DNA from: Bongovirus reindeer
Taxonomy: Duplodnaviria; Heunggongvirae; Uroviricota; Caudoviricetes; Vilmaviridae
Direction: 5' to 3' (one strand)
Length of the DNA stretch: 64,000 nucleotides
Virus record (IMG/VR): IMGVR_UViG_2974717242_000001
Span: 18,357 to 82,356 of that record
The position numbers and the translations under genes are program-made. The notes under the pieces are model-generated. The model was not told where the DNA came from and did no database searches. It was given only the letters and a program-made list of their open reading frames with translations. This document shows, piece after piece, positions 1 through 64,000 of this stretch (position 1 is the stretch's first letter; the number at the start of each line of letters is the position of its first letter).

Positions 1-4
1 TGAT

Positions 5-2923
5 TTGGCCGAGATTTGGAACTCGGTTCAGAACAAGGATCCGCTGCTCGCCGGTTTCGCGATCCAGACGGGCGCTCAGGCTTCGCGTCAGGGCGCTGCG
101 GCGATTGCTGAGCGTGCGAAGGCTGCGCGTGGCTCGTTCCAGCTGAACCCTGCTAACCCTGGGCCGTTCGCGGCGTACGCGCCGGATGGCCAGATTGTGG
201 CTAGCCAGACTGGCCAGGGTGTTCTGACGCTGAACCGGATTCCGGATCAGGCGACGCTGGATTCGTGGATGGAGCAGGGCCTGATTGATGGCCCTGGAAC
301 TATCAAGCCTGATGGTCGGTCGTATCAGCTGCAGCTGACTGCCGAGGCGACTGCTGCGCATCTGCAGAAGCTGCCTGCGTTCCGTGATGGTGGTCTGGTT
401 CGTGGTGTTGGTGGTCCTCGTAGCGACTCGAATCTGGTTCGTGTTTCAAACTTTGAGCACATCGCGAACGCGGATGCGGTGCGCTACTACGGCGTTGGGC
501 TGTTTGATGCGCTGAACCGTAAGGCTCTGCCGCGTTTCGCTGGCGGTGGTTGGCCGGGATTCATTCCGCAGCAGCCGTTTACGCCTGCGATTCCTGCGCC
601 CGCTCCCGCGCCGCAGCCTGGCGTTGTCGGTGGCATCCCTGCGCCTTCGTCGGTCGCTGCCGCTGTGCCGCCTCCTCCGGCTCCGATGGCCCCTCCGGCT
701 GTCACTACCCCGGTGGAGACGTTTACTCCGCCTACGACGTTTACAGCGGGCACTACGGGCACTCCTAGCGTGACGCCTACTCCTGCGGTGTCGAGCGTGT
801 CGAACCCTCTGACGCATGGTCTGCGTGCCGGGTTCCTGCCTGGTACCACTCCGGTGCCGACGCGTGTGCCCTACGGGCTGAAGGCTGGCACTGAGATCCC
901 CGCTGGCGGCGAGGGATTCCCAACGTGGGTGTATGCGCTGGGTGAGCGTTTCGGCGTTCAGCCTGGCACTTACGCGGGCCACCAGGAGAAGGATGGCCTG
1001 AACAAGGGCATCGACTGGACGGGCCCTGTGGCCAACATGCAGGCGTTCGCCGAGTATGTGCGGTCCATTCCTGGCCTGGAGCAGGTCATCTGGGAGAACC
1101 CAGAGACCGGTCAGCGTATCGGTGTGGATCCCGGTGATCGTGGTCCGAACCAGTCGATTGACGACTACTACGCCGATGATTGGGCGGATCACCGCAACCA
1201 TGTGCACACGCGCCAGAGCGTGTCGATTCCTCTGCCCGAGGAGCTGGGTCTGCTGGCGAATGGCGGCGACCCGTACGGGATCTCGGCGCTCATGCCTGGT
1301 GGGGCTGAGGAGAACCTGTCGCCTCTGGATGCGATTAAGCGTAAGTGGGAGAGCCTGTTTGATTTCGAGGCCCGCTACGCGAACGCGCTGGACCCTGAGA
1401 ACGTCTTCAACTTCCTGACCGGTCAGGCGAGCGCTGTTGGTAGCTCGCTGCTGGGAATCGGTACCGGTTTCCTGTCGGGCATCACGGGCATCAACTTCGG
1501 TGAGATCATCGGCCCTGGCCAGCAGATCGCCAACGAGTTCATCGGCGGTGCGCAGGATTCGAGCAGCTCGGGCGGCAACGGTGCCGATGTGGCTGGTGTG
1601 GCGCTCGACCAGTGGATGCAGGGCATCCCTGGTGTTGGGCCAGACCTGCAGGCGGCGCTGAGCGGTTTCAACCCTGCGTTGAGTGCGCCGGGGCAGAAGG
1701 GCGGCGAGGCTTACCGGCCTCTGGTGCGTCAGGTTCTGCAGCAGGTTGCCGCCAACTACGGCATCACGGATCTGAAGAAGTGGGAAGACGCCCTCGTCAA
1801 GCAGATCCAGACCGAGTCGGGTGGTGATCCGTACTCGTTCAACCCGAACGACTCGAACGGTCAGGGTGGAACGCAGACCGTCAAGGGTCTGTTGAACTTC
1901 CTGCCTTCGACGTTCAATGCGCACAACATTCTTGGCGGGTCGATTGACGATCCGGCGTCTCAGATCGCGGCGGCTATCGACTACCTGTGCACGAGCCCGA
2001 AGTATGACGGCGGTATCGCTGCGGACGGCGGGCCGGTGCAGATCGGTCGCGGTCAGGGCTTCAAGTCGGGTGGCTTCCCAGGTGGCGGTCTGGCGTGGCT
2101 GTCTCGTGGCGAGTACCGCACGGGCTCCGACGCTACTCGCTTCTACGGGCCCGCTCTGTTTGATGCGCTGAACCGTAAGGCGATTCCGCGCGAGTACTTC
2201 CGTGGCGGGTTCGCTGATGGTGGCTGGCCTTTGCTGCAGCCTCAGCCGGTGCCGGGTCAGACTCCTGGCCCGCTCCCAATGCCTGGTCCTTTGACGCCTC
2301 CTGCGGCGGCGGCACCTGGACCTTCGACCGGAGGCGCACCAGGACCGGGGGCGACTGCTCCCGCTCCCGACCCTGGTGCCCTCCCCGGTGTTGCGGATGC
2401 GGCGGCGGCGTTCGGTGTGGGTCTTCCTCAGCCGGGTGCGACTGCGCCGCAGGCTGGTGATCCGCGTTCGGTGTTGGGTGCCGCTCCGGTGTCGAATGAC
2501 CACAACAATCCTGCTTTGTCGGGCGCGATTTCGGGCGCTGCGAGCACGGTTGGCGGGTTGATCAGCTCGGCTATCGGTGCGGCTGGTGCTGCTGGCAGTG
2601 TCGCGGCTCCTGGAGCTGGCCAGGCCGCTGGTGTGGCCGGTCAGGCTGCGCAGGCGGCTGCCGCTATCGGTGGCCAGGTCATCAACGGCGCTGTGAACAT
2701 TCTGTCCTCGCTGGCGGTGGGGACGGCGACTAATGGTTCGACGGCTAGCGCTTCGGGTGTGCCGCTGCTGCCTACGCGTCAGCCTCAGCAGACGGGTGTT
2801 CCTCAGGTGGTGCAGCGGGTGGATAACCGCCAGTACCACATCACGAATCTGGATGAGTTTAAGCGTGTTCAGGCGGTGTCGGATGCTCAGGCTGCGATGC
2901 CGTACATCGGGAAGTACGAATGA
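5..2923 (+). CDS. tape measure protein (5'-truncated by window start)
   Basis: 972-aa ORF open from window start. Gly/Pro/Ala-rich low-complexity stretches, duplicated ALFDALNRKA(L/I)PR motif, SLT-like segment QTESGGDPYSFNPNDSNGQGGTQTVKGLLNFLPSTF. Sits immediately upstream of minor tail genes. Confidence 0.85.
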   Translation: MAEIWNSVQNKDPLLAGFAIQTGAQASRQGAAAIAERAKAARGSFQLNPANPGPFAAYAPDGQIVASQTGQGVLTLNRIPDQATLDSWMEQGLIDGPGTIKPDGRSYQLQLTAEATAAHLQKLPAFRDGGLVRGVGGPRSDSNLVRVSNFEHIANADAVRYYGVGLFDALNRKALPRFAGGGWPGFIPQQPFTPAIPAPAPAPQPGVVGGIPAPSSVAAAVPPPPAPMAPPAVTTPVETFTPPTTFTAGTTGTPSVTPTPAVSSVSNPLTHGLRAGFLPGTTPVPTRVPYGLKAGTEIPAGGEGFPTWVYALGERFGVQPGTYAGHQEKDGLNKGIDWTGPVANMQAFAEYVRSIPGLEQVIWENPETGQRIGVDPGDRGPNQSIDDYYADDWADHRNHVHTRQSVSIPLPEELGLLANGGDPYGISALMPGGAEENLSPLDAIKRKWESLFDFEARYANALDPENVFNFLTGQASAVGSSLLGIGTGFLSGITGINFGEIIGPGQQIANEFIGGAQDSSSSGGNGADVAGVALDQWMQGIPGVGPDLQAALSGFNPALSAPGQKGGEAYRPLVRQVLQQVAANYGITDLKKWEDALVKQIQTESGGDPYSFNPNDSNGQGGTQTVKGLLNFLPSTFNAHNILGGSIDDPASQIAAAIDYLCTSPKYDGGIAADGGPVQIGRGQGFKSGGFPGGGLAWLSRGEYRTGSDATRFYGPALFDALNRKAIPREYFRGGFADGGWPLLQPQPVPGQTPGPLPMPGPLTPPAAAAPGPSTGGAPGPGATAPAPDPGALPGVADAAAAFGVGLPQPGATAPQAGDPRSVLGAAPVSNDHNNPALSGAISGAASTVGGLISSAIGAAGAAGSVAAPGAGQAAGVAGQAAQAAAAIGGQVINGAVNILSSLAVGTATNGSTASASGVPLLPTRQPQQTGVPQVVQRVDNRQYHITNLDEFKRVQAVSDAQAAMPYIGKYE

Positions 2924-3834
2924 TGGACAATCAGGACTACACGGCCAAGATTGAGATCTTTGGCGTTCATGGTGAGTACTTCTGCATCTCGGGCCCCGGT
3001 AAGGGGGAGCAGGGCGTCGAGTTGATGCCCAAGCTCAAGGGAATGATCGACGCGCCTGTGAAGTCGCTTTGGCTTCCAGGTGCGTACGGTCAGACGTTTG
3101 TCGACTTCCGTTGGGAGCGGCGAGATGTCGTGTTCACTGTGAACATTTTCGCTGACGACGGCCACCCTGAGACGTGGCGCACTATCGATTCTCGGTGGCG
3201 GTTCGCGTTCGACTATGTGAAGGAAGCGACTATTCGCTTTACTACGTCGGATGGCTACCGGGACTTGAAGGTTCGTCTTCTGGAGGAGCCTCAGGCGTAC
3301 GACTCTGGCGAGTGGGAGGGCAAGGATCCCGCCCTGTATGCGTGCAGCACCACGGTGATGACGCTGGCGGCTGAGTTGCCGTTCTTCGTTGGGCCTTCCG
3401 ACTTCTATGAGTGGTCGGGGGAGACGATGACGGGCCGTAACTCGTTCAAGTTGAACGTTGATTGCGATGTGCCGGTGTGGCCGAAGTGGACTCTCACTGA
3501 TCAGGCTCGCTGGCGTCTGCCGGATTTCTCTTGGGGGAACCAGGAGTACGGGCGTGGCATCACTGATGCTGGCCGCACGGTGGAGCTGCCGTACCTGCCG
3601 AAGGGCGCTGGTTGTGTGGCGGATTCGGATCCGCGTGTGCAGACCCTGCTGGCAGCGAATCGCATTCACCTACAGGGACTTTGGAAGGGTAAGGATCTTC
3701 TGTACCCAATTGCGGGTGGCACCTACAGCCGTATCCCCGTCCAGGTGAAGGACGCGGCGAACGGGTTCGCGATGCGTCTGGAGGTGCCCAAGTGGTACAC
3801 CCGGCCGTGGAGTCGGCCAGTAGGAGCAATCTGA
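2920..3834 (+). CDS. minor tail protein (distal-tail-like)
   Basis: ATGA overlap with tape measure stop, 304 aa. Position directly after tape measure gene. Confidence 0.7.
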   Translation: MMDNQDYTAKIEIFGVHGEYFCISGPGKGEQGVELMPKLKGMIDAPVKSLWLPGAYGQTFVDFRWERRDVVFTVNIFADDGHPETWRTIDSRWRFAFDYVKEATIRFTTSDGYRDLKVRLLEEPQAYDSGEWEGKDPALYACSTTVMTLAAELPFFVGPSDFYEWSGETMTGRNSFKLNVDCDVPVWPKWTLTDQARWRLPDFSWGNQEYGRGITDAGRTVELPYLPKGAGCVADSDPRVQTLLAANRIHLQGLWKGKDLLYPIAGGTYSRIPVQVKDAANGFAMRLEVPKWYTRPWSRPVGAI

Positions 3835-3835
3835 C

Positions 3836-5572
3836 ATGACCGCACCTGTTTTGGACCGGCTCACCGAGCTGGACGGTATCGATAAGGCTGTCACCAGTTG
3901 GCGTGAAGAGCTGTCGTGGATGCGTGCCGCGAAGCCGATGATCACGTTCTACCGCAACCCTTCTGACGGCGTCGGGTTGGAGTATTACGGTCGGGTTGCC
4001 TACCAGGACACGATCCGTGCGTCGTTCCCGTTCAAGAAGAACGTGTCGGCGCAGGGTGTGCTGGAGCTGCGGTTTGATCACTACATCTCGGAGTGGATGC
4101 GTGCCATTCCGGATGATCCGCATGAGAAGAAGAACGTCATCATCCGTGTGGACTTCTTCGGCGGGAAGTTGCGCTGGACTGGTCTGCTGCATCACGTTGC
4201 GAAGAAGCAGCGCGACGGCATGTACTACATGGAGCTGACGTTCAACGATGATCTGCAGTTCCTGCAGTTCCTGTTGGGCCCTCCAAATCCTGCGCTACCG
4301 ATCCCGGTGTTCCAGTGGCCTCGAGTGCTGCCAATCCTGGGGCCTGCGAAGTGGGCATGCTCAATCATGGTGCTGCTCAACCTGATTCGCAAGGAGGGCA
4401 ACCTTTGGCAGCTTCCGGACGACCCCTTCGATCTTAGTCAGTGGCTCGCTCTGTCGCCAACGGAGTGGAAGAACTGGCAGGTGCACATCAAGTGCAACCC
4501 GCTGCCGCTCGATGACTCGTCGCTGTGGACGGTTCTCGGCACGCGTATGAATCCGATCGATTCGGTTCTGGCGGATGCGCTGGAGGATGCGCAGCTGACG
4601 ATCCGTTGGCGGCGCGTATTCACTGACGAGGGCGAGTCGGAGACTGGTCTGCTGTTCGTGGACACCCCGGCCAATGGTGCGCTGGTGTTCGAACTCGTTG
4701 ATGACAGTGGCTACTACAACACTCTGTTGGGTGGCACGTTCCTGGGCGGCACCATCGTGGACGGCATGGTGCGCTCGGTGGTGCAGTACATCGGCGGGTT
4801 CATTGAGGACACTGGCCAGCTCATCGTGGACGACGAGTCCTACGCGCCTGATGAATACTTCGGGCGAGGTTGGCTAGCGACACTAGCCCAAATGCCGTGG
4901 TTGGTGATCCGGGACAGCAGTTGGTCACCAATCGACACGGCAGAGATGACGTGGAGTCCCGCCACGGCAGTCAGTGTGGTTGTGGGTGGAGACAATCCGG
5001 CCGCAGATGCCATCGCCCGTCTGATCATCGAGACGACGGGCAATATCTTGGGCTACTTCCTGCTGGGTGGGTTCTCGTCGGCGGGAACGATTGCCGCTGA
5101 CGTGATCATGCCGTTCCTGCAGGGCACCATCGCGGCGTGGCTGGAGTGGAAGAATACTGCTCGTGCCCGCAACTTGGGTTGGGTTCACCTGTGGGAGCTG
5201 TACCAGCAGGGCGCTGAGAACAACAGCTGGAGCCTGTCGGCGCTGGCGGCTCTGCGTGGTGGCTTCCTGGCTTCGCGTTCGGAGACCAGCCACACTCTGT
5301 CGCTGCACGGCAACTCGTGGATCATCCCTGGGGCCCACTTCCACATTGGTTCCCGAATCGGTTCCACCTCACGCGGTTACGACAATCTGATTTTCGTTGC
5401 GCAGTGTGAGGAGATCATTCCGGCGTGGGATAACAGCAATAGTCAGCCGCTAAGTGTTCAAGTGAAAATCGGTCAGAACAAGGCGGCGATGAGCGTTGGA
5501 GAACGTTTGGCGCGCTTGACAAAGAAGGTGCGTGACATTCTGCAGAACATTGGCGTGCATCTCGTCAGCTAA
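3836..5572 (+). CDS. minor tail protein
   Basis: 578-aa ORF, 1-nt gap after previous stop. Typical large tail-tip gene position. Confidence 0.7.
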   Translation: MTAPVLDRLTELDGIDKAVTSWREELSWMRAAKPMITFYRNPSDGVGLEYYGRVAYQDTIRASFPFKKNVSAQGVLELRFDHYISEWMRAIPDDPHEKKNVIIRVDFFGGKLRWTGLLHHVAKKQRDGMYYMELTFNDDLQFLQFLLGPPNPALPIPVFQWPRVLPILGPAKWACSIMVLLNLIRKEGNLWQLPDDPFDLSQWLALSPTEWKNWQVHIKCNPLPLDDSSLWTVLGTRMNPIDSVLADALEDAQLTIRWRRVFTDEGESETGLLFVDTPANGALVFELVDDSGYYNTLLGGTFLGGTIVDGMVRSVVQYIGGFIEDTGQLIVDDESYAPDEYFGRGWLATLAQMPWLVIRDSSWSPIDTAEMTWSPATAVSVVVGGDNPAADAIARLIIETTGNILGYFLLGGFSSAGTIAADVIMPFLQGTIAAWLEWKNTARARNLGWVHLWELYQQGAENNSWSLSALAALRGGFLASRSETSHTLSLHGNSWIIPGAHFHIGSRIGSTSRGYDNLIFVAQCEEIIPAWDNSNSQPLSVQVKIGQNKAAMSVGERLARLTKKVRDILQNIGVHLVS

Positions 5573-5625
5573 TTAGCTTGCCTATGTTCCATGAGATAAT
5601 GGGATGTAGTGGTTAAGGAGCAGAT

Positions 5626-6084
5626 ATGCCGCTGAATGTTCATCCGCCTGACCCGAATCATCCGAAGGGTATGGCGTGGGTGCTCGGTGTGGGGATGGTG
5701 GATCCCCGCCCGAGTGCGCCGACCGACCGCCAGCCGATGGCGATCACGCAGTCGTGGGAACCAACCAGTGAGATCTGGTGGGCACTCGGATTGCGTTGGC
5801 ACCCAGAGCTTGCCACGAAGTGGGCTCGCGGTGGTGGCCAGTTCGAGGTCGCTGAACTTCTCGATGAGAAGCCGGAAGAAGACGAGATCACTCTGGAACA
5901 GGGCGCGGAAGAGGTTCTGGAGTTCATCGGCCAGGAGCATCCCGAGTATGCGGAGATGCTGAAGAAGATCCACAGCGCCGGTTCGGACGCGGAGCGCATC
6001 AAGCTCGTCAAGCAGTTCGACACCGAAATCAAGCGCCTGATGACGCTAATGAAGTATGTGAGCACTAAGCCAGTAGAGGAGTAG
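5626..6084 (+). CDS. hypothetical protein (tail module)
   Basis: 152-aa ORF with RBS AAGGAG upstream of ATG, acidic C-terminus. Confidence 0.6.
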   Translation: MPLNVHPPDPNHPKGMAWVLGVGMVDPRPSAPTDRQPMAITQSWEPTSEIWWALGLRWHPELATKWARGGGQFEVAELLDEKPEEDEITLEQGAEEVLEFIGQEHPEYAEMLKKIHSAGSDAERIKLVKQFDTEIKRLMTLMKYVSTKPVEE

Positions 6085-6089
6085 AACCT

Positions 6090-8330
6090 ATGGGAGGAAT
6101 CCCAACCGGGTCGGATCCTTCTGGCTACAACATTGAGGGCTGGGACGGTCCCGTTGTTGGTGCTGGGCTTGCCAATCTGCAGGGTCGCACTGAGGATGCG
6201 ATCAAGTCGATGCTGCAGCAGCGCGTGTCGAATAACAACACGCTGAAGGAATTCTCGGACAAGGTTTTCGAGGGCCTCGAAGCCAGCCTGGGTATCGTGG
6301 TGGCCCCGATCAAGGCGTTGGTGGAGCGGATGTTTCCGTTCATCGACTTTGACGGCGTGGTCACCATGGCTGAGCTGTTGGCTTTGATTCAGCGTGTCCC
6401 TCTGCTGGGCGATTTTGTTGAGCTGATTCTCGGCGTTGAGGATGGCGACGAGAGTGACCTTGGCACTTTCTTTTTGAACCTGCGCCAGTTCTTTTCGAGC
6501 ATCGACTTCCTCGATCCTGGGTTCGATCCGCAGACCGCTGCGGCGGCGTTCGTGAAGGACGTTGTCCAGCCATTCATCATCACGATTTCGCGGATCACTG
6601 CGGCGCTGCTCGGCCCTCTGCCGATTGGCATGCTGACTGACCAGAAGGTCACTCTCTTGCTTGAGGGTGGGTTTGACGATCCGGTGACCATCGTTGAGGG
6701 GTCGGGCTATGTCCATGACGCCACCGATGGTGTCTCGACTCCTCTGGGCTGTGCTGCGGTCGAGTGTGATGGCCAGTGGCATCTGCTTGTCACCGAGCCA
6801 ATTCGGGTGGCCCCTGGCTGGGTTTTGAAGGCTGGCGCGAAGGTCAAGTACGACAACGTCGTTGCCGCTGAAGGGTCGAACGCGATCCGGATCGAGCTGG
6901 TTCCGTACAACGAGTCTGAGCCTGGCGAGCTGGTGTGGATGGCCAGCGACGAGTCGCCCAGTGGCACGGTGGACTGGGGTGACCTAAACGCGTGGGGCGA
7001 GTACACGGTTCCCGCGACCGGTGTCACCCATGTGGGCCTGCAGCTGGTGACGGCCGACGCTGCCACTGGCGGCGGGGTGAAGTGGGACGACGTTTACCTG
7101 CAGTCGACGGAGAGGATCCCGCAGAACTTCACGCAGAATCTGGTTGAGGATCTGACCACCCTGTGGAACGGTCTGGGCAGCTTGATTGATCAGCTGCTGA
7201 CCCGGCTGGGTATTGAGCCGGTTGGCGATTTGCTGGACAAGATTTTCGACCTGTCTGACGAGATCGAGTGGATTCAGCAGAAGGCGCAGGAGGGTGCCGA
7301 AGACGCGGCGCAGGCTCTTGCTGATCTTCAGGATCTGTTGCAGAAGCTGTTGACGAATCCGGCGGCAGTGCTGGGCACTATCACCCAGTCGATGGTTGAC
7401 GGTCTGCCTGGCGCGTTGTCGTCGCTGTCGGGTGGTATCACGTCGGCGATCTCTGACATTTCGCATGCCATCTTCTCGGGTTGGCGTGGGTCTTCGAGCG
7501 GCGGCGGTGGCACGGTGGCTGACATTCAGCAGACCATCGAGATCATCCAGAAGGCCGTGTACGGCGGTTACACCGTGGAGACCATTGTCAGTGATCAGAC
7601 TTGGACTCGCCCGTTTGATCCGGCTGAGTGCCTGGAGTTTTGGGCTGTCCCTGTTGGTGGCGGTGGCCGTGGAGACACGGGTGATGTGGCGCGGCTGAAC
7701 ACCGACGAGGTGCGCACTGTGCTCGGCGGGCTGGGCGGCATTGACGGCGGCTACAACGCGGTGCAGCTGGATCCCGCTTCGATTCCTGAGACTGTGGAGT
7801 GCACGATTGGGCCCGCAGCTACGACTGCGGCGACTACTGGCGGGGTTACCTCGTTCGGGTCTCTCGCGCAGTCGGTGCCGGGTATCGGCGCGATCAGCAA
7901 TGGTGTCGGCTTCATCGCTGCTTCGTCCAAGCCTGGGCGCGGTGGTGATGGTGGCAGTGCGTTCATGTCGCGGGCGAATAGCACCACCACCTCGTCCACG
8001 CCAGGTAAGGCGGGTGAGGGTTCTGCGTTGGCTGCTGGTGGAACTGCTGGGGCGGCGAACGGTGGAACTGGTGGGGCTGGAGATTCCGCCCCGATGACTG
8101 GCGAGCGCAAGGCTGGTGGCGGCGGTGGTGGCGGCGGCGGTGGCCGGTCGGCCAACCAGGCGGGCACGGTCACTGGCGGCACTGGCGGCAACGGTGGATT
8201 CCCTGGCGGCGCATCTGGTGGCGGTGGGGCTGCGGCCAACATCGGCACCGTTGGCTTCAATGTGGCTGCTGGTCAGCCTGGAACGCCAGCGAACGGCTGC
8301 CTCTTCCTGATTTACAAGCTGGAGAGCTGA
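6090..8330 (+). CDS. minor tail protein with glycine-rich (collagen-like) C-terminus
   Basis: 746 aa, RBS GAGGAG. C-terminal 150 aa are almost pure Gly with GGxGG repeats. Confidence 0.7.
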   Translation: MGGIPTGSDPSGYNIEGWDGPVVGAGLANLQGRTEDAIKSMLQQRVSNNNTLKEFSDKVFEGLEASLGIVVAPIKALVERMFPFIDFDGVVTMAELLALIQRVPLLGDFVELILGVEDGDESDLGTFFLNLRQFFSSIDFLDPGFDPQTAAAAFVKDVVQPFIITISRITAALLGPLPIGMLTDQKVTLLLEGGFDDPVTIVEGSGYVHDATDGVSTPLGCAAVECDGQWHLLVTEPIRVAPGWVLKAGAKVKYDNVVAAEGSNAIRIELVPYNESEPGELVWMASDESPSGTVDWGDLNAWGEYTVPATGVTHVGLQLVTADAATGGGVKWDDVYLQSTERIPQNFTQNLVEDLTTLWNGLGSLIDQLLTRLGIEPVGDLLDKIFDLSDEIEWIQQKAQEGAEDAAQALADLQDLLQKLLTNPAAVLGTITQSMVDGLPGALSSLSGGITSAISDISHAIFSGWRGSSSGGGGTVADIQQTIEIIQKAVYGGYTVETIVSDQTWTRPFDPAECLEFWAVPVGGGGRGDTGDVARLNTDEVRTVLGGLGGIDGGYNAVQLDPASIPETVECTIGPAATTAATTGGVTSFGSLAQSVPGIGAISNGVGFIAASSKPGRGGDGGSAFMSRANSTTTSSTPGKAGEGSALAAGGTAGAANGGTGGAGDSAPMTGERKAGGGGGGGGGGRSANQAGTVTGGTGGNGGFPGGASGGGGAAANIGTVGFNVAAGQPGTPANGCLFLIYKLES

Positions 8331-8331
8331 T

Positions 8332-8589
8332 ATGGCGTACGCAGAACTTCTCGATACGGACATGGGCACGTGGTGCCCGGTGACGAAGCATTACCGGATC
8401 ACTGACGGTTCGGGGGTTTCCTACCTCGCGGTGACTCGCGTCAGTTTCGTGACGGCATCGGGTCGGGTTGAGGCTTTCGCCTGCAGCGAGAACGGCATGG
8501 CTCTGTCGCTGTCTCCGGTGTGGACCGTTGAGGACATGACGCATGAGGATGCTTTGGCGGCCAAGGGTATTGAACTTCGCGAAGGGTAA
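8332..8589 (+). CDS. hypothetical protein
   Basis: 85-aa ORF starting 1 nt after previous stop. Confidence 0.5.
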   Translation: MAYAELLDTDMGTWCPVTKHYRITDGSGVSYLAVTRVSFVTASGRVEAFACSENGMALSLSPVWTVEDMTHEDALAAKGIELREG

Positions 8590-8595
8590 CGGCTA

Positions 8596-9645
8596 ATGCC
8601 ATGGGCACCTACGCCGACCTTCTCTCAGCGAGTGCCTCAGCCTGGGTGGTTTCCGGAGGTTCCGGCCGCAGATCCGGTTGCGCACGCCCCGGCGTGGTTC
8701 CCGTTCTGGCGACTCCTCGTCGGCGACGAGGGTGTCGGTAGCGATTCGGCAACTCTGCGGGCTGCCATCCTCGCTGCGGGCGATGGTGTCGGCACTGACG
8801 TTGCGTCGATGACTTTCCCTGGCCTTGTCGGCGTTGACCACGGTGTCGGCTCTGACCTTGCCGATCTGGGCTTGGTGGGCGTCGATCAGGGTGTCGGCGC
8901 GGATCTGGCCGGGGTGGGCCTCTACGCGGTGGATCTGGGCGCTGGATCGGATGGCGCTCTGGTCAAGCTGTTCTTCGTTGTGGGGGATCAGGCGTGTGGC
9001 GCGGACGTTGCGGCGCTTCTGATCCCGATGGGAACTCACGCCGCTCAGGGTGTCGGTTCGGACAGTGCGACAGCCGGGTTCGCTACTCATGCACCGTTGG
9101 CGGCGTCGTTCACCAACGCTGGGGCGTACACGTTCACGATCCCGGTGTGGTGCCGCTACATCGACGTGATCTTGCTGGGCGGCGGCGGTGGTGGTCGCGG
9201 CATGATCAACCTCGGCGCGTGGGGCGAGGGCGGTTGGGGTGGCAACTGGGCCATCTACACGCTGGAGCGCGGGGTGCATATTCCTTGGACGGCTCGCACG
9301 ATCACTGGTGTAGTTGGCGCGGGTGGCGCTGGTAGTGCCTCTGGGTTTGCCCCGGCTCGTGGAAAGACTGGTGAGTCGACAACCGCAGCGACGGACGGAT
9401 GGTCGGGTGTGGCGACTGGCGGGGTCGGTGGGCAGAACGCTGTCGAACCTAACGGCCGCGCGGTGAGCCCGCTTACGCAGACGGTTACGGGGCAGACGTA
9501 CACGGGTGGCGGCGTGGTCGTGCCTAGCACGACGGGCCCCGCTGCTGGTGCGGTGCCCGGTGGTGGCGGGTCGGCGGCGATCACAACATTCCAGTCGGGC
9601 GCTACTGGGGGCCGTGGTCGGGCGTGGTTCTACTGCTACCAGTGA
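8596..9645 (+). CDS. minor tail protein with internal G(V/A)GxD tandem repeats and Gly-rich domain
   Basis: 349 aa. About 54-bp periodic repeat GGTGTCGGCNCNGAC over 8722-9070. GGGGGGRG and WGEGGWGG motifs. Confidence 0.65.
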   Translation: MPWAPTPTFSQRVPQPGWFPEVPAADPVAHAPAWFPFWRLLVGDEGVGSDSATLRAAILAAGDGVGTDVASMTFPGLVGVDHGVGSDLADLGLVGVDQGVGADLAGVGLYAVDLGAGSDGALVKLFFVVGDQACGADVAALLIPMGTHAAQGVGSDSATAGFATHAPLAASFTNAGAYTFTIPVWCRYIDVILLGGGGGGRGMINLGAWGEGGWGGNWAIYTLERGVHIPWTARTITGVVGAGGAGSASGFAPARGKTGESTTAATDGWSGVATGGVGGQNAVEPNGRAVSPLTQTVTGQTYTGGGVVVPSTTGPAAGAVPGGGGSAAITTFQSGATGGRGRAWFYCYQ

Positions 9646-9674
9646 CCGACTTCCATTGCGGAGCTGCAACAATC

Positions 9675-10193
9675 ATGAAGGGCATCGAATTGAGCAACCC
9701 CGTCAACGCTGAGGACTACGAGTTCGCCTTCTACTTCAGCGTCAAGGGTATGAAGGTGTCGGGCCCTGGCGATCCGGACACGTGGTACCCGAATATCCAG
9801 TACGGGCTGCGTGGGGTTGGCGACCAGCCGCCGCCACTGATCCTGCAGGCATATCTGATGAATGTCGGGTTGGGCTCCGATCCAGAGAGTGTGCGTTTCG
9901 CGATCCTCTACACGGAGCCGGTGACCTGGACTGAGGTGACGCCGGAAGATGCTGCGGCGCTGCCAGGTTCGGTTGAGAATTATTCGTTCGCGATCATGGG
10001 CGATTCCATGGACGAGAACGGGGAACCGTTCCGTCTCGGCCTGGTCGGCGATGGCGCATACGGGCTTGAGTCGTCGCTGATCACCCTCCCGATCTACCTG
10101 GACATGCAGGACGAAGAAGGTTCGCAGTGGAACAATATCTCGTTCTGCTATGCGCCCCGAATTGATTGGGCGGTTTGGGAGATCGGCACGTAA
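9675..10193 (+). CDS. hypothetical protein (tail module)
   Basis: ATG at 9675 after GGAG. Track ORF 9624 extends upstream with an alternative start. Confidence 0.55.
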   Translation: MKGIELSNPVNAEDYEFAFYFSVKGMKVSGPGDPDTWYPNIQYGLRGVGDQPPPLILQAYLMNVGLGSDPESVRFAILYTEPVTWTEVTPEDAAALPGSVENYSFAIMGDSMDENGEPFRLGLVGDGAYGLESSLITLPIYLDMQDEEGSQWNNISFCYAPRIDWAVWEIGT

Positions 10194-10232
10194 TCGACCG
10201 TGCTGCAACGGTAATCAACTACAGGAGACTTG

Positions 10233-10595
10233 ATGTCTGAATATCAGGCGGCGCATCGACGGGCGTGCGCGTCGGCTATCACCGCACTCGGCAATCGTAT
10301 TGCACTCTACTCGGGTAGTACTCGCGTGGGCACTGTGTATGCGGACACGACGTGGGGTGAGGCGGCTGACATCAATGAGGGCGGTGTCGACAAGGCGCAG
10401 GTGACTGGTTCGCAGGTCACTATCACAATCCCGGCTGGCACGGTGTCGAACGGCACCACGATTGACCGCTACGGGATCCTCAACGGCTCAACGCTTTTGC
10501 GTACTGAGATTCTGCCGGTGTCGCTGGTGGTGAATGACGGCGGCCAGGAGGCGCAGGTTCAGGTGACGCCTCGCTTCAAGTACCGGGGCGAGTGA
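10233..10595 (+). CDS. hypothetical protein
   Basis: RBS AGGAGA 4 nt before ATG 10233, 120 aa. Confidence 0.55.
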   Translation: MSEYQAAHRRACASAITALGNRIALYSGSTRVGTVYADTTWGEAADINEGGVDKAQVTGSQVTITIPAGTVSNGTTIDRYGILNGSTLLRTEILPVSLVVNDGGQEAQVQVTPRFKYRGE

Positions 10596-10604
10596 GGTCG
10601 CGTT

Positions 10605-10925
10605 GTGGTTGATGTAGCGATGGTGGCCACCGTGGTCGGCGCTTTGGCGACTGGCGGTGTGCTCACTGCGGTGTGGAATTCGGTGTTCCCTCCGCGTCGT
10701 GACCGGACTTCTGAGGCTGAGGCGATCCAGCAGTTGGGTGCTGATATTCGCCGGGAGATCCGTGAGGAGAACGAGGCGTTGCGCCTGCGCATGGATGTGG
10801 TCGTGAACGCGGTGATCAGCCTGACCGATCTGCTGGACGACTTGTTCCCGAAGATCACTGGACTGTCCGAGGAAGAGCGAATTGCTCTGCGGCACAAGAT
10901 TAATCTCGCCAAGCGGGCGACGTGA
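10605..10925 (+). CDS. membrane protein (N-terminal TM helix)
   Basis: GTG start. Hydrophobic N-terminus VAMVATVVGALATGGVLTAVW followed by a charged coiled segment. Confidence 0.5.
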   Translation: MVDVAMVATVVGALATGGVLTAVWNSVFPPRRDRTSEAEAIQQLGADIRREIREENEALRLRMDVVVNAVISLTDLLDDLFPKITGLSEEERIALRHKINLAKRAT

Positions 10926-10947
10926 CGTACAATTGAGAGAGGACTAG

Positions 10948-11946
10948 ATGGCTAGTTTTACGCCTATCGTCCCCGTTCGTAGCAACCGGCCTCTTGAGCT
11001 GCAGCGCGGCAACCCACTGCGCTATCGCTACACCCTCCCTGGCAACAAGACGTTCCCTGTGGGCACGTCGGCTGTTCTGACGGTGTCGAACACCTATGGG
11101 CAGGTTGTGGGCGGCTTCATTGGGACTGTCGCGGGCAAGACGATTGAGTTCGTTGAGGGCACCGACATTTCCGACATGTTGGCCCGCACGGACACGTGGA
11201 CTTTGTCTGTGACGTATCCCGGCGAGACGATGCCGACGATGCTGGAGCAGGGCCAGATCATCCGCATTGAGGCTCCGTTCCCCGATGCTCCTGCGCAGTC
11301 TCCGGAGTTCGAGGGTGTGGCGTACGAGTACCACTTCGGCACTCCTGGCTTCGTGAAGGATCCGGCGTGGCGGATCATGAATGGTCATCCGCGCGTGTAC
11401 GACAACTCGTTCCGGAATCTGCCGAACGCGGTGTCGAGTGGTTCGCTGTTTGGTGGTGACCTGACTGCGTTCGATGACGTGTGCATGGTGTGGTTCGCGC
11501 CGCTGCGGACTGACATTGTTCGGTTGACGTACAACACGATTCGTCCGATTGACAATTCGAACGGCGAAGTGTGGGCGATGATCTGCTCGAACTACGACGC
11601 CACGAACTGGGCTGGCTTCCACCACAAGCAGGTGTTCGGTGTGGGCTCGTGGGACGCCGACCAGATCTCTGTCGTGACCGGCTCGGGCCCAACCACTTTC
11701 GTGACTCGCGCCACGCAGTCGTATGACACTGTGAACAACCAGGCGTACACCGCCGAGTACAACCCCATCAGCAACACCTATTCGCTGTACGTGGGTACTT
11801 CCCACGATCCGTTGATCTCGTGGACGGACGAGACGAACGTGGTGAACCACGGCGAGGGTGAGCGCTATGTCGGCTTCGGCTTCAAGTCGGCCCTTCTGTA
11901 TGCGGGTGTGCAGGTTTCGGACTGGTACATCGCCAATACCCCGTAA
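10948..11946 (+). CDS. minor tail protein
   Basis: 332 aa, RBS GAGAGAGGA, last gene before lysis cassette. Confidence 0.6.
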   Translation: MASFTPIVPVRSNRPLELQRGNPLRYRYTLPGNKTFPVGTSAVLTVSNTYGQVVGGFIGTVAGKTIEFVEGTDISDMLARTDTWTLSVTYPGETMPTMLEQGQIIRIEAPFPDAPAQSPEFEGVAYEYHFGTPGFVKDPAWRIMNGHPRVYDNSFRNLPNAVSSGSLFGGDLTAFDDVCMVWFAPLRTDIVRLTYNTIRPIDNSNGEVWAMICSNYDATNWAGFHHKQVFGVGSWDADQISVVTGSGPTTFVTRATQSYDTVNNQAYTAEYNPISNTYSLYVGTSHDPLISWTDETNVVNHGEGERYVGFGFKSALLYAGVQVSDWYIANTP

Positions 11947-11954
11947 GGATTCCC

Positions 11955-13322
11955 ATGCCTCTAATGACCCCTGAGCAGATCGCCGCCACCATCATCAAGG
12001 TTGGCAACGACATGGGTGTCTCGCCGAAGGGCCAGAAGATGGCCATCGCGTGCGTCAAGGTCGAGTCTGGTTTTCTGATGTGGGCGAACGCGAAGAGCGC
12101 TCTGTCGCTTCAGTTTCCGCATGACAAGGTTGGTAATGACGGCTATTCGGAGGGCTACTACCAGCAGCAGCCCCCTTGGTGGGGTGGGTCTGACTATGAG
12201 GGCACTCGCAAGCGTATGGACTTGGTGGAGTCGACCCGCATGTTCTTCGACTCGCTGGTGAAGCAGCGGATCGGGAATCAGGACTACAACACTGACGCGA
12301 CCACTCCCGGTTTGTGGGTGTACATGGTGCAGCAGTGTGACCCGAAGTACAAGGGCCGCTACGACGAGGCGTATCCGGAAGCTGTTGCCCTGCATGCGAA
12401 GGTGTCGTCGGGTGGAACTGTTTCTGCCCCGTCTGCGCCGTACCCTGAGCACAACATCATCGACGGTGAGAACGCTTCGAATCGTCGCGGCCACCGGCCA
12501 CGCTTGATTGTCCTCCACACAGAGGAGGGCAACATGCTGGGGCAGGCGCTCGATGACTGGATGGACAACAACGAGGTGTCCTACCACTACGCCGTCGACC
12601 CTGACGGCACTGGCTGGGATTTGGTGGACACGGATCTGTCGAGTTGGTCTGTGCTGGATGCGAACCCTGACTGCATCAACCTGGTGTTCGCTGGTTCGTT
12701 TGCGTCGCAGTCTCGTGACGTGTGGCTGACGAAGTTTGGCCCCGCCATCAAGATGGCGGCGTTCCTCGTCGCCCAGGACTGCCACAAGTACGGCATCCCA
12801 CCTGTTGTGCGCGTGGGCAATGCGGCTTCCGGCTATCCGAGCTTGAAGACCGAGGACGGCGTCACCGACCACTACGGCATCACTAAGGGGTTGGGTATCG
12901 GCACCCACACGGATGTGGGGCCGAACTTCCCGTGGGACGTATTCAACACCTACCTGCAGAAGTTTTATGCGGGTGCTACCGAAGAGGACGACATGTTCAC
13001 TGATTCTGACCGTGCGCTGCTGCAGCGTGTTCATTTCGAGCTGACGAACCGTTGGGAGTCGCGCTCCATTTACCGGGAGCCTAGTGAGGGCCCTGTCGAC
13101 ACTCTGGTGGGCATGCTGCTCAATGACGACGGCATGGAGCATGCGGAGCTGGTGGAGCGTCTGGCTGTGCTGGGTGATGCGGATTCGATTCGCCGTGTTC
13201 GCCGGACGGCTGCCGGTAAGGGCGCGGTGACCGACGAGGCGACCATTGAACGTGCCGGGAAGGTGATGGCACAGATCCCAGAGGACGTACTCAAGGAGTA
13301 CATGGAGGAGGTCGGAGAATGA
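11955..13322 (+). CDS. lysA: lysin A (endolysin, amidase_2/PGRP domain)
   Basis: 455 aa. Central motif HYAVDPDGTGWDLVDTDLSSWSVLDANPDCINLVFAG typical of N-acetylmuramoyl-L-alanine amidase. Position upstream of lysin B. Confidence 0.8.
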   Translation: MPLMTPEQIAATIIKVGNDMGVSPKGQKMAIACVKVESGFLMWANAKSALSLQFPHDKVGNDGYSEGYYQQQPPWWGGSDYEGTRKRMDLVESTRMFFDSLVKQRIGNQDYNTDATTPGLWVYMVQQCDPKYKGRYDEAYPEAVALHAKVSSGGTVSAPSAPYPEHNIIDGENASNRRGHRPRLIVLHTEEGNMLGQALDDWMDNNEVSYHYAVDPDGTGWDLVDTDLSSWSVLDANPDCINLVFAGSFASQSRDVWLTKFGPAIKMAAFLVAQDCHKYGIPPVVRVGNAASGYPSLKTEDGVTDHYGITKGLGIGTHTDVGPNFPWDVFNTYLQKFYAGATEEDDMFTDSDRALLQRVHFELTNRWESRSIYREPSEGPVDTLVGMLLNDDGMEHAELVERLAVLGDADSIRRVRRTAAGKGAVTDEATIERAGKVMAQIPEDVLKEYMEEVGE

Positions 13323-13510
13323 GCAAGCTTGTGGATTTGATTGTGGCGGCGCTGTTTCCACTGCTGTGGAAGGAGCTGGAGCCGCTGGTTCGGGATGTGC
13401 TGTCCCAGAAGTTGGACGCGTTGATCCCTGACCAGATCGACAAGCAGCTGCCGAAGTTGATTGAGGAGACGCTGAAGAGCGGCTTCAACCTACTGGGGTT
13501 GCTGAAGTGA
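13319..13510 (+). CDS. small lysis-cassette protein
   Basis: ATGA overlap with lysA stop, 63 aa, one hydrophobic segment. Confidence 0.45.
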   Translation: MSKLVDLIVAALFPLLWKELEPLVRDVLSQKLDALIPDQIDKQLPKLIEETLKSGFNLLGLLK

Positions 13511-13833
13511 AGGTAGCTGAGGTCAAGAAGGCCATCACCGCTGGGGCTACTGCTCTGGCGGGTATGGAGGGCCTGGCTGCGATGTTGGAGGGTGCGTCGT
13601 CGCATCCGTGGGTTCATGCTGCAGCTGTTGGGTTTTCGCTCGTTGTGAGTGGCGCTACGTGGCTGCTGCGGAACAAGGCGACGGTGGATCAGGTGCTCGA
13701 CGCGTTCGAGTCGGATCCGGAGGTCGCGCAGGCTGTGATCGAGCGGGCGACTGATGACCCGTACGCGGCCGAGAAGGCAGTTGAGAAGCATCCGACGCTG
13801 GCGGAGGTTTTGATCGCCAGCTACAAGGACTGA
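13507..13833 (+). CDS. holin-like membrane protein
   Basis: GTGA overlap, 108 aa, hydrophobic helices (AAAVGFSLVVSGATWLL). Located between lysin A and lysin B. Confidence 0.5.
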   Translation: MKVAEVKKAITAGATALAGMEGLAAMLEGASSHPWVHAAAVGFSLVVSGATWLLRNKATVDQVLDAFESDPEVAQAVIERATDDPYAAEKAVEKHPTLAEVLIASYKD

Positions 13834-13904
13834 CAACTACGAATTAGGAACGGGCTCGCCCACTTTCGGGCGGGTCCGTTTCTTCTGCCTTGAGGAGGCA
13901 ATGG

Positions 13905-14876
13905 ATGTGGATTGGTTGGCAGGAGGGCATGTCCGGCCTGCCTGTGTTGGCGGCGAAGGGTGAGCTGCGGGCGAAGTTCTCCTATGGCAAGGGCTTGGAT
14001 CTGACCGAGGAGTTCGGGCCTGATCTGACCGAGGCGTTGAAGACGTTCCAGCGCAACAAGGGTGGCCTGCGCACGGACGGTGTGTTGGATTACGCGACCC
14101 AGAAGGCGTTGGGCGTTCTGGAGGCGTTGAAGCCGTGGGTGTTCACGGTGGCCGGTACGGGCGCTGGCTGGGATGCGGGTTATCCGGCTGATGTTGCCCG
14201 CCAGGTGTTGGATCTGTACCGCTGGCAGGGTGTGAGCTATCCGGCGCAGGCGTTCCCGATGGGCAGGTCTGTCGATGCGGGTGTTGCTGAGTTGCAGAGG
14301 CTTCTGCGTGAGCGGCTTGACCGTTATCCGGCCGCGCGGTTTGTGCTGATCGGCTATTCGCAGGGCGCGATTGTGACCTCGATGGTGTGGGAGAAGTTCA
14401 TCAAGGGTTCCGACCTTGAGGGACGCATTATCGGTTCGATCACGTTCGGCAACCCGTGCCGCGAACTTAATGTGGCGAATGGCAATGTGGCAGAGGGTGT
14501 TTCGGTGCCTGAGGGTCGCGGCATTTCCGACTTCCGTCTGCGTTCAACGCCTTCGTGGTGGTATGATTTTGCACACGGGGCTAACTCCCGGTTCGGCCGT
14601 GACATCTACACGGACACACCAGATGATGACACTGGCGAGATGATGACCGCCATTTATCGTCTGGTTCAAGATCTGAAGAACATCTTTGTCGGCACCGATT
14701 CGCTCGTTGAGCAGGTGGGGGAGATGTTCCGGCGTCCTATCCCTGAGGTGGGCGCAGCGATGTGGGCGATTTTCCTGGGTGGGCAGTTTGTTGCTACTCG
14801 CCCGTATCCGACTATGCCGCACATCACTTATGACATCAATCCAGCTGTGGCGATCCTGCGTCGGATCGCTGCGTGA
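13905..14876 (+). CDS. lysB: lysin B (mycolylarabinogalactan esterase, cutinase-like)
   Basis: GAGGAGG RBS 6 nt before ATG 13905. PG-binding-like N-terminus and GYSQGA serine esterase motif. Confidence 0.8.
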   Translation: MWIGWQEGMSGLPVLAAKGELRAKFSYGKGLDLTEEFGPDLTEALKTFQRNKGGLRTDGVLDYATQKALGVLEALKPWVFTVAGTGAGWDAGYPADVARQVLDLYRWQGVSYPAQAFPMGRSVDAGVAELQRLLRERLDRYPAARFVLIGYSQGAIVTSMVWEKFIKGSDLEGRIIGSITFGNPCRELNVANGNVAEGVSVPEGRGISDFRLRSTPSWWYDFAHGANSRFGRDIYTDTPDDDTGEMMTAIYRLVQDLKNIFVGTDSLVEQVGEMFRRPIPEVGAAMWAIFLGGQFVATRPYPTMPHITYDINPAVAILRRIAA

Positions 14877-15151
14877 GTGAACGGAGCGTTTTGAACATCA
14901 CCGTCTATACAACCGGGCCCGCTTGCCACAAGTGCAATCTGACGAAGCGGGCCTTGGATAAGGCTGGGGTGGCGTACACGGAGGTTCGTCTCGACCAGGA
15001 TCCGGAGCAGGCTGATCTGCTTCGCGCTCAGGGGTATGGGATGGCTCCTGTGGTGAGTGTGCAGCATGACGATGGGGCGCGTGAGAAGTGGGGCGACTTC
15101 CGCATCGACTATCTCAATGCTCTCACTAAGCGGTACGCTACTGCCGCCTGA
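14873..15151 (+). CDS. nrdH: NrdH-like glutaredoxin
   Basis: GTG start overlapping lysB stop, 92 aa. CHKC redox motif near N-terminus (VYTTGPACHKC). Confidence 0.7.
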   Translation: MSERSVLNITVYTTGPACHKCNLTKRALDKAGVAYTEVRLDQDPEQADLLRAQGYGMAPVVSVQHDDGAREKWGDFRIDYLNALTKRYATAA

Positions 15152-15164
15152 TTGCCCTCAGGAA

Positions 15165-15206
15165 CGACGAAACCCCCACACCCGTATGGATGTGGGGGTT
15201 TCGTCG
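15165..15206. terminator. bidirectional intrinsic terminator
   Basis: Perfect 16-bp inverted repeat CGACGAAACCCCCACA / TGTGGGGGTTTCGTCG with 10-nt loop between convergent blocks. Confidence 0.65.
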
Positions 15207-15362
15207 CTTCAGGGGCTCTGATGGCCCGTCTCGTGGGTGTTGATGATCGCGTCGATGGCCCCGATGCGTTCCGACTCTGCGGCGTGTACACGGGCGAACT
15301 CGGGGTTACTGCTCTCACATTCGAGCAGTGTGTTGAACACGTCGTTCATGGCCATCTTCTCG

Positions 15363-15716
15363 TCAGAACGGTGCTTGGCTGGGCATGTGCAGCAGCACCA
15401 AGTCGCTATTCCGATGCCGCTGCTTAACGTCGCGCAGCGTCTTGTGCACGCTGCCCGAGAAGTCCTCGTAGATCGTCGCCCAGCAAGGGCCATCGAATCC
15501 CGGCGAACCTGGGTAGCGGTCGCTATTCTGGATCGAATCCAGCTTGTAGACGATGAACGGATATACGCCATCCGACCGGAAAACCGTACCGACCGGGTAC
15601 TCCTCATCGGCCGCGTCACGAGCCTTGATCTCCGCCTTGATCTGGTCGACGGCAGCGGTGGCGGCGTCGAGGCGCTGCTCAGCCAGTTCCAGTTCCTGCT
15701 CCAGTGTTTGGGCCAT
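15363..15716 (-). CDS. hypothetical protein
   Basis: 117 aa, RBS GAAGGGA, coiled-coil N-terminus. Last gene of leftward block before terminator. Confidence 0.6.
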   Translation of the reverse strand: MAQTLEQELELAEQRLDAATAAVDQIKAEIKARDAADEEYPVGTVFRSDGVYPFIVYKLDSIQNSDRYPGSPGFDGPCWATIYEDFSGSVHKTLRDVKQRHRNSDLVLLHMPSQAPF

Positions 15717-15728
15717 GTGGTTTCCCTT

Positions 15729-16073
15729 CTAGTCGCGTAGAAAAATCTCAGCGAAGTTCGATGACTTCGGGTGAATGGAGATCGCTGCGCCTCCCTGGAT
15801 TTGGAGGACACCCTGGCGGAACGCCACCCCGATCTCGTCGAAGGTGTGCTTCGACGGCTCACCGGTGGTGGAGAAGTACACCGTCTGGTAGCCGAGGTCG
15901 GCCGGGATGTAGATCCTGTTGTCCCAGTCGCCGTACCAGATCGGGCTCGGCTCAACGGTTTGAAGATGCTCAGCGAGCCTGTCTTCGGCGCGGTCGGCGC
16001 GGCGACGCTCCTCGGCCAGAAGCTGCTGGGCCCATTTCGGCAGGTTTCCCTCGCGGGGATCTTTTCGGCTCAT
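15729..16073 (-). CDS. hypothetical protein
   Basis: Start at MSRKD with RBS GGGAGGA. Track ORF extends to 16091 with an alternative start. Confidence 0.6.
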   Translation of the reverse strand: MSRKDPREGNLPKWAQQLLAEERRRADRAEDRLAEHLQTVEPSPIWYGDWDNRIYIPADLGYQTVYFSTTGEPSKHTFDEIGVAFRQGVLQIQGGAAISIHPKSSNFAEIFLRD

Positions 16074-16219
16074 AGCGTTTCGTCCTCCCAAAACTCGCGA
16101 AGCAAGGCCTCAGCATGGGCCCGCCCCGCTGCACTCCAAGCGATGTAGGTGATGCCGGTGACCTCATCGATGTACCGCACGGTGTACCGGCCGCGCACCC
16201 ACCCTTCGTAGAAGGTCAC
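16070..16219 (-). CDS. small hypothetical protein (49 aa, below track length cutoff)
   Basis: GTGA overlap with upstream gene stop and ATGA overlap with downstream gene start. Translation VTFYEGWVRGRYTVRYIDEVTGITYIAWSAAGRAHAEALLREFWEDETL. Confidence 0.4.
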   Translation of the reverse strand: MTFYEGWVRGRYTVRYIDEVTGITYIAWSAAGRAHAEALLREFWEDETL

Positions 16220-16863
16220 AGCGCTGCTTCCAGGTCGCGCAGCAGATTGATCCGCGCCACCAGCTCGTCGGCGGTGAACTCGCGGTACAGGCCGTCCAGT
16301 GACGGCGGCTCGTCATCTTTCGTGAACGTGTACGTCGGCTCACTGAGCGGCACCACATCCTCATGCTGGGCGAGAACGATGCAGGTTTCGCGCGCACCGA
16401 CCGAGATGGTGTGCAGCTCTTCTGCGTCCATCCAGTACGTCGCCCCCGGCCATGCCAGCGTCTCCGTGCGGTGCTGCACCAGCAACGTTGAATCGCCGAC
16501 AGGCTGGAAGCCACGGCCACCGTTGAGTGGCGTTCTCCACTCAAAGATGTTGTACCAGTCGGCATTGCCCACCCCGAGATCTCCGAACCTATTGGGGTCG
16601 GCGTAGCGGTACCACTTGTTGCTGATGACGCCCGACATCAGCTGCGTCTCGAAGTTGTAGCGGTGATCGTGAGGGTTGATCACCTCACCGAGACGCTGCG
16701 ACTCCATGCCATCGGCGAAGAAGTACGCCTTCAGTGTCAGCTCGTCACTGCGATGCAGACACACATAGTCCAGGCCCTTGGCGTGGAAGTCCTTGAACGA
16801 GTGGGGAAGCAGGGCATCGATGTCCAGCTTGTCCCACTGCACATCGGCGAGCAGGCTGGTCAT
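16216..16863 (-). CDS. hypothetical protein
   Basis: 215 aa, ATGA overlap with upstream lipoprotein gene. Confidence 0.65.
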   Translation of the reverse strand: MTSLLADVQWDKLDIDALLPHSFKDFHAKGLDYVCLHRSDELTLKAYFFADGMESQRLGEVINPHDHRYNFETQLMSGVISNKWYRYADPNRFGDLGVGNADWYNIFEWRTPLNGGRGFQPVGDSTLLVQHRTETLAWPGATYWMDAEELHTISVGARETCIVLAQHEDVVPLSEPTYTFTKDDEPPSLDGLYREFTADELVARINLLRDLEAAL

Positions 16864-17078
16864 CCGAGCGGCACCCCAAATCCGACACCGCCTGTCGCCG
16901 GGTTCAGGTAGAGACCGCCACCCATGTCGATCCCGAGGCCGGGGCCCTTTGGTCCGAGGACCACACCCACCCCGCCTGGGGGTGGCGGCGTGTACGTGGG
17001 GTCAGACTCGACTGGGTCGCACGCCGTGAGCACCACAACGCCCAGCAGAGCTACACCAGCAGCAAGCAACTTGGTCAT
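16860..17078 (-). CDS. putative secreted lipoprotein
   Basis: Signal peptide MTKLLAAGVALLGVVVLTAC with lipobox LTAC, Gly/Pro-rich mature part, 72 aa. Confidence 0.6.
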   Translation of the reverse strand: MTKLLAAGVALLGVVVLTACDPVESDPTYTPPPPGGVGVVLGPKGPGLGIDMGGGLYLNPATGGVGFGVPLG

Positions 17079-17389
17079 TCAGGAACCTTCGTCAGTCGAA
17101 TGTAGCTCTTGATGGTGTTGAACCGGCCGAGGCAGAGGGCACAGCCGATCCCGCCCGTTTCATTCACCTTGGACAGCCAGACGGCGTAGAGCTTCAGCGC
17201 ATTCTCCCAGTGGTTCTTGCACAGCCACCCCTGCACGCAGGTGTGGAACTCCTGGTAGCCCGCGATTGGGCCGCCGCAAGGCATGTCTTCCTTGCGATGA
17301 CTGCAGCAGTCCAGTTCATCGAACGCACCGTTGATCATCGACTCGATGTCCGAGTCGACCTCCACGTCATTCAGCGTTGCCGTCGCCAT
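17075..17389 (-). CDS. cysteine-rich hypothetical protein
   Basis: 104 aa with 9 Cys (DCCSH, CGG, CVQGWLC, CALC). RBS AAGGAAG. Confidence 0.6.
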   Translation of the reverse strand: MATATLNDVEVDSDIESMINGAFDELDCCSHRKEDMPCGGPIAGYQEFHTCVQGWLCKNHWENALKLYAVWLSKVNETGGIGCALCLGRFNTIKSYIRLTKVPE

Positions 17390-17663
17390 CGTCTTCCTTA
17401 CCCGCGTAGTGATGCTGGAACGACTCGTCGGACATCACGAACCAGCCGTCAACCGGATCGTCAACGATCCAGTCGCCCTCCTGGGCCCGAAGGACGGTCG
17501 TGGAACCTGGCCGCGAGATCTTGATGTACTGAAACTTGCGAGTCCCGTTGGAGTACACCGCGTGCGCAAACGGAACAGCGTCCGCCACCCGCTTGAAGGG
17601 GCGGGCCACCTGAATGGCCCGCACCTCCGTGGGGTTGTGAATGAACTTGGCGAGGCTGCTCAC
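17367..17663 (-). CDS. hypothetical protein
   Basis: GTG start forming GTGA overlap with upstream stop. Track lists longer version to 17708. Confidence 0.5.
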   Translation of the reverse strand: MSSLAKFIHNPTEVRAIQVARPFKRVADAVPFAHAVYSNGTRKFQYIKISRPGSTTVLRAQEGDWIVDDPVDGWFVMSDESFQHHYAGKEDDGDGNAE

Positions 17664-17986
17664 AGCTCGCGGTATTGCGCCCGGTAGACATCGGCGGGCA
17701 TCGACCACGACTCATCCAGGTCGGGGTCGAGAACCACGTAGTCGCCGGGGCGCAGAATGTGGGTGTCCCGGCCAGGCTCATCGACGGCCATGTACGCCAG
17801 CGAGCCATCCTCGTTGAACTTCGCAACGACGTTCATCGGGACGCCGCGTCGCTCAGCCTCCTGGGCGACGATGTAGGAGACGCCCGCGAAGTTGCGGCCG
17901 GTCACCTTAACACCCAGCGAGTACTTCAGGTCGTAGGGCTGCACCCGTTTGATTCCAGTGCCCTTGATCGCGTTGTTGGTGCTCAT
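17660..17986 (-). CDS. hypothetical protein
   Basis: 108 aa, ATGA overlap with upstream gene. Confidence 0.6.
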   Translation of the reverse strand: MSTNNAIKGTGIKRVQPYDLKYSLGVKVTGRNFAGVSYIVAQEAERRGVPMNVVAKFNEDGSLAYMAVDEPGRDTHILRPGDYVVLDPDLDESWSMPADVYRAQYREL

Positions 17987-18780
17987 AGCATTCCCTTCGT
18001 TTTCCAGTGGTTGTAGTGCATGCCGATCAGCCAGTTGTCCAGCTGCTCGTAGTCGGGATGATCAGGGAGGCAGGAGGCCTCCATCGACTTGCGCAACAAG
18101 TCGGTGCGCCACTCGAGGACGCTGAGCGCCTCCTGCAGGTTGTACTGGCCGTCACGAACCGCCAGTAGGTAGTCGCGGTGATAGTCGAGCATCGGAAGGT
18201 GAATTTCACCCTCCGTCATGAGCTGCTCGCCCTGAATGGCCAGCCGCGTCGCGTGGTACATCATCTTCGTGTCGTAGCCGCACTTCTCCACCAGCTCGGG
18301 ACGGTTCGTGTGCTTGCGGCCACGAAGCCCCTGCGCCCGCTCACGCTGAGCGACAAGGTATCCAATGAACCGGCCCCCGGCCTGCTTCGACAGGAACAAG
18401 TCACGATTGCCGACCAGCTCGGCACCCGAGTCGTTCATGAAGTAGATGTGATGCCGAGGGGCGAACAGCGGTATCAGCACAGTCGGATTGCCTTGCGCGG
18501 CAAGGCGGGCCCACTTCTGCAGGCTGTAGATCACCTGATCAGTGTCGCCGGGGCCCGACCGCACACCCTCAGGGATGCGGGTGCCATCAGCATGCCAACG
18601 GTCCTGATACTGCTCGAACTGCCTGGTGCCGATCACGCACTCCGGAGGGGCGATGCACATGCCCATCTCGTCGTTGTCGTCGGCACCCACAGTCACGCCA
18701 TGCAGACGAGAACCGACCTCAGTCTTGTAGATCAGGTTCTCCTGGGCGATCTTCCGATGCCAGGGGCTGTTGTGGCTCAC
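17983..18780 (-). CDS. Pol-beta superfamily nucleotidyltransferase
   Basis: GS-x9-DDND motif (TEVGSRLHGVTVGADDNDEMG) near N-terminus, 265 aa. Strong RBS AAGGAG before GTG start. Confidence 0.55.
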   Translation of the reverse strand: MSHNSPWHRKIAQENLIYKTEVGSRLHGVTVGADDNDEMGMCIAPPECVIGTRQFEQYQDRWHADGTRIPEGVRSGPGDTDQVIYSLQKWARLAAQGNPTVLIPLFAPRHHIYFMNDSGAELVGNRDLFLSKQAGGRFIGYLVAQRERAQGLRGRKHTNRPELVEKCGYDTKMMYHATRLAIQGEQLMTEGEIHLPMLDYHRDYLLAVRDGQYNLQEALSVLEWRTDLLRKSMEASCLPDHPDYEQLDNWLIGMHYNHWKTKGML

Positions 18781-18858
18781 GGTGCTCCTTGAATGCCGCC
18801 GCCATCGCCACAGAGACGATGAGAAGCGTTATTGTGAGGACGACGAATACTGCTTCGG

Positions 18859-19026
18859 TCACTTCAGTGCCGCGTAGAGAGTTGCGTACACCTGTGCCGC
18901 AAGAACATTCGCGGTCACGCGGGCAATGGCACTCTCGTTGCCGCCCGACTTCGCGAGCTTCTTCTCAGCCTCCTCCAGGAGGAGGAGACTCTTCTCGAGA
19001 AGCTCTTCGGGCTCTGGGGCGGTCAT
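18859..19026 (-). CDS. small hypothetical protein
   Basis: 55 aa from ATG forming ATGA overlap with upstream stop. Track ORF is longer with an upstream alternative start. Confidence 0.45.
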   Translation of the reverse strand: MTAPEPEELLEKSLLLLEEAEKKLAKSGGNESAIARVTANVLAAQVYATLYAALK

Positions 19027-19538
19027 GCGAACTCCGGACTCGGGATGGCGGTGTAGGGGCCGTAGTTGGTGAGCAGGCCTTCGTGGTCGCCGACCAACTC
19101 GAAGTTCGAGGAGCCGATGTGGGTGGTCACCCACCATTGACCGCCATCGAACTTGTAGACATCGCCCTCACGGTCGACCCAGTAGAGGTCGGAGCAGTCG
19201 TCGGTCAGCTTGTCCACCTGATACGGGGAGTCGGCGGCGGCGAGTTCCTCGGCTTCCTCCAGGGAATCCTGGAGATCGTCCCAGTTCTTGGCCTTCTCGA
19301 CCAGACTGGTGAGCACCTGGACCCACTTGGCGGCGTTCTGCCGGTCGATAGCTTCCGCTTCCTCAGCCGTGGTGTACTCATCAACCTCGGTGGGCTGGAA
19401 GGTGGCGAACAGGTTCACGTCCGGCAAGGAGACGTGGATGCAGTAGGGCTTGTCATCTTCTGCGAACGCGCGATACACGCTGACGACGGTGTCGCCGTCG
19501 ATCACGCCTTCGAAGCGTTCCTTGAGGTCCGTGCTCAT
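19023..19538 (-). CDS. hypothetical protein (first gene of leftward block)
   Basis: Start taken at MSTDLKERF. Track ORF extends to 19616 with a TTG start. Confidence 0.5.
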   Translation of the reverse strand: MSTDLKERFEGVIDGDTVVSVYRAFAEDDKPYCIHVSLPDVNLFATFQPTEVDEYTTAEEAEAIDRQNAAKWVQVLTSLVEKAKNWDDLQDSLEEAEELAAADSPYQVDKLTDDCSDLYWVDREGDVYKFDGGQWWVTTHIGSSNFELVGDHEGLLTNYGPYTAIPSPEFA

Positions 19539-19621
19539 GGAAATGAGCTTCGCATCCGCGTGGAAGTGATTACAGGAGAATGTTTTCCGCGATCCAGTAA
19601 CTGTAGTTGGTACCAAATACG

Positions 19622-19636
19622 TTAGGTAGTACCTAA
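19622..19636. promoter_or_regulatory. 15-bp palindrome TTAGGTAGTACCTAA (operator-like) at divergent promoter region
   Basis: Perfect 7-bp half sites. Adjacent second palindrome TTGGTACCAA at 19607-19616. Confidence 0.3.
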
Positions 19637-20103
19637 TTTCAGAATGGGTATCTCTTTAGAGAAGGAAGTATCTAATAAAATCCCACCACGTCCCCCGGCT
19701 GGGGGACGCTGCTCACGTACCGTAGGGGGTAGTCGCAACACATCCGTGTTGCTCCGGTCGCGCTCACTGCGTTCGCACTGTCCTTTTATGACCTTAGCGG
19801 GGCTCTGACCTGCGATTACAGGAAGCCGCGCACGCGACCTGCGGTTTTGCACGACTCGGCAAGCTGCAACCAGGAAAACTCTCAGAAAATTCTCAGAATC
19901 AAGCTGGGAGTTTGTGGGATTACAGGGAGCCGCTACACTAGACTCTGCGTGGGCTCGCGAGAGGTTGGTATTCCCTTCCCCCTCAGCGAGCGCGGCACCG
20001 AAGCTCACGACTGGCCAGGTGCCCCTCCCCTGGGGGTCGTGTCCCAGGGGAGCCCAAGTCGATCTCCTGTAATCACCCTGAGCCCATTGCCACACTATGT
20101 GGC

Positions 20104-20454
20104 GTGAAAAACGACTTCGGCCAGGACATCACCATCGGGTCCATCGTGGGCCTCGGAATCCGCTCCGGAGACGGCAGCGAGCAGCGCGTCGGCATCGTGC
20201 TGGAACTCTTCCAAGCCGACACGTGGCACGGCAAGCCTGAGTGGAAAGCCAAGTGCGCCTGGTGGATCCCACGCGGAAAGTACGACCGCGCCACCATGTC
20301 CTATGTCGGCAAGGTCATGATCTCCAACCAGAAGTTCCGATTCTTCCTCCTCGATGAGGCCAGCCTCGACCCCAACATCCTCCAACAGCTGGACGACGCC
20401 TACACCAAGTACATGCTCGACACGAAGCAGGCCAGTGAGTTCATCCCCAGCTGA
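20104..20454 (+). CDS. hypothetical protein (first rightward early gene)
   Basis: 116 aa, GTG start with no clear RBS (possibly leaderless). Three stoperator-like sites lie within 300 bp upstream. Confidence 0.5.
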   Translation: MKNDFGQDITIGSIVGLGIRSGDGSEQRVGIVLELFQADTWHGKPEWKAKCAWWIPRGKYDRATMSYVGKVMISNQKFRFFLLDEASLDPNILQQLDDAYTKYMLDTKQASEFIPS

Positions 20455-20476
20455 AGTACTCACAGACCGCAACCGA

Positions 20477-20698
20477 ATGCTGGAGTTGCTGTGGGAGATG
20501 GACAACGAGCTGAGAAGCTGGCATGCCAGTGGCACGTGGAAAAGTGGGCAAACCGGCGACCAACTCGCTGCCATCTACAAAAAGATGGACCAACGCCACA
20601 TACTTGCACAGGAGTTGCGGGAGATTGGGTGTGCCCCATGGGATTTCCATCCCCGCCGCGATAACAGCTGGCTAGTCGGCCCCAGAAGTAGGGCCTGA
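20477..20698 (+). CDS. hypothetical protein
   Basis: 73 aa from internal ATG of track ORF 20354-20698. The upstream part overlaps the previous gene. Confidence 0.4.
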   Translation: MLELLWEMDNELRSWHASGTWKSGQTGDQLAAIYKKMDQRHILAQELREIGCAPWDFHPRRDNSWLVGPRSRA

Positions 20699-20714
20699 CC
20701 AGCGATTACAGAAC

Positions 20715-20734
20715 CGTTGTACCTTGGTACAACG
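20715..20734. promoter_or_regulatory. 20-bp perfect palindrome CGTTGTACC-TT-GGTACAACG abutting start codon
   Basis: 9-bp inverted repeat immediately 5' of ATG 20735 and 3' of a stoperator-like site. Confidence 0.4.
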
Positions 20735-21061
20735 ATGGGTACAAACAAGCTGAAGCGTTTCGCGCGCAAGCACAACGCGGTCCTCACCGACGATCCGGAC
20801 GGACTGCTCTCAGCCCTGCAGATCACCAAACGCCTTGTCACCGAGGCGAACAAGGACGGCGCACCACTCTCCGTGGCATCTGCCCTTGATCAGGCGCTCA
20901 TCATGGCAGCGCCCAAGGATACCGTCCGGACCTGGTGGTCTGCCCTCCGCGTCATCATCCGCCACAACGAGCCGGGGAAGTCGAACCTGGCCGTACTCGC
21001 GGACGCAATTTCCGACCAGGGCAAGGTCAATGCCCGCATCAAGAAAAGGATTGCCGCATGA
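20735..21061 (+). CDS. hypothetical protein
   Basis: 108 aa, basic N-terminus KLKRFARKHN. Confidence 0.5.
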   Translation: MGTNKLKRFARKHNAVLTDDPDGLLSALQITKRLVTEANKDGAPLSVASALDQALIMAAPKDTVRTWWSALRVIIRHNEPGKSNLAVLADAISDQGKVNARIKKRIAA

Positions 21062-21231
21062 CCGGAGTCACCACACTACTCGTCATCCTGTTCTTCATCC
21101 TGAAGCTCGTCGGCGTCAACCCCATCGATGACTGGTCCTGGTGGATGGTGTTCTCGCCGTGGCTCGTTGAGCTGGGCATCGCCGTCGTCGCTGGCGTCAT
21201 CCTCGGCATCGTCCGCATCTTCTCGGACTGA
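21058..21231 (+). CDS. small membrane protein (2 TM)
   Basis: ATGA overlap. 57 aa: MTGVTTLLVILFFILKLVGV...IAVVAGVILGIVRIF. Confidence 0.5.
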   Translation: MTGVTTLLVILFFILKLVGVNPIDDWSWWMVFSPWLVELGIAVVAGVILGIVRIFSD

Positions 21232-21313
21232 GCATCCCCACCTACCCGATTTCTCCAGCCTGGGCGGCAGTCATCGCCGTCTGCGCCTACCTCTACATGC
21301 GATTGGTTGACTG

Positions 21314-22054
21314 ATGAGCACTGACACGAATGTCCTCTTCGCTTCCGCTGAGACTCCGTACGTCTCACGGATCCCCAATGGGATTGGGCCCGAACTGGCT
21401 GCCGCTCTCGTCGCCGCCCAGGCCGAGTTCGGGGCCGTCGCAAAGGGCACCGCAAACCCTTTTTTCAAGAGCAAGTACGCCGACCTCCCGGCCGTCAAGG
21501 CTGAAGCACAGCCGGTCCTGGCCAAGCACGGCCTGGCCGTCACCCAGCACCCCGGCTACACGGTGATCGACGGCAAGATCCACGACACCCTCACCACGAA
21601 GGTCGTGCACACCAGTGGGCAGGCCGACGAGTCGACCATGATCCTGCGCCCCGTCAAGTCCGACCCGCAGGCCCAGGGATCCGCCATCACCTACGCCAAG
21701 CGGTACGCGTTCATGGCTGTGCTGGGCCTGGTGGCCGACGAAGACGACGACGGCAACGCAGCATCCGGCCGCAGCAAGGCACCGGCGCGCAACAAGCCTG
21801 CCGCCAAGGGCAACCCGAACGGCGAAGGCCTCGGCAACCCTGAGGTGGCGAAGGTCATCAACCGCGTGAAGGCGGCGATCAAGTCAGCGGGCAAGGCCCC
21901 GAAGGATGCACAGAACTTCTTCGCCGAGCAGTACCCGAACGGCGGGTCGCTGATCGCGTCGACTGATGTGGCGGCGCTGACGGCGGTCGCTGAGCACTTC
22001 GAGGCCCTCGCCAATGCTGCAGGTGCCCTCGGCGGCACCGAGGTCAGCGAGTGA
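21314..22054 (+). CDS. single-strand annealing protein (ERF-like recombinase)
   Basis: 246 aa. ITYAKRYAF motif, acidic and Gly-rich C-terminal tail. Followed by a PD-(D/E)XK exonuclease gene. Confidence 0.55.
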   Translation: MSTDTNVLFASAETPYVSRIPNGIGPELAAALVAAQAEFGAVAKGTANPFFKSKYADLPAVKAEAQPVLAKHGLAVTQHPGYTVIDGKIHDTLTTKVVHTSGQADESTMILRPVKSDPQAQGSAITYAKRYAFMAVLGLVADEDDDGNAASGRSKAPARNKPAAKGNPNGEGLGNPEVAKVINRVKAAIKSAGKAPKDAQNFFAEQYPNGGSLIASTDVAALTAVAEHFEALANAAGALGGTEVSE

Positions 22055-22209
22055 GGTTCCTCGCGGGCCTGTTGTTCATCATCGCTGGCGGGCTGTCAGT
22101 GATGGCGGTGCGCACCATCAGCACGGACGACCCACCTCCCGAGGTGGTTCCGTACATCATCGGTGGCCTGCTGGCCGGTGCAGGGTTCGTCTTGGCGTTG
22201 GCCGACTGA
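22051..22209 (+). CDS. small membrane protein (52 aa, below track cutoff)
   Basis: GTGA overlap with SSAP stop. VRFLAGLLFIIAGGLSV...IIGGLLAGAGFVLALAD. Confidence 0.4.
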   Translation: MRFLAGLLFIIAGGLSVMAVRTISTDDPPPEVVPYIIGGLLAGAGFVLALAD

Positions 22210-22329
22210 TGTCCGTGGATCTCGCAGGCCTCATCGTCTGCCTCATCTTCCTCATTCTGATGTTCTACTGACCTTAGAAGGTGTCCCATTACCGACTGGA
22301 GCATTCCGCGCGACAAGTATGGACGGCCC

Positions 22330-23190
22330 ATGCTGTTCCCCCCAGAGGGTGGGAATCGGGTCGCCTACTCGCGGTGCTCCACGCTGGCCAAGGACATCGA
22401 CAAGGCCAGTGATGGGCTGTTCGCTTATTACCAAGCGAACGCAATGCTCGGTCTCGCGGCAAACCCATCGCTCATGTCCCGCGTCAAGGCGATCCTCGCC
22501 AAGGGCGGCAACTGGGATCGCAATAAGGGTGAGCTGAAAGAGATCGCGAAGAACGCCGAAATCATCGGAGGGTCGCAGAACAAGGCTGACCGTGGAACGA
22601 GCATTCATGACTTCGCCGAGGCGGTGGAGCTGGACACCCTCGATTGGAGCCTGGTCCCTGAGGACCTAAAGGGTGCAGTGGATGGATACCACAAGTATGT
22701 GGCATCGAGTCCTCATATCAAGTTCGTTGGCCGGGAGCTGTTTCTTGCTGTCAACGTCCCCATGAAGACGCCTACCGGCAACGCCTTCGTTCTCCGCGCT
22801 GCCGGTTCCGCAGATCGGATTGTCGAGATCGACGGCAAGCGGTACATGGCCGACATCAAGACCGGCCGTGACGATCAGTACCGGATGGGCGTGTCTGGCC
22901 AGCTAGCTCTCTACACCGAGGGGCAGCTGTACCAGGATTCGGTGGTTCGCCAGAACATCGACTGGGCTGAGTGGTATCCGAACGCTGACGGCAAGGCCGA
23001 ATTCGCCTCGCACGAATGCGATTATGAGGAGGCCGTCATGCTGCATTGCCCTCAGCAGCCCGATGACTGGGGGAGGTGGCAGTGGAAGGTTCTGCTGGTT
23101 CCGCTGGAGCGTGGTCGCCAGATCATCCGGTGTGGCCAGTGGGCCCGCAAGCTGCGTTACGTTCCCGCGTTCCGGGAGGTGCGACTGTGA
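22330..23190 (+). CDS. PD-(D/E)XK exonuclease (RecB/Cas4-like)
   Basis: 286 aa. GTSIHDFAE ... IVEIDGKRYMADIKTGR matches D-x(n)-E/D-x-K nuclease core. Partner of upstream SSAP. Confidence 0.65.
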   Translation: MLFPPEGGNRVAYSRCSTLAKDIDKASDGLFAYYQANAMLGLAANPSLMSRVKAILAKGGNWDRNKGELKEIAKNAEIIGGSQNKADRGTSIHDFAEAVELDTLDWSLVPEDLKGAVDGYHKYVASSPHIKFVGRELFLAVNVPMKTPTGNAFVLRAAGSADRIVEIDGKRYMADIKTGRDDQYRMGVSGQLALYTEGQLYQDSVVRQNIDWAEWYPNADGKAEFASHECDYEEAVMLHCPQQPDDWGRWQWKVLLVPLERGRQIIRCGQWARKLRYVPAFREVRL

Positions 23191-23501
23191 CAGCGATTGA
23201 GCAGCAGCTGACAGCCATCCTGGTGGCCGACGAAGGCGACGCCGTCTACTGCCTGCGGACGGAGCCCGATGTGGAGATCGGCGGCTTCAAGCATGTCGAT
23301 GTCGAAGAGGGCGAGGACCGGCGCTGGGTGCGTGGCGACATGGTCATCGTGCAGCACGTCGAGTCGGGTCGGTACTTCGCGTTCGACTACGACCACGGCC
23401 TGACTGAGTATCAGGATGACGAGGTGTTCCCCGATTCGGTGCGGGAGGTCGAGAAGACCACCAAGACGGTCGAGGTGACGATCTGGAAGCGGGTTAAGTG
23501 A
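23187..23501 (+). CDS. hypothetical protein
   Basis: GTGA overlap start. Track ORF starts further upstream at 23076. Confidence 0.5.
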   Translation: MTAIEQQLTAILVADEGDAVYCLRTEPDVEIGGFKHVDVEEGEDRRWVRGDMVIVQHVESGRYFAFDYDHGLTEYQDDEVFPDSVREVEKTTKTVEVTIWKRVK

Positions 23502-24091
23502 GCGGTGAGCACACCGGGTGCACCGATTCGGACGACACCACCTATGTGGTGTGTGAGGACGAGGACGGCACCGATGTCATCCGGTATTTCTTCCGTGGCT
23601 ACATTGATGACTCGACGGTTTCCCCACTGATCGAGACGTTCTACTACTGGGATGGGCATTACCCCGGTTCCCGGTGGGAGATCGACATCAATTCACCTGG
23701 TGGGGAGATCTTCCCGTCTATCGCGGTGTTCGGCGCTCTGCGTAGGTACAGCCAGCGAATGGGTGGGGCCCACCACATCACCACCCGCGCGTCTGGCTTG
23801 GCCGCTTCTGGTGGCGAGTTGATGCTGCAGGCTGGCGATCATCGTGTCGCTGGCCTGATGGACGCGATCATGATCCATGAACCGTTGTGCTCGTACGAGG
23901 ATCGCGCGGTCACGCAGATTCGTGACGATCTGGCTCGTGCTGAAGAGTGGACTCGCCGACTAGCGAAGGTTCACGCGGAACGGTCCAGCATCGATGAGGA
24001 AACGTTCCTCGCGAAGCTCAGGCTGGGGGACTGGTGGATGTATGCGGATGAGGCGCTGGAGCTGGGCTTCATTGATGAGGTGCTGCCGTGA
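23498..24091 (+). CDS. ClpP-like serine peptidase (S14 family)
   Basis: GTGA overlap. INSPGGEI and GLAASGGELM motifs correspond to ClpP SPGG and catalytic Ser region. 197 aa. Confidence 0.65.
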   Translation: MSGEHTGCTDSDDTTYVVCEDEDGTDVIRYFFRGYIDDSTVSPLIETFYYWDGHYPGSRWEIDINSPGGEIFPSIAVFGALRRYSQRMGGAHHITTRASGLAASGGELMLQAGDHRVAGLMDAIMIHEPLCSYEDRAVTQIRDDLARAEEWTRRLAKVHAERSSIDEETFLAKLRLGDWWMYADEALELGFIDEVLP

Positions 24092-24303
24092 GCTGCCGCT
24101 GCATCAATCGCACACCGCCGACGCAGACTCAGTATGGCGTCAAGCTCATCGAGTCGGGCCGGATTGAATGGCCGTACAACGGCGAGCTGGGCACCAAGGA
24201 GTGGGCGTTTGAACTTGCGACCCGCTACAACTATGTCCACAACAAGCGCGTTGCGGTACCTGTGGAACGCGAGGTTGGGGTCATTATTCAGGAGTCTTGG
24301 TGA
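24088..24303 (+). CDS. hypothetical protein
   Basis: GTGA overlap, 71 aa. Confidence 0.5.
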   Translation: MSCRCINRTPPTQTQYGVKLIESGRIEWPYNGELGTKEWAFELATRYNYVHNKRVAVPVEREVGVIIQESW

Positions 24304-24689
24304 GCGGCTGGGATGACGACCAGGATTGGGTGCCAACAGATCTCACGCCGATGGCGTTGGATCGCCTGCTGGACCGCAATTCCTATCTGATGGACAAGTG
24401 GGACCGCATGATGTCCTGGCATATGGCCCAGCGGAAGTGGCGGCACGACGAGTTCGTCAAAGCTGAAGCGAAGGCCGTCATGAAGTACGCGGGACCGGCC
24501 ACGAAGGCGAAGTTCGCTGCGGCCGAGGATCCCGATGTGATCATGGCGCGGACCCACCTGTCAATCGCTGAGGCGCAGCTCGGGATTTGTGAGCGGCGGT
24601 TGCACGCGTTGGAGCGTGAAGCATTCAACTTGGGGATGCGAAACAAGGTGCTGGACAAGGTGTTCAACAACGGAGGCGGGAGCTACTAG
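24300..24689 (+). CDS. hypothetical protein
   Basis: GTGA overlap (GTG at 24300), 129 aa, coiled-coil C-terminus. Confidence 0.5.
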   Translation: MSGWDDDQDWVPTDLTPMALDRLLDRNSYLMDKWDRMMSWHMAQRKWRHDEFVKAEAKAVMKYAGPATKAKFAAAEDPDVIMARTHLSIAEAQLGICERRLHALEREAFNLGMRNKVLDKVFNNGGGSY

Positions 24690-25030
24690 TGGACGAAGAT
24701 AAGCTTGTGAACGAGATCGGCCTCAAGTATCCGCTGCCGTTCATCCTCGCGGAGCAGCCCCGCATGATGCTGAACTTCTTGGCCCAGCACAGCAACATTC
24801 CTGACGCGTATCGGGACATGATCGCGGCGTGGCTGCTGGAGTACAACGTCGCGCTGACCCAATTCATGCTGGAGCACTACGGCGAGGAGGGCGCGGAGGA
24901 GGCCAACCTGTACGCCGTCGCGATGGCCGCTGTGTTCCTGGATGCTGTGGCTGCCGAGCGTAAGGCTGCGGACCAGGCGATGTTCGACGGTCTTGAGCGG
25001 GATGTCTTCGGCGATGGCGTACCCGAGTAG
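24689..25030 (+). CDS. hypothetical protein
   Basis: GTG start overlapping TAG stop by 1 nt, 113 aa. Confidence 0.5.
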   Translation: MDEDKLVNEIGLKYPLPFILAEQPRMMLNFLAQHSNIPDAYRDMIAAWLLEYNVALTQFMLEHYGEEGAEEANLYAVAMAAVFLDAVAAERKAADQAMFDGLERDVFGDGVPE

Positions 25031-25349
25031 TTCGCCGTCGATCCCCGCGCAGATCGGGGAGTTGGTGTACGCGGCCCTGGGCTACACCCTGAACCACATC
25101 GACATGCATGGCTCGATGCCGATGGATATGCGGCGGAACATGCGGAAGGTGTTGCAGGCCTATGACCGTGACCGTACTGCGGCGTTGAATCGTCGCGGTG
25201 TGCCGACCGTGGTGGTGCAGAAGTACAAGGCGGCGGCGTCGGAGAAGTTGGCCGAGTGGCTGGATAAGCAGTCCGATCAGGTCGAGGTCGATGAGTCTGA
25301 TTTTGAGCAGTGGGCGAAGGAGCTGACCAGTGGCGACAGCGATTCTTAA
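25014..25349 (+). CDS. hypothetical protein
   Basis: 111 aa from ATG 25014. Track ORF starts earlier at 24942. Confidence 0.4.
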   Translation: MAYPSSSPSIPAQIGELVYAALGYTLNHIDMHGSMPMDMRRNMRKVLQAYDRDRTAALNRRGVPTVVVQKYKAAASEKLAEWLDKQSDQVEVDESDFEQWAKELTSGDSDS

Positions 25350-25803
25350 AATCCGTGGGCCCTACGGGCCGGATGGCACGCAGGGCGAAGATGGCGTCGA
25401 GCGGTACAACGACGAAGTCGCCACCCCGTACGGACTGCTGGGGGATCTTCGGGTTCATGACGAGGACGGCAAGCGGTACATCACGAAGGCCGACGATGTC
25501 GTTCTGATCCGGCGCGGCTTCCCTGACGAGTGGACACCGGGTTCGCTGCAGGGCGCGGCAATGTCGACCAACGTGTTGGGTTTCACCATGTTCCGGCTGG
25601 AGGTCGAGAACGGGTTCGTCACCTACCACGTGCTGGACGATGACCTCCGATGGGAGGACGACTTCGACGGTGTCGAAAGTTCGCTGGCGAACTACCAGCT
25701 GGGGATCCGCGCCGAGCACCAGTGGACCCCGGTGTTCGACCCTCCCGGAAAGTACAAGCATGAGGTCATCACCCGTGACTTGAAGTTGGTGGATCCCAAG
25801 TGA
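25330..25803 (+). CDS. hypothetical protein
   Basis: GTG start, 157 aa. Confidence 0.5.
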   Translation: MATAILKIRGPYGPDGTQGEDGVERYNDEVATPYGLLGDLRVHDEDGKRYITKADDVVLIRRGFPDEWTPGSLQGAAMSTNVLGFTMFRLEVENGFVTYHVLDDDLRWEDDFDGVESSLANYQLGIRAEHQWTPVFDPPGKYKHEVITRDLKLVDPK

Positions 25804-26021
25804 TCATCTACGTCGCGCATGCGAAGAGCGACTCGGGTGACGACTACTACTTCGTGGGCAAGTCTGAGGCCGAGGTCAACACGCAGATCCTGGATGTGGC
25901 CCGCTTGGGGTGGGGCGACGACCATCCGGATTTCGCGCCGGATCCGGACTACGGCATTCACACGTACGACGACTGGCTGATGGACGCCTTCCAGGTCCAC
26001 ATGGAGAAGTTCGAGCTGTGA
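25800..26021 (+). CDS. hypothetical protein
   Basis: GTGA overlap, 73 aa, acidic. Confidence 0.5.
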   Translation: MIIYVAHAKSDSGDDYYFVGKSEAEVNTQILDVARLGWGDDHPDFAPDPDYGIHTYDDWLMDAFQVHMEKFEL

Positions 26022-26230
26022 CACTGAAGTGGTTGCAGCCGTGGATGTATCGCGGTAAGCATCGCGGGAAGTTCCCGTACCACTGCCCCGATGAGGTGTG
26101 TATCCGGATCAAGTTCTGGCTCCACGGTTCGCATGTGGCGATGGGGCGCGGGGTGAGTCATCGGCCCGCCAGCCGTCGCAGCTTCGAGCCGCTCGATCCG
26201 GACGCACCGTACTGCCTTTACCGTGAATGA
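26018..26230 (+). CDS. hypothetical protein
   Basis: GTGA overlap start inside track ORF 25910-26230, 70 aa. Confidence 0.4.
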   Translation: MTLKWLQPWMYRGKHRGKFPYHCPDEVCIRIKFWLHGSHVAMGRGVSHRPASRRSFEPLDPDAPYCLYRE

Positions 26231-26633
26231 AAAACGCTGCAGGGCAATTGTTCTCGAACGATGCGGAGGGTTGTGTGAGAGGTGTGGACGCGGTGGACCC
26301 GTCACCATGCACCACCGGAAGAAACGAGGACAAGGTGGGCCCTGGGAACCCTGGAACATCGTCGCGCTGTGCGGACATGGAACAACTGGCTGCCATGGCT
26401 GGGTGGAAGCTAACCCCCTGGCAGCTCACGCTACTGGCTGGCATGTTCGACCGTGGGAAGACCCACGTGACATCCGCCCCGTCCCAATATGGGAGACGGG
26501 GCTTCGAGGCGGATCTGGTGATCCTGGACGAGGCTCTGACCAGCAAGAACGCTTCCTGTATTCACCCTCCGAGGCGTCTTATTCTGAGTACGTCGAAGTG
26601 AGCGATCACTGGTTTGACATTGACCCCGAATGA
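26223..26633 (+). CDS. HNH endonuclease
   Basis: CERCG ... MHHRKKRGQGGPWEPWNIVALCGHGTTGCHGW is a Cys-His HNH box. 136 aa. Confidence 0.6.
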   Translation: MNEKRCRAIVLERCGGLCERCGRGGPVTMHHRKKRGQGGPWEPWNIVALCGHGTTGCHGWVEANPLAAHATGWHVRPWEDPRDIRPVPIWETGLRGGSGDPGRGSDQQERFLYSPSEASYSEYVEVSDHWFDIDPE

Positions 26634-26643
26634 AACGAGAGAC

Positions 26644-27090
26644 ATGGCCCTGACACTTCCCGTCGTCACCATCGAAGGCACTCTGACGGCCGACCCGACC
26701 CTGAACTTCACGCAGGGCGGCACTGCGGTGTCGAACATCAGCATCGCGTGCAACACGCGCCGGAAGAACCCGCAGACCGACCAGTGGGAGGACGGCGACA
26801 CCACGTATGTGCGTGGAACCATCTGGAAGCAGCTGGCGGAGAACGTCGCCGAGTCGCTGCAGAAGGGTGACCGTGTCATCGCGCATGGCGCTCTGAAGCA
26901 GAAGGACTACGAGAAGGACGGCGTGAAGCGCACCTCCTACGAGCTGGACATCGAGGGCATCGGCCCGTCGCTTCGGTTCGCGACCGCGTCGGTGTCCAAG
27001 AACTCGGGTGGCGGTGGGGGATCCCGCCAACAGCAGCCCGCGAGTGATCCTTGGGGCGGCGGTTCTGAGGACTGGGGCGGCGGCTTCTGA
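26644..27090 (+). CDS. ssb: single-stranded DNA-binding protein
   Basis: OB-fold-like N-terminus, Gly-rich linker and acidic/aromatic tip SEDWGGGF. Placed directly before the replication genes. Confidence 0.65.
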   Translation: MALTLPVVTIEGTLTADPTLNFTQGGTAVSNISIACNTRRKNPQTDQWEDGDTTYVRGTIWKQLAENVAESLQKGDRVIAHGALKQKDYEKDGVKRTSYELDIEGIGPSLRFATASVSKNSGGGGGSRQQQPASDPWGGGSEDWGGGF

Positions 27091-27170
27091 TCTGACCGGT
27101 GTGAAGGGCCGGTGCCACTTTATGTTTGGCACCGGCCCTTCGTGTCTCACGATCACGACGAGGAGGAGCC

Positions 27171-27728
27171 TTGGCACGACCAACCCCTGCGCAGTTGCGC
27201 AAGAAACACCAGTCCACGTTCGAGCAGTTCTGGTCTGCATACCCGCGCCACACGCACATCAACGAAGCCCAGAAGGTGTGGGCCGAACTGATGGAAGACG
27301 GCTACGACCCGAACCAGATCATCGGCGCGGCAAGGCGTTACTCAGCCAATGTGGCCGGTACTGACATGAAGTATGTGCCAGGGCCCCACAATTGGCTGAG
27401 GGCAGGCCAGTACGACGACGCCGACCTCTTCCAGGATGAGCGTCAGGCGCAGATCTCGTGGCTCAAGCAGATGTGGAAGACCGCCAACGTCAAGGCCGTC
27501 GAGGACCGCTTCCATGTCACGATGCCGAAACAGTACCCGCCCGATGACATCACCGAGCCTGACGCGGTCGCGTTCTGGTACCGCACACAGGCTCAGGCCT
27601 GGATCTTTGAGATGTACAAGGAGAAGTACGAGAAGTGCCAGACGGCAACCAGCCAGCCTACGACGAGCGAGCCGAGCAGAGCGTTCTCGGCGCAATCCTC
27701 CACAACCCAGATGTCTTTGGAGATCTGA
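27171..27728 (+). CDS. hypothetical protein (possible replication initiation / helicase-loader)
   Basis: TTG start after RBS GAGGAGGA. Precedes dnaB and overlaps it by about 94 nt. Function unassigned. Confidence 0.4.
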   Translation: MARPTPAQLRKKHQSTFEQFWSAYPRHTHINEAQKVWAELMEDGYDPNQIIGAARRYSANVAGTDMKYVPGPHNWLRAGQYDDADLFQDERQAQISWLKQMWKTANVKAVEDRFHVTMPKQYPPDDITEPDAVAFWYRTQAQAWIFEMYKEKYEKCQTATSQPTTSEPSRAFSAQSSTTQMSLEI

Positions 27729-28921
27729 AGAAGCTTAAGGCTGAGCACTTCTTCCTTCCGGCCCATGAGGTCATTTTCGCGACGTTGAGCCAAATGTACG
27801 CGGATTCCCAGAAGATCGACTCGATCACGGTTTTCGCGAAGCTATCGGAGAACCAGGATCTGCGTCGGGTCGGCGGGGCCCCGTATTTGGCTGATCTGTT
27901 GCAGGCGTTCAAGTCTGCGCAGAACGTCGCTGCGTACGCCGACATTGTCATCGACAAGTGGCGGATCCGGCAGATCAACTCGTTGGGGCAGCGGTTCCAG
28001 TCAATCGCCACCAGCACCAACGAGGTTGATGCGGCTCTTGATGCTGCCCGACGCTTCCTCGATGAGGTGGACGAGCAGCAAGACCTGGATGCCATCAATT
28101 TCCGTGACCTGTACCAGGTGTGGACTGAGGCGCAGGAGGATGACCGTCCAGCCATTGAGACCCCGTTTGTGGGCCTGAATGACCGTCTGGCGGGCGGATT
28201 TCACCGCCAGCGCCTCTATGTCATCGGTGCCCGTCCCGGCTGCGGTAAGACGATCCTGGGGGCCCAATGCGCCCTCTACGCGGCGCAGCTGCACCACCGG
28301 GCGCTGATCTTCTCCCTGGAGTTGTCCAAGGAGGATCTGATGGGTCGGATCCTGGCGTGTGGTGCCCGCGCGAACTATGGGGAGATCACCGCCAAGCGGA
28401 TGTCGGCTGAGACGTTGGCGAAGGTGAGCCGGTGGGCGAGCGCCGCAGCGAATCTGACCCTTGAGGTGGATGACCGTCCGGATCACACCATCGAGTCGAT
28501 TGCGCAGGCGTGCCGGATCAAGAAGCAGCGCGAGGGCTTGGATTTCGTGTTCATCGACTATCTGCAGTTGGTGGAGCAGTCGAAGGGCCAGAACCGTGTT
28601 GAGGCGGTCGATCATATGGCGTCTCGTGCCCGCCAGATCGCCCGAAAGTTGGACTGTGTGGTGGTCGTGGCCGCGCAGCTTAACCGCAAGATCGAGGACA
28701 ACGGTGGCAAGCCGCGCCTGCCCACCAAGTCTGATTTCCGTGAGTCCGGCGGCATCGAGCAGACCGCTGATGCCGCGCTCGTCCTCTCGCGACCAGTGGA
28801 TGAGAACGGTGAGGAGGCCGACAAGATGCCCATGATGAACTTGACACTTGTCAAAAATAGGACCGGCGTCGAGGGCACGATGCAGTTGAGGGAGCGCTTC
28901 GATATGGCGTGCTTCCAGTGA
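27635..28921 (+). CDS. dnaB: DnaB-like replicative helicase
   Basis: N-terminal AEQSVLGAIL, Walker A GARPGCGKT, and FIDYLQL and AAQLNR motifs typical of DnaB family. 428 aa. Confidence 0.8.
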   Translation: MPDGNQPAYDERAEQSVLGAILHNPDVFGDLKKLKAEHFFLPAHEVIFATLSQMYADSQKIDSITVFAKLSENQDLRRVGGAPYLADLLQAFKSAQNVAAYADIVIDKWRIRQINSLGQRFQSIATSTNEVDAALDAARRFLDEVDEQQDLDAINFRDLYQVWTEAQEDDRPAIETPFVGLNDRLAGGFHRQRLYVIGARPGCGKTILGAQCALYAAQLHHRALIFSLELSKEDLMGRILACGARANYGEITAKRMSAETLAKVSRWASAAANLTLEVDDRPDHTIESIAQACRIKKQREGLDFVFIDYLQLVEQSKGQNRVEAVDHMASRARQIARKLDCVVVVAAQLNRKIEDNGGKPRLPTKSDFRESGGIEQTADAALVLSRPVDENGEEADKMPMMNLTLVKNRTGVEGTMQLRERFDMACFQ

Positions 28922-29262
28922 GCAAGCTGTGGCACCGGAAGGACGAGTGGACCGACCACGCCCCGTGCGCGGGGAACATCGACTTCATCATCAGCCCCGA
29001 GAAGTTGGGGCCCGAGCGCACAGAGAACGTGAAGGCCACCTGTGCAGGTTGCCCAGTGCGTCCTGAGTGCATTGAGATGAACACGAAGCCGGTTGCCGAC
29101 TTTTGGCGGAAGGCGCTGCGGCCGTCGAACGGCATCTGGGTCGCCGGGGAGTGGCTCCCTGAGCGGCAGAAGGTGTCGAAGGAGGTCTTGGAGGAGAAGC
29201 GTGAGCAGCTACTCGCCCGTCTCCCCGAGGAGCGCCGGAACAGGCCTGATCACATGCTATGA
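28918..29262 (+). CDS. WhiB-like transcription regulator
   Basis: GTGA overlap. Four Cys spaced as in Wbl proteins (C-x25-CAGC-x5-C), 114 aa. Confidence 0.55.
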   Translation: MSKLWHRKDEWTDHAPCAGNIDFIISPEKLGPERTENVKATCAGCPVRPECIEMNTKPVADFWRKALRPSNGIWVAGEWLPERQKVSKEVLEEKREQLLARLPEERRNRPDHML

Positions 29263-29446
29263 GTGACACACCTCTCCCAAAGTTGGGAATCGCGCCAGTT
29301 TTGTGGTAAGGGCGTTCTGTTTGCCATTTTCGGAAGTCGACGTGTCAGTGCTTTCCGTTAAAGTCTTGCTCGGTTGGCGACGGCCTGTCGTACCCAGTGT
29401 GAACGCCGTGTAAACCGTCTCCCTGAGGGGAGCTGACCTATGGAAG

Positions 29447-29875
29447 TTGCTAGAAGTGGGCCGTAGCCGTAAGTCTGCAAAGGCGGCAGGTGCATCGTTT
29501 GAGCGCCTGATCGCGGACGGACTCCGAGAAGCACTGGGCGACAACAATATTCAGCGCGCACCACGCTGGGGAAGTGTCGACAAGGGTGACATCGTGAACG
29601 TCCGCATCGACGGCCACGATCTAGTTATACAGACTAAGGACGTTGCTCGTCTCGACCTTCCAAAGGGCGTGGGAGACGCTAAGCTACAAGCCGTGAATGC
29701 AGGGGCTCTCGCGGGCCTGTTCATTCACAAACGCAAAGGGACCACCGACCCAATGAAGCAATGGGTTAGCTGTACTGTTGCGGAGCTAGTTGCACTGATC
29801 ACCAAGGTTCCGGTACACGCCGGGGCTGTGGAAGGGAATGAAGGGAGGGCGGATGACCGCCACTCTGGAGAATGA
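29447..29875 (+). CDS. Holliday junction resolvase, archaeal Hjc-type PD-(D/E)XK
   Basis: N-terminus KSAKAAGASFERLIADGL ... RAPRWGSVDKGDIVNV parallels Hjc KGSAVERxxV ... RAPASG ... D. RBS GGGGAG. Confidence 0.5.
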   Translation: MLEVGRSRKSAKAAGASFERLIADGLREALGDNNIQRAPRWGSVDKGDIVNVRIDGHDLVIQTKDVARLDLPKGVGDAKLQAVNAGALAGLFIHKRKGTTDPMKQWVSCTVAELVALITKVPVHAGAVEGNEGRADDRHSGE

Positions 29876-30479
29876 CACCGACTTCGACTGGCGCACCCGT
29901 TCGGTGTGCTTGACCGAGGACTTCGACATGACGTTCGTGGACGTTGATGACCTGATCGACCAGGGCGTCGAACGCGAAGACGCCATCGACATCATCAAGC
30001 AGCACGAGGTTGCCGCGAAGTCTGTCTGCGAGCGCTGCCCGGTCGTCAAGCAGTGCCTGAGCCAGGCCATGGAAGATGACGAGCAGTTCGGCGTGTGGGG
30101 CGGCAAGAACCCGGCCGAACGCCACCAGGAGCGTCACATCTGGCTGCAGATCCGTGGAATCCCCTCCCTGCCCACCGACTTGGGGCTGGTGACCGATCCG
30201 GATGCGCTCAGCTCGAACGCCGCCGCGAACGCCAAGCTGACCCGGCGCAACGAGCGGGCCCGCATCGCACGCGACCTTCTGCTGCTGCAGCCAGCGGACT
30301 GGACCAACACCACCCGGTCCAACGGCACCCACACCCGTGAGCAGTACCTCACGGTGATGGACATGATCCTGGCGAATCCGTCGCAGCCAGCGGAGGTCAT
30401 CGCCAACCGGATCGGCCGTCGCGGCGAGTACATCAACTCGATGCTCCGTGAGGTCTGCAAGGCGTTCGAAATCAACTAG
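29853..30479 (+). CDS. WhiB-family protein with C-terminal extension
   Basis: Strong RBS GAAGGGAGGG. Cys pattern C-x31-CERCPVVKQC plus hallmark GVWGG turn. 208 aa. Confidence 0.65.
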   Translation: MTATLENDTDFDWRTRSVCLTEDFDMTFVDVDDLIDQGVEREDAIDIIKQHEVAAKSVCERCPVVKQCLSQAMEDDEQFGVWGGKNPAERHQERHIWLQIRGIPSLPTDLGLVTDPDALSSNAAANAKLTRRNERARIARDLLLLQPADWTNTTRSNGTHTREQYLTVMDMILANPSQPAEVIANRIGRRGEYINSMLREVCKAFEIN

Positions 30480-30491
30480 TCCGACCGCCTG

Positions 30492-30537
30492 GGGCGGGAA
30501 GTGGGTCTTCGGATCCGCTTCCCGCCCTTCGTGTTTC
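30492..30537 (+). terminator. intrinsic terminator
   Basis: 10-bp perfect stem GGGCGGGAAG / CTTCCCGCCC followed by a T-rich tract. Confidence 0.5.
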
Positions 30538-30565
30538 AACGCCAACGATGTGTGTCTGTTTGTGT

Positions 30566-30574
30566 TGATACAAT
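30566..30574 (+). promoter_or_regulatory. candidate extended -10 promoter TGATACAAT
   Basis: TGnTACAAT match between terminator and next gene block. A stoperator-like site lies 125 bp downstream. Confidence 0.3.
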
Positions 30575-30739
30575 GAGGGTGCCACGAGTTGAGCCTCGCT
30601 CCTCTGGTACCCCCGTGGATGATTTCTGTGACGCCGTCCGACGCGCCTGCCCACGGGGGTTCTGCTTTTTCTGAGCCTGTCTGACCTGGGAAAAGCTTCC
30701 TGTAATCACCCTTTTTCGCGCCGTACCGTAATAGGCGAT

Positions 30740-30988
30740 ATGAGCGAACAATGTTGGGGTGGCACTCTTTCGACGGATGGCCATGTCCAGGTTCTCCAGC
30801 AGGAACTGGCCCAGGTCCGCTACGAGCGTGATCTGGTGGCACGTCAGCTTGGGGCCGTTCAGCGCCTGATCAACCGCTGGATGCAGGACGCTGGGCCAGG
30901 CACGCGCATGGAGCAAGTCTATGGGCCCCAGACGATTTCGGTGGCGTTCATGCATCGGGCGATCAACGAGGTTATCGCTGATGCGTGA
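30740..30988 (+). CDS. hypothetical protein
   Basis: 82 aa. Confidence 0.5.
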   Translation: MSEQCWGGTLSTDGHVQVLQQELAQVRYERDLVARQLGAVQRLINRWMQDAGPGTRMEQVYGPQTISVAFMHRAINEVIADA

Positions 30989-31451
30989 ACCTGATGTCGC
31001 TCTGTACACGGACGATGGCCGGGTCTACCTCAATCGCTGGCATGTCATCCCGCGCAACAGGCTCTTCAACATCTACCTGCACCAGTTTCTGGCCAGCGAT
31101 GACGACCGGGCCCTGCACGATCACCCGTGGTGGTTCGCGAGCTTGATCCTCAAGGGCGGCTACTGGGAGCACTTCGATGGCCACTTGCGGTGGCGTCGAC
31201 CGGGGTCGTTCGCGATCCGCAAGCCCAAGACTGGGCACCGCGTCGAACTGGGTACCGAACTGGCCCACATCGAGACGATCTTCGACTCCCGCACTCTGAA
31301 GCCGGTGCGGCGGAGGTACAAGACCGTTGAAAAGCCCGCTTGGACACTGATTTTCACCGGCCCCCGATTCCGCTCGTGGGGGTTCCATTGCCCACAAGGC
31401 TGGGTTCACTGGAAACGGTTCACAGCACGCAACGGATGTGGAGAACGATGA
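30981..31451 (+). CDS. hypothetical protein
   Basis: ATG 30981 overlapping previous stop. Track ORF starts at 30921. Confidence 0.5.
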   Translation: MREPDVALYTDDGRVYLNRWHVIPRNRLFNIYLHQFLASDDDRALHDHPWWFASLILKGGYWEHFDGHLRWRRPGSFAIRKPKTGHRVELGTELAHIETIFDSRTLKPVRRRYKTVEKPAWTLIFTGPRFRSWGFHCPQGWVHWKRFTARNGCGER

Positions 31452-31711
31452 GCGACCTGATCAACGCCGTAGACGCGGACGACGCCAGCTTCCCAGTGGG
31501 CACCGTTCTGGTGGAGAAGCACCATTCCTTGCCCGCCACGATGCTGCGAACTCATGTGTCGCGCACCGCCGATGGTCGGATTGAGCCCGACCGGGGGAAC
31601 GTATGGATGGCGATCCATAGCGACGCCTCCTTCCTGTTTTACAGCTCCCTCGAAGAATTCGTCCAGGTCCAGGGTGGGCCTGGATTGTTCCAGGAGGTTT
31701 TCCGCCCGTGA
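31448..31711 (+). CDS. hypothetical protein
   Basis: ATGA overlap, 87 aa. Confidence 0.5.
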   Translation: MSDLINAVDADDASFPVGTVLVEKHHSLPATMLRTHVSRTADGRIEPDRGNVWMAIHSDASFLFYSSLEEFVQVQGGPGLFQEVFRP

Positions 31712-31992
31712 CCGAAGACCACGAGATCCACATCCACGCCAGCGTTGGCAATGAGGTCAAGGACCGGCTGAACCGAAACCTCAAGGCCCACACAGGGGAA
31801 GACCTTGGGAACGCCCCTGAGGTCACCGTGGAGACCGCCGAAGAGGCTGCCCGCAAGGACAAGTTCCGTCGGGTCCCGAACCGCCAGATGCGCCGCGACA
31901 TGATGCGCCTGGTCGGCGAAGTGAAGTCGTCCCGTTCCCGCATCCGCCGCCGCGTCTACCGCGTCCGCAAGTACTACGAGGGGAAGTCGTGA
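31708..31992 (+). CDS. hypothetical basic protein
   Basis: GTGA overlap, 94 aa, Arg-rich C-terminus. Confidence 0.5.
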   Translation: MTEDHEIHIHASVGNEVKDRLNRNLKAHTGEDLGNAPEVTVETAEEAARKDKFRRVPNRQMRRDMMRLVGEVKSSRSRIRRRVYRVRKYYEGKS

Positions 31993-32567
31993 GCGCCAAC
32001 GAGGTCATGACCGTCAGCTCCACGGGAGCCCAGAAGGCCGAGAACGACGAGCGTTACGACCTGATCGCCGCAGAACCACTCCGCAAGCTGGCCAAGCATT
32101 TTGGTGTCGGCGCGAAGAAGTACGCGGACAGGAACTGGGAGGCCGGTTACGAGTGGCACAAGTCGTTTGCCGCCCTCAACCGTCACCTGTGGCAGTTCTG
32201 GAACGGTGAGGACATCGACCCTGAGACGGGCTCCCCGCACATCGTGGCGGTCATGTGGCACGCGATGGTGCTGACCGAGTTCATGGAAACTCACCCCGAG
32301 TTTGATGACCGGCCGAACACCGTTCGGGCCCAGCAGGTGTCGGATGAGGATGCCGACGATCCCATGGAGACCGATTCTCTGGAGCCGTCGTGGACTCGTA
32401 AGTACACGTGGGACCACGACGGTCTCACCTACGAATGGGGGACGTTTGACGGTCAGACGGGATGGTTCTTCCAGCAGCCGCCGGGCTACACGTGGCTCTG
32501 GTCTGGAGTGAACTCGCACCCGACCACAATCAAGGGGACGTACAGGCGAGTGGGAGCTTCCGTGTGA
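31989..32567 (+). CDS. hypothetical protein
   Basis: GTGA overlap, 192 aa. Conserved-looking KYADRNWEAGYEWHKSFAALNRHLWQFW segment. Confidence 0.5.
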   Translation: MSANEVMTVSSTGAQKAENDERYDLIAAEPLRKLAKHFGVGAKKYADRNWEAGYEWHKSFAALNRHLWQFWNGEDIDPETGSPHIVAVMWHAMVLTEFMETHPEFDDRPNTVRAQQVSDEDADDPMETDSLEPSWTRKYTWDHDGLTYEWGTFDGQTGWFFQQPPGYTWLWSGVNSHPTTIKGTYRRVGASV

Positions 32568-32675
32568 CCGAGTACTACGTGCGCACAGAAGGCCGAGTCG
32601 CCGTCCCCGGCCTGGAAACCTAGCTTCCTGTAATCACTCACAGGGGCCACATACGTTGAGAGACATGGAGAAACG

Positions 32676-33476
32676 ATGAGCGCCAAGATTCTGGTACTCG
32701 ACATCGAGCGACAGAGTGCGCTTGTCGACGGCGTGTGGGAAGGCAAGCAGAAAAGCACCTGGGTCGACCCGTCGCGGATCATCGAACCTGCCCGCACCAT
32801 CTGCTTCGCCTACCGATGGCTGCACGAAGACAAGACCAAGTTCGTCGCCGAATGGGACGGCGGGCTCCAGCAGGACAACCACGCCCACACCCCAGGTGGC
32901 GGGCACCAGCTGATGATCCAGAAGGCCCGCGACCTGTTCGATGAGGCCGACTACATCGTCGGGTTCAACTCGAAGAACTTCGACGTGAAGTACCTGCAGG
33001 CCGACATGTGGCTGTACAACCTGCTGCAGCCATCACCGCACGTCGACATCGACCTGATGCAGCAGGCCAGCAGGAACTTCAAGCTCTACGCCAAGTCGAT
33101 GAAGTACCTCGCCAAGGTGAAGGCGATGGAAGGCAAGGAGCAGACCGAACTGGGGCTGTGGCGCAAGCTGCGGTTCGCCGACGGTGATGTTCTGCGTCGG
33201 GCCCAGCGGTCGATGAAGAAGTACAACATCCGCGATGTGGACCAGACGCTGGAGTTGTTCCACGACATGCGGGGCTGGCTGTCGGGCATGAACTTGGCCC
33301 TCTACGAGGACGACATCGGCCCGTTCTGCCCGAACTGTGCAAGCACCAACCTGCAGTACCGGGGTTGGGCTGGCAACCGGACCTACAAGTACCGCCGCTT
33401 CCAGTGCACCGACTGCGGCAAGTGGGGCCGGGACGCCAAGTCGTTCGAATCTGTCCAATCACTCGGTATCGCTTAG
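32676..33476 (+). CDS. DnaQ-like 3'-5' exonuclease (DEDD family) with C-terminal zinc ribbon
   Basis: Exo I VLDIE, Exo II GFNSKNFDVKYL, Exo III HDMRGW. CPNC ... CTDC Zn-ribbon at C-terminus. Confidence 0.6.
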   Translation: MSAKILVLDIERQSALVDGVWEGKQKSTWVDPSRIIEPARTICFAYRWLHEDKTKFVAEWDGGLQQDNHAHTPGGGHQLMIQKARDLFDEADYIVGFNSKNFDVKYLQADMWLYNLLQPSPHVDIDLMQQASRNFKLYAKSMKYLAKVKAMEGKEQTELGLWRKLRFADGDVLRRAQRSMKKYNIRDVDQTLELFHDMRGWLSGMNLALYEDDIGPFCPNCASTNLQYRGWAGNRTYKYRRFQCTDCGKWGRDAKSFESVQSLGIA

Positions 33477-33484
33477 GAGAAGCC

Positions 33485-33748
33485 ATGGCCACCATCAATA
33501 GCGCCGCCTTCGACAACGTCGGCATCACCATCGCCGAGAACGATGTTCCCGGCACCCTGGACTGGACGTTCCACGAGGTTCCCGCCCACCTGAACCGCGA
33601 GTTCTTCGACTTCATAGCCAGCGACGACGGACACCAGCTCCTCACCAACGCCGCCGCCGCGTACCTGTTCACCCAGGGCAGGATCACCGAGGCCCAGGCC
33701 CGCGAGATCATCCAGTCCGTGCCGCCGCGCGAGGTCCAGGTTCGGTGA
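33485..33748 (+). CDS. hypothetical protein
   Basis: RBS AGGAGAAG before ATG 33485. Track ORF extends upstream to 33365. Confidence 0.5.
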   Translation: MATINSAAFDNVGITIAENDVPGTLDWTFHEVPAHLNREFFDFIASDDGHQLLTNAAAAYLFTQGRITEAQAREIIQSVPPREVQVR

Positions 33749-33960
33749 GCCTCCGCGTCGAGGACATCCCGCTGATCAAGCAGCTCGAGGATGTGCTGGT
33801 GGCCGAACTGGACCGCCAGCACCTCGACGGCGAGTTCGAGCCGGATTCCACAGGGGCGCAGTACTTCGACGCTGTCGACGGTGAGATCACCGGCAAGCCC
33901 GACTGGTTCAAGGCCGTCAAGGCTGTCGTTGAGGCGCTGTGGGAGGAAGAGGGCCGGTGA
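33745..33960 (+). CDS. hypothetical acidic protein
   Basis: GTGA overlap, 71 aa. Confidence 0.5.
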   Translation: MSLRVEDIPLIKQLEDVLVAELDRQHLDGEFEPDSTGAQYFDAVDGEITGKPDWFKAVKAVVEALWEEEGR

Positions 33961-34034
33961 TCGTCGCCGCCATCGCCGCCACCGTCGTCCTCATCGCGTT
34001 CTTCATCATCGCAATCATCATTCAGGAGTTGTAG
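33957..34034 (+). CDS. tiny membrane peptide (25 aa)
   Basis: GTGA overlap. VIVAAIAATVVLIAFFIIAIIIQEL. Below track cutoff. Confidence 0.3.
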   Translation: MIVAAIAATVVLIAFFIIAIIIQEL

Positions 34035-34573
34035 TGAGCACCCACTGGAAGCCAGTCCGCAACACCGAGGGGTTATACCTGGCCAGCGACGACGGCCAGA
34101 TCCTCCGCAAGGAGTACCTCCTTGAGAAGGTACAGAGCAACGGTCGCCTGTACCGGCGTGTCATACCTGAGCAGATCGTCAAGCCGTACGTCACCCACCG
34201 GGCCCCGTCCAATAATCAGCATCCCGTGATTCGGGTCCGCAGAAGCATCAAGGACCGCAACGGATCTGAGAGGCGAGTGGCTGCCATGGTTGCCGCCGCA
34301 CACCTGGGCCTCCCGTACGATCCCGACGACATTGCCGACCGCAACCAGTGGCGGCTGGCGTTCCGCGACGGCGACCCGTTGAACGTTCACGTCGACAACC
34401 TCGAATGGGTGTCCAATCAGGGCGTCAACACCATGGCAACGCACGACGACTACTACCGCAACCTGCAGGCGTTCCGGGCGTTGGCCGAAACCGAAACCGC
34501 CGAGTCCTTCCTGGCCCGCTACTACTCGCCAGACGAAATCGACTGGTCCACAGCAGAGAGGATCGCCGCGTGA
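34034..34573 (+). CDS. HNH endonuclease
   Basis: GTG overlapping TAG stop. HPVIRVRR ... AAAHLG ... DGDPLNVHVDNLEWVSN is an HNH_3-type core. Confidence 0.5.
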   Translation: MSTHWKPVRNTEGLYLASDDGQILRKEYLLEKVQSNGRLYRRVIPEQIVKPYVTHRAPSNNQHPVIRVRRSIKDRNGSERRVAAMVAAAHLGLPYDPDDIADRNQWRLAFRDGDPLNVHVDNLEWVSNQGVNTMATHDDYYRNLQAFRALAETETAESFLARYYSPDEIDWSTAERIAA

Positions 34574-35079
34574 CCAACCTTGGTGTTGATCCCACCGCGT
34601 TCGAAATCGCCACCGACCCACTGCGTTTCCGTTTCCACGGCTGGACCGCCCACGGCAACATCGAGTTCGACGTGCCGTTCATCTCCGAGGTCGCCGACAA
34701 CCTGTGGCAGGGCGGCTGCGAAAGCAGCCTGGTGCTGCCCACGTTCATCAAGCATGTGGTGTCGCTGTACCCGTGGGAGAAGTACATCGTTGAGCACGAG
34801 CTGCTCTCCGAGAAGTCGATCAAGATGTACGACTCGGTCAACCAGAGCGTTCACCAGGTGGACGAGATCGCCGAGTGGGTCAACGAGTGCCGGAAGACGG
34901 GCCCCGTCCTGGTGCACTGCCAGGCCGGGTTGAACCGTTCGGCACTGATCGCAGCTCGGGCCATCTGGAAGTCGGACGACTTCCTCACTGGCCGGGAGAT
35001 CATCGACCACCTGCGTTCCACCCGCTCTGAGGCGGTGCTGTGCAACCCGGCGTTCGAGGCTGAGGTGCTGTCCTGGTGA
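34570..35079 (+). CDS. dual-specificity protein phosphatase
   Basis: GTGA overlap. Active-site signature VHCQAGLNRS (CX5R). Confidence 0.65.
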   Translation: MTNLGVDPTAFEIATDPLRFRFHGWTAHGNIEFDVPFISEVADNLWQGGCESSLVLPTFIKHVVSLYPWEKYIVEHELLSEKSIKMYDSVNQSVHQVDEIAEWVNECRKTGPVLVHCQAGLNRSALIAARAIWKSDDFLTGREIIDHLRSTRSEAVLCNPAFEAEVLSW

Positions 35080-35312
35080 GCGATGTTGATGTGATGGCTG
35101 CGATCATCGAGCAACACGCGAGGGCCCAGGATTCGGTTGCCCCCAGAATCTTCTACCGGGTCACTGCAGCGAGCGCCCACAAGGCCGCAGAAGCCCTCCT
35201 GGCTGCCGGATTCCGCATGGAGGCAGGAACGGTCGACCGAGAGCAGAACGAGCGTCTGAAGGCCGTTGAGAGCCGCCTGGACCGTATCGAGGGGTACATG
35301 GTGATCCGATGA
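35076..35312 (+). CDS. hypothetical protein
   Basis: GTGA overlap, 78 aa. Confidence 0.5.
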   Translation: MSDVDVMAAIIEQHARAQDSVAPRIFYRVTAASAHKAAEALLAAGFRMEAGTVDREQNERLKAVESRLDRIEGYMVIR

Positions 35313-35554
35313 GCCTCATCATGCCGATCATGATCAACAACACCACCATCGGCGCGTTGACCATCAGCCGCACCGAGAAGCTCCGCAACAACAAGAAGAA
35401 CGACGTTCACCACTACGAGTGGGAACTGTACATGAAGGGCGGCGAAACCCTTCGCGGTACGCGGGAGTCGGAAAGCTACGCGGGCACCGTGGAGCACGCG
35501 TACTCCGATGGTGCTGTGCAGCTGCTCAAGAAGGTGCTGGAGCAGATCCCGTGA
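35309..35554 (+). CDS. hypothetical protein
   Basis: ATGA overlap, 81 aa. Confidence 0.5.
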   Translation: MSLIMPIMINNTTIGALTISRTEKLRNNKKNDVHHYEWELYMKGGETLRGTRESESYAGTVEHAYSDGAVQLLKKVLEQIP

Positions 35555-35895
35555 GCGTGTCCAGGCAGATGACAGCCTCTGTCGAGGCCGCCCGATTCCG
35601 CGATACGTGGCGACAACTCGCCCGCGAGCGCGAAACTAGAGCCAGATTGCCATCTACTTGGCATGCCGAGTTCGCGGTCATGTTGAAAGCTGGCATGAGC
35701 ACAGATCAGTTGATTAGGCTTGCAGCGCTGTCCATGCAGAAGCCTGATATTGATAACCGCTGGGCGTACTTCCGTGGCATAGTACGGAAGGTAAACCCCC
35801 ATGCGGTACCCCGTAAAAGGCGGCGTAATCGTAAGTGGGGTAACCGTGTTCGTACTGTCTCGGGCGGTTTGCCTGGCCTGGGTAAGCGACGTTGA
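35551..35895 (+). CDS. hypothetical basic protein
   Basis: GTGA overlap start within track ORF 35419-35895, 114 aa. Confidence 0.45.
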   Translation: MSVSRQMTASVEAARFRDTWRQLARERETRARLPSTWHAEFAVMLKAGMSTDQLIRLAALSMQKPDIDNRWAYFRGIVRKVNPHAVPRKRRRNRKWGNRVRTVSGGLPGLGKRR

Positions 35896-36050
35896 GAAGG
35901 TCATGGCCCAAATCCCGTGACCGACATCCAGATCCGCTACGAGATCCCCGACGACGCCCCCGACTGGGTGTTCGAATGCATCGCCGATGGCGACTGGAAC
36001 GGCATCCTCGAATACACGGACGGGCGTCGCCCGACCAACATCGAGGTGAT

Positions 36051-36212
36051 ATGACCCAGCCGTCGACACAGGCGCAGCGTGACGCCTACCTCGCCGGAAT
36101 ATGCAAGTGGTGCATGGAGAAACGGCACCGCGCAGGCAGTCCCGAATGTGATGACTGCTGGAAGTTGAGAGGAACCGGCGCGACAATGAGCCCCGCACGA
36201 GAGGTGTTCTGA
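36051..36212 (+). CDS. small Cys-rich protein (zinc-ribbon-like)
   Basis: ATG 36051 in ATGA overlap with a 45-aa upstream ORF (35917-36054). CKWC ... CDDC. Confidence 0.35.
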   Translation: MTQPSTQAQRDAYLAGICKWCMEKRHRAGSPECDDCWKLRGTGATMSPAREVF

Positions 36213-36415
36213 TGGCCACCAAGAAGCAGCGAGCACGGCAGAAGTACCGCGACCGCTACGGCCGCGACCCGCAGAGCGATGCCCAGCTGACCACGTTCAT
36301 GGCGACGCTGCCGACATCGGCCTACATCGGCTGTTCGGACTTCAGCAGCTACAGCGACAGCAGCAGCTTCGACTCGGGCAGCTCCTTCAGCGACGGCGGA
36401 AGCTGCAGTTTTTGA
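36212..36415 (+). CDS. hypothetical Ser-rich protein
   Basis: TGATG overlap, 67 aa. Confidence 0.45.
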   Translation: MATKKQRARQKYRDRYGRDPQSDAQLTTFMATLPTSAYIGCSDFSSYSDSSSFDSGSSFSDGGSCSF

Positions 36416-36816
36416 GCCGCATCCTCCTGATGAACGACGACGACCGCCAGGTGCCTCACACGGCATGCTGGTGGCGTCTTCGTTTGTACCGCAACGCAGA
36501 CGGCTTCTACTACACGCAGCAGCTGCACGTGGGCGAGGACTGGACGCCCGACTCGCACATCCCATGGTCCGGCCACATCGACTACTACGACGGCCGCAAC
36601 GACTGGACATGGCCGTACAAGGCCCACATCTACGTGGACGAGCAGATTCCGGAAATCGGACGTGGCAGAACGGTTATCCCCAACCGGAAGTACTTCCTCG
36701 ACATCCTCGATGTCGTACCGCCCCATCTGCCATCATCGTACGATCCTCGCCAGCAGTGGTTCCGCCTGACTCGGTCGAGCACCTACAACCCGCGCGGTGA
36801 GTTTTACGTGGGATAA
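36412..36816 (+). CDS. hypothetical protein
   Basis: TTGA overlap start, 134 aa. Alternative ATG at 36430. Confidence 0.45.
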   Translation: MSRILLMNDDDRQVPHTACWWRLRLYRNADGFYYTQQLHVGEDWTPDSHIPWSGHIDYYDGRNDWTWPYKAHIYVDEQIPEIGRGRTVIPNRKYFLDILDVVPPHLPSSYDPRQQWFRLTRSSTYNPRGEFYVG

Positions 36817-36834
36817 TAGGTTGAGGAAACCAAT

Positions 36835-37161
36835 TTGCCCACGAACAGTAAGAACGGCCCACGCTCTCGCGGACGAACGGGCGGCAAGTTTGAACGAGCG
36901 AAGTGGCGCGTACTGAACGCGAACCAGATCTGCGCCCATCCAGACTGTCGAAAATTCATAGATCTAAATCTCCGTTGGCCAGATCCAATGAGCCCCACCG
37001 TGAACCACATCATCCCCGTCAAAGACTTGGCCTGGGATGACCCTCTGACGTACTCGGTGGAAAACCTGGAGCCCATGCACCTGGTGTGCAATCAGCGTCT
37101 TGGCGCGGGACCCCGCAAGGAAAAGCCCAAGCATCCCCAGTCACGGAACTGGCGCGAATAA
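36835..37161 (+). CDS. HNH endonuclease
   Basis: CAHPDC ... NHIIP ... HLVCN Cys/His pattern, 108 aa. Confidence 0.55.
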   Translation: MPTNSKNGPRSRGRTGGKFERAKWRVLNANQICAHPDCRKFIDLNLRWPDPMSPTVNHIIPVKDLAWDDPLTYSVENLEPMHLVCNQRLGAGPRKEKPKHPQSRNWRE

Positions 37162-37171
37162 AGGAGCAGCA

Positions 37172-37417
37172 ATGGAGCCGTCTGTCGGCCGCATCGTTCA
37201 CTATCACTCGTATGGCACACCGGGAGGCGAGTATCTACCGGAGCCCCGCGCCGCGATCATCACGGCAGTCTACGAGGATGAACCCGAACTGTACGACCCG
37301 TCGAAAGTCTATGTGGGGCTGGCGGTTCTGAATCCGACCGGCATCTTCTTCAACCAGTTGGTCCCATTCTCGGAAGAGCCGAAGCCCGGTCACTGGAACT
37401 GGCCACCGCGCCTCTGA
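37172..37417 (+). CDS. hypothetical protein
   Basis: RBS AAGGAG before ATG 37172. Track ORF begins at 37100. Confidence 0.5.
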   Translation: MEPSVGRIVHYHSYGTPGGEYLPEPRAAIITAVYEDEPELYDPSKVYVGLAVLNPTGIFFNQLVPFSEEPKPGHWNWPPRL

Positions 37418-37499
37418 GCAAACCCATGCTACACTGTAGGTAGGCGTTAGCGCACACGAATGGTGTTGCGCAGCAAACATCATTCAGTTAGGACTTCAC

Positions 37500-37709
37500 A
37501 TGGCTTCTCCCCAGAACCCGTTCGTGCCACTCGACCCATCGGACTACAACCTGTCCGGTTCGCAGGCAGCTGAGGACGCGCTCGCCGCGATCATGAAGCC
37601 GCTCGTCGGCGCAGGACCGCATGACGACCTGACGGTGGAAGAGCTGAACCAGCGATTCGACGGCACCGGCTCGCCACGTCCGCACACGTTCCCCACTCCG
37701 CAGAACTGA
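37500..37709 (+). CDS. hypothetical protein
   Basis: 69 aa. Confidence 0.45.
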   Translation: MASPQNPFVPLDPSDYNLSGSQAAEDALAAIMKPLVGAGPHDDLTVEELNQRFDGTGSPRPHTFPTPQN

Positions 37710-37733
37710 TGTTCTGAGGTGTAGGCCCCAGGG

Positions 37734-37776
37734 AAGGCCCTCGGTCAGCGTGTGTGCTGGTCGGGGGCCTTTTTTG
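37734..37776 (+). terminator. intrinsic terminator
   Basis: Stem AAGGCCCTCG / CGGGGGCCTT followed by TTTTT. Immediately followed by a stoperator-like site. Confidence 0.55.
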
Positions 37777-37929
37777 ATTCTCCTGTAATCACTCTCGATG
37801 AAGCTTTAATCTATTTCATGTCCGGTTCAAGAAGGACCGGATGCGGTACACCGGAGGGGCTGGTTCCCAAATTCCAAGCCCGGTTCCTCCACTGGGACTC
37901 GACAGAGTTGAGGCTGAAGAGTCCCACGT

Positions 37930-38004
37930 ATGGGCGTAGCTGACAGGAAAGCAGCGGTCTCCAAAGCCGTGATGATGCAGGTTCGAATCCTGCCGCCCGT
38001 GCCA
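37930..38004 (+). tRNA. tRNA-Trp(CCA)
   Basis: Acceptor ATGGGCG/CGCCCGT, T-arm GCAGGTTCGAATCCTGC, anticodon loop CTCCAAA, encoded CCA end. D-stem weak. Confidence 0.55.
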
Positions 38005-38081
38005 CGTTCGATGTTCGGTGGTGACCGAACGCCGAACATGTTGGTTGAGAATTAAATAGTGGTAGTACAAGTAAGTTTCGA

Positions 38082-38451
38082 GGGGCTGTACTGGTTTTCG
38101 ATTACGAACCGAGTCCATGGAAGCGTGCCGGGAAGATACGCCCGTAACAGTTCAACCTTAATAAGCGCCGCATTTGTTGACGCTGATTACGCCGTAGCTG
38201 CGTGATCCGGTGGGGTAGAACGGTTTACCCGTTCCGTCTACCAATCCACCGTCGTCAATACGGGGACCGCAGGTACACCCAAGCATCTGCCAAACTGCTA
38301 GGGCCGTCCGGTCACGAGGACGTTAATCCCGTGTTCTTGCCCGTGGCAGATTGTGTCGCTATGCGAGGGGTGAAAATACAGAGGCACTACGCACGTAGAA
38401 GAATGAGTACAGAGAACGTAAGACGCGGGTTCGATTCCCGCCAGCTCCACC
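38082..38451 (+). ncRNA. ssrA: tmRNA (ssrA)
   Basis: 5' GGGGCTGTACTGGTTTTCGATTAC matches the tmRNA 5' consensus GGGGCUGAUUCUGGAUUCGAC. 3' end GACGCGGGTTCGATTCCCGCCAGCTCCACC is near-identical to the E. coli ssrA 3' end. G3-U70 in acceptor. Internal tag frame 38167-38205 encodes AAFVDADYAVAA-stop. Confidence 0.8.
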
Positions 38452-38692
38452 TGGGCCTGGGTTCTGGGTTCGAATCCCAGTGTGATTGAAGTGGATTCGC
38501 GGTCTGCAGCCGCGACTACGCTCCGGTGGGTAGCTCCCAGCCGCGTTCGCATGGTGTAATTGGCAAGCGCAGGGCCTGTTAAACCGGTTTCCCATCTCCG
38601 ACCAAAGGATGGGTGGTGGAAGACGAACTGGGTCTTAGGCAACCCCGTTCAGTCCTCGGCGTCCCAGCCCGCCGTCACCCGACTGGGCTAAG

Positions 38693-38767
38693 TGGGGTAT
38701 AGCCACAATGGCAGTGGCACTGGCCTGTTAAGCCGGATGAGTGTTGGTTCGAGTCCAGCTACCCTAG
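38693..38767 (+). tRNA. tRNA-Asn(GTT)
   Basis: Acceptor TGGGGTA/TACCCTA, D-stem GCCA/TGGC, anticodon stem CTGGC/GCCGG with loop CTGTTAA, T-arm GTTGGTTCGAGTCCAGC. No encoded CCA. Confidence 0.5.
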
Positions 38768-39678
38768 CGAGTGGAAGGTCGTCGGTTCGATTCCGACAGC
38801 GGAACAAACGGGCCGCTTAGCTCAGTGGCAGAGCATCCACGTTAACAACATTTGGGGCATGGCCCATAAGCTGAGGTGACTCAGTGAAAGGTGATGGTGA
38901 CATCTCGCCGCCCGCAAGGGTTCCCCATGCAATCCAAACCTTAAGCAGTTCCCGTTGGGGGCTGCCAGGTTGCGAGTTCATCGTGTGACCAACGCCAAGT
39001 GGTGAGGTCGGGTTCGGTACGTGCCGAAGGGCCAGCGAGTAACGGATGAGCAGCCTGTGGAATGGAAGGAACTTAAGTCAGAGCCTTGGCGGGTGACGGC
39101 GGGTTCCATGACCGATCTCGCGTGGACGACGGTTCACAATGCGGTTGAGGGAGAGAGTGAGTAGCCCGCCAGGCCAAAGCTCGAGAGGCGTGAAGCATTC
39201 TGTGCCCCAAAAGGGTTCGGAACTTCATGGGGAAGCACGTCTCTAGTCACAACTACCATGCTATTGGTTAGCAAACTGTCATTGAACACAGTTGTAGAGG
39301 TTCGACTCCTCGCAAAGCAAAAGCCTTTCCCTGCCGATGAGCAAAAGCGCCTTAATCCCCGACTGGGAGCAGAATCGGGGCAGGACGAGCCCGCAAGGCG
39401 GATCCTGTTTGTAGACAAGTAGTGCAGCCATGGGACGGCCATCCTAACGGCGAATCAAAAGTCGCAGAGTAGCTGTCGGTATGACGAGTGGTTCACGTTA
39501 CGGACCAGGCGTTGCACGTACACAGGGGACTGTGTGGACAAGTCGGGAATCCATAATCCGACGAAAGCGTGTGGTCGAGCGGTTTAGTCTCTAGCCCGCT
39601 CAACAATCGGAATGTGCGTCTAATGGCAAGGCGTGGGGGCACCCAGATGCAGGTTCGAATCCTGACTTTCCGGCATTT

Positions 39679-39755
39679 CCCGTGGCGAATTGGCGATCAC
39701 CGGTGACTGTAAATCACCCGCTTCGGCTGTGTAGGTTCGACTCCTGCCTGCGGGA
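39679..39755 (+). tRNA. tRNA-Tyr(GTA)-like
   Basis: Acceptor CCCGTGG/CTGCGGG (C1 start), perfect anticodon stem GGTGA/TCACC with loop CTGTAAA, 12-nt variable arm, T-arm GTAGGTTCGACTCCTGC. D-arm irregular. Confidence 0.4.
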
Positions 39756-39901
39756 CGACGAGACTGACGGGGCACAGTAGGTTCCAGGCTTGCGGCTGAA
39801 TCGAACACCCCCGCCCGCAAGGCCAGTCTCAATGACAACGCCTCGAAAACGTTGTCATCCGCTAGTGGAGAGGTGAGCGGACTGAATTGCCTTTCCAGCA
39901 T

Positions 39902-39973
39902 TGCCTGCTGGTGTAAATGACAGCACACGAAGCTCTGACCTTCGTAGTTCAGGTTTGAATCCTGGGCGGGCAT
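39902..39973 (+). tRNA. tRNA-Gln(CTG)
   Basis: Acceptor TGCCTGC/GCGGGCA (U1-A72 as in bacterial tRNA-Gln), D-stem GTGT/GCAC, anticodon stem CGAAG/CTTCG with loop CTCTGAC, T-arm TCAGGTTTGAATCCTGG. Confidence 0.55.
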
Positions 39974-40016
39974 CGAGATGGGTTGTCGGTATACCTCCAT
40001 GAAGGGAACCGTCACT

Positions 40017-40090
40017 CAGTCTGAGGTGTAAGTGGTTTGCATGGCCGGTTTGGATCCGGGCGGTTCGAGGTTCGAGTCCTCGCAGACTGA
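40017..40090 (+). tRNA. tRNA-Pro(TGG)
   Basis: Perfect acceptor CAGTCTG/CAGACTG (C1 start), anticodon loop TTTGGAT, perfect T-arm CGAGGTTCGAGTCCTCG. Confidence 0.5.
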
Positions 40091-40244
40091 CGTACCCGTT
40101 GGTGGATCGGATAACCACCCGACCTGATCTCAGGTTCCGTTAAGCAAATGAGATCGTGCCCCGTCGCCGTGGGATATGTCAGAAAAATCACGGGATCCCA
40201 TTGACCCGAGGGATTACGGCCTGATCAGCCGATAGGGTCAACCT

Positions 40245-40327
40245 GGAGGGATCCGCTGAATGGTCGGCAACCGGCGTCGAATACCGGGGCTGGGTGAAAC
40301 CAGGGGGTTCGATTCCTCATCCCTCCG
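40245..40327 (+). tRNA. tRNA-Ser(CGA), type II
   Basis: Acceptor GGAGGGA/TCCCTCC, anticodon loop GTCGAAT, long variable arm hairpin CTGG-GTGAAA-CCAG, T-loop TTCGATT. 83 nt. Confidence 0.55.
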
Positions 40328-40525
40328 CTCTGGAGAGTGGAACCATCTAGGTGGATGGCCGCGATTGCTAATCGCGGGGCAGCGTAACGCTGTGTGGATC
40401 GTGCCCACTCCTCTCCGCAATGAGAATCTAGCTGGCCAGCCATCAGGGTGTCGGTTCAACTCCGACAGGGAAAACCTGTGATTCTCAGGGGGTGCGGTTG
40501 GAGTCATGACCGTCGCATCCCATAT

Positions 40526-40598
40526 CGGGTTGTAGCTCAATTGGAAGAGCGCTGGCTTGAAACCCCAGAGGCTTCTGGTTCGAATCCAGGCATCCCGG
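40526..40598 (+). tRNA. tRNA-Phe(GAA)
   Basis: Canonical D-arm TAGCTCAATTGGAAGAGC, anticodon loop TTGAAAC, T-arm TCTGGTTCGAATCCAGG, acceptor CGGGTTG/CATCCCG. Confidence 0.6.
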
Positions 40599-40612
40599 CG
40601 CTAGGAGGCACT

Positions 40613-40804
40613 ATGTCGAACATGATGCGGATGCTCCGCAGGCCCCAGTGTAATCGGGGGTGTTGCGGTGGCGAACGTGAGCGTGAGGCCCAGCGGCCAG
40701 CCGAGAGGCGGCGAGTGCAGGCCGAGATCGACATGGAGACCTACGACATGACGCCAGACGCGGAATACGCGTGGCTGGAGTACATGTCAGGCATTGCGCG
40801 GTAG
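40613..40804 (+). CDS. small Cys/Arg-rich protein
   Basis: RBS CTAGGAGGC before ATG 40613. 63 aa, MSNMMRMLRRPQCNRGCCGG. Embedded between tRNAs. Track ORF 40448-40804 over-extends it. Confidence 0.5.
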   Translation: MSNMMRMLRRPQCNRGCCGGEREREAQRPAERRRVQAEIDMETYDMTPDAEYAWLEYMSGIAR

Positions 40805-40866
40805 TGAAATCGGGATCACACTGGTCTCATAAGCCAGCATTACGAGTTCGAGTCTCGTCTGCGCAA
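40795..40866 (+). tRNA. tRNA-Met(CAT)
   Basis: Acceptor TGCGCGG/CTGCGCA, D-arm TAGTGAAATCGGGATCAC, anticodon stem CTGGT/GCCAG with loop CTCATAA, T-arm ACGAGTTCGAGTCTCGT. Overlaps last codons of preceding CDS. Confidence 0.6.
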
Positions 40867-40947
40867 CGACGTATCAGGTTCTGCAAGGGGTAGGTAAAAA
40901 GGGTCCACGCCCCAGTGGCCCAAACCTGGTGCATTGAAAGGAAATAC

Positions 40948-41106
40948 ATGGCTGAGAAGCTGAAGTCCGGTGTTGCCGCCGCTCCGATTGTGAAGGCGGT
41001 CAATGATCTGATCGACGCGAGCGATGTCGATGTCGCCGCCCTGGCTGCGACTGTCGCGGATCTGGAGACGCGTGTGGAGGCGCTGGAGGCGGCTGCGGAG
41101 GCGTGA
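40948..41106 (+). CDS. small coiled-coil protein
   Basis: RBS GAAAGGAAA before ATG 40948, 52 aa, Ala-rich. Confidence 0.45.
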   Translation: MAEKLKSGVAAAPIVKAVNDLIDASDVDVAALAATVADLETRVEALEAAAEA

Positions 41107-41141
41107 TCGCCCGTCCTGGCCATGACGCGAAACTGGCCGAT

Positions 41142-41213
41142 CCCGCCGCAGCACGACGGACGTGCATCTCGCTACGAACGAGGGGGCTGCTGGTTCGAAT
41201 CCAGTCGGTGGGT
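41142..41213 (+). tRNA. tRNA-Arg(ACG)
   Basis: Acceptor CCCGCCG/CGGTGGG (C1 start), D-stem GCAC/GTGC, anticodon stem TCTCG/CGAGG with loop CTACGAA, T-arm GCTGGTTCGAATCCAGT. Confidence 0.55.
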
Positions 41214-41218
41214 CTATA

Positions 41219-41290
41219 CCCCTTGTGGCGTAATGGTTAGCGCAGCGGTCTGTGAAGCCGTCCATCACGGTTCGACTCCGTGCAGGGGGA
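41219..41290 (+). tRNA. tRNA-His(GTG)
   Basis: Acceptor CCCCTTG/CAGGGGG, D-arm GCGTAATGGTTAGCGC, anticodon stem GCGGT/GCCGT with loop CTGTGAA, perfect T-arm CACGGTTCGACTCCGTG. Confidence 0.55.
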
Positions 41291-41294
41291 CTTT

Positions 41295-41366
41295 GGCGAG
41301 GTGGCCGAGTTAGTTAGGCAGCAGGCTGCAACCCTGTTCACGCCGGGGCAGATCCGGCTCTCGTCT
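41295..41366 (+). tRNA. tRNA-Cys(GCA)-like
   Basis: Acceptor GGCGAGG/TCTCGTC, anticodon stem GCAGG/CCTGT with loop CTGCAAC. Atypical T-loop GGCAGAT in stem GCCGG/CCGGC. Confidence 0.4.
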
Positions 41367-41380
41367 CGAAGGGGTCACCC

Positions 41381-41638
41381 ATGGGTGTGTTGCTCTCCAG
41401 GGCCGAGCTGGAGCGCCTCAAGGAGGCTGCGGCATGGTTGGATCAGCAGCCGGAAGTTAAGGCGCGAGAGAGGCAGCTAGCGGCCATTCTGGAGCACGAG
41501 ATGCGCCTGGCCGGATGGGATGGTACTGGGGATCTTCGGCCGTGGTTCACGCGGTGCATGGAGATCAACCTCGCTTTGGATCAGACGCAGGGTCGACCGC
41601 CGTCGATTCAGAACTGGCCAGGCTATGAGGCTCGCTAG
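41381..41638 (+). CDS. hypothetical protein
   Basis: RBS GAAGGGG before ATG, 85 aa. 3' end overlaps the following tRNA. Confidence 0.5.
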   Translation: MGVLLSRAELERLKEAAAWLDQQPEVKARERQLAAILEHEMRLAGWDGTGDLRPWFTRCMEINLALDQTQGRPPSIQNWPGYEAR

Positions 41639-41702
41639 GCAAACTGGCAAAGCCGCCTGATTCAGAATCAGGTGCTTCCGAGTTCGACTCTCGGGCGAGC
41701 TA
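41629..41702 (+). tRNA. tRNA with CAG anticodon (Leu by anticodon) but short variable loop
   Basis: Acceptor GGCTCGC/GCGAGCT, anticodon stem CCTGA/TCAGG with loop TTCAGAA, perfect T-arm CCGAGTTCGACTCTCGG, variable loop only 4 nt. Confidence 0.45.
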
Positions 41703-41763
41703 CGTTTCACGCGGAGGTCTACGGGCTGATGCGGTTATTACTGGTCTGACGACCTGGAGATGA

Positions 41764-42726
<963 letters not shown>

Positions 42727-42733
42727 TCCCATC

Positions 42734-42806
42734 GGGACGTTGGTGAAACGGCTATCACCGCACGCTCTTAACGTGCCAGTTCTGGGTTCGAATCCCAGGC
42801 GTCCCA
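42734..42806 (+). tRNA. tRNA-Lys(CTT)
   Basis: Acceptor GGGACGT/GCGTCCC, anticodon stem GCACG/CGTGC with loop CTCTTAA, perfect T-arm CTGGGTTCGAATCCCAG. Confidence 0.55.
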
Positions 42807-42811
42807 CTTAA

Positions 42812-42885
42812 GCCTGTTTAGCTCAGTTGGTAAGAGCGCCTGCCTGATACGCAGGAGGTCGGTGGTTCAATCCCATCAACAGGTA
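42812..42885 (+). tRNA. tRNA-Ile(GAT)
   Basis: Canonical: acceptor GCCTGTT/AACAGGT, D-arm TAGCTCAGTTGGTAAGAGC, anticodon stem CCTGC/GCAGG with loop CTGATAC, T-arm GGTGGTTCAATCCCATC. Confidence 0.7.
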
Positions 42886-42897
42886 CGCAGTAACTCT

Positions 42898-42972
42898 GGG
42901 GTATTCATCTAGTCTGGCTTAGGATGCGACGCTTCCAACGTCGTCACGAGGGTTCGAATCCTTCATACCTCA
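42898..42972 (+). tRNA. tRNA-Gly(TCC)
   Basis: Acceptor GGGGTAT/ATACCTC, D-stem CATC/GATG, perfect anticodon stem CGACG/CGTCG with loop CTTCCAA, T-arm GAGGGTTCGAATCCTTC. Confidence 0.6.
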
Positions 42973-42978
42973 CTTTGC

Positions 42979-43049
42979 GCCGCTTTCGTCCAATGGTAGG
43001 GCACCTGGCTTACATCCAGATGACGGGAGTTCGATTCTCTCAAGCGGTA
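42979..43049 (+). tRNA. tRNA-Val(TAC)
   Basis: Acceptor GCCGCTT/AAGCGGT, D-loop AATGGTA, anticodon loop CTTACAT, T-arm GGGAGTTCGATTCTCTC. Confidence 0.5.
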
Positions 43050-43109
43050 CGTGGCCTGACGAGGCACCGGGGACTGGGTACCCGGCTTAGCGGCGAACAC
43101 CCACCCAAT

Positions 43110-43184
43110 GCCGATATAGCTCAATGGCTAGAGCCCTGCCTTAGTAACGCAGTGATCTCAGTTCGATTCTGAGTTTCGGCTCCA
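43110..43184 (+). tRNA. tRNA with encoded CCA, anticodon loop TTAGTAA (AGT, Thr?) isotype uncertain
   Basis: Canonical D-arm TAGCTCAATGGCTAGAGC, perfect T-arm CTCAGTTCGATTCTGAG, 3' TCCA. Anticodon stem has one C-C mismatch so the loop register is ambiguous. Confidence 0.5.
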
Positions 43185-43228
43185 CGGGCCACTTGCACGA
43201 GCACCCGTCCAAAACGCTTATGCACCAT

Positions 43229-43302
43229 GGGGGCGCATGTTCCAAGGTGGCGACCGACCCTTGCAAGGTTGGTGTGGTCGCGTTCGATTCGCACCGTCTC
43301 CA
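43229..43302 (+). tRNA. tRNA-Ala(TGC)-like with degenerate T-stem
   Basis: Acceptor GGGGGCG/CGTCTCC including G3-U70 Ala identity pair, anticodon stem CGACC/GGTTG with loop CTTGCAA. T-loop TTCGATT but only 3-bp T-stem, poor D-stem. Confidence 0.4.
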
Positions 43303-43356
43303 CGCTCAGTATGCAGATCGTAGGCCAATGGGCTATGAAATGCTTACTCGCACAAT

Positions 43357-43429
43357 CCCGATGTCATCTAGTGGCCTAGGATGCCGCCCTGTCGAGGCGG
43401 TCACGCGAGTTCAAATCTCGTCGTCGGGA
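43357..43429 (+). tRNA. tRNA-Asp(GTC)
   Basis: Acceptor CCCGATG/CGTCGGG (C1 start), D-stem CATC/GATG, perfect anticodon stem CCGCC/GGCGG with loop CTGTCGA, T-arm GCGAGTTCAAATCTCGT. Confidence 0.55.
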
Positions 43430-43479
43430 CTACGACCTTAGTGCAGCTTGGAGGTCTTTAAATATGAGGCTGCACGCCT

Positions 43480-43550
43480 GGTTCTATGGTGTAGTGGCAG
43501 CACGCGACCCTCTCAAGGTCTAGGCGGGAGTTCAATTCTCCCTAGAACTA
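43480..43550 (+). tRNA. tRNA-Glu(CTC)
   Basis: Acceptor GGTTCTA/TAGAACT, D-arm GTGTAGTGGCAGCAC, anticodon loop CTCTCAA, perfect T-arm GGGAGTTCAATTCTCCC. Confidence 0.55.
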
Positions 43551-43554
43551 CATT

Positions 43555-43590
43555 GACCCCCAATCACTTCGGTGGTTGGGGGTCTTTTTT
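43555..43590 (+). terminator. intrinsic terminator closing the tRNA array
   Basis: Stem GACCCCCAA / TTGGGGGTC followed by TTTTTT. Stoperator-like site immediately downstream. Confidence 0.7.
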
Positions 43591-43712
43591 ATGCCCTGAC
43601 CTGCGAATACAGGACGGGCACATACTTCTTGCCGTGAGTCCGATTGTGTTCCTCATCATCGTCGCGTTGGTGGGGCTCTCGCTCGCAATTCTTTGTCACT
43701 AGAAGGGATTTC

Positions 43713-44930
43713 ATGGCACCCACTACGCTAGCTCCGAAGGTGGTCAGCTTCGCCTCGGAGATCGATCAGGCGACGATTGACCAGGCGATGCAGATCGCTG
43801 AGATGCCGTTCATTCACCCACATTTGGCGTTGATGCCGGATGCTCATTCGGGCAAGGGTTCTGCGGTGGGGACTGTCATTCCCACGGTGGGTGCGGTGAT
43901 TCCGGCCGCTGTGGGTGTGGACATCGGCTGCGGCATGATCGCGGTGAGGACGCGGTTCACTCTCTCGGATCTGCAGATCAAGCATCATGTCAACCTGCTC
44001 GCCGAGATTCCGCTGGCGTCGCTGCGCCGCCAGATCGAGGAAGCGATCCCGCTGTCACCGGGCAACTACAACTCGACGTTGTCGAAGTTCGCGTTTACCC
44101 GCAAGAAGCATGAGGAGCTGATCCAGCTTCAGCAGGAGCTGGATGTCGACCTGTCCCACAGTCCGAAGTGGATGGAGCAGCTGGGTTCCCTCGGCGGCGG
44201 CAACCACTTCATCGAGCTGTGCCTGGACGAGGACGACACGGTGTGGCTGTTCCTGCATTCGGGTTCGCGGGGTGTGGGCAACAAGATCGCCCAGGTCCAC
44301 ATTAAGGCGGCGCAGGCATTCTGTGATCTCTACGGTGAGAAGCTGCCGAACCGCGACCTGGCGTACCTGGTGGAGAACACGTACGAGTTCGACCGGTATA
44401 TCAGGGAGCTGGAGTGGGCCCAGCGGTTCGCCTACCTGAACCGTGCGGAGATGATGGACCGCTTCGTCCACGTGTTCGCGTGGTGGCTGGGCGTGGAGGC
44501 TCAGCGTGTCGAGGTGGAGCGCATCAACTGCCACCACAACTACACGGTGCCGACCGTGAATGATGGCGAGCGGGTGTGGTTGACCCGCAAGGGTGCCATC
44601 GATGCGTCGGAGGGCAAGCTGGGGGTGATTCCCGGCTCGATGGGCACCAGGTCGTATGTGGTGCGGGGGAAGGGCTGCAGCGCTGGTTTGCTCTCTGCCC
44701 CTCATGGGGCGGGTCGCCGGTACTCCCGCACGAAGGCCAAGGAACTGTTCACCAAGGATGACTTGGCTGAGCAGATGCAGGGCATCGAGTGGCGCGAGGA
44801 CATCGCCGACAAGCTGGTCGATGAGATTCCGTCCTCGTACAAAGACATCGACCAGGTGATGGCTGATGCGGAGCCGTTGGTTGAGGTGGTGACCACCTTG
44901 CGCCAAGTCCTGAACGTCAAGGGTACGTAG
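43713..44930 (+). CDS. rtcB: RtcB-family RNA ligase
   Basis: RBS GAAGGGA before ATG 43713. ALMPDAHSGKGS, GGGNHFIEL, HSGSRGVG and SAPHGAGR are hallmark RtcB motifs. 405 aa. Confidence 0.8.
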   Translation: MAPTTLAPKVVSFASEIDQATIDQAMQIAEMPFIHPHLALMPDAHSGKGSAVGTVIPTVGAVIPAAVGVDIGCGMIAVRTRFTLSDLQIKHHVNLLAEIPLASLRRQIEEAIPLSPGNYNSTLSKFAFTRKKHEELIQLQQELDVDLSHSPKWMEQLGSLGGGNHFIELCLDEDDTVWLFLHSGSRGVGNKIAQVHIKAAQAFCDLYGEKLPNRDLAYLVENTYEFDRYIRELEWAQRFAYLNRAEMMDRFVHVFAWWLGVEAQRVEVERINCHHNYTVPTVNDGERVWLTRKGAIDASEGKLGVIPGSMGTRSYVVRGKGCSAGLLSAPHGAGRRYSRTKAKELFTKDDLAEQMQGIEWREDIADKLVDEIPSSYKDIDQVMADAEPLVEVVTTLRQVLNVKGT

Positions 44931-44958
44931 CCATTCCAACGACGAGAGGTAGTCGAGC

Positions 44959-45294
44959 ATGACCGTTCTGGCGGAAACACCGATCATCCACGTTCCGACT
45001 GATGTGACACACATGTCGGGACTCGACATCGTCACGCACATTCAGTGCGGCGATGAGTCGACGTGGGAGGAGGAGCTGCACTACGTGTGGGTGACCGACC
45101 GGCCACACACACTCAGCCTGATGGATCGCATCATCGCGGACGGGGAGATCAAGGAGCCGATCTGGATTGATCGGAACTATCCGGACGCGGTACGGGAGAC
45201 CGGCAAGGAGTGGCGTGTGTACAACGGCCACCACCGCACAGCCATCGGGCTGGCACTTCAGATCCCGGTACCTGTTCACTTCTCGCGTTACTGA
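44959..45294 (+). CDS. ParB-like nuclease domain protein
   Basis: RVYNGHHRTAIGLA resembles ParB/sulfiredoxin-fold GHHR motif. 111 aa. Confidence 0.45.
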   Translation: MTVLAETPIIHVPTDVTHMSGLDIVTHIQCGDESTWEEELHYVWVTDRPHTLSLMDRIIADGEIKEPIWIDRNYPDAVRETGKEWRVYNGHHRTAIGLALQIPVPVHFSRY

Positions 45295-45332
45295 ACTTTC
45301 GATTCAACCATCACAACTAAAAGGAGTTGCCT

Positions 45333-46232
45333 ATGAGCTGGCAAATGTGGGCTTTCATTGTCCTGTGGATCATCGGTGTCCTGGTCATGGCGGGCGGGTT
45401 TTTGGCGTCGCGTGCCGTCAAGGACGAAGACGAGAAGACTAGCTGCAAGTTGGTCGGCGGTTTCGGCGCGCTGATCATCGCTCTCGGGGCGATCATTCTG
45501 GCGACCGGCTGCTTCACCATCGTCGGTACGCGACAGATCGGCATCGAGACGGCGTTCAACCGGCCGACCGGTAAGACGTTCGAGAACGGCCTGAACTTCA
45601 AGGCCCCGTGGGCGAGTGTGGTTGAGATGGATGGCGCGATCCAGATCAACAAGTACGAGGGCGACAACGCTGTCCGCGTGCGTTTGGGGAACAACTCGAC
45701 TGCCGGTGCTGACACGTCGATTCGGTGGCGTATCAAGCAGGACGCGGCCGACGAGCTGTTCGTTGACTACAAGACGTTCGACAACGTGCGGGTCAACTTG
45801 ATCGAGCGCAATCTGCAGGTCGCGGAGAACGAGGTGTTCCAGTCGTTCGACCCGCTGGACGCGGAGTGGGCCGAGGGTGTGCCGCTGCAGCAGTTCGCTG
45901 ACAAGGCGGCGGCGAAGCTGAAGGATCTGGTCGGCAAGCAGGTGGAGATCATCGACGTGTCGGTGTCACGCTTGGATTACGACGAGCAGACCGAGGGCAA
46001 GATCAACCAGTTGAACGCGGAGCGGGCCAACACCGCTGTGGCGAAGCAGGCGCAGGCCACGGCCATCGCGCAGGCTGAGGCGAACCGTCAGCTGGCGTCG
46101 TCGGTGTCGAACGATCCGAATGTCATCGTCGCGAACTGCATCTCGAAGGCGTTGGACAAGGGTGTGTCTCCGTTCGGTTGTTGGCCGAATGGCGGCGAGA
46201 TGTTGCTGACCGTCCCGGCACCTGTCAAGTAG
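45333..46232 (+). CDS. SPFH/band-7 domain membrane protein
   Basis: RBS AAAGGAG before ATG 45333. Two N-terminal TM helices then prohibitin-like domain and Ala/Gln-rich coiled coil. Confidence 0.55.
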   Translation: MSWQMWAFIVLWIIGVLVMAGGFLASRAVKDEDEKTSCKLVGGFGALIIALGAIILATGCFTIVGTRQIGIETAFNRPTGKTFENGLNFKAPWASVVEMDGAIQINKYEGDNAVRVRLGNNSTAGADTSIRWRIKQDAADELFVDYKTFDNVRVNLIERNLQVAENEVFQSFDPLDAEWAEGVPLQQFADKAAAKLKDLVGKQVEIIDVSVSRLDYDEQTEGKINQLNAERANTAVAKQAQATAIAQAEANRQLASSVSNDPNVIVANCISKALDKGVSPFGCWPNGGEMLLTVPAPVK

Positions 46233-46302
46233 CACTACGGTTTGCGCCGGTCCCTCGGATCTGTTGGGGGACCGGCGCTGTCATTCGAAAGGGTTATCGC
46301 TG

Positions 46303-46446
46303 ATGATCCTCAAGGTCAAGGTGTTGGGCTTCGAGGTGCTGACGGTCGAGCTGGAGTCGGACGAGGGCCCTGGTGTGCAGCTCACTGCTGTCGATAAGGG
46401 TGTGAAGGGTATGTCGCACTGGTGGTTTCGGAGGATGAATAGGTGA
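46303..46446 (+). CDS. small hypothetical protein
   Basis: RBS GAAAGGG before ATG 46303, 47 aa. Track ORF starts at 46264. Confidence 0.4.
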   Translation: MILKVKVLGFEVLTVELESDEGPGVQLTAVDKGVKGMSHWWFRRMNR

Positions 46447-46847
46447 CCGTGACGAACTGTGTTGAGCCAGAGTCGAAGCCGCGTCGGCTGACGATCATGG
46501 GTGATCGTATGGCGGGTAAGACTCATCACTTGTTGGACATTGCGGTGGATAACGCCGAGCGGGGCAAGCTCGTATTGTTCGACTGCTCAACAGTTCCGTT
46601 GATGGCGTACACGTATGACCGCTGCGTCCGCGAGCACGCCAGGTTCGGCTGGCCCGACAGCAGGGCGATCAAGTGTCTCGACGGTGCACGGGAGATCCTG
46701 TTCGAGTCGGGCGGCAAGATCATCTTCAACGCCGGTACGGCCTATGTGCGCCGCTATTCGGGCCCTGTGGATGTCCACCTGATCGATGACACCGATGTGG
46801 ATGCCCGCGCCGACACAGAGCTGGTCATCAGGTCGGTTCTGCGGTGA
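46443..46847 (+). CDS. P-loop NTPase-like hypothetical protein
   Basis: GTGA overlap. Walker A-like GDRMAGKT. 134 aa. Confidence 0.45.
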   Translation: MTVTNCVEPESKPRRLTIMGDRMAGKTHHLLDIAVDNAERGKLVLFDCSTVPLMAYTYDRCVREHARFGWPDSRAIKCLDGAREILFESGGKIIFNAGTAYVRRYSGPVDVHLIDDTDVDARADTELVIRSVLR

Positions 46848-46990
46848 CGTGTTGGTGTCGGGCATGTCGCCCTGATGTGTGGTGGATGGTCGTCTGTCGC
46901 CGGTGTGGTTCGAAGAACTGCCCAGCTGCAGGCGACCATCGCCTTTCATGCCGTCTACCTGCGATTACAGAACGATGGGAGGCTTCCGCC

Positions 46991-47701
46991 ATGAGCTACT
47001 ACTGGTTCAACAGCAACCCCGTGGAACTGGGGCCATGCGTCGACTTGACCACTGATCAGCGCAAGTTGATTGAGGCGACTCCGAACTTGCGTCGGGCTTC
47101 GTTGAACAATGCGGTGCTGTTTGGTGGGCCGCTGCTGCGGATCCTGTTGGCTCACGCTCCGCTGACCGGCAAGCACAGGCATGTGTTCGTGGACACGAAG
47201 GTGTCGATGTTGATGCCTGGCTGGTGGCCTGCGATCCCTGGTTGGCATACCGATGGTGTTCCGCGCCAGATCAGGGTTCCCGAGGGCTCCGACATGGCTC
47301 CTTACAGCCCGACGGGTAACGGTCAGCCGTCACTGCGGAAGCAGGCCGACATGCACCTTGGGGGTTACCGGCCGATCTATCACACGATCCATGTCGGCAA
47401 CGACTGCCCCACCGAGTTCATTGATGGCCAGCTGCGGATGCCCATCGATCACGATGAGGATGATCAGATGTACGCGGAGATGACCCGCAAGATCAACGAG
47501 TGCTCGACGCTGCGGAAGCTGAAGGCCGTTGAGGGCCAGTGGATGACGTGGGACTGGTTCAATATTCACCAGGCGACGCAGGCCACTGAGCGGGGTTGGC
47601 GGCTGTTGATTCGTGTGACCGAGTCGGATGTGCCGCCCGCGAGTTCGAATTTCATTCGGGTGCAGAACCAGGTGTACACACCGCAGGAGTTCGGTTGGTG
47701 A
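46991..47701 (+). CDS. hypothetical protein (possible Fe/2OG-oxygenase-like, HxD...H)
   Basis: RBS GGGAGG before ATG 46991. WHTDG ... IYHTIH. Stoperator-like site 20 bp upstream. Confidence 0.45.
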   Translation: MSYYWFNSNPVELGPCVDLTTDQRKLIEATPNLRRASLNNAVLFGGPLLRILLAHAPLTGKHRHVFVDTKVSMLMPGWWPAIPGWHTDGVPRQIRVPEGSDMAPYSPTGNGQPSLRKQADMHLGGYRPIYHTIHVGNDCPTEFIDGQLRMPIDHDEDDQMYAEMTRKINECSTLRKLKAVEGQWMTWDWFNIHQATQATERGWRLLIRVTESDVPPASSNFIRVQNQVYTPQEFGW

Positions 47702-47809
47702 CGTTGCGCGACAGGATCGATCAGGAGTGCGGGCTGGGTGGGCTCGTGATCGATGAGAGTGATCTGTATGGCCGTCACAGCATGCGGGTGGCCACCGAGG
47801 AGTTGAACC

Positions 47810-48331
47810 GTGCCGAAGACGATTGAATCCCGCCTTATTGAACGTTCACTGCGTGACCCCGAGTCTGGATGCCTTAGGTGGCAGGGGCAGCGCAATCGCA
47901 AGGGATACGGCCATATCTCCATTGACGGGAGGAGGGTCGGTGTTCACCGGGTCGCATATATGACGTGGGTGGGTCCGATCCCGGACGGGTACGAGATTGA
48001 CCACGTTTTCGCGCGGGGGTGCGTGCACCGAGACTGCATTGAGCCGACCCATCTCGAAGCCGTGACCCGCCAGGAGAACATGGCACGCATTCCCGCCGAT
48101 CACCGCGCCGAGTCCAAGATTACGCACTGCCCCAGCGGGCATCTCTATGACGAGGAAAACATCAGGTGGACAACCCGAAACGGCTATCAAACGCGTGACT
48201 GCCGAACATGCTGGCGTCAGAGGATCAACAGCGAGAAGCTCTGCGGCTGCGGGGCTAGCTACCGAGTGAAGAACGGAACGCGACATCGAGCGACGGTGGC
48301 GCACAAGGCATGGGAGCGGACGTCCAAATGA
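47810..48331 (+). CDS. HNH endonuclease
   Basis: GVHRVAYMTW ... IDHVFARGCVHRDCIEPTHLEAVTRQENM HNH core. 173 aa. Confidence 0.6.
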   Translation: MPKTIESRLIERSLRDPESGCLRWQGQRNRKGYGHISIDGRRVGVHRVAYMTWVGPIPDGYEIDHVFARGCVHRDCIEPTHLEAVTRQENMARIPADHRAESKITHCPSGHLYDEENIRWTTRNGYQTRDCRTCWRQRINSEKLCGCGASYRVKNGTRHRATVAHKAWERTSK

Positions 48332-48684
48332 CCAGGGAAGCCCAACCGATGACCGCACGCGACAAGGTGGCCGAAGCGATCAGCCGACAGGCCGAATGGG
48401 AGGCCGTCAGCATCCCTTATCCGAAGATCGAACGGTTGGCCGACGCCGCTATCGGCGCGCACATGGAGGCACTCTCCGAGACGGGCCACGTTGTGGTGAA
48501 ACTGCCCGAGCCGACAGCGCAATGGGCTGGAGGACCAGAATGGCGCTACGGCGACTCTGTTGTGTGGACCGCACCCGGTGGGAATGTCATGGTGCAGAAC
48601 GTCGAGCCCGGTGACCTCCACCCCGAGCAGGCTCGCATGCTCGGGGCCTGGCTCCTCGCCGCTGCCGCGAAGGCGGAATCATGA
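48328..48684 (+). CDS. hypothetical protein
   Basis: ATGA overlap start inside track ORF 48310-48684. Confidence 0.45.
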   Translation: MTREAQPMTARDKVAEAISRQAEWEAVSIPYPKIERLADAAIGAHMEALSETGHVVVKLPEPTAQWAGGPEWRYGDSVVWTAPGGNVMVQNVEPGDLHPEQARMLGAWLLAAAAKAES

Positions 48685-48842
48685 GACTGACAGAGAAGCT
48701 GTCCGAGGAGGCGCAAGCCATAAGCCGACGAGCCGACACTGCGGCCAACGGCGTAACGCGGGAGATCCTGTACGCCGAATGGAGTGGTCTACAGCGCGCA
48801 ATCTTCCTGCTGAAGCACTACACGTGGGAGCCGGAATCGTGA
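48681..48842 (+). CDS. small hypothetical protein (53 aa)
   Basis: ATGA overlap. MRLTEKLSEEAQAISRRADTAANGVTREILYAEWSGLQRAIFLLKHYTWEPES. Below track cutoff. Confidence 0.4.
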   Translation: MRLTEKLSEEAQAISRRADTAANGVTREILYAEWSGLQRAIFLLKHYTWEPES

Positions 48843-49273
48843 GTATTAACAATCGACGTGCACGCTGCGCTGTCAGGGTGGCCAGCTGGATCCTCCGAAC
48901 CTTTGCCCCCGATTACTCGCGGGTGCTGAACAACATGTGGCAGCCGCGAGATGGAGCGCGCCCTCCGGGAGGTCGAGGAATCATGAGCGCAGAAGCCATC
49001 GTTCCCTGCTTCACATGCGGGACGACCCTGAAAAACGTATCCGAAGAGCTGGATAACCAGCCGTACGAGGGGACCGAGTTCATCACGTGCGGTCATTACG
49101 GTTCAACGTTCTGGGACAGCTTCGACGGAGAAGAACTGGTCATCAACATCTGTGACGATTGCCTACGCCGCAACACTGAACGCATAGCGATCAGGAAGTC
49201 CAGCGAAAGCCCTGGCGAGGCTCTCCAGTGGAATATCGCGATGAGACCCTATAGGGAAGGCGGGGAGTCTTGA
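48839..49273 (+). CDS. zinc-ribbon protein
   Basis: GTGA overlap start. Alternative ATG 48983 with GGAGG RBS. CFTCG ... CGHYG ... CDDC. Confidence 0.45.
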   Translation: MSINNRRARCAVRVASWILRTFAPDYSRVLNNMWQPRDGARPPGGRGIMSAEAIVPCFTCGTTLKNVSEELDNQPYEGTEFITCGHYGSTFWDSFDGEELVINICDDCLRRNTERIAIRKSSESPGEALQWNIAMRPYREGGES

Positions 49274-49767
49274 CCCGACGAGTTCTGATCACCGGCAGCC
49301 GTGATTGGGCTGACCGTCAAGCGGTGTGGATGGCGCTGAATCACGAGTTGGGGCACGAGGATGCACGCCAAGGGGGCCTCCTGGTGATCCACGGCGATTG
49401 CCCCACTGGTGCCGACCGGTTCGCTCACGAGTGGTACCTGATGCAGGGTTCGAAGTGGGTGCAGGAGAAGGCGATGCCTGCTGACTGGGGGCGGGATTGC
49501 ACCAGCCAGTGTCATCATCGGCCACGTTTCAAGAACGGCAAGCGGTATTGCCCAGTCGCTGGGCACTTGCGGAATCAGGCGATGGTCGACTTCGGCGCTG
49601 ACGTGTGTTTGGCGTTCCCGCTGGAGGATTCGCGTGGCACGCACGATTGCATGCGTCGCGCGGAGAAGGCTGGCATCACGGTCCACAATCTTGGTTGGGG
49701 CGGGGAGCGTTGCCTGCCGAACCTGGGCTATCACTCGACACCACACAGGGGGTGCCCTCTCAGATGA
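49270..49767 (+). CDS. SLOG-family (DUF2493/YspA-like) protein
   Basis: N-terminal ITGSRDW motif typical of DUF2493. 165 aa. Confidence 0.5.
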   Translation: MTRRVLITGSRDWADRQAVWMALNHELGHEDARQGGLLVIHGDCPTGADRFAHEWYLMQGSKWVQEKAMPADWGRDCTSQCHHRPRFKNGKRYCPVAGHLRNQAMVDFGADVCLAFPLEDSRGTHDCMRRAEKAGITVHNLGWGGERCLPNLGYHSTPHRGCPLR

Positions 49768-50423
49768 GCAACGTATTCTTCACATCCGATCTGCATATCG
49801 GACACAAGAGGGTCATCGCTTCCCGCCTCAGGTTGGACGGCAAGCCCGCGTTTCCGGACCTTGACAACCTGCCAGAGTGGTTCGGGGAGTATGAGATTGA
49901 GTCCGCGCACAGGATCCTCGCCGACAGGTGGGACACCACGGTCGGTAAAGATGATGTGGTGTGGGTGTTGGGTGACATCTCATCTGGCACGAAGTCGGGG
50001 CAGGAGGCGGCGCTGGAGTGGCTGTCGCGGCGTCCTGGCCGGAAGCGCCTCATCAAGGGCAACCATGACGGAGTGCACCCGATGTACCGGGATAAAGCCA
50101 AGTGGGCCAAGGCGTATGGCGAGGTGTTCGAGGACATGGACATCGCTGCCCGTATCCGTGTCGCGTTGAGCGGTGGCGGGCATGTGGATGCCGTGTTGTC
50201 GCATTTCCCGTACACAGGTGACCACACGGGTATTGATCGCCACACGCAGTGGCGGCTGCCGAATAACGGCACGATCCTGCTGCACGGGCACACGCACAGT
50301 TCTCGTAGGTTGTCGAGTTCTGGTGGGGCCCTGCAGGTTCACGTGGGTGTGGACGCGTGGAACGGCTACCCGGTGTCGATGGATGAGGTCCGTTCGTATG
50401 TCGAAATTTGGGAGGAAACATGA
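49764..50423 (+). CDS. metallophosphoesterase (calcineurin-like)
   Basis: ATGA overlap. DLHIGH, GDISSG, GNHD, GHTH phosphoesterase motifs. Confidence 0.7.
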   Translation: MSNVFFTSDLHIGHKRVIASRLRLDGKPAFPDLDNLPEWFGEYEIESAHRILADRWDTTVGKDDVVWVLGDISSGTKSGQEAALEWLSRRPGRKRLIKGNHDGVHPMYRDKAKWAKAYGEVFEDMDIAARIRVALSGGGHVDAVLSHFPYTGDHTGIDRHTQWRLPNNGTILLHGHTHSSRRLSSSGGALQVHVGVDAWNGYPVSMDEVRSYVEIWEET

Positions 50424-50653
50424 CCGAGTTCTTCACTGTCATTGCCATGGTGGATGGGTGGCCCACATCGGACACTGACGTGTCTACGAACTCTCACCGG
50501 AGTGTTCGGTCATACAAGTCGGAGAAGATCGCTCAGCGGGCCATTCAGACGGCAGCACAGGATCCTCGTGTGACGTATCGGATCTTGCACACGGTGGTGG
50601 ATCCGGACATGACTGCCACATCGCGGTTCACTGACTTTGTGTGGTGCGTGTGA
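50420..50653 (+). CDS. hypothetical protein
   Basis: ATGA overlap, 77 aa. Confidence 0.5.
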   Translation: MTEFFTVIAMVDGWPTSDTDVSTNSHRSVRSYKSEKIAQRAIQTAAQDPRVTYRILHTVVDPDMTATSRFTDFVWCV

Positions 50654-50782
50654 GTCGCCGCGAGTTGGCGTTCTCGGTCACGCTGGATGACTGCCGGGTT
50701 GATACGTTCCGCGCTGTCGAGCGTGACATGTGGCCAGTGAATCTCAAGACCGAGGTTCGAGAGAATGGAAAGTGGGTAGTAG

Positions 50783-51328
50783 ATGGCGGTCACTGAAGCT
50801 CCGTTCGACCAGAACGGCAACATGATCTCGTACCCCGGTGAGATCACCGGCTGGGAGTGGTATCTCGATGATGAGGGCAACCAGCGGTACCGCGCCATCC
50901 GCGCCGAGATGACCCCAATGGAGCCGTTTTACGGTGAGATGCGTGTCGTTGGCATCGAGACCGGCCGCAGCGCGAAGCGTCTCGTCCTGGAGGACATCAA
51001 CACCGGCAAGACGTACCCGTTGTTTGTCGCGGACATCGTGAAGCTGCTGCAGGACGCTGGCACCGTGCTCACGGGGACATGGGGTGCGTCTAAGCGTGGC
51101 CAGAACTACGGCATCAAGCGAGTGGCTCCAGGGCCAGCGCAAGAGCGGCTCGAACAGATGAGGCCACTGCTGGGCAAGCAGGTGAAGGTCACCCTGGACA
51201 ACGAGGATCCGAAGGCCATCGCCACCGGCAAGCTGCTGAGCTTCAGTGACTGTGGTGATGTCGTGGTCGAGGACGATATGGGGTTCGTGCATTACTGCTG
51301 GCCGAACCTGAAGACGGAGGAGATCTGA
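50783..51328 (+). CDS. hypothetical protein
   Basis: 181 aa. A 48-aa GTGA-coupled ORF (50650-50796) may precede it. Confidence 0.55.
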   Translation: MAVTEAPFDQNGNMISYPGEITGWEWYLDDEGNQRYRAIRAEMTPMEPFYGEMRVVGIETGRSAKRLVLEDINTGKTYPLFVADIVKLLQDAGTVLTGTWGASKRGQNYGIKRVAPGPAQERLEQMRPLLGKQVKVTLDNEDPKAIATGKLLSFSDCGDVVVEDDMGFVHYCWPNLKTEEI

Positions 51329-51531
51329 TGAGCCTCGGTCTGACAGAAGGAGAGTGGGCTGCCATCCGGCGCGAAGCCGCTGACAGCCCACCCTTGACCG
51401 AAGCTCAGGTCAACCGGATCTCAATTATCGCTGGGATTATGCCAGTGGATGTCGATGTTGTGGCCCAGCGGCAACTTGGAAGCGGCACGACCAGTGACGC
51501 CGACGTGCCGTACCACAATCTTGTCGCATAG
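51328..51531 (+). CDS. hypothetical protein (convergent with integrase)
   Basis: ATGA overlap, 67 aa. 3' end overlaps integrase 3' end on the opposite strand. Confidence 0.45.
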   Translation: MSLGLTEGEWAAIRREAADSPPLTEAQVNRISIIAGIMPVDVDVVAQRQLGSGTTSDADVPYHNLVA

Positions 51532-52890
51532 CTGCTGGATGATGGCCCGCTTGCGGTCCAGCGGCAGCTCCACCCAGACAGCCTCGATGTTGTCGTGACT
51601 CAGCAGCCCGTCGTACACCCGTGACTTGGTGAGGCGGGCTAGCTGCGTTTCGATCTGCTCAAGCTTGGTGTCGACCTTGTTGGTGGCTTCCTTCACCTGC
51701 GCCGGGGTGAGGGTGCCATCAGCGAGGGCGTCGGTGAAGGAAAGCTTGCGCATCCGCAGCGTCTCAGCCTCAGCGTGGAGCGCTTTGGCTTTTTCCGCGT
51801 CAGCCTGGGTGCCGACCACCCACTTCCGCTCTTCAAGCTTGGCGACAACCATGGCCTCGACATACTTGTCGACCTTGTGACGCATCCGTGTGACGCCATG
51901 GTGGCAGACGCCGAAGTTCCTGCACCGGTAAACCCGCCCGCCTGTGGCGTTGCTGCTGGCAGCCATCTTGAAGCCACAGTTACCGCAGCGCGCAATGCCT
52001 GAGAGCAGCGTTACGCGCACCCGTGGGCCGGTCGGGCCCTTGTTTTTGCGGTCAAGGATCGCTGAGACCGCTTCCCACGTCTCAACGTCCACGATGGGTT
52101 CCCAGTCACCTTTGCCGATGATCTCGCCCCTGAAGCTGTACAGGCCAGCGTATCGGGGGCTTCTGAGGATCTTGGCTACAGCGGTGTCGATGAAGACGTT
52201 TCCTCGCGGTGTCTTGAGCCCTAGCTCGTTCCACTTCTTCGCGATTGAGTACACCGTGCCACCGGCGAGGATGTCGTCGTAGGCTTCGCGGATCGCGGCG
52301 GCTTCTTCCGGCACGACGTGACGCTTCTTGGCCTGCTTGTCGTAGGTGTAGCCGAACGCGGGTGCGCCCAATGGTCGCCCGCTGGTGGCGATCTGTTCGT
52401 ATGCGCGCATCTGTCTGGCTGTCCTGACTTCACCTTCGTTCTCGGCAACTGCTGCCAAGATTTTAGCTGTCATGCGTCCCGCGTCGGTGGTGAGATCGAT
52501 CAGACCTGTTTGGCAGGTCTCGATGGGGATGCGTTTGCCGTTGCGGTTCACCCCCTCAATGAGGTCGATGAGGGGCAGAAGGTCGCGCATTTTGCGGTAC
52601 AGCCGGTCTGAGCGCCACGTGATGATGGCGTCGAGCAGGCCTTCGCGGATGTCGGCGCACATCTCTTCGTACGATTCGCGGCGCACGTTTTCCTTGACAG
52701 CACTGCGGTCGTTGTCGATGTAGAGGACTGGTTCCCAGCCGAGGCGTTCGCACAGGGCGACGCAGTCCTCTCGTTGCCGCTCGATGCCCAGCTCCTTGTC
52801 GGTGGACATGCGGAGGTAGATGGCAGCTCTCAGCCGGGGCGGTGCTTCGTGCCTTGGCGGACTTTCGAGGGTTGCTGTCATGGGTGTCAT
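51421..52890 (-). CDS. int: large serine recombinase (integrase)
   Basis: N-terminal resolvase domain AAIYLRMSTDKE with catalytic Ser, ~490 aa with recombinase and Cys-rich zinc domains. Start chosen at MTPMTATLES with AAGGAG RBS. Confidence 0.85.
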   Translation of the reverse strand: MTPMTATLESPPRHEAPPRLRAAIYLRMSTDKELGIERQREDCVALCERLGWEPVLYIDNDRSAVKENVRRESYEEMCADIREGLLDAIITWRSDRLYRKMRDLLPLIDLIEGVNRNGKRIPIETCQTGLIDLTTDAGRMTAKILAAVAENEGEVRTARQMRAYEQIATSGRPLGAPAFGYTYDKQAKKRHVVPEEAAAIREAYDDILAGGTVYSIAKKWNELGLKTPRGNVFIDTAVAKILRSPRYAGLYSFRGEIIGKGDWEPIVDVETWEAVSAILDRKNKGPTGPRVRVTLLSGIARCGNCGFKMAASSNATGGRVYRCRNFGVCHHGVTRMRHKVDKYVEAMVVAKLEERKWVVGTQADAEKAKALHAEAETLRMRKLSFTDALADGTLTPAQVKEATNKVDTKLEQIETQLARLTKSRVYDGLLSHDNIEAVWVELPLDRKRAIIQQLCDKIVVRHVGVTGRAASKLPLGHNIDIHWHNPSDN

Positions 52891-52961
52891 TCTACGATAT
52901 AACTCCTTGTGATTAAAGGGCACTCAAACTAGTTAGTTAGAAAAACTATGTATCTGGATAT
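52891..52961. other. AT-rich region immediately 5' of integrase: candidate attP
   Basis: Local GC far below the genome average. Canonical position of attP for serine integrases. Core not determinable from sequence alone. Confidence 0.35.
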
Positions 52962-53015
52962 AAAAAAGGGGAGGCCGGATGCAGCCCCTCGTCTGCACCC
53001 GGCCTCCCTCTTCTT
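52962..53015. terminator. bidirectional intrinsic terminator
   Basis: A6 - GGGGAGGCCGG / CCGGCCTCCC - T-rich. 10-bp GC stem. Confidence 0.65.
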
Positions 53016-53265
53016 AGCCCCCGAGGACGACTACACGCCGAGCATCGGACAGGTGGAAGCCACCGCACCGACACTCGTACACGCCCTGCGGGGTGCGGTT
53101 CTTCTTGGCTCGCTTGTTCTTGGCGAGGATGTCCATCGAGACGCGGTGTGCCTCGGCGGCTGTGGCGAATCTGGTCTTCCAGGGGTTGGGGCAGGTGGGC
53201 CTGTGGACCTGGTAGACGTGGGCGGGCATGGTGACGCGTGGGGCTTTCAGCAGCGCGAGTGCCAT
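53014..53265 (-). CDS. hypothetical protein (Cys-containing)
   Basis: 83 aa, TGATG coupling to upstream gene. Confidence 0.5.
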   Translation of the reverse strand: MALALLKAPRVTMPAHVYQVHRPTCPNPWKTRFATAAEAHRVSMDILAKNKRAKKNRTPQGVYECRCGGFHLSDARRVVVLGG

Positions 53266-53465
53266 CAGTGACCGCCTACCGTCTTGAGGTGGCCACCGAT
53301 GGCGATGATCAGATCTAGCTGCTGATCTGGGGTGAGGGCCACGCCGTCGCGGTCGGCCGGGTTCGCACCCTCAGGCGCGATCTCAATGACGACATCACGA
53401 CCTGCGGAGATGAGGTTGAGCCGGTCCCCGTACACGTCTACGCAGGTGTACAGGTCTCCGCTCAT
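53265..53465 (-). CDS. hypothetical protein
   Basis: 66 aa, ATGA overlap. Confidence 0.5.
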   Translation of the reverse strand: MSGDLYTCVDVYGDRLNLISAGRDVVIEIAPEGANPADRDGVALTPDQQLDLIIAIGGHLKTVGGH

Positions 53466-53986
53466 GCAGCCACCTCACCCTTGAGGGCCTTCACCTGCGC
53501 CTTGGGCTTTGCTGGTGCCCGCTTGCGTGCGGGGCGCACAGCTGCCGCAGCTTCCCTTCGTGCCCGCTTGCCGATGGTCAGAGCGAGCAGCGCGATGGTG
53601 GAGAACGCCACGGACAGGTCCACGACGAGTGGCCACAGCCAGGCCACCCACACGCTCATGCCGCCTTGCTGCACTGCCAGCTCGAACAGTGACACGAAGG
53701 ACAGCACCAGGGCCACGACCGCGATTGCTGCGGTGAGGCCGAGGGCCACCCTGAAGAACATGCCGTCGATTTGGGTGCGGACCATGAGACTGAGCCCGTG
53801 TGTGGCGAGAGCCAGTACGACGGGCGGCACGAGGGCCATGCATGCCGCCACCCACGCGTTGTTGTTGTGGCTGTTGAACAGTGCGTGGGCGACGTTGCCG
53901 ACGATAGAGACGACGCTGGATCCGATGAGCCAGCGCCAGTAGAACGTGACTGCTTCTTTCTTGTACGCCGCGAGTGTGGTGGACAA
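53462..53986 (-). CDS. integral membrane protein (4-5 TM)
   Basis: 174 aa, multiple hydrophobic helices, basic C-terminal tail. TTG start after GAAGGGAA. Confidence 0.55.
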   Translation of the reverse strand: MSTTLAAYKKEAVTFYWRWLIGSSVVSIVGNVAHALFNSHNNNAWVAACMALVPPVVLALATHGLSLMVRTQIDGMFFRVALGLTAAIAVVALVLSFVSLFELAVQQGGMSVWVAWLWPLVVDLSVAFSTIALLALTIGKRARREAAAAVRPARKRAPAKPKAQVKALKGEVAA

Positions 53987-54012
53987 TGTGTGTTATTCCC
54001 TTCTGTCGTGTT

Positions 54013-54243
54013 TTAGATGGTCAGGTACTGCGTGATGTGGGGGACGCGCTCAATGGCTGCTGTCGCAGCCATGTAGTTGCCCTCGGCGCACTTCTTGGCC
54101 GCCGTGCGGATGAGCGACACAGCCATCTCGAGTTTGTGGATGTGGTCGATGGCCTCGATGTGCGACGAAACCAACTCTCGCTCAACAACAGTCAGCAGCG
54201 GAGCGTTGTCCTGAATGGTGAGCAGTTCCCGCTTGGTGATCAC
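54013..54243 (-). CDS. hypothetical protein
   Basis: GTG start after AAGAAGGGAA, 76 aa. Confidence 0.5.
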   Translation of the reverse strand: MITKRELLTIQDNAPLLTVVERELVSSHIEAIDHIHKLEMAVSLIRTAAKKCAEGNYMAATAAIERVPHITQYLTI

Positions 54244-54347
54244 AGATTGGTTCCCTTCTTGACCGGACGGAATGCCTCGTAACCGATGTAGGCGAGGTAG
54301 ATGCCCCAGATGGCCAGCGCTAGGAACTGGCCGAGTGTGAGCTGCAT
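54240..54347 (-). CDS. tiny membrane peptide (35 aa)
   Basis: RBS GAGAAGGGAAAAC-ATG. MQLTLGQFLALAIWGIYLAYIGYEAFRPVKKGTNL. GTGA overlap with downstream gene. Confidence 0.4.
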   Translation of the reverse strand: MQLTLGQFLALAIWGIYLAYIGYEAFRPVKKGTNL

Positions 54348-54430
54348 GTTTTCCCTTCTCGTGAATTTGCCGTGAATGTAGGCCTGTCCTGTATTTGCAG
54401 GTCAGCCCATGTTTTGGCCCAGAAAGCCAG

Positions 54431-54460
54431 AAGGCCCCCCGACATGAGCCGGGGGGCCTT
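54431..54460. terminator. intrinsic terminator hairpin
   Basis: AAGGCCCCCCG-acatgag-CGGGGGGCCTT. Perfect 11-bp stem. Confidence 0.6.
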
Positions 54461-54475
54461 CCTACCTACTGGGAA

Positions 54476-55000
54476 CTAGGTGGGGTTCTTCAGGTAATCG
54501 ATCCATTTGATGCAGCTGCGGCGCACCTTCTGCCGCATCTGCTCGGGGGTGCGCTTCAAGCAGTGACTACACATGCGGTAACCGCGTCCCTGTACCTCGC
54601 CGACAGTGAGCGCCGAGAGGTGAACGAGCGGCCGCACTGGTGTGCGCAGCGTGATGGTTCGGCAGAACGCCGTGGTGTGCACAGCGCCCGAGGGGACGCG
54701 GACGTACAGGTTGAACTCGCCGCCGCGCAGCCAGGCCCGTTCAGCATTGCTGAGCATGTCGGCTAGGCGTTGCCCTCGGGGCCTCATCGCGTCGGCACGC
54801 TCACGTTGCCCACGCTGCAGGTAGTTGGTGTACTGTTTGCGGAAATCGCGGATCTCATCGAAAAGCGCAATTAACTCCGATGCTACTTCTATCAACTCCT
54901 CTTCGCTCATGGTGTGTCGGACTTGTGCATGTGGCAACCACCCTCCCTTTTTGGCCGTTGCTAGCTTGAACCTGGGGGGTGATTTTACTTGTGCCGTCAT
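54476..55000 (-). CDS. hypothetical protein in isolated transcription unit
   Basis: 174 aa. RBS GAAGGGAA at start, terminator hairpins on both sides (54431-54460 and 55073-55106), stoperator-like site 54387-54405 just downstream. C-terminal CSHC. Confidence 0.55.
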   Translation of the reverse strand: MTAQVKSPPRFKLATAKKGGWLPHAQVRHTMSEEELIEVASELIALFDEIRDFRKQYTNYLQRGQRERADAMRPRGQRLADMLSNAERAWLRGGEFNLYVRVPSGAVHTTAFCRTITLRTPVRPLVHLSALTVGEVQGRGYRMCSHCLKRTPEQMRQKVRRSCIKWIDYLKNPT

Positions 55001-55072
55001 GATTCCCTTCGAGCCTTCCAGCAGGTCCGTGACTCCTGCCTAGACCGTTGTACGTTGCTAAACACAGCAGAA

Positions 55073-55106
55073 GGGCACCGGATCGGGCTGACCCGGTGCC
55101 CTTCCT
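55073..55106. terminator. intrinsic terminator hairpin
   Basis: AAGGGCACCGG ... CCGGTGCCCTT. Confidence 0.5.
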
Positions 55107-55112
55107 CCCTAT

Positions 55113-55361
55113 TCAGTGCACGTCGACCTGTTGATCGTGGTAGCCCATGCGGTGCAATAGTTCATCGACACTGCCCTGTAGGTTGCTGCGGGCGAATGTG
55201 GCGAAGTCGGCTCGGGCTTCGCTGGCGTTGTCAAGCCCGAAGTCAATGGCCCACGCAGCAAGGTCCATCCCCGTGATGGTGACGGTGAATGTGAGCTGGT
55301 CGTCATCGTTCACGTGGCAGACGTGTTCCTGCCCGCAGTGTGGGCATGTGGTCTTGGCCAT
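55113..55361 (-). CDS. small Cys/His-rich protein
   Basis: RBS GGAGGG. MAKTTCPHCGQEHVCH, 82 aa. Confidence 0.5.
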   Translation of the reverse strand: MAKTTCPHCGQEHVCHVNDDDQLTFTVTITGMDLAAWAIDFGLDNASEARADFATFARSNLQGSVDELLHRMGYHDQQVDVH

Positions 55362-55364
55362 GTG

Positions 55365-55598
55365 TCAGACCCTCCCGGCTCGCATGCTGCTGGCGACGAT
55401 GTCGAGCACGTCGTCCCGGCTGAGCCCCAGGTCGGCATTGAGCTGGTCAACCGTCTCCTCCGCCTCACCCAGGGTGCGGTGCAGGCCGAACACGGGGGTC
55501 CAGCCAGCCTCGTCCTCGACCACCTTGGCGATCTCGTACCCCTGCTGGGCTCGGTTGAAGTACGACTCGTTCGCGTAGTAGCACGTCCTCTTGTCCAT
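55365..55598 (-). CDS. hypothetical protein
   Basis: RBS GAGAAGGGGAAACC-ATG. Track ORF extended to 55643. Confidence 0.5.
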   Translation of the reverse strand: MDKRTCYYANESYFNRAQQGYEIAKVVEDEAGWTPVFGLHRTLGEAEETVDQLNADLGLSRDDVLDIVASSMRAGRV

Positions 55599-55676
55599 GG
55601 TTTCCCCTTCTCTTGTGTAGCTCTGAATTGAGCAGGGGCGCAACGGATCCAGTGACCCGTTGAACCCCCTCCCGAT

Positions 55677-55859
55677 TCAGCGAATTCTACTCACACATTC
55701 CGGTGGGTAGCCCATGCGCTTGAACTCCGCTTGCGCGGCCTCGAGGACGACGGTTTTGATGTCGTCCCGCGCCGACCGTGGACCTGCCAGGTTGTAGCTG
55801 TCCGCGTACTCCCACAGGTCGAGGTCGACGGCCAGGTTGACCACTACCCGGCCATGCAT
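55677..55859 (-). CDS. hypothetical protein
   Basis: 60 aa from ATG 55859. Confidence 0.4.
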   Translation of the reverse strand: MHGRVVVNLAVDLDLWEYADSYNLAGPRSARDDIKTVVLEAAQAEFKRMGYPPECVSRIR

Positions 55860-55864
55860 AGGCC

Positions 55865-56140
55865 TCACCGGCCCCGCTGAATGAGGATGGTGCCCGACTT
55901 CAGCCCGTCGACCAGCTCGGCCACCTTGAACCAGTGCTCAAAGGTGGCTGAGACGCGCACCCACTTGTCGCGGAAGTCGCCCGTGCCCCAGTGGGCGAAC
56001 CCTGGGCCCTGGCCCTCCGTGAAGGTGCGCAGCACACCGACGAACTCGGAGCCACCGCGTTCAATGTGGATGAGGTAACCCTTCTCGACGGCGTCCATCA
56101 GTTCACCCATGACCTTCACGTCTGCGAGCGTTGTGTCCAT
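55865..56140 (-). CDS. hypothetical protein
   Basis: RBS GAGAAGGGAATAGAGAT-ATG. Track ORF extended to 56212. Confidence 0.5.
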   Translation of the reverse strand: MDTTLADVKVMGELMDAVEKGYLIHIERGGSEFVGVLRTFTEGQGPGFAHWGTGDFRDKWVRVSATFEHWFKVAELVDGLKSGTILIQRGR

Positions 56141-56237
56141 ATCTCTATTCCCTTCTCGTGTGTTTGCAGCTGAATACAGCAGGGGCGCAGCAGATCTCGC
56201 GACCTGCTGCACCCCCTCCCCATTCAGTTGTCAGTGC

Positions 56238-56520
56238 TCACGCGCGTCCACGCGCATCCTCCTCGGCCTCATCAGCGGCCCGACCACTCGCGTAGTACGC
56301 CATCCAGTCGGTCAGGTCACGCACAAGATCCGGCACCTTCTGGGCGAGAATCTCGATGGGCTCGCCAACGTTCTGGGGCCTCCCGCGCTCGATGATTCGG
56401 CCATTGTCAGCCACACGCTCAACGGTGAGCGTGCGCTGAATGATCAGCCGGTCGAGTCGACCCCCGACCGTCCTCCTCTGGTTCCACGTTGTATGCGGTG
56501 ATCTTCCGGTCGAACGCCAT
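56238..56520 (-). pseudogene. frameshifted small gene (G5 homopolymer)
   Basis: ATG 56520 with canonical leader RBS. Frame stops after 33 aa. The +1 frame is open for 62 further protein-like aa. Removing one G from run 56461-56465 restores a 95-aa ORF. Confidence 0.4.
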
Positions 56521-56610
56521 GTTCTTCATTCCCTTCTGTCGTGTTGTGGTGCTGAGTACACCAAAGGGGGCACCGACCAATGCCGATGTCCCCGAGTTGC
56601 GCTCAGAACC

Positions 56611-56679
56611 CTAGAACTGTTTGAACAGCAGGATGATGGTCGCCAGCACTACAGCCAGTGACCAGTAAGCAGCCGTCAT
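56611..56679 (-). CDS. tiny hydrophobic peptide (22 aa)
   Basis: RBS GAAGGAGGG, ATGA overlap with upstream gene stop. MTAAYWSLAVVLATIILLFKQF. Confidence 0.3.
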   Translation of the reverse strand: MTAAYWSLAVVLATIILLFKQF

Positions 56680-57029
56680 ACAGCCCTCCTTCGTTCCCAG
56701 CCGCGCCGCGCCCACTGCGTTTGAGACCACTTGTTGCGCATGATGGTCTCGGCCATGCGTTGCAGCTGGCTCGGGTTCGCGTAGTACTCCTGAGAGTTCA
56801 ACGCGTCAGCGAGACCCGCGTGATAGCCACGGTTGTGGTCCACCACGTCGAACCCCATGCCGTCAGCCGTGAATGGGATGCCCTCCCAGTCCGGTGGCCA
56901 CATGATGACCGTCTCCCAGTAGTCGAACGACCCACCGAGGTACGCGGTGGACACTTGGACCACGCCGACCCCGTCAATGACGAAGCCTTGCATGACTTGA
57001 CGGTTCGGCCGAAACATGGTGTCACTCAT
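56676..57029 (-). CDS. hypothetical protein
   Basis: Start at MSDTMF with leader RBS. Track ORF extended to 57137. Confidence 0.5.
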   Translation of the reverse strand: MSDTMFRPNRQVMQGFVIDGVGVVQVSTAYLGGSFDYWETVIMWPPDWEGIPFTADGMGFDVVDHNRGYHAGLADALNSQEYYANPSQLQRMAETIMRNKWSQTQWARRGWERRRAV

Positions 57030-57126
57030 CAGTTTCTCTTCCCTTCTCGTGTTGGTGTCCGTCTGGCCACCAAGGAAAGGCACCACAGGTTGCCCTGTGA
57101 TGCCCTCCCCAAGCTGCCAGCCAGCT

Positions 57127-58200
57127 TTATGCCGCAACCAGCTGCGGCATGTCGAGCACCTCGCTCAGGGCCCGCAGCGTGGCCCCGTCGCTCGCCGCGA
57201 TGTCGTTGCGGATGGCACGGTCGTAGACACGTTCCAGCCGCGACGTTCCGCGCACCGAGCGTCCGTGATGCTCGTAGGTGTTGACCGCCTGCACGACACC
57301 GAAAGCGGTGCCCGCGAACGGTGCCGACATGGGATCCACCGTGTAATAGTGGTCGAGCGCCTCACGGCGATTCTCGGCCTTGGTGATCTTGGCCTTGCTG
57401 CTGTCGGCGGGTGCGGGCGGCTCGATGATGTCGAGCACCTTCAGCCACTGCTTGCGGCTCACCTCGATCTGTGCCAGCTCGCGGGTGAAGTCCTGCATCT
57501 CGTGCGCGGACTTGTCCAGGATCGACAGTGCCTCACGGACACCTGCCACCACCTGGGCCCCCATGCTGTTGACGGTGTGCTTGACCTTGTACTGACGGCC
57601 TGCCGCCTTGGCGTCACGCCGGATGACCTGAAACATGTTGTCGCAGATCAACATCCGATTGAACGCCGAATACGTCGTCGAGATCGAGCCGTCGAGCGAC
57701 GTTTGGGCGAGCAGGAACGGCCAAAACTTGAGGCCGGTCTTCTCGTCGTGCATGGTCTCGTCAAGACCGATCTCGACTGCCGCCTGTGCGCCGTTCTTCA
57801 GCGTCAGTGCGGACAGGATCGAAAGCCGGTCCTGCAGAATGTTGCTCACGTTCCGGATGAGCCACTCCTTGTAGTCGTGGATCCGGTAGGACTTCGTGTG
57901 CCGCCCCAACTCCGTGTAGTCATCGGAGCGCACAATTCCCTGTGCGCCCTCGGTGATGACCACACGGGCCGGTCGCCCATCGGGCAGGACAATCACACCC
58001 GGCTCGCCGAGCTGGTCGACGCCGACCGGGACGAAATTGCCCGTGGGCACACTGATGGCCTCCCAGTTGAACAGGCGGCGCTCCACCTCAGCGACAGGGA
58101 TGGGGCCCTCGTAGGTCGGCAGGGTGCCGTCCGTCTGGCCGATCCACCGGTCGCGCTTGGCGGTGTTGCCGATCAATGCGTGAGCGATCTTGGTTCCCAT
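57127..58200 (-). CDS. hypothetical protein (357 aa, largest gene of leftward block)
   Basis: Leader RBS CACGAAGAAGGGAAGAGAACTA-ATG. No recognisable catalytic motif. Confidence 0.6.
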   Translation of the reverse strand: MGTKIAHALIGNTAKRDRWIGQTDGTLPTYEGPIPVAEVERRLFNWEAISVPTGNFVPVGVDQLGEPGVIVLPDGRPARVVITEGAQGIVRSDDYTELGRHTKSYRIHDYKEWLIRNVSNILQDRLSILSALTLKNGAQAAVEIGLDETMHDEKTGLKFWPFLLAQTSLDGSISTTYSAFNRMLICDNMFQVIRRDAKAAGRQYKVKHTVNSMGAQVVAGVREALSILDKSAHEMQDFTRELAQIEVSRKQWLKVLDIIEPPAPADSSKAKITKAENRREALDHYYTVDPMSAPFAGTAFGVVQAVNTYEHHGRSVRGTSRLERVYDRAIRNDIAASDGATLRALSEVLDMPQLVAA

Positions 58201-58316
58201 TAGTTCTCTTCCCTTCTTCGTGTGTTACCCGTTTGTGTAACGGGCATCTGTACCGTCTGAGTACAGCAGAGCGCACAGGGTGATTACAGGGAACCAACCT
58301 GTGCGCTCCTCCCTAC

Positions 58317-58724
58317 TCAGATGTAGGCCTTACCATCCGGCGCGAGATCCACCAGGGCAGCGGTGTGCACAGGTGCACCCGTGTAGCCCAGCGTGAAAGT
58401 CCCTGCCTGATAAGGGTTATAGCGGGCTTGAGTGCCAGGCAGTACGTGAGTGATGCGCGGGTCATTGATGTCGACCAGCGTGCCCACCACACCCGCGTGC
58501 ACACTCTTGCGCCGCGTGCGGATCACCTTTTGGCGACCACCCTCGCGGACCACGAACTTGGCGTCAATGATCACTGCGCCTGTGGCGTGAGCAACCACCT
58601 TGCCTTTGTTTTCACCGTCCCGTGCCACGATGGACCACTGGTCACGGTGCAGGTTGCGGTATGCGAATACCGTTTGCCCGAACTCGATGCCCCGGCCCTG
58701 GTACGGCTCAATGGTGTAAGACAT
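58317..58724 (-). CDS. hypothetical protein
   Basis: Leader GGAGAAGGGAAAACATC-ATG, 135 aa. Confidence 0.55.
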   Translation of the reverse strand: MSYTIEPYQGRGIEFGQTVFAYRNLHRDQWSIVARDGENKGKVVAHATGAVIIDAKFVVREGGRQKVIRTRRKSVHAGVVGTLVDINDPRITHVLPGTQARYNPYQAGTFTLGYTGAPVHTAALVDLAPDGKAYI

Positions 58725-58822
58725 GATGTTTTCCCTTCTCCGTGTGTTGGTGCTGAGAACACCAGCAGGACAACAGGTCTGGCGAACTGTTGCCCTGAGT
58801 CGCTCTCAGTACGTGTGAACTG

Positions 58823-58950
58823 TCAGAGTTCACCGCCCTTGCGCAGCTTCTGACGGATGGCGCGGCGGTCGGCTCGCTTGAGCTTCTTGCGGTCACCCAA
58901 GCGACGCTCGCCGTGGACCCCGAGCATGCGGCCATGGTTGGAAACGTACA
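58823..58950 (-). CDS. small basic protein (42 aa)
   Basis: Leader AGAGAAGGGATTACAGAT-ATG. MYVSNHGRMLGVHGERRLGDRKKLKRADRRAIRQKLRKGGEL. Below track cutoff. Confidence 0.4.
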
Positions 58951-59045
58951 TATCTGTAATCCCTTCTCTGTGTGTGTATTTCACTGTCTACAGACAGCAG
59001 AGAGCCCACCGACCGTGTGGCCGATGGGCTCTCCTCCGTGTGTAG

Positions 59046-59291
59046 CTAGCTGAGCTTGAAGCTGAGCGTTTGAATCCGCGTGTAACCGCCACGCGACTGC
59101 ATGCGCGGTATCACAACGGTGTTCTCTGTGTACGTGGATTTGGAGTAGTCGCGGTATGTCAGCTCGACCTCGCGACCGGCTATCTGGCAGTCCTGTACCT
59201 CGACCACGCGGCCGTTGTGCACGATCCAGTCGCCTAATCCCAGATCAGACACGGGTGATTCAACCCAGTTGACAATCTTGATCTCAGCCAT
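59046..59291 (-). CDS. hypothetical protein
   Basis: Leader CAGAGAAGGGATAGAACC-ATG, 81 aa. Confidence 0.55.
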   Translation of the reverse strand: MAEIKIVNWVESPVSDLGLGDWIVHNGRVVEVQDCQIAGREVELTYRDYSKSTYTENTVVIPRMQSRGGYTRIQTLSFKLS

Positions 59292-59311
59292 GGTTCTATC
59301 CCTTCTCTGAG

Positions 59312-59464
59312 TCAGCGGAGCTGGCTGATTGCTGCCTTGACATCGCCCAAATCCCAGGCGATTTGTTCATACAGCGGCGTGCCGTCAGTTGCCCTGGCGA
59401 GCTGCCGCTCAAGGTCACTCTCCCACTGGTACAGCTCGCCCAGTGTCATTCCATCGACATGCAT
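59312..59464 (-). CDS. hypothetical protein
   Basis: Leader CACGGAGAAGGGAACAGAGCC-ATG. Track ORF extended to 59512. Confidence 0.45.
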   Translation of the reverse strand: MHVDGMTLGELYQWESDLERQLARATDGTPLYEQIAWDLGDVKAAISQLR

Positions 59465-59540
59465 GGCTCTGTTCCCTTCTCCGTGTGTTGGTCTGAGTTG
59501 ACCAGCGCACACACTGTCACCAGTGTGTGCCCCTACCGAC

Positions 59541-59762
59541 TCAGATCTGAGAAACGATCCTGTAGGTCACTTTCACATGACCATGTGCCATCGTGGCTGT
59601 GAACTCGCGGTCAGATTCGTGCCATTCCACGCGCCATCCACCGTCCGTGTACATCCGGGCAATCCGTGCCAAATTGCGTAGCGCGGCTGAAAGAGTCGAG
59701 ACCCACGGGCCCACCTCGTTACGGTCGGGCGTAGGGCCTTCTCTATCAATCCGGTATGCCAT
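59541..59762 (-). CDS. hypothetical protein
   Basis: Leader CACGGAGAAGGGATAGAGAA-ATG. Track ORF extended to 59840. Confidence 0.5.
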   Translation of the reverse strand: MAYRIDREGPTPDRNEVGPWVSTLSAALRNLARIARMYTDGGWRVEWHESDREFTATMAHGHVKVTYRIVSQI

Positions 59763-59845
59763 TTCTCTATCCCTTCTCCGTGTGTGTTTGCTGCCTAAGC
59801 AGACAAGCGGCAGCACTAGATGCCTAGTGCTGCCTCCCAATCGGC

Positions 59846-60568
59846 TTAGACGACCGCCAAGGGCAAGAAATTCTTGGCCCCAACGCCGTGTACCTCAATC
59901 GAGATCGATGCCTTGCGGCCATTGCCATTGCCGCCGCACTGCATGCACGTGATGCACTGCACCGTGTTGTTTTTGCCCGCCGTGGCAGGGCACTGCACCA
60001 AACCCTTGGGTTTGGGTGCACCCTGCGGACGGACAACAAACCCGCGCCATCCCGCGCGGCGCGCCGCCCGGTAATCCTCGAGCGTGTCGCACGATGCCAT
60101 GCAGAACTCTGCAAGACCCGTGTCGCAAGCACGCCATTGGTGCGTGTAGCCAAGGACACCGTCGGCGATGCTGGCAATGGTTGCCCAGATGTGCGTAGGC
60201 ACCGCTCCAGGGTCGCCGTAGGCACCAAACCGCACCTTGCGACCAATGAACGCGTCAGCGTCGAACGGACGGACATTGCCACGCTTGAATGCGCCCCACA
60301 CCGCATTGGGTGTACGCATGTTGACGTAGCAAGACCGCTTGCGACCATTCGCACGGTCGCCTCGATGAACGCAACCACCGCACACGGCAGCATCGCTACC
60401 GTCCGCAATGGCATCGCTCGGCTTGACATCCGCACGAAGGATCCACGTTTGCACCACGTCGCCGGTCTTGACGTTTGCGGACTTGAATGAAGCCAGCACC
60501 ACAATCGGAGTGACCCCATCGAGAGCCGATACGCCCTGCCAGACAACCATGGTCTGATCTTTCGACAT
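59846..60568 (-). CDS. hypothetical Cys-rich protein (240 aa)
   Basis: Leader CACGGAGAAGGGAAAAGGGAAC-ATG. Multiple CxxC motifs (CGGC, CPATAGKNNTVQCITCMQCGG). Confidence 0.55.
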   Translation of the reverse strand: MSKDQTMVVWQGVSALDGVTPIVVLASFKSANVKTGDVVQTWILRADVKPSDAIADGSDAAVCGGCVHRGDRANGRKRSCYVNMRTPNAVWGAFKRGNVRPFDADAFIGRKVRFGAYGDPGAVPTHIWATIASIADGVLGYTHQWRACDTGLAEFCMASCDTLEDYRAARRAGWRGFVVRPQGAPKPKGLVQCPATAGKNNTVQCITCMQCGGNGNGRKASISIEVHGVGAKNFLPLAVV

Positions 60569-60660
60569 GTTCCCTTTTCCCTTCTCCGTGTGTGTGCCGC
60601 CTGAGAGCAGCAGAAAGCACACCTACCGAGCGGTAGATGTGCTTTCCTCCGTGCTCAGGA

Positions 60661-60885
60661 CTAGGCGCTTGCCAACATGGCGCGTTCTTTCACCTTGCCC
60701 ACCCAACCCGCGTGGCCGATAGCAGCCAGCGTGGGGGAGCTGTAGTGCTCCCATTGTGTTTCTTGACCAGGCCAAAACACGCAAGTCTCGTAGTAGCCAA
60801 ACTGCGCGATATGGACGGTAGAAACATGCACGCGGACACCATTAACTTTGATTTTGTCGCTGGCGACCACCTTGGGGTTACGCAT
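60661..60885 (-). CDS. hypothetical protein
   Basis: Leader CACGGAGAAGGGAAAACATC-ATG. Track ORF extended to 60936. Confidence 0.5.
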   Translation of the reverse strand: MRNPKVVASDKIKVNGVRVHVSTVHIAQFGYYETCVFWPGQETQWEHYSSPTLAAIGHAGWVGKVKERAMLASA

Positions 60886-60964
60886 GATGTTTTCCCTTCT
60901 CCGTGTGTTGTGGTCTGAGTTGACCAGCGCATGCACTGAAAACTCAGCGCATGCCCCTACCTAC

Positions 60965-61246
60965 TCAGCCCATTGCCGCAAGTTCCGCTAGTGACCCTGT
61001 GTCTCGCACCGCAATTCGCTTGCCGGTCTCGAGAAGGATGTTTCCGCAATCCTCAGCGCACGCGTAGCCAGCATTTTCGGCTTCTCGTGTCTGAAGAACC
61101 CAAATGTCCAGATGTGGCAAACGTTCTTTGATAGCGCCAGCTTTCGCCATCGCGCTATGCCAATCGGTTGCCAAGTCCTGGGCACGCTTGAAGTGATTAG
61201 CGCGCCGATTGCGGTAGGCAATCGTCCAATAGGTTGCGTCTCTCAT
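60965..61246 (-). CDS. hypothetical protein
   Basis: Leader CACGGAGAAGGGAACCACC-ATG, 93 aa. Confidence 0.55.
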   Translation of the reverse strand: MRDATYWTIAYRNRRANHFKRAQDLATDWHSAMAKAGAIKERLPHLDIWVLQTREAENAGYACAEDCGNILLETGKRIAVRDTGSLAELAAMG

Positions 61247-61340
61247 GGTGGTTCCCTTCTCCGTGTGTACCGCTGCTAGATACAGCAGAGACTACTTAGC
61301 TCTGCTATATAACCGGCAGAGTAAGTAATCTCCTCCCCAT

Positions 61341-61598
61341 CTAGTCGCCGTTAATGCGCTTGTCCCAGATATTGAATGACTCCATTGCCGCCCGACGTGC
61401 CTCAGATTCTGCGACTTCGGGCCGGTCGCGGAAGTACTTGCGACCATCTGTCATGAGTGCTGGGCCAGCGTCGCCGATCATGTAGACAGCCCACCGATAC
61501 GTATCCGCGTGGACGCCGTGACCTTGCGTGCTGTAGGGCAGGACTGTTGCGTAAACGTTGCCGTTGCGCAGGATCTCGCCCTCTACTGCATTCGTCAT
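61341..61598 (-). CDS. hypothetical protein
   Basis: Leader CACGGAGAAGGGATAGAACC-ATG. Track ORF extended to 61667. Confidence 0.5.
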   Translation of the reverse strand: MTNAVEGEILRNGNVYATVLPYSTQGHGVHADTYRWAVYMIGDAGPALMTDGRKYFRDRPEVAESEARRAAMESFNIWDKRINGD

Positions 61599-61677
61599 GG
61601 TTCTATCCCTTCTCCGTGTGTGGTCTGAATTGACCAGGGCATGCACTGACCATTTGCCAGCGCACACCCCTACCTAT

Positions 61678-61905
61678 TCAGTCCTGCGCATAGACCCGGT
61701 AAAGCGTTCGGATCTCGCCATCCTTGATTGACGCTGTGAGCACATAGCCGGTGATCTCGGTAGACCATCCGCCTGCCTCGTAGGTATCGGCTATCAGCCG
61801 CAGCTGACGCATTGCGCCATGCTCGGAGAGATTCCGGTAGACCGTTCTGCCGTCAATCGCAAACTCGCTACCGTCCTGCTTATGGTGCGTGATCTCAAAT
61901 AGCAT
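61678..61905 (-). CDS. hypothetical protein
   Basis: Leader CACGGAGAAGGGAACACGC-ATG, 75 aa. Confidence 0.55.
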   Translation of the reverse strand: MLFEITHHKQDGSEFAIDGRTVYRNLSEHGAMRQLRLIADTYEAGGWSTEITGYVLTASIKDGEIRTLYRVYAQD

Positions 61906-61990
61906 GCGTGTTCCCTTCTCCGTGTGTGTGTCCTGCTAGGCAGCAGGTAGCCACACATAGACCTCGAGGCCTATGTGTGACTGTCCGTGC

Positions 61991-62212
61991 CTAGTCGACT
62001 GTCTCCAGAACGTCGGCAGTGCCAATCTCAATCGAGCCGCACGCCGCGCAACCCCAGTAGCCGCCGAGATCGACCGTGCCAGCGCTTGCCAGCAATCCAG
62101 CCGACTCGACAAACGCCGAGATACACGCCAGCTCAGATTCATCATCAAAAGCCGAGTAGTCGGCGTTGACGATGGCCGTTGCACACGTGTGGCAGACGTT
62201 GAAAACCTTCAT
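61991..62212 (-). CDS. small Cys-rich protein (first gene of leftward operon)
   Basis: RBS GAAGGGAAG. CHTC ... CAAC pairs. 73 aa. Confidence 0.5.
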   Translation of the reverse strand: MKVFNVCHTCATAIVNADYSAFDDESELACISAFVESAGLLASAGTVDLGGYWGCAACGSIEIGTADVLETVD

Positions 62213-62292
62213 TGATTCTTCCCTTCAGTGCAGGTGGGACCATGCGCCCTCACTCTTCAGACGACCGGTACCAGACCGGTCGCCAGAAGAAT

Positions 62293-62334
62293 GGCCTGAA
62301 GCGACGTTAATCGAGATTAATTCCGCTTCAGGCC
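62293..62334. other. strong hairpin upstream of leftward operon
   Basis: 11-bp perfect stem GGCCTGAAGCG / CGCTTCAGGCC enclosing palindromic loop TTAATCGAGATTAA. Confidence 0.4.
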
Positions 62335-62996
62335 ACCCAAATCACACTTGGAAGATTCAGGAGAAGAAGAGAGTGAACCTCAGTACGCAATGTCTCACCC
62401 GACTCACTCACGCCGTACGAGGTACGTGAGGCTAGCGGCGCATTGCCCTATGCCATGCCTTGGTATTCCGAGAACACTGCAGCCGCCTGCCGCCGTGCCT
62501 CGATACTCCTCCGGTCCTGCTGTATCACGCGACTCGCATTGTCCGCGCGAGTGACCAGGTTCCGATCCAAGGAGGTTCATCAACACTATGGAGTTCTCAA
62601 GCAACGTTTAAGGACACGCCGCAACCGACGTCCGTCCCGCACGCCCGTAGGCCATGCGATTAGCGGGTACTACTCCTTTCTGAAGGCAGTGTTGTAGAAG
62701 GCGCTCCGCCCCTCCCTCGCGGGCTGGGCAGTGCGTCGAACAAGGAGAACATTACGTTTGAACGGCCAGCAACGCAATAGGGGAAGTTAGTTTCCGGACA
62801 CCCAAACTGGGGTCTAAACGTGCCATGAGCTGCGGAAACTCGTCCAAAAAAAAACTTGAAATTGGGCCGGGTCCAGGCTGATTTCCGCTATCCAGCAAAC
62901 ATACCTCTGACCTGCGGTTTTAGGTAAAAGCCCAGGTCAAAGGACATACATAGGTTATCTATATTGGACAAGTGTCCAGCTAACGCCAAAACATGG

Positions 62997-63089
62997 TTTG
63001 ACCTGCAGAAAACTTTTTTCAGCAACATAGTTAACTATGTGGGACACAAGCCCGAAATGGCCCCAAAACTCACCCCGTTTGACCTGCAG
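62997..63089 (+). repeat. direct repeats TTTGACCTGCAG (two copies) plus related CTGACCTGCGG at 62907
   Basis: Identical 12-mers at 62997-63008 and 63078-63089. Share the TGACCTGC half of the genome-wide stoperator-like motif. Confidence 0.5.
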
Positions 63090-63734
63090 ATATGCCACAT
63101 AAGGCCTGGTAGAGAGTTTGACAGGACAAACCCCAGAAATCGGCCGAAAGTTAGCTAGCAAACCTCGAAAATCGACATATTCACGAATCGAGATGTATGC
63201 ATAAGCCCAGGTAAACGCAGAATCGAGGGTCGAAACACGGAGTACAGCTGCCCCGAGAGCGTCGAAAATCGGCCCGTTTTCGAGGGGTCTGTAAACCTCG
63301 TTTGTGCTGGTAGGAGGCCATAGCAAACAGAGGGTTTCGAGGCATGCCGTAGGCCTCGAGTAGGTGACTTAGGTTAGGCAACCCTCAGTAGAGGGACTGT
63401 CTACCAGGACAACGTCACGTGTATGTGGGCCGATTCAACGAGAGCGCCCATTGCTGCCCTCTAGCGTCCACGCAGACGGACGAACTAGGTAAGTCCGGAT
63501 AGAACGCTTGGGTGAGGCCATCCCGATCGCTCACAGCGGCTCTCAGGCCTCGATAGGGAACGGGGCCCGGGTAAATACACCATTCCCTCCCCTCCTGTCA
63601 ACCACTACGTGACAAGCGCTGCATCACAGCACGTGAGGGTTGACAGCAAGCACCAGCATGTGGTACACGCGAGACCAGGTAGCAAACCATAGTTAGCACA
63701 CCTAACCCTGACTCCAGTCAGTACAGCTACCAGG

Positions 63735-63860
63735 AACACACACACCAAACACCAAGCACACACCACATATGCAGGAACACACCCATGTGACCAGCACCAA
63801 CACACCACACACTCCACACCACACCAACCCACACCAACACCAGCAACCACCAAACCGGAG
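63735..63860. repeat. CA/ACC-rich low-complexity microsatellite-like tract
   Basis: About 125 bp composed almost only of C and A (CACACACC, CCAACAC, ACCACAC units) in a 64% GC genome. Confidence 0.6.
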
Positions 63861-64000
63861 TTAGCTACAGCAAACCCGCAAACCAGCTAAAACATGCTCT
63901 GACCAGCGGAAACGTCGAGGCCGGCAAGTGAAATAGCTAACTCCCGAGGATAGCCTGGGGGACACCCCCTGAGCCGGGGACGGCCGGACACCTCGTGCAA

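Follow-up and report, generated by a model that had tools for sequence, protein, structure and literature searches.

Short repeats designated CR1–CR4 are said to have been described as conserved features of cluster M phages by Pope and colleagues in 2014 (J Virol 88:2461). In its passages on these repeats, PMC7953290 describes them as short, intergenic and 'characteristic of cluster M phages', gives their names without sequences, and places CR3 and CR4 in the rightmost region, where they lie intergenically and are preceded by stem-loops. This placement is matched by the ACACACGGAGAAGGGA repeats seen in the rightmost region of Mycobacterium phage Reindeer, a member of cluster M. A further motif of Reindeer, with the core GATTACAGG, resembles CR1 and CR2 in being a short repeat whose sequence, copy number and location are maintained from one cluster M genome to the next. 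Its two classes, A and B (represented by TCCTGTAATCACC and CTGACCTGCGATTACAGGA for comparison with the CR1/CR2 consensus), are most probably, as we infer, CR1 and CR2. Conserved repeats of this kind are already published for cluster M. The string GATTACAGG itself was found in no phage paper of the literature searched, and none of that literature gives a binding protein or transcription starts.

Several better characterised systems share parts of this arrangement. The temperate Streptomyces actinophage phiC31 has many near-identical early promoters and multi-copy repressor sites. Such a spread promoter family with multi-copy sites is shared with Reindeer, whereas the phiC31 operators are inverted repeats bound by isoforms of the c-gene repressor and the Reindeer site is asymmetric and fused to the promoter. 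In T4 MotA-box middle promoters and in the case of WhiB7 (AT-hook, sigma A region 4), a weak −35 element has a conserved box next to it or in its place, at a fixed distance from a normal −10, and the same is seen here. The likeness to WhiB7 extends to a WhiB-family protein of Reindeer, gp74, which has an extra putative DNA-binding domain, whereas the Reindeer box also occurs inverted inside the spacer and its binding by gp74 is putative. In mycobacterial promoters transcription starts 6–8 nt downstream of an ANNNT −10 element, and many mRNAs are leaderless. Mycobacterial sigma A promoters of leaderless mRNAs have in common with the Reindeer sites a −10 fitting TANNNT/ANNNT and an ATG or GTG 6–7 nt downstream, but those of the host lack the 13–19-bp conserved element seen in Reindeer. 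Cluster A operators and stoperators (L5 gp71; Brown et al. 1997; PMC6550527) are likewise asymmetric 13–14-bp sites present in many copies in short intergenic gaps and presumably bound by one phage regulator, and one operator overlaps the −35 of an early promoter (PMC6550527). They number 24–35 copies per genome, whereas Reindeer has ~13, in two orientations and nearly all in promoters, with none in the late operon and no gp71-like repressor found among 93 proteins.

The window analysed here, a 64,000-nucleotide stretch of the Reindeer genome, includes a 565-bp gap (19539–20103) that fills precisely the interval from the annotated start of gp51, at 19538 on the minus strand, to that of the divergent gene gp52, at 20104 on the plus strand. 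The gap region was without annotation in all 29 GenBank records. Between Reindeer and MrMagoo its intergenic DNA is 70% identical, and the flanking gp51, gp52 and gp53 are 54–61% identical. Open reading frames of 54 aa (plus), 157 aa (minus) and 86 aa (plus) within the gap were rejected as protein-coding because they are broken among relatives by indels that are not multiples of three. The original prediction had placed early promoters and immunity control here, and every element it listed was found in its place when the sequence was read directly. Its view of the gap as a divergent early control region with promoters gained sequence-level support from four −10 hexamers at fixed motif offsets, and a putative role in immunity control is plausible. 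The discovery is incremental: the gap is an ordinary early control region that behaves as expected of one in a phage.

Eight exact copies of the core GATTACAGG were present in the window against 0.16 expected, a number reached in none of 100 shuffles, and all eight were intergenic. About five degenerate copies, likewise intergenic, brought the total to ~13; the structural (30-kb late) operon has none. The consensus, about TCCTGTAATCAC(C), is asymmetric and 13–14 bp long, and 13–19 bp are conserved around the motif, far beyond a −35 hexamer. In class A, CCTGTAATC is followed by 16–17 nt and TAnnnT, and in class B the inverted core is followed by 6 nt and the −10; class A copies read CCTGTAATC in the direction of transcription, and class B copies GATTACAGG. 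Of the eight exact Reindeer cores, seven are accompanied by an nAnnnT hexamer, which lies at +16/+17 in class A and, with the core inverted, at +6 in class B, the background per position being 0.037 for nAnnnT and about 0.002 for TAnnnT. The same coupling holds at syntenic sites of PegLeg and MrMagoo. Altogether, a −10 hexamer stands at a constant distance from 12 of the 13 window copies. The sites therefore belong to promoters, in which they occupy about −37 to −29 or about −27 to −18, rather than to the interior of transcription units. Given this and the use of both orientations, the label 'stoperator-like' that had been attached to the motif is not supported.

A strict scan of the gap for sigma-70 promoters and terminators called neither, and the promoter calls therefore rest on the motif-anchored geometry. 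The −35-like hexamers are both weak, CTGACC (class B) matching TTGACA at four of six positions and CTGTAA (class A) at three. Start codons 6–7 nt past the −10 were found for gp51, gp52 and gp122 and also for the leftmost operon in PegLeg and MrMagoo. Readings of the motif as an ECF-type (GGAAC...GTT) or SigF-type promoter were rejected by eye because the downstream element is not conserved. Reindeer, PegLeg and MrMagoo each carry 8–10 exact cores at syntenic sites; more broadly, the motif occupies syntenic positions in Bongo-like, PegLeg, Rey-like and Reindeer genomes, and its central copies are present in nine cluster M phages. When IMG/VR was scanned for the class B 16-mer, cluster M genomes were the sole matches apart from chance ones such as unrelated tail-fibre DNA (L033).

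The gap had been credited with three motif copies; it holds four, the missed copy GTGATTACAGGAGA at 19566–19579 forming a perfect 14-bp inverted repeat with 20063–20076. Each copy belongs to a predicted promoter. The outer leftward promoter, P_gp51 (class A, 19546..19579, minus strand), comprises this copy, with the core CCTGTAATC at 19576 to 19568, a 16-nt spacer and the −10 GAAGCT (19551 to 19546), and the gp51 ATG follows after 7 nt at 19538. Its core, nAAGCT hexamer and ATG are invariant in alignments A2 and A7. The outer rightward promoter, P_gp52 (class A, 20063..20096, plus strand), is conserved in the same two alignments and consists of the motif TCTCCTGTAATCAC (20063–20076; the core, a motif copy in minus-strand reading, at 20066–20074), a 16-nt spacer and the −10 CACACT (20091–20096), followed after 7 nt by the gp52 GTG at 20104. 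The distance of 7 nt from −10 to start codon implies leaderless mRNAs for both genes. The −10 hexamers of these two promoters are without the first T.

Between the outer promoters, P_Lint (inner leftward, class A, 19791..19825, minus strand) has its core CCTGTAATC at 19822 to 19814, a 17-nt spacer and the −10 TAAGGT (19796 to 19791). This copy starts at 19805, and its plus-strand reading is a class B flank, CTGACCTGCGATTACAGGAAG (19805–19825, core 19814–19822), with no −10 after it. A TAnnnT or nAnnnT hexamer at 16–17 nt from the P_Lint core was present in all nine cluster M phages and in the distant relatives L036 and L037. P_Rint (inner rightward, class B, 19918..19939, plus strand) combines the core GATTACAGGG (19918–19927), 6 nt and the −10 TACACT (19934–19939); the motif copy starts at 19916, its core spanning 19918–19926. 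Reindeer alone has an exact core at P_Rint, that of every relative being degenerate, and the −10 fits TAnnnT in 11 of 11 genomes. The spacer between the two inner promoters (19836..19895) contains a conserved GACCTGCGGTTTT (19836–19848) and the tandem 11-mers GAAAACTCTCA and GAAAATTCTCA (19874–19895). At each of the four central −10 positions, the nine cluster M phages and two distant relatives retain a TAnnnT or nAnnnT hexamer, although the hexamers differ in sequence; together with the leaderless geometry of gp51 and gp52, this speaks for the promoters that had been proposed for the gap.

Outside the gap, eight further copies were assigned to predicted promoters. On the plus strand, gp54 has a class B promoter (20694..20725; CTGACCAGCGATTACAGAA, 6 nt, TACCTT) that overlaps the palindrome TTGTACCTTGGTACAA (20717–20732), and a class A copy with one mismatch (CCTGTATTC; 26555..26585; 16 nt, TATTCT) lies upstream of the SSB gene and is syntenic in PegLeg and MrMagoo. 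Three more class A promoters on this strand precede gp75 (30699..30729, −10 TACCGT), directly 3′ of the WhiB-like gene gp74; the DnaQ-like gene gp80 (32627..32657, −10 TACGTT); and the entry to the tRNA array (37782..37812, −10 TAATCT), this last promoter coming after a terminator-like GC stem and T-run. Class B promoters follow past the tRNA array (43595..43626, plus; CTGACCTGCGAATACAGGA, 6 nt, CATACT) and at gp122 (46953..46984, plus; GATTACAGAA, 6 nt, GAGGCT), the latter with an ATG after 6 nt and hence leaderless geometry. On the minus strand, a degenerate class B promoter of gp138 (54375..54405; CTGACCTGCAAATACAGGA, 6 nt, TACATT) is situated just past a terminator hairpin, and PegLeg and MrMagoo have the exact core at the same position.

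The inner promoters point into conserved segments that may encode structured RNAs. On the minus strand, a candidate RNA-L of ~105 nt (19680..19784) would extend from P_Lint to a GC hairpin, CGTCCCCC-GGCT-GGGGGACG (19689–19708), with an 8-bp stem and a 4-nt loop. With the run ATTTTATT (19681 to 19674), this hairpin forms a candidate intrinsic terminator (19674..19708, minus strand) and is probably the terminator of the leftward transcript from P_Lint. Across cluster M its stem is invariant and its loop variable, and pairing is largely kept in distant relatives. The minus-strand T-run lies 9 nt past the stem in Reindeer, where no terminator was called, and 3 nt past it in MrMagoo, where a minus-strand terminator was called; the plus strand showed no T-run at the hairpin. 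No non-coding stretch is better conserved than the 5′ block of RNA-L, AAAGGACAGUGCGAACGCAGUGAGCGC; compensatory changes occur in an internal hairpin (GCAACAC/GUGUUGC), and the indels among relatives are not multiples of three. In a strand test, folding of the minus strand gave −36.8 kcal/mol and a structure conservation index (SCI) of 0.82, versus −28.7 and 0.70 for the plus strand.

On the plus strand, a candidate structured RNA-R of ~110 nt (19946..20055), or alternatively a long gp52 leader, ends in a 3′ hairpin (20025–20034/20043–20052). This hairpin has an invariant loop, GGUCGUGU, and compensatory changes at four of its 10 stem pairs, with pairing in 97.5% of cells; the strand test weakly favours the plus strand. 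Over the hairpins, eight pairs showed compensatory changes, and the observed covariation score was reached in none of 500 shuffles. A search of Rfam 15 assigned no family, its one match being at chance level (E = 0.17, 21 bits vs. a gathering score of 80). A search for targets of RNA-L and RNA-R by complementarity found only chance-level matches of 10–13 nt, with the exception of the GAAGGGA tract.

Distant syntenic relatives provided information on what reads the motif. They keep both geometries with the core changed to CCTGTAAAC or CCCGGTAGA. In L037, CCTGTAAAC occupies all three central copies. Five class A positions of L035 carry CCCGGTAGA, and its gp54 position carries the inverted GTCTACCGGA, with TAGGCT after a spacing of 6 nt. 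The change of core under a constant geometry implies a phage-encoded DNA-binding regulator, which is most likely the immunity repressor, judging from these sequence comparisons. The concerted change in L037 could also be explained by gene conversion among copies instead of co-evolution with a protein. Conservation of the sites is equally expected for an activator.

The original prediction had stated that no repressor gene was recognisable, and our searches agree: Pfam on 20 chosen proteins and Pfam, PHROGs and NCBIfam on 73 more revealed no helix-turn-helix (HTH) repressor among these 93 proteins, and only WhiB domains were found. Likewise, a PDB sequence search of gp51, gp52 and gp74 yielded no repressor and only the WhiB domain. 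Ranking by conservation put forward gp54, gp82, gp92, gp122 and gp70 as candidates, and a DNA-binding signature was found in none of them. The stand-alone gene gp139, located between two terminators, was also considered as the binder; it is not favoured for an invariant site because no domain was matched and identity with the MrMagoo homologue reaches only 44%.

The best explanation of these findings, to which we give about an even chance, is that the gap serves a temperate cluster M phage as its central control region for divergent early transcription, with four promoters that carry the built-in operator of a multi-promoter immunity regulon. The four promoters would be of the host-RNA-polymerase type, each with a short asymmetric protein-binding site built in. 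P_gp51 and P_gp52, with the identical 14-bp site over their −35 regions, would start the leaderless leftward and rightward early mRNAs, whereas P_Lint and P_Rint would fire apart into the conserved structured non-coding segments of ~110 nt, the GC hairpin terminating the leftward inner transcript. About nine further promoters of early and middle genes would carry the same site, in one of two geometries, either over the −35 region or inverted inside the spacer. A single phage-encoded sequence-specific DNA-binding protein, for which the immunity repressor is the likeliest candidate, would occupy all sites and block RNA polymerase. A repressor is preferred to an activator because the site is used in either orientation, and the two positions it takes both coincide with contacts of RNA polymerase. 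The cluster M subclusters are reportedly homoimmune, according to an abstract by Pope and colleagues from 2014, which fits the invariance of the core across subclusters M1 and M2.

If this explanation is correct, the motif would offer a handle on the lysis/lysogeny choice of cluster M phages, which are temperate, carry 20 or more tRNA genes and have no identifiable repressor. The analysis provides four predicted transcription starts (about 19538 and 19784 on the minus strand and about 19946 and 20104 on the plus strand), one 14-bp candidate operator and two candidate small RNAs. The operator could be used as bait for the regulator (an example of a mutated form of the core GATTACAGG is GATGCCAGG), and the three natural site variants (CCTGTAATC, CCTGTAAAC and CCCGGTAGA) could be paired with a co-varying protein. 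Practical uses might include regulated mycobacterial expression cassettes and engineered lytic derivatives.

Cluster M has no recognisable protein repressor, and the switch may therefore rest on something unusual. It seems quite unlikely, but conceivable, that RNA-L or RNA-R serves in immunity or early-gene control, or that the WhiB–HTH fusion gp74 reprogrammes sigma A onto the motif. RNA-R is the stronger RNA candidate because P_Rint lacks the operator core in most relatives. By analogy with P4, P1 and N15, RNA-R could act by termination or antisense pairing, and RNA pairing could involve the invariant UAUUCCCUUCCCCCU tract and the GAAGGGA start-associated repeats of about 20 right-arm genes.

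The motif might also be a positive promoter-specificity element, through which a phage activator tethered to sigma A region 4 directs host RNA polymerase; this is unlikely, and gp74 would be the best candidate. WhiB proteins dock on sigma A region 4, precisely the place of the class A sites, and the class A promoters have poor −35 hexamers. gp74 combines a WhiB domain (Pfam 6.8e-17; WhiB1/3/7 structures) with a conserved C-terminal HTH-like domain, its C-terminal 110 aa, including AEVIANRIGRRGEYINSMLRE, being strongly conserved and the C-terminal part being modelled as a three-helix unit (pLDDT 76–85). Short fold matches to the model were HTH domains only, including sigma A region 4 on −35 DNA, but all were non-significant (E above 0.2). 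The family is restricted to cluster M-like phages (six homologues in 5.8 billion proteins), the gene lies immediately upstream of P_gp75, and in L035, which has a different DNA core, the putative recognition helix is different as well. However, gp74 lies ~10 kb inside an operon driven by the same promoters, and a first round of transcription must therefore be independent of it. Activation from two positions and in both orientations would be unusual, the class B promoters are already near-consensus at −35 (CTGACC), and gp74 is only 61–64% identical between subclusters, as against an invariant core.

A distinctly unlikely possibility is that no phage protein is involved and that the sites are duplicated strong promoters read directly by the host holoenzyme, with sigma A or an alternative sigma factor, the repeats being kept alike by recombination. 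Mycobacterial promoters often need little beyond the −10, and the fixed −10 distance and the −35-like CTGTAA and CTGACC at the right place agree with this explanation. Nevertheless, the 13–19 conserved bp far exceed a −35 hexamer, and the same 9–10-mer stands inverted in the class B spacer, whereas a sigma element is orientation-specific. In addition, the core varies (CCTGTAATC, CCTGTAAAC, CCCGGTAGA) among related mycobacterial phages at constant geometry, whereas a host sigma factor would fix it.

The leftward part of the gap contains an AT-rich island (19602..19681, 32.5% GC), the second lowest 80-mer in GC of the 82-kb genome, which holds the palindrome TTGGTACCAA (19607–19616) and the 15-bp palindrome TTAGGTAGTACCTAA (19622–19636). 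An upstream regulator may have its site in the island, or the Lsr2-like protein of the phage may nucleate there. With arms of 7 nt or more, perfect palindromes numbered 11 in the window against 10.5 expected, and those with arms of at least 5 nt numbered three in the gap against 1.1 expected (P about 0.11). TTGGTACCAA is invariant in all nine cluster M phages and is the sole conserved palindrome; the symmetry of TTAGGTAGTACCTAA is lost in MrMagoo, Estes, Aziz and two more distant relatives. The 15-bp palindrome highlighted in the original prediction is thus present, but neither statistically unusual nor kept as a palindrome among relatives. Further copies of the two palindromes were found in none of three genomes, and a role as a multi-copy operator was rejected on this ground and for want of enrichment.

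It is very unlikely that the central part of the gap (the island and its palindromes, the GC hairpins that flank it, and the tandem 11-mers) has a mainly non-transcriptional function, as a replication origin or as a nucleation site for the Lsr2-like silencer gp3. The AT content, the invariance of TTGGTACCAA, the presence of genes for an Lsr2-like protein and, downstream, for a DnaB-like helicase and SSB are in line with such a function, and the hairpin covariation is equally compatible with DNA cruciforms. However, no iteron array was seen beyond the two 11-mers, the palindromes show no enrichment and L036 has lost them, and both the wobble-pair asymmetry and the alifold energies favour single-stranded RNA of a defined strand; moreover, the motif copies elsewhere in the genome are left unaccounted for.

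It is highly improbable that the sites are true cluster A-type stoperators, which stop elongating RNA polymerase inside transcription units in an orientation-dependent manner. In favour of that reading, the motif is asymmetric, 13–14 bp long and multi-copy in short intergenic gaps, the class A copies all point one way relative to the downstream gene, and within a leftward operon one copy, that upstream of gp147, is found without a −10. Against it, a −10 at a fixed offset accompanies 12 of 13 copies, class B has the opposite orientation relative to transcription, only about 13 copies exist with none in the 30-kb late operon, and no L5 gp71-like repressor was found among the 93 proteins. The gp147-upstream copy is the sole one that is not promoter-like. 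It lies between gp148 and gp147 (58257..58320, minus strand), with its core (58290 to 58282) in the 18-nt loop of a long hairpin, and the expected −10 position reads TGTACT; not every copy is therefore a promoter. The stem of this hairpin shows compensatory changes in MrMagoo.

The 2-kb stretch that contains the gap between the divergent genes gp51 and gp52 (19539-20103) matched Mycobacterium phage Reindeer (NC_053516.1) at 100% identity; for the cluster M1 phages PegLeg and Bongo identity was ~84%, and for Rey-like (M2) phages ~73-75%. Window coordinates were obtained by subtracting 18356 from the record coordinates, and the window reaches the right end of the genome. On the minus strand, gp51 (start 19538) heads the leftward block; on the plus strand, gp52 (start 20104) heads the rightward block, which contains Erf, exonuclease, SSB, DnaB and WhiB-like genes and a 19-tRNA array. 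The interval between them is unannotated, with no feature assigned in any of the 29 GenBank records sharing this DNA (29/29). Between Reindeer and MrMagoo, identity was 70% in the gap and 54-61% in gp51, gp52 and gp53. Judged from its sequence, the gap is a predicted early control region, as the original prediction had proposed, and its repeated motif is a predicted regulatory element.

The window contained eight copies of the motif core GATTACAGG, where 0.16 would be expected, and no shuffle reached this number. Direct reading of the window located every sequence quoted in the original prediction where it had been placed; the count of three motif copies in the gap required correction to four, the copy at 19566-19579 having been overlooked. 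This copy, GTGATTACAGGAGA, pairs with TCTCCTGTAATCAC (20063-20076) as a perfect inverted repeat. Complete genome assemblies of Reindeer, PegLeg and MrMagoo each carried 8-10 exact cores; these lie between genes at syntenic positions and fell into two classes. In class A, read in the sense of the downstream gene, (T)CCTGTAATCAC(C) is followed after exactly 16 nt (17 in a few cases) by a hexamer of the mycobacterial -10 type (e.g., TACCGT, TACGTT, TAATCT, TAGAGT, TAAAGT, GAAGCT and CACACT). In class B, CTGACCTGC-GATTACAGGA forms a near-consensus -35 element followed by the inverted core, and the -10 hexamer (e.g., TACCTT, CATACT, GAGGCT and TACATT) begins 6 nt after the core. One of these two geometries was obeyed by 7/8 exact cores in Reindeer; the background frequency per position is 0.037 for nAnnnT and ~0.002 for TAnnnT. 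With the -10 hexamer set at -12 to -7, the class A core would span approximately -37 to -29 and the class B core approximately -27 to -18. An ATG or GTG lies 6-7 nt past the hexamer at gp51, gp52, gp122 and the leftmost operon of PegLeg and MrMagoo, which is the spacing from -10 to start codon of leaderless mycobacterial mRNAs.

In total, 13 sites were found in the window, four in the gap and nine upstream of gp54, SSB, gp75, gp80, the tRNA array, the gene block after the array, gp122, gp138 and gp147; the late structural operon contained none. Because of this distribution and the fixed offset from predicted -10 hexamers, the motif is better described as a putative promoter-embedded element than as a stoperator inside operons, and the earlier label "stoperator-like" was abandoned. 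The sole departure from the promoter pattern was the gp147 copy (58257-58320, minus strand), with TGTACT at the expected -10 place. This copy occupies the 18-nt loop of a long hairpin built in two tiers, whose stems are CTGAGTA/TACTCAG and GAGCGCACAGG/CCTGTGCGCTC; the inner stem shows a compensatory change to GGACCACACAG/CTGTGTGGTCC in MrMagoo. The annotated start of PegLeg gene 149 overlaps the matching motif copy and is therefore probably placed too far upstream.

The four gap sites define two outer and two inner predicted promoters. The outer ones, P_gp51 (19546-19579, minus strand) and P_gp52 (20063-20096, plus strand), are of class A with leaderless geometry. The inner leftward promoter, P_Lint, has its core at 19814-19822 and its -10 hexamer TAAGGT at 19791-19796 (minus strand), and the inner rightward promoter, P_Rint, has class B geometry with its core at 19918-19927 and TACACT at 19934-19939 (plus strand). 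Between them, a variable spacer (19836-19895) contains GACCTGCGGTTTT and a tandem pair of 11-mers. When nine cluster M phages were aligned, the sequences of the four -10 hexamers varied but invariably fitted TAnnnT or nAnnnT.

Downstream of the inner promoters lie two conserved non-coding blocks, RNA-L (19680-19784, minus strand), which would be a leftward transcript if P_Lint fires, and RNA-R (19946-20055, plus strand), which ends in a hairpin at 20025-20052. Their RNAalifold consensus folds were stable (-36.8 and -51.8 kcal/mol, respectively), and single-sequence z-scores of both blocks were about -2. The minus strand was clearly better for RNA-L (structure conservation index, SCI, 0.82 vs 0.70) and the plus strand slightly better for RNA-R (SCI 0.87 vs 0.80). 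Covariation was counted in three hairpins using an eight-sequence alignment, which included the distant relatives L036 and L037, and 500 shuffles. Paired cells amounted to 94% vs 85% in shuffles, eight pairs had changes on both sides, and the covariation score was 0.30 vs 0.13 in shuffles; this score was reached by 0/500 shuffles, and slid controls gave 0.05-0.10. The hairpin upstream of P_gp52 had four covarying pairs and the invariant loop GGTCGTGT. The GC hairpin at 19689-19708, followed by ATTTTATT on the minus strand, received no terminator call in Reindeer, where the T-run is displaced by 9 nt; its MrMagoo homologue was called as a minus-strand intrinsic terminator, and the hairpin is a probable leftward terminator. 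A protein-coding role for either block was ruled out because the lengths of indels among relatives are not divisible by three. No Rfam family matched. The blocks may correspond to free small RNAs, to long leaders or to structures in the DNA.

By analogy, the motif system would behave as an immunity regulon with operators inside its promoters, similar to the L5 operator at Pleft and to the phiC31 early promoter family. Of the five features that define cluster A stoperators, it lacks four. The original prediction had regarded the repressor gene as not identifiable, and this view held: Pfam, PHROGs and NCBIfam detected no HTH or repressor family in 93 Reindeer proteins, and PDB sequence searches with gp51 and gp52 were empty. 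Gp51 and gp52 were rejected as binders, being too divergent (32-40% amino acid identity to MrMagoo) for an invariant site. A possible occupant of the class A sites is gp74 (29853-30479, plus strand), acting as an activator, since it has a WhiB domain and WhiB proteins bind region 4 of sigma A. Its 110-aa C-terminal extension is highly conserved, more so than the WhiB part, and was modelled as a three-helix unit (pLDDT 76-85) that looks HTH-like; its short fold matches were exclusively HTH domains, none of them significant. However, the site appears to function in both orientations, as judged from sequence geometry, and at two positions overlapping RNA polymerase contacts, and gp74 lies deep within the operon driven by these promoters. 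Activation by gp74 was therefore ranked below repression.

Among 5.8 billion proteins, the gp74 family has only six members, which are confined to cluster M-like phages; one of them (39% identical) is on Logan contig L035. Homologues of gp54 were found on L036 (a prophage of Mycobacterium sp. AZCC_0083, JACHGP010000019.1) and Logan contig L037. The three loci share synteny with cluster M and represent cluster M-like relatives from outside the collection of isolated phages, each with a lineage-specific core variant. In L036, P_gp51, P_Lint, P_gp52 and the class B site of gp54 retain the core CCTGTAATC, and L037 has CCTGTAAAC in 3/3 central copies. In L035, the motif is wholly absent; CCCGGTAGA(C), 16-17 nt and TATTCT, TACCGT, TAGATT or TACCAT occur at the gp75, gp80, tRNA array and SSB positions, with an additional CCCGGTAGA copy upstream of the gp52 homologue and inverted GTCTACCGGA, 6 nt and TAGGCT at the gp54 position. 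Scanning IMG/VR for the class B 16-mer retrieved only cluster M genomes and chance matches. Conservation of the architecture with a core that diverges by lineage argues for a phage-encoded, sequence-specific protein evolving alongside its target and against recognition of the core by a host sigma factor. M1 and M2 phages are reportedly homoimmune, which fits an invariant operator.

According to the Estes/Aziz announcement (PMC7953290, citing Pope et al. 2014), cluster M phages share conserved repeats CR1-CR4, of which CR3 and CR4 lie between genes of the rightmost region with stem-loops before them. In Reindeer, a right-arm repeat, ACACACGGAGAAGGGA or (A)CACACGGAGAAGGGA, is located 5-12 nt before the start codons of ~20 leftward genes (53900-62300, minus strand; e.g., plus-strand coordinates 58731-58749, 59472-59490, 60577-60595 and 61911-61929), often with a stem-loop upstream. 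This placement suggests a dedicated translation-initiation signal. The right-arm repeats probably correspond to CR3 and CR4 of Pope et al. (2014), and since they fit this pair, classes A and B of the GATTACAGG motif are most probably CR1 and CR2. The motif most probably belongs to this published class of repeats and adds little that is new. Within the candidate RNA-R, the invariant tract GGTATTCCCTTCCCCCTC (19966-19983, plus strand) shows 8-10 contiguous nt of complementarity to the right-arm repeats at their core, GAAGGGA(A)TA, for example upstream of gp143 and gp136. This could be an anti-Shine-Dalgarno-like pairing or a chance match of purine and pyrimidine tracts.

The palindromes highlighted in the original prediction were of doubtful significance. 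Perfect palindromes with arms of ≥7 nt number 11 in the window vs 10.5 expected; in the gap, P was ~0.07 for a single palindrome of this kind and ~0.11 for three whose arms measure ≥5 nt, and no further copies of the gap palindromes were found in three cluster M genomes. Both lie in an 80-bp island (19602-19681) that, at 32.5% GC in a genome of 60.3% GC, is the second most AT-rich spot. A near-perfect 16-bp palindrome at 20717-20732, TTGTACCTTGGTACAA, overlaps the -10 element and start of the gp54 promoter and has a GGTAC/GTACC half-site in common with the two gap palindromes; its conservation in PegLeg and MrMagoo is only partial.

The lowest-GC 80-mer of the genome (30%) is at 52888-52967, the upstream end of the integrase gene gp133, and may contain attP. 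Its minus strand carries a class A-like site with one mismatch, CCTTTAATC, followed by 16 nt and TAGAAT. Because, downstream of the annotated GTG, in-frame ATGs follow an AAGGAG, the gp133 start may be annotated too far upstream. The stand-alone gene gp139 (54476-55000, minus strand), located between two terminator-like hairpins, has an in-frame ATG 90 nt upstream of its annotated start; this ATG carries a GAAGGGAATC signal and would yield 174 aa instead of 144. The product has a CxxC motif and no domain match. Finally, tRNA-Pro(tgg) at 40017-40091 (record 58373-58447) is listed twice in GenBank, and genes 98 and 99, with ends 1 nt apart, are an annotation duplicate.

What the first reader, a model, noticed from the sequence alone, without database searches (positions are those of the whole stretch)
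19805..58292. Genome-wide 13-17 bp asymmetric stoperator-like motif TGACCTGCGATTACAGG (core GATTACAGG)
At least 11 intergenic copies were found. Plus-strand GATTACAGG copies lie at 19805-19821, 19916-19927, 20696-20713, 43596-43614, 46955-46972 and 58278-58292. Reverse-complement CCTGTAATCAC copies lie at 20066-20078, 30699-30711, 32627-32637, 37782-37792 and 54387-54405. Half-site relatives occur at 30681 and 40211. Three copies sit in the 480-bp divergent intergenic region 19.6-20.1 kb. Others lie right after terminators (37776, 43590) or just before start codons (46972 to 46991; 20713 to 20735). This resembles the repressor-bound stoperators of cluster A mycobacteriophages but has a different sequence.
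Basis: seen in the sequence. Interest (0 to 1): 0.75.

Follow-up and report, generated by a model that had tools for sequence, protein, structure and literature searches.

The report
Promoter-embedded regulator motif of cluster M phages
The repeated sequence GTGATTACAGGA is real and far above chance, but it is built at fixed distances into about 14 promoters of the cluster M mycobacteriophage Reindeer, so it is a promoter control site rather than a stoperator, and it was very probably already described for this phage group.

Summary
The window is Mycobacterium phage Reindeer (cluster M), record bases 18357-82356. The motif is real. GATTACAGG occurs 8 times against 0.16 expected. The full 12-mer G[T/C]GATTACAGGA has 13 copies in the window and one more in the left arm. 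Copies sit at syntenic positions in Bongo (M1) and Rey (M2) while their flanks diverge.

The sites are not scattered stoperators. Each lies at one of two fixed positions upstream of a -10-like hexamer:
- Class B reads TCCTGTAATCAC-N14-[TAnnnT or TGn-nAnnnT]. It occupies the -35 position.
- Class A reads cTGACCT-GCGATTACAGGA-N6-[-10]. It is inverted and lies in the spacer.

Four of these promoters place the -10 hexamer 6-7 nt before the start codon, which fits leaderless transcripts. A distant syntenic relative lacks this motif but carries CCCGGTAGAC at the same spacing and the same gene positions.

The motif is most likely the binding site of a phage transcription factor that defines an early/middle regulon. 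Whether it activates or represses is unresolved. It probably corresponds to conserved repeats CR1/CR2 of Pope et al. 2014, which I could not read.

The parts
19566..19577 (+). GTGATTACAGGA. Class B site for the leftward gene 51. On the - strand it reads TCCTGTAATCAC-N14-GAAGCT (19551-19546, preceded by TGc), then 7 nt, then ATG at 19538, a leaderless spacing.
   Evidence: Conserved in Bongo and Rey.
19806..19823 (+). TGACCT-GCGATTACAGGA. There is no -10 at N6 on the + strand. On the - strand, N15 leads to TAAGGT (19796-19791). This looks like an 'orphan' leftward promoter inside the divergent region. Rey has GTGATTACAGGA here with N14 and TAGTGT.
19916..19927 (+). GGGATTACAGGG, a degenerate class A-like site. 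N6 is followed by TACACT (19934-19939). This is an 'orphan' rightward promoter upstream of gene 52.
   Evidence: Bongo has TACTAT and Rey has TAAGGT at the same offset.
20065..20076 (-). The + strand reads TCCTGTAATCAC-N14-CACACT (20091-20096, preceded by TGc), then 7 nt, then GTG at 20104 (gene 52). Class B with leaderless spacing.
20696..20713 (+). TGACCA-GCGATTACAGAA, N6, TACCTT (20720-20725), 9 nt, then ATG of gene 54 at 20735. Class A.
26554..26565 (-). The + strand reads TCCTGTATTCAC-N14-TATTCT (26580-26585). The site lies inside the 3' end of gene 68 and upstream of the SSB gene 69 (start 26644). TGACCAGC lies 9 nt upstream.
   Evidence: Identical arrangement in Bongo and Rey.
30698..30709 (-). 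The + strand reads TCCTGTAATCAC-N14-TACCGT (30724-30729), then 10 nt, then ATG of gene 75 at 30740. TGACCTGG lies at 30682-30689, 8 nt upstream. Class B.
32626..32637 (-). The + strand reads TCCTGTAATCAC-N14-TACGTT (32652-32657). Upstream of the DnaQ-like gene 80 (start 32676). Class B.
37781..37792 (-). The + strand reads TCCTGTAATCAC-N14-TAATCT (37807-37812). It directly follows a terminator and lies upstream of the tRNA-Trp / tmRNA / GOLLD / tRNA cluster. Class B.
43597..43614 (+). TGACCT-GCGAATACAGGA, N6, CATACT (43621-43626). It directly follows a terminator and lies upstream of the RtcB gene 117. Class A.
46955..46972 (+). CTACCT-GCGATTACAGAA, N6, GAGGCT (46979-46984), 6 nt, then ATG of gene 122 at 46991. 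Class A with leaderless spacing.
54387..54404 (-). The - strand reads TGACCT-GCAAATACAGGA, N6, TACATT (54380-54375). It follows the terminator of gene 139 and lies upstream of gene 138 (start 54347). Class A.
58280..58291 (+). GTGATTACAGGG. On the - strand it reads CCCTGTAATCAC-N14-TGTACT (58265-58260, preceded by TGc). Upstream of gene 147 (start 58200). Class B with an atypical -10.
29853..30479 (+). Gene 74, 208 aa. A WhiB domain (residues 13-91) is fused to a C-terminal long helix plus helix-turn-helix domain (residues ~118-208) whose predicted fold resembles the WhiA C-terminal domain. This is the candidate factor for the motif. The link is inferred, not shown.

Best explanation
G[T/C]GATTACAGGA is the recognition site of a phage-encoded, sequence-specific transcription factor. 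It is built into the core of about 14 sigma-A-type promoters of cluster M phages.

The site occurs in two strict arrangements:
- Class B has seven clear sites, plus a variant at 19812 whose spacer is N15 in Reindeer and Bongo and N14 in Rey. The site reads TCCTGTAATCAC on the transcribed-gene strand and ends 14 nt before the -10 hexamer. It therefore occupies about -38 to -27, where a -35 element would be, and no -35-like hexamer is present.
- Class A has five sites. The site is inverted and ends 6 nt before the -10 hexamer, at about -30 to -19. It is usually preceded by a -35-like cTGACC.

Together these promoters head the two divergent early operons (genes 51 and 52), the left-arm leftward operon (gene 10), and genes 54, 69, 75, 80, the tRNA/tmRNA cluster, and genes 117, 122, 138 and 147.

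Shown here: the enrichment, the conservation, the fixed geometry, and the same geometry with a changed sequence in a distant relative.

Inferred: a protein binds the site and switches this regulon. My preferred factor is gp74, at about 40%. gp74 is a single-chain WhiB-like domain (WhiB proteins dock on sigma-A region 4) joined to a WhiA-CTD-like helix-turn-helix. On this view gp74 would supply the missing -35 recognition at class B promoters and so activate them. It would obstruct class A promoters and so shut off early transcription.

The main alternative is that an unidentified immunity repressor binds the same sites and silences all of them in lysogens.
For: 1. Enrichment: 8 exact copies against 0.16 expected. 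A weight matrix trained on Bongo and Rey recovers all Reindeer sites.
2. Location: 13 of 14 sites are non-coding in a genome that is 13% non-coding.
3. Conservation: the sites are syntenic in Bongo, Rey and Auspice. The motif and the A2/T6 positions of the hexamer are kept while spacers and flanks differ.
4. Unbiased offset scan: among all offsets from 0 to 38 nt on both strands, only two give at least 3 of 13 sites with nAnnnT. These are N7 after GATTACAGG (5 sites) and N16 after CCTGTAATC (6 sites). The background rate is 0.040, giving P = 1e-4 and 6e-6.
5. The three class B hexamers that are not TAnnnT all carry an extended -10 TGn.
6. Four promoters place the hexamer 6-7 nt before the annotated start codon, the leaderless spacing.
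7. The distant syntenic phage contig ERR473314_60 lacks the motif. It has CCCGGTAGAC-N16-hexamer (TATTCT, TACCGT, TAGATT, TGcTTCTCT) before its homologues of gene 52, gene 75, DnaQ and the tRNA cluster. It also has an inverted copy, GTCTACCGGA-N6-TAGGCT, then 6 nt, then ATG, before its gene 54 homologue.
8. gp74 carries a Pfam WhiB domain (E = 7e-17). It keeps four invariant Cys and the GVWGG motif.
9. The gp74 C-terminal model has pLDDT 89 and pTM 0.78. [quoted passage not shown] The next hit scores 6.7.
10. The gp74 helix-turn-helix is almost invariant within cluster M and differs in the relative whose motif differs.
11. WhiB docks on sigma-A region 4, and the WhiA C-terminal domain reads an asymmetric motif in the way sigma region 4 reads -35. 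Both activate a leaderless promoter (PMC10243135).
12. No other DNA-binding domain was found among the 70 proteins scanned.
Against: - No binding or expression data exist. All -10 and transcription-start assignments are predictions.
- In the solved WhiA/WhiB complex the WhiA motif lies upstream of -35. Here the motif overlaps the -35 position or the spacer, where sigma region 4 or RNA polymerase would sit. That position suits a repressor at least as well as an activator.
- The first promoters of the early operons (genes 51 and 52) carry the motif. An activator made from those same operons would face a bootstrapping problem.
- The -10 elements look self-sufficient (TAnnnT or TGn-extended), as expected for promoters that need no activator.
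- The phages are temperate. From memory of the Pope et al. 2014 abstract they are also homoimmune, so they must have operators somewhere. This invariant motif is the obvious candidate.
- The covariation between gp74 and the motif rests on a single distant genome. Any protein would have diverged at that distance.
- A sigma-region-4/WhiA-like helix-turn-helix might instead read the separate TGACCWG elements.
Confidence: 0.45

Rival explanations
1. The motif is the operator of the cluster M immunity repressor. An unidentified prophage-expressed protein binds all 14 sites. By sitting on the -35 or spacer face of each promoter, it silences the lytic regulon in lysogens and confers superinfection immunity.
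For: - The sites overlap the core promoter in both arrangements.
- The motif is invariant across the Bongo (Bongovirus), Rey (Reyvirus) and Reindeer lineages, although the genomes share only about 80% identity.
- The sites include the first promoters of both divergent early operons and the promoter of the operon upstream of the integrase.
- The -10 elements look self-sufficient.
- Cluster A phages set a precedent, with an asymmetric site bound by the repressor at many intergenic positions (PMC5559632).
Against: - No helix-turn-helix or repressor-like protein was found in 70 proteins by Pfam or in 10 by PHROGs.
- No repressor is annotated in a 2023 cluster M record.
- The exact spacing is kept in a distant relative even though the motif sequence changed. 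Simple steric occlusion does not require that.
Confidence: 0.35
2. The sites are true stoperators. A bound repressor would block elongating RNA polymerase coming from upstream promoters, and the association with promoters would be incidental.
For: - The motif is asymmetric, multi-copy and mostly intergenic.
- Three sites directly follow terminators, where read-through might need blocking.
Against: - The sites have two opposite orientations relative to transcription.
- Every site sits at a fixed distance from a -10-like hexamer.
- There are only 14 copies, and none lies in the roughly 29-kb structural operon.
- By my recollection of Brown et al. 1997, cluster A stoperators are mostly in one orientation and are not tied to -10 elements.
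Confidence: 0.06
3. The motif is a promoter element read directly by a host factor. That factor could be an alternative sigma factor or a host transcription factor of Mycolicibacterium smegmatis, with no phage protein involved.
For: The position relative to -10 is fixed, and class B promoters have no sigma-A -35 element.
Against: - The site occurs in two orientations, which a sigma -35 element does not tolerate.
- The -10 hexamers are sigma-A type (TAnnnT).
- A related phage uses a different sequence at the same position. That points to a co-evolving phage-encoded reader.
- The 16-mer TGACCTGCGATTACAG is found repeatedly only in cluster M genomes among viral contigs.
- The host genome itself was not searched.
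Confidence: 0.07

Closest known systems
Conserved repeats CR1/CR2 of cluster M mycobacteriophages (Pope et al. 2014, J Virol 88:2461; cited in PMC7953290)
   Same: Same phage cluster. [quoted passage not shown] In Reindeer only two non-tRNA repeat families stand out. One is the right-arm ACACACGGAGAAGGGAA family, which fits CR3/CR4. The other is GTGATTACAGGA. The motif studied here is therefore very probably CR1 and/or CR2.
   Different: The 2014 paper is not held in the library, so I could not compare sequences or check what function it proposed. I cannot say whether the following are new: the division into two geometric classes, the variant motif in a distant relative, and the gp74 WhiB/WhiA-like candidate.
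Stoperators and operators of cluster A mycobacteriophages (L5 repressor gp71)
   Same: A short asymmetric site that is repeated in intergenic DNA across the genome and is specific to one phage cluster (PMC5559632). The true operator at the L5 early promoter also overlaps the promoter (own knowledge).
   Different: - The sequence is different.
- There are 14 copies rather than dozens.
- There are two orientations rather than one.
- Every copy is locked to a -10 hexamer.
- No gp71-like repressor was found.
WhiA/WhiB co-activation at the Streptomyces sepX promoter (PMC10243135; PDB 8DY9)
   Same: - A WhiB-family domain docks on sigma-A region 4.
- A WhiA C-terminal long helix plus helix-turn-helix reads a short asymmetric motif.
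- The target promoter is leaderless.
- gp74 carries both kinds of domain.
   Different: - In gp74 the two domains are in one chain, and there is no homing-endonuclease-like WhiA N-terminal domain.
- The motif is GTGATTACAGGA, not GACAC.
- The motif overlaps the -35 position or the spacer instead of lying upstream of -35.
- Binding is untested.
Phage T4 middle promoters (a MotA box near -30 replaces -35; AsiA remodels sigma-70 region 4). From own knowledge.
   Same: Class B promoters have the same architecture. They carry a sigma-70-type -10, no -35, and a phage-specific box centred near -32. The candidate factor touches sigma region 4.
   Different: - No MotA or AsiA homologue was found.
- The host is an actinobacterium.
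- A second, inverted arrangement (class A) exists.
- The mechanism is untested.

Membership tests
Cluster A-type stoperators | A short asymmetric consensus present in many copies, mostly in intergenic DNA | tested here: met
   The asymmetric 12-mer has 14 copies, 13 of them non-coding.
Cluster A-type stoperators | Sites lie within transcription units, predominantly in one orientation relative to transcription, and are not tied to promoter elements | tested here: not met
   There are two opposite orientations. Each is locked to a -10-like hexamer, at N14 or at N6.
Cluster A-type stoperators | Bound by the immunity repressor (L5 gp71-like helix-turn-helix protein) | not testable with these tools
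No helix-turn-helix repressor was detected by Pfam or PHROGs.
Cluster M conserved repeats CR1/CR2 | Present in cluster M genomes in similar numbers and at conserved locations | tested here: met
   Exact GATTACAGG occurs 9 times in Bongo, 11 in Rey and 8 in Reindeer (Reindeer also has variant copies), at syntenic positions. GATTACAGGA occurs 8 times in the Auspice segment.
Cluster M conserved repeats CR1/CR2 | Sequence equals the published CR1/CR2 consensus | not testable with these tools
   Pope et al. 2014 is not held. The identity is inferred by elimination.
Mycobacterial sigma-A promoters | A -10 hexamer TANNNT (A at position 2, T at position 6) at a defined position | tested here: met
   Eleven of the 13 sites first scanned have nAnnnT at the class-specific offset. 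One more has it at N15. A2 and T6 are kept in Bongo and Rey. The 14th site has TATTCT.
Mycobacterial sigma-A promoters | A -35 hexamer resembling TTGACA, 16-18 nt upstream | tested here: inconclusive
   Class A has cTGACC, but at 19 nt. Class B has the motif in that position and nothing resembling TTGACA.
Mycobacterial sigma-A promoters | Transcription actually starts 6-8 nt downstream of the hexamer | not testable with these tools
   This needs transcription-start mapping. The spacing to the start codons of genes 10, 51, 52 and 122 (6-7 nt) fits leaderless starts.
WhiB-like (Wbl) proteins (gp74) | Four conserved cysteines, the G[V/I]WGG turn, and a Pfam WhiB match | tested here: met
   PF02467 E = 6.8e-17. 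C19, C59, C62, C68 and G80-V-W-G-G84 are invariant in 6 homologues.
WhiA C-terminal DNA-binding domain (gp74 residues 118-208) | A long helix followed by a helix-turn-helix with the WhiA-CTD fold | tested here: met
   [not shown]
WhiA/WhiB-type activation | The recognition motif lies upstream of the -35 element | tested here: not met
   The motif spans about -38 to -27 in class B and about -30 to -19 in class A.
T4 MotA/AsiA sigma appropriation | An activator box centred near -30 that replaces -35, with a sigma-70-type -10 | tested here: met
   This applies to class B only, where the box is centred at about -32.5 and no -35 is present.
T4 MotA/AsiA sigma appropriation | MotA and AsiA homologues are encoded | tested here: not met
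   Neither family appeared in the Pfam scans of 70 proteins.

The most novel reading that the evidence does not exclude
gp74 is a natural single-chain fusion of a WhiB domain and a WhiA-CTD-like domain. The WhiB domain docks on host sigma-A region 4. The helix-turn-helix reads GTGATTACAGGA in place of a -35 element. One small phage protein would thus re-programme the host housekeeping holoenzyme onto phage 'middle' promoters (class B) and shut down early promoters that carry the inverted site in their spacer (class A). That would be an actinobacterial counterpart of T4 sigma appropriation. The factor and its site would co-evolve, as suggested by the change from GATTACAGG to GTCTACCGG in a distant relative.
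Probability: 0.25. Interest if true: 0.75.

Novelty: already known. Interest (0 to 1): 0.4.

Why it matters
Cluster M phages are temperate, yet no record I examined annotates an identifiable repressor. Their regulation is uncharacterised as far as I could find. This motif marks essentially the whole non-structural transcription programme, including the unusually large tRNA/tmRNA/GOLLD cluster.

If the motif is the immunity operator, it offers a direct way to find the missing repressor. If it is read by the WhiB/WhiA-like fusion gp74, it would be a new and compact way for a phage to redirect the mycobacterial housekeeping RNA polymerase. It would also be a natural experiment on how WhiB and WhiA cooperate, and both proteins are essential in M. 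tuberculosis according to PMC10243135.

As an observation, the repeat itself is almost certainly the one already published for this cluster.

Tried and rejected
1. Literature. Pope et al. 2014 and two Hatfull reviews are not held. Full-text searches for the motif, the CR names, Reindeer, and PegLeg plus repressor gave nothing usable beyond PMC7953290.
2. Search for a repressor. I ran Pfam on 70 proteins and PHROGs on 10. No helix-turn-helix, ribbon-helix-helix or repressor family appeared. Gene 139, a stand-alone unit next to a class A site, shows nothing DNA-binding-like.
3. The idea that TAATCA inside the motif is itself a -10 element. I rejected this because it lacks the final T and has no consistent -35.
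4. The idea that class A and class B share one register through the pseudo-palindrome CCTGCGATTACAGG. I rejected this because the offset would be 4 bp.
5. TGACCTGCG as a genome-wide motif on its own. It is not enriched, with 33 matches against 26 expected.
6. Rfam scan of the divergent region. It found nothing.
7. A standard sigma-70 consensus scan of the right arm. It found nothing.
8. Metagenomic viral contigs that hold the 16-mer. Those outside cluster M carry at most a single copy of GATTACAGGA and are probably chance matches.
9. Gene 122 homologues as a route to more relatives. L026 is not syntenic. The M. palauense prophage L027 has no motif before its gene 122 homologue. It has only a related TCCTGTTTCAC before its tRNA region.
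10. The full-length gp74 model was poor, with pLDDT 58.6. Its fold search was not significant. Only the C-terminal domain modelled alone gave a clear result.

Full report
**Identity of the window.** The window is 100% identical to Mycobacterium phage Reindeer (MT658803.1 / NC_053516.1, genus Bongovirus, cluster M). It covers record bases 18357-82356, up to the right genome end. Related genomes at about 80% identity include Bongo and PegLeg. Rey (Reyvirus) is more distant.

- Exact GATTACAGG occurs 8 times against 0.16 expected.
- The 17-mer with up to 3 mismatches occurs 6 times against 0.14 expected.
- The conserved unit is the 12-mer G[T/C]GATTACAGGA.
- A weight matrix trained only on the Bongo and Rey sites recovers every Reindeer site.
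- With the missed exact copy at 19568, the window holds 13 sites. A fourteenth lies in the left-arm divergent region at record 3843-3854.
- Thirteen of the 14 sites are non-coding in a genome that is 13% non-coding.
- The '40211' half-site and GGGATTACAGAT at 58952 are not members.
- '30681' is a separate conserved element, TGACCTGG.
- In a k-mer census, this is the only prominent repeat in the genome besides tRNA arms and the right-arm repeat ACACACGGAGAAGGGAA.

**Conservation.** Exact GATTACAGG occurs 9 times in Bongo and 11 times in Rey. GATTACAGGA occurs 8 times in the Auspice segment I fetched. The copies lie at the same gene junctions as in Reindeer. In aligned orthologous regions the motif stays invariant while the neighbouring spacers differ completely.

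**Anatomy.** I scanned every offset on both strands for a minimal mycobacterial -10 pattern (A at position 2, T at position 6). The background frequency in non-coding DNA is 0.040. Only two offsets collected three or more of the 13 sites scanned:
- 7 nt after GATTACAGG on the motif strand: 5 sites.
- 16 nt after CCTGTAATC on the opposite strand: 6 sites.

The two sets do not overlap. They coincide with two sequence classes.

*Class B* reads TCCTGTAATCAC-N14-hexamer in the direction of the downstream gene.
- It serves genes 10, 51, 52, 69, 75, 80, the tRNA cluster and gene 147.
- The site at 19812 is a variant. Its spacer is N15 in Reindeer and Bongo and N14 in Rey.
- With the hexamer at -12 to -7, the motif occupies -38 to -27, the place of a -35 element. 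Nothing resembling TTGACA is present there.

*Class A* reads (c)TGACCT-GCGATTACAGGA-N6-hexamer.
- It serves gene 54, the region before gene 117, genes 122 and 138, and the degenerate site at 19916.
- The motif is inverted and occupies -30 to -19, just downstream of a -35-like cTGACC.

Further points support these as promoters:
- The hexamers differ between phages but keep A2 and T6. Examples are GAGGCT / GAAGCT / GAGGGT and TACCTT / TACCTT / GACAAT.
- The three class B hexamers that are not TAnnnT all carry an extended -10 TGn (TGcGAAGCT, TGcCACACT, TGcTGTACT).
- For genes 10, 51, 52 and 122 the hexamer ends 6-7 nt before the annotated start codon, the spacing of leaderless mycobacterial transcripts.
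- Three sites directly follow terminator hairpins.

The motif is therefore part of about 14 promoters. It is not a set of sites scattered inside operons.

**A distant relative.** The only remote homologue of gp74 (39% identity) lies on a 79.6-kb assembled contig, ERR473314_60. Its gene order matches cluster M: ERF, Clp, SSB, DnaB, WhiB, DnaQ-like, tRNAs.
- The 20.6 kb I could read has no GTGATTACAGGA.
- It has its own repeat, (T)CCCGGTAGAC.
- This repeat lies exactly 16 nt before TATTCT, TACCGT, TAGATT or TGc-TTCTCT. It sits in front of the homologues of gene 52, gene 75, DnaQ and the tRNA cluster.
- An inverted copy, GTCTACCGGA-N6-TAGGCT, then 6 nt, then ATG, lies in front of the gene 54 homologue.
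- Both geometries are thus kept while the sequence changed (GATTACAGG against GTCTACCGG, 6 of 9 identical).

This is what one expects of a DNA site that co-evolves with a phage-encoded reader and must sit at a precise place in the promoter.

**Who reads it?**
- Pfam scans of 70 Reindeer proteins and PHROGs scans of 10 found no repressor, helix-turn-helix or ribbon-helix-helix family.
- Neither the Reindeer record nor a 2023 cluster M record annotates a repressor.
- The exception is gp74, annotated as a WhiB family transcription factor. It has a WhiB domain at residues 13-91 (E = 7e-17), four invariant cysteines and the GVWGG turn. It also has an extra C-terminal part of about 115 residues.
- The full-length model was poor, with pLDDT 58.6.
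- Modelled alone, the C-terminal part folds with high confidence (pLDDT 89, pTM 0.78) into a long helix, a beta hairpin and a three-helix bundle.
- Foldseek agrees, but only weakly: 3hyi at E = 0.05, plus local matches to sigma region 4 on -35 DNA, Lrp and TraR.

According to PMC10243135:
- WhiB docks on sigma-A region 4 and bridges to WhiA.
- The WhiA long helix and C-terminal helix-turn-helix read the asymmetric GACAC motif in the way sigma region 4 reads -35.
- The two proteins together activate the leaderless sepX promoter.
- The WhiA N-terminal domain serves to link WhiB to the DNA-reading domain.

In gp74 that link would be covalent. This protein family was found only in cluster M phages and the one relative, as 6 clusters in the searched database, within the limited sensitivity of that word-based search. 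Its helix-turn-helix is nearly invariant within cluster M and differs in the relative whose motif differs.

**Mechanism.**

*Shown:* a conserved, enriched 12-mer locked into two promoter geometries.

*Inferred:* a protein binds it and controls this regulon. Two readings remain.

(a) Factor-dependent promoter recognition by gp74.
- At class B, the helix-turn-helix would supply the missing -35 contact. The architecture resembles T4 middle promoters with their MotA box (own knowledge).
- At class A, where a -35-like cTGACC exists, the inverted site in the spacer would obstruct the polymerase.
- This gives an early-to-middle switch. gp74 itself lies in the operon headed by the class A promoter of gene 54.
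- In favour: the exact spacing, its retention with a changed sequence, the absence of a -35 in class B, and the nature of gp74.

(b) The operator of an unidentified immunity repressor.
- In favour: both arrangements overlap the core promoter.
- The first promoters of both early operons carry the motif.
- The -10 elements look self-sufficient.
- The phages are temperate and, from my memory of the Pope et al. 2014 abstract, homoimmune across subclusters, which fits an invariant operator.

I put the general statement, a promoter-embedded transcription-factor site, at about 0.85. A true stoperator role is unlikely, at about 0.06. A host factor is also unlikely, at about 0.07.

**Comparison with what is known.** PMC7953290 states that cluster M genomes carry conserved repeats CR1-CR4 as described by Pope et al. 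2014, with CR3/CR4 between genes of the rightmost region. In Reindeer the right-arm repeat fits CR3/CR4, and the only other repeat family is the one studied here. This motif is therefore very probably CR1 and/or CR2. I could not read the 2014 paper, so I cannot say what it proposed. I cannot say either whether the two-class geometry, the relative with a changed motif, or the gp74 fold are new. I therefore rate the finding itself as already known, with modest residual interest in the unresolved mechanism.

Noticed in passing
window 39183-39597 (+): A full-length GOLLD RNA (Rfam RF02032, 206 bits, E = 9e-57) lies inside the tRNA cluster. It is not annotated in the GenBank record, which has only the small CDS gene 95 just upstream.
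   Followed up: no
window 38082-38452 (+): A tmRNA (Rfam RF00023, 95.8 bits) lies between tRNA-Trp and tRNA-Asn. It is not annotated in the Reindeer record, although Bongo and Rey have one annotated at the same place.
   Followed up: no
window 30566-30671 (+): A probable small RNA lies between genes 74 and 75. It has an extended -10 TGaTACAAT (30566-30574), then a roughly 90-nt region strongly conserved in Bongo and Rey, ending in the hairpin CCCCCGTGG...CCCACGGGGG plus a T-run. Rey has a compensatory G>A / C>T pair in that stem. There is no Rfam match at gathering score.
   Followed up: partly
[not shown]
   Followed up: yes
window 58731-61928 and 54349-54360 (genes on the - strand): The repeat ACACACGGAGAAGGGAA(AA) occurs 8-9 times immediately before the start codons of right-arm genes. 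It includes the Shine-Dalgarno sequence. It probably equals the published CR3/CR4 repeats and is unrelated to the motif studied.
   Followed up: partly
window 62213-63701 and 63886-63912: A 1.5-kb stretch without genes near the right genome end carries several copies of AAAACATGnnnTGACCTGCrGAAA (62812, 62985, 63066, 63886). The same TGACCTGC forms the left half of class A sites, and CCAAAACATGGGCTGACCTGC precedes the 54387 site. Its function is unknown.
   Followed up: partly
window 26537-26544 and 30682-30689: A TGACCWGS element lies 8-9 nt upstream of the class B motif at the gene 69 and gene 75 promoters. It is conserved in Bongo and Rey. It could be a second protein-binding site, since TGACC resembles a -35 element or the WhiA GACAC motif.
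   Followed up: partly
window 19580-19800: The divergent control region contains a roughly 100-bp AT-rich block that is nearly invariant in Reindeer, Bongo and Rey (GGTACCAAATACGTTAGGTAGTACCTAATTTCAGAATGGGTATC...). It also holds conserved hairpins and two motif-bearing promoters with no gene directly downstream. These features might mark small RNAs or a replication or regulatory region.
   Followed up: no
L025 (Logan ERR473314_60), positions 242, 11340, 13229, 16714, and 889-898 on the other strand: A distant cluster-M-like phage uses CCCGGTAGAC in place of CCTGTAATC(AC), at the same spacing to -10 hexamers and at syntenic promoters.
   Followed up: yes
L027 (Mycolicibacterium palauense NVQF01000007.1), 189-221: A cluster-M-like prophage (RtcB, MazG, gene 122 homologue, serine integrase) has a terminator followed by TCCTGTTTCAC-N16-TAATCT before its tRNA region. 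This may be another variant of the motif. No copy lies before its gene 122 homologue.
   Followed up: partly
window 40017-40091: The GenBank record lists tRNA-Pro twice (genes 98 and 99) at almost the same coordinates. This looks like an annotation duplicate.
   Followed up: no
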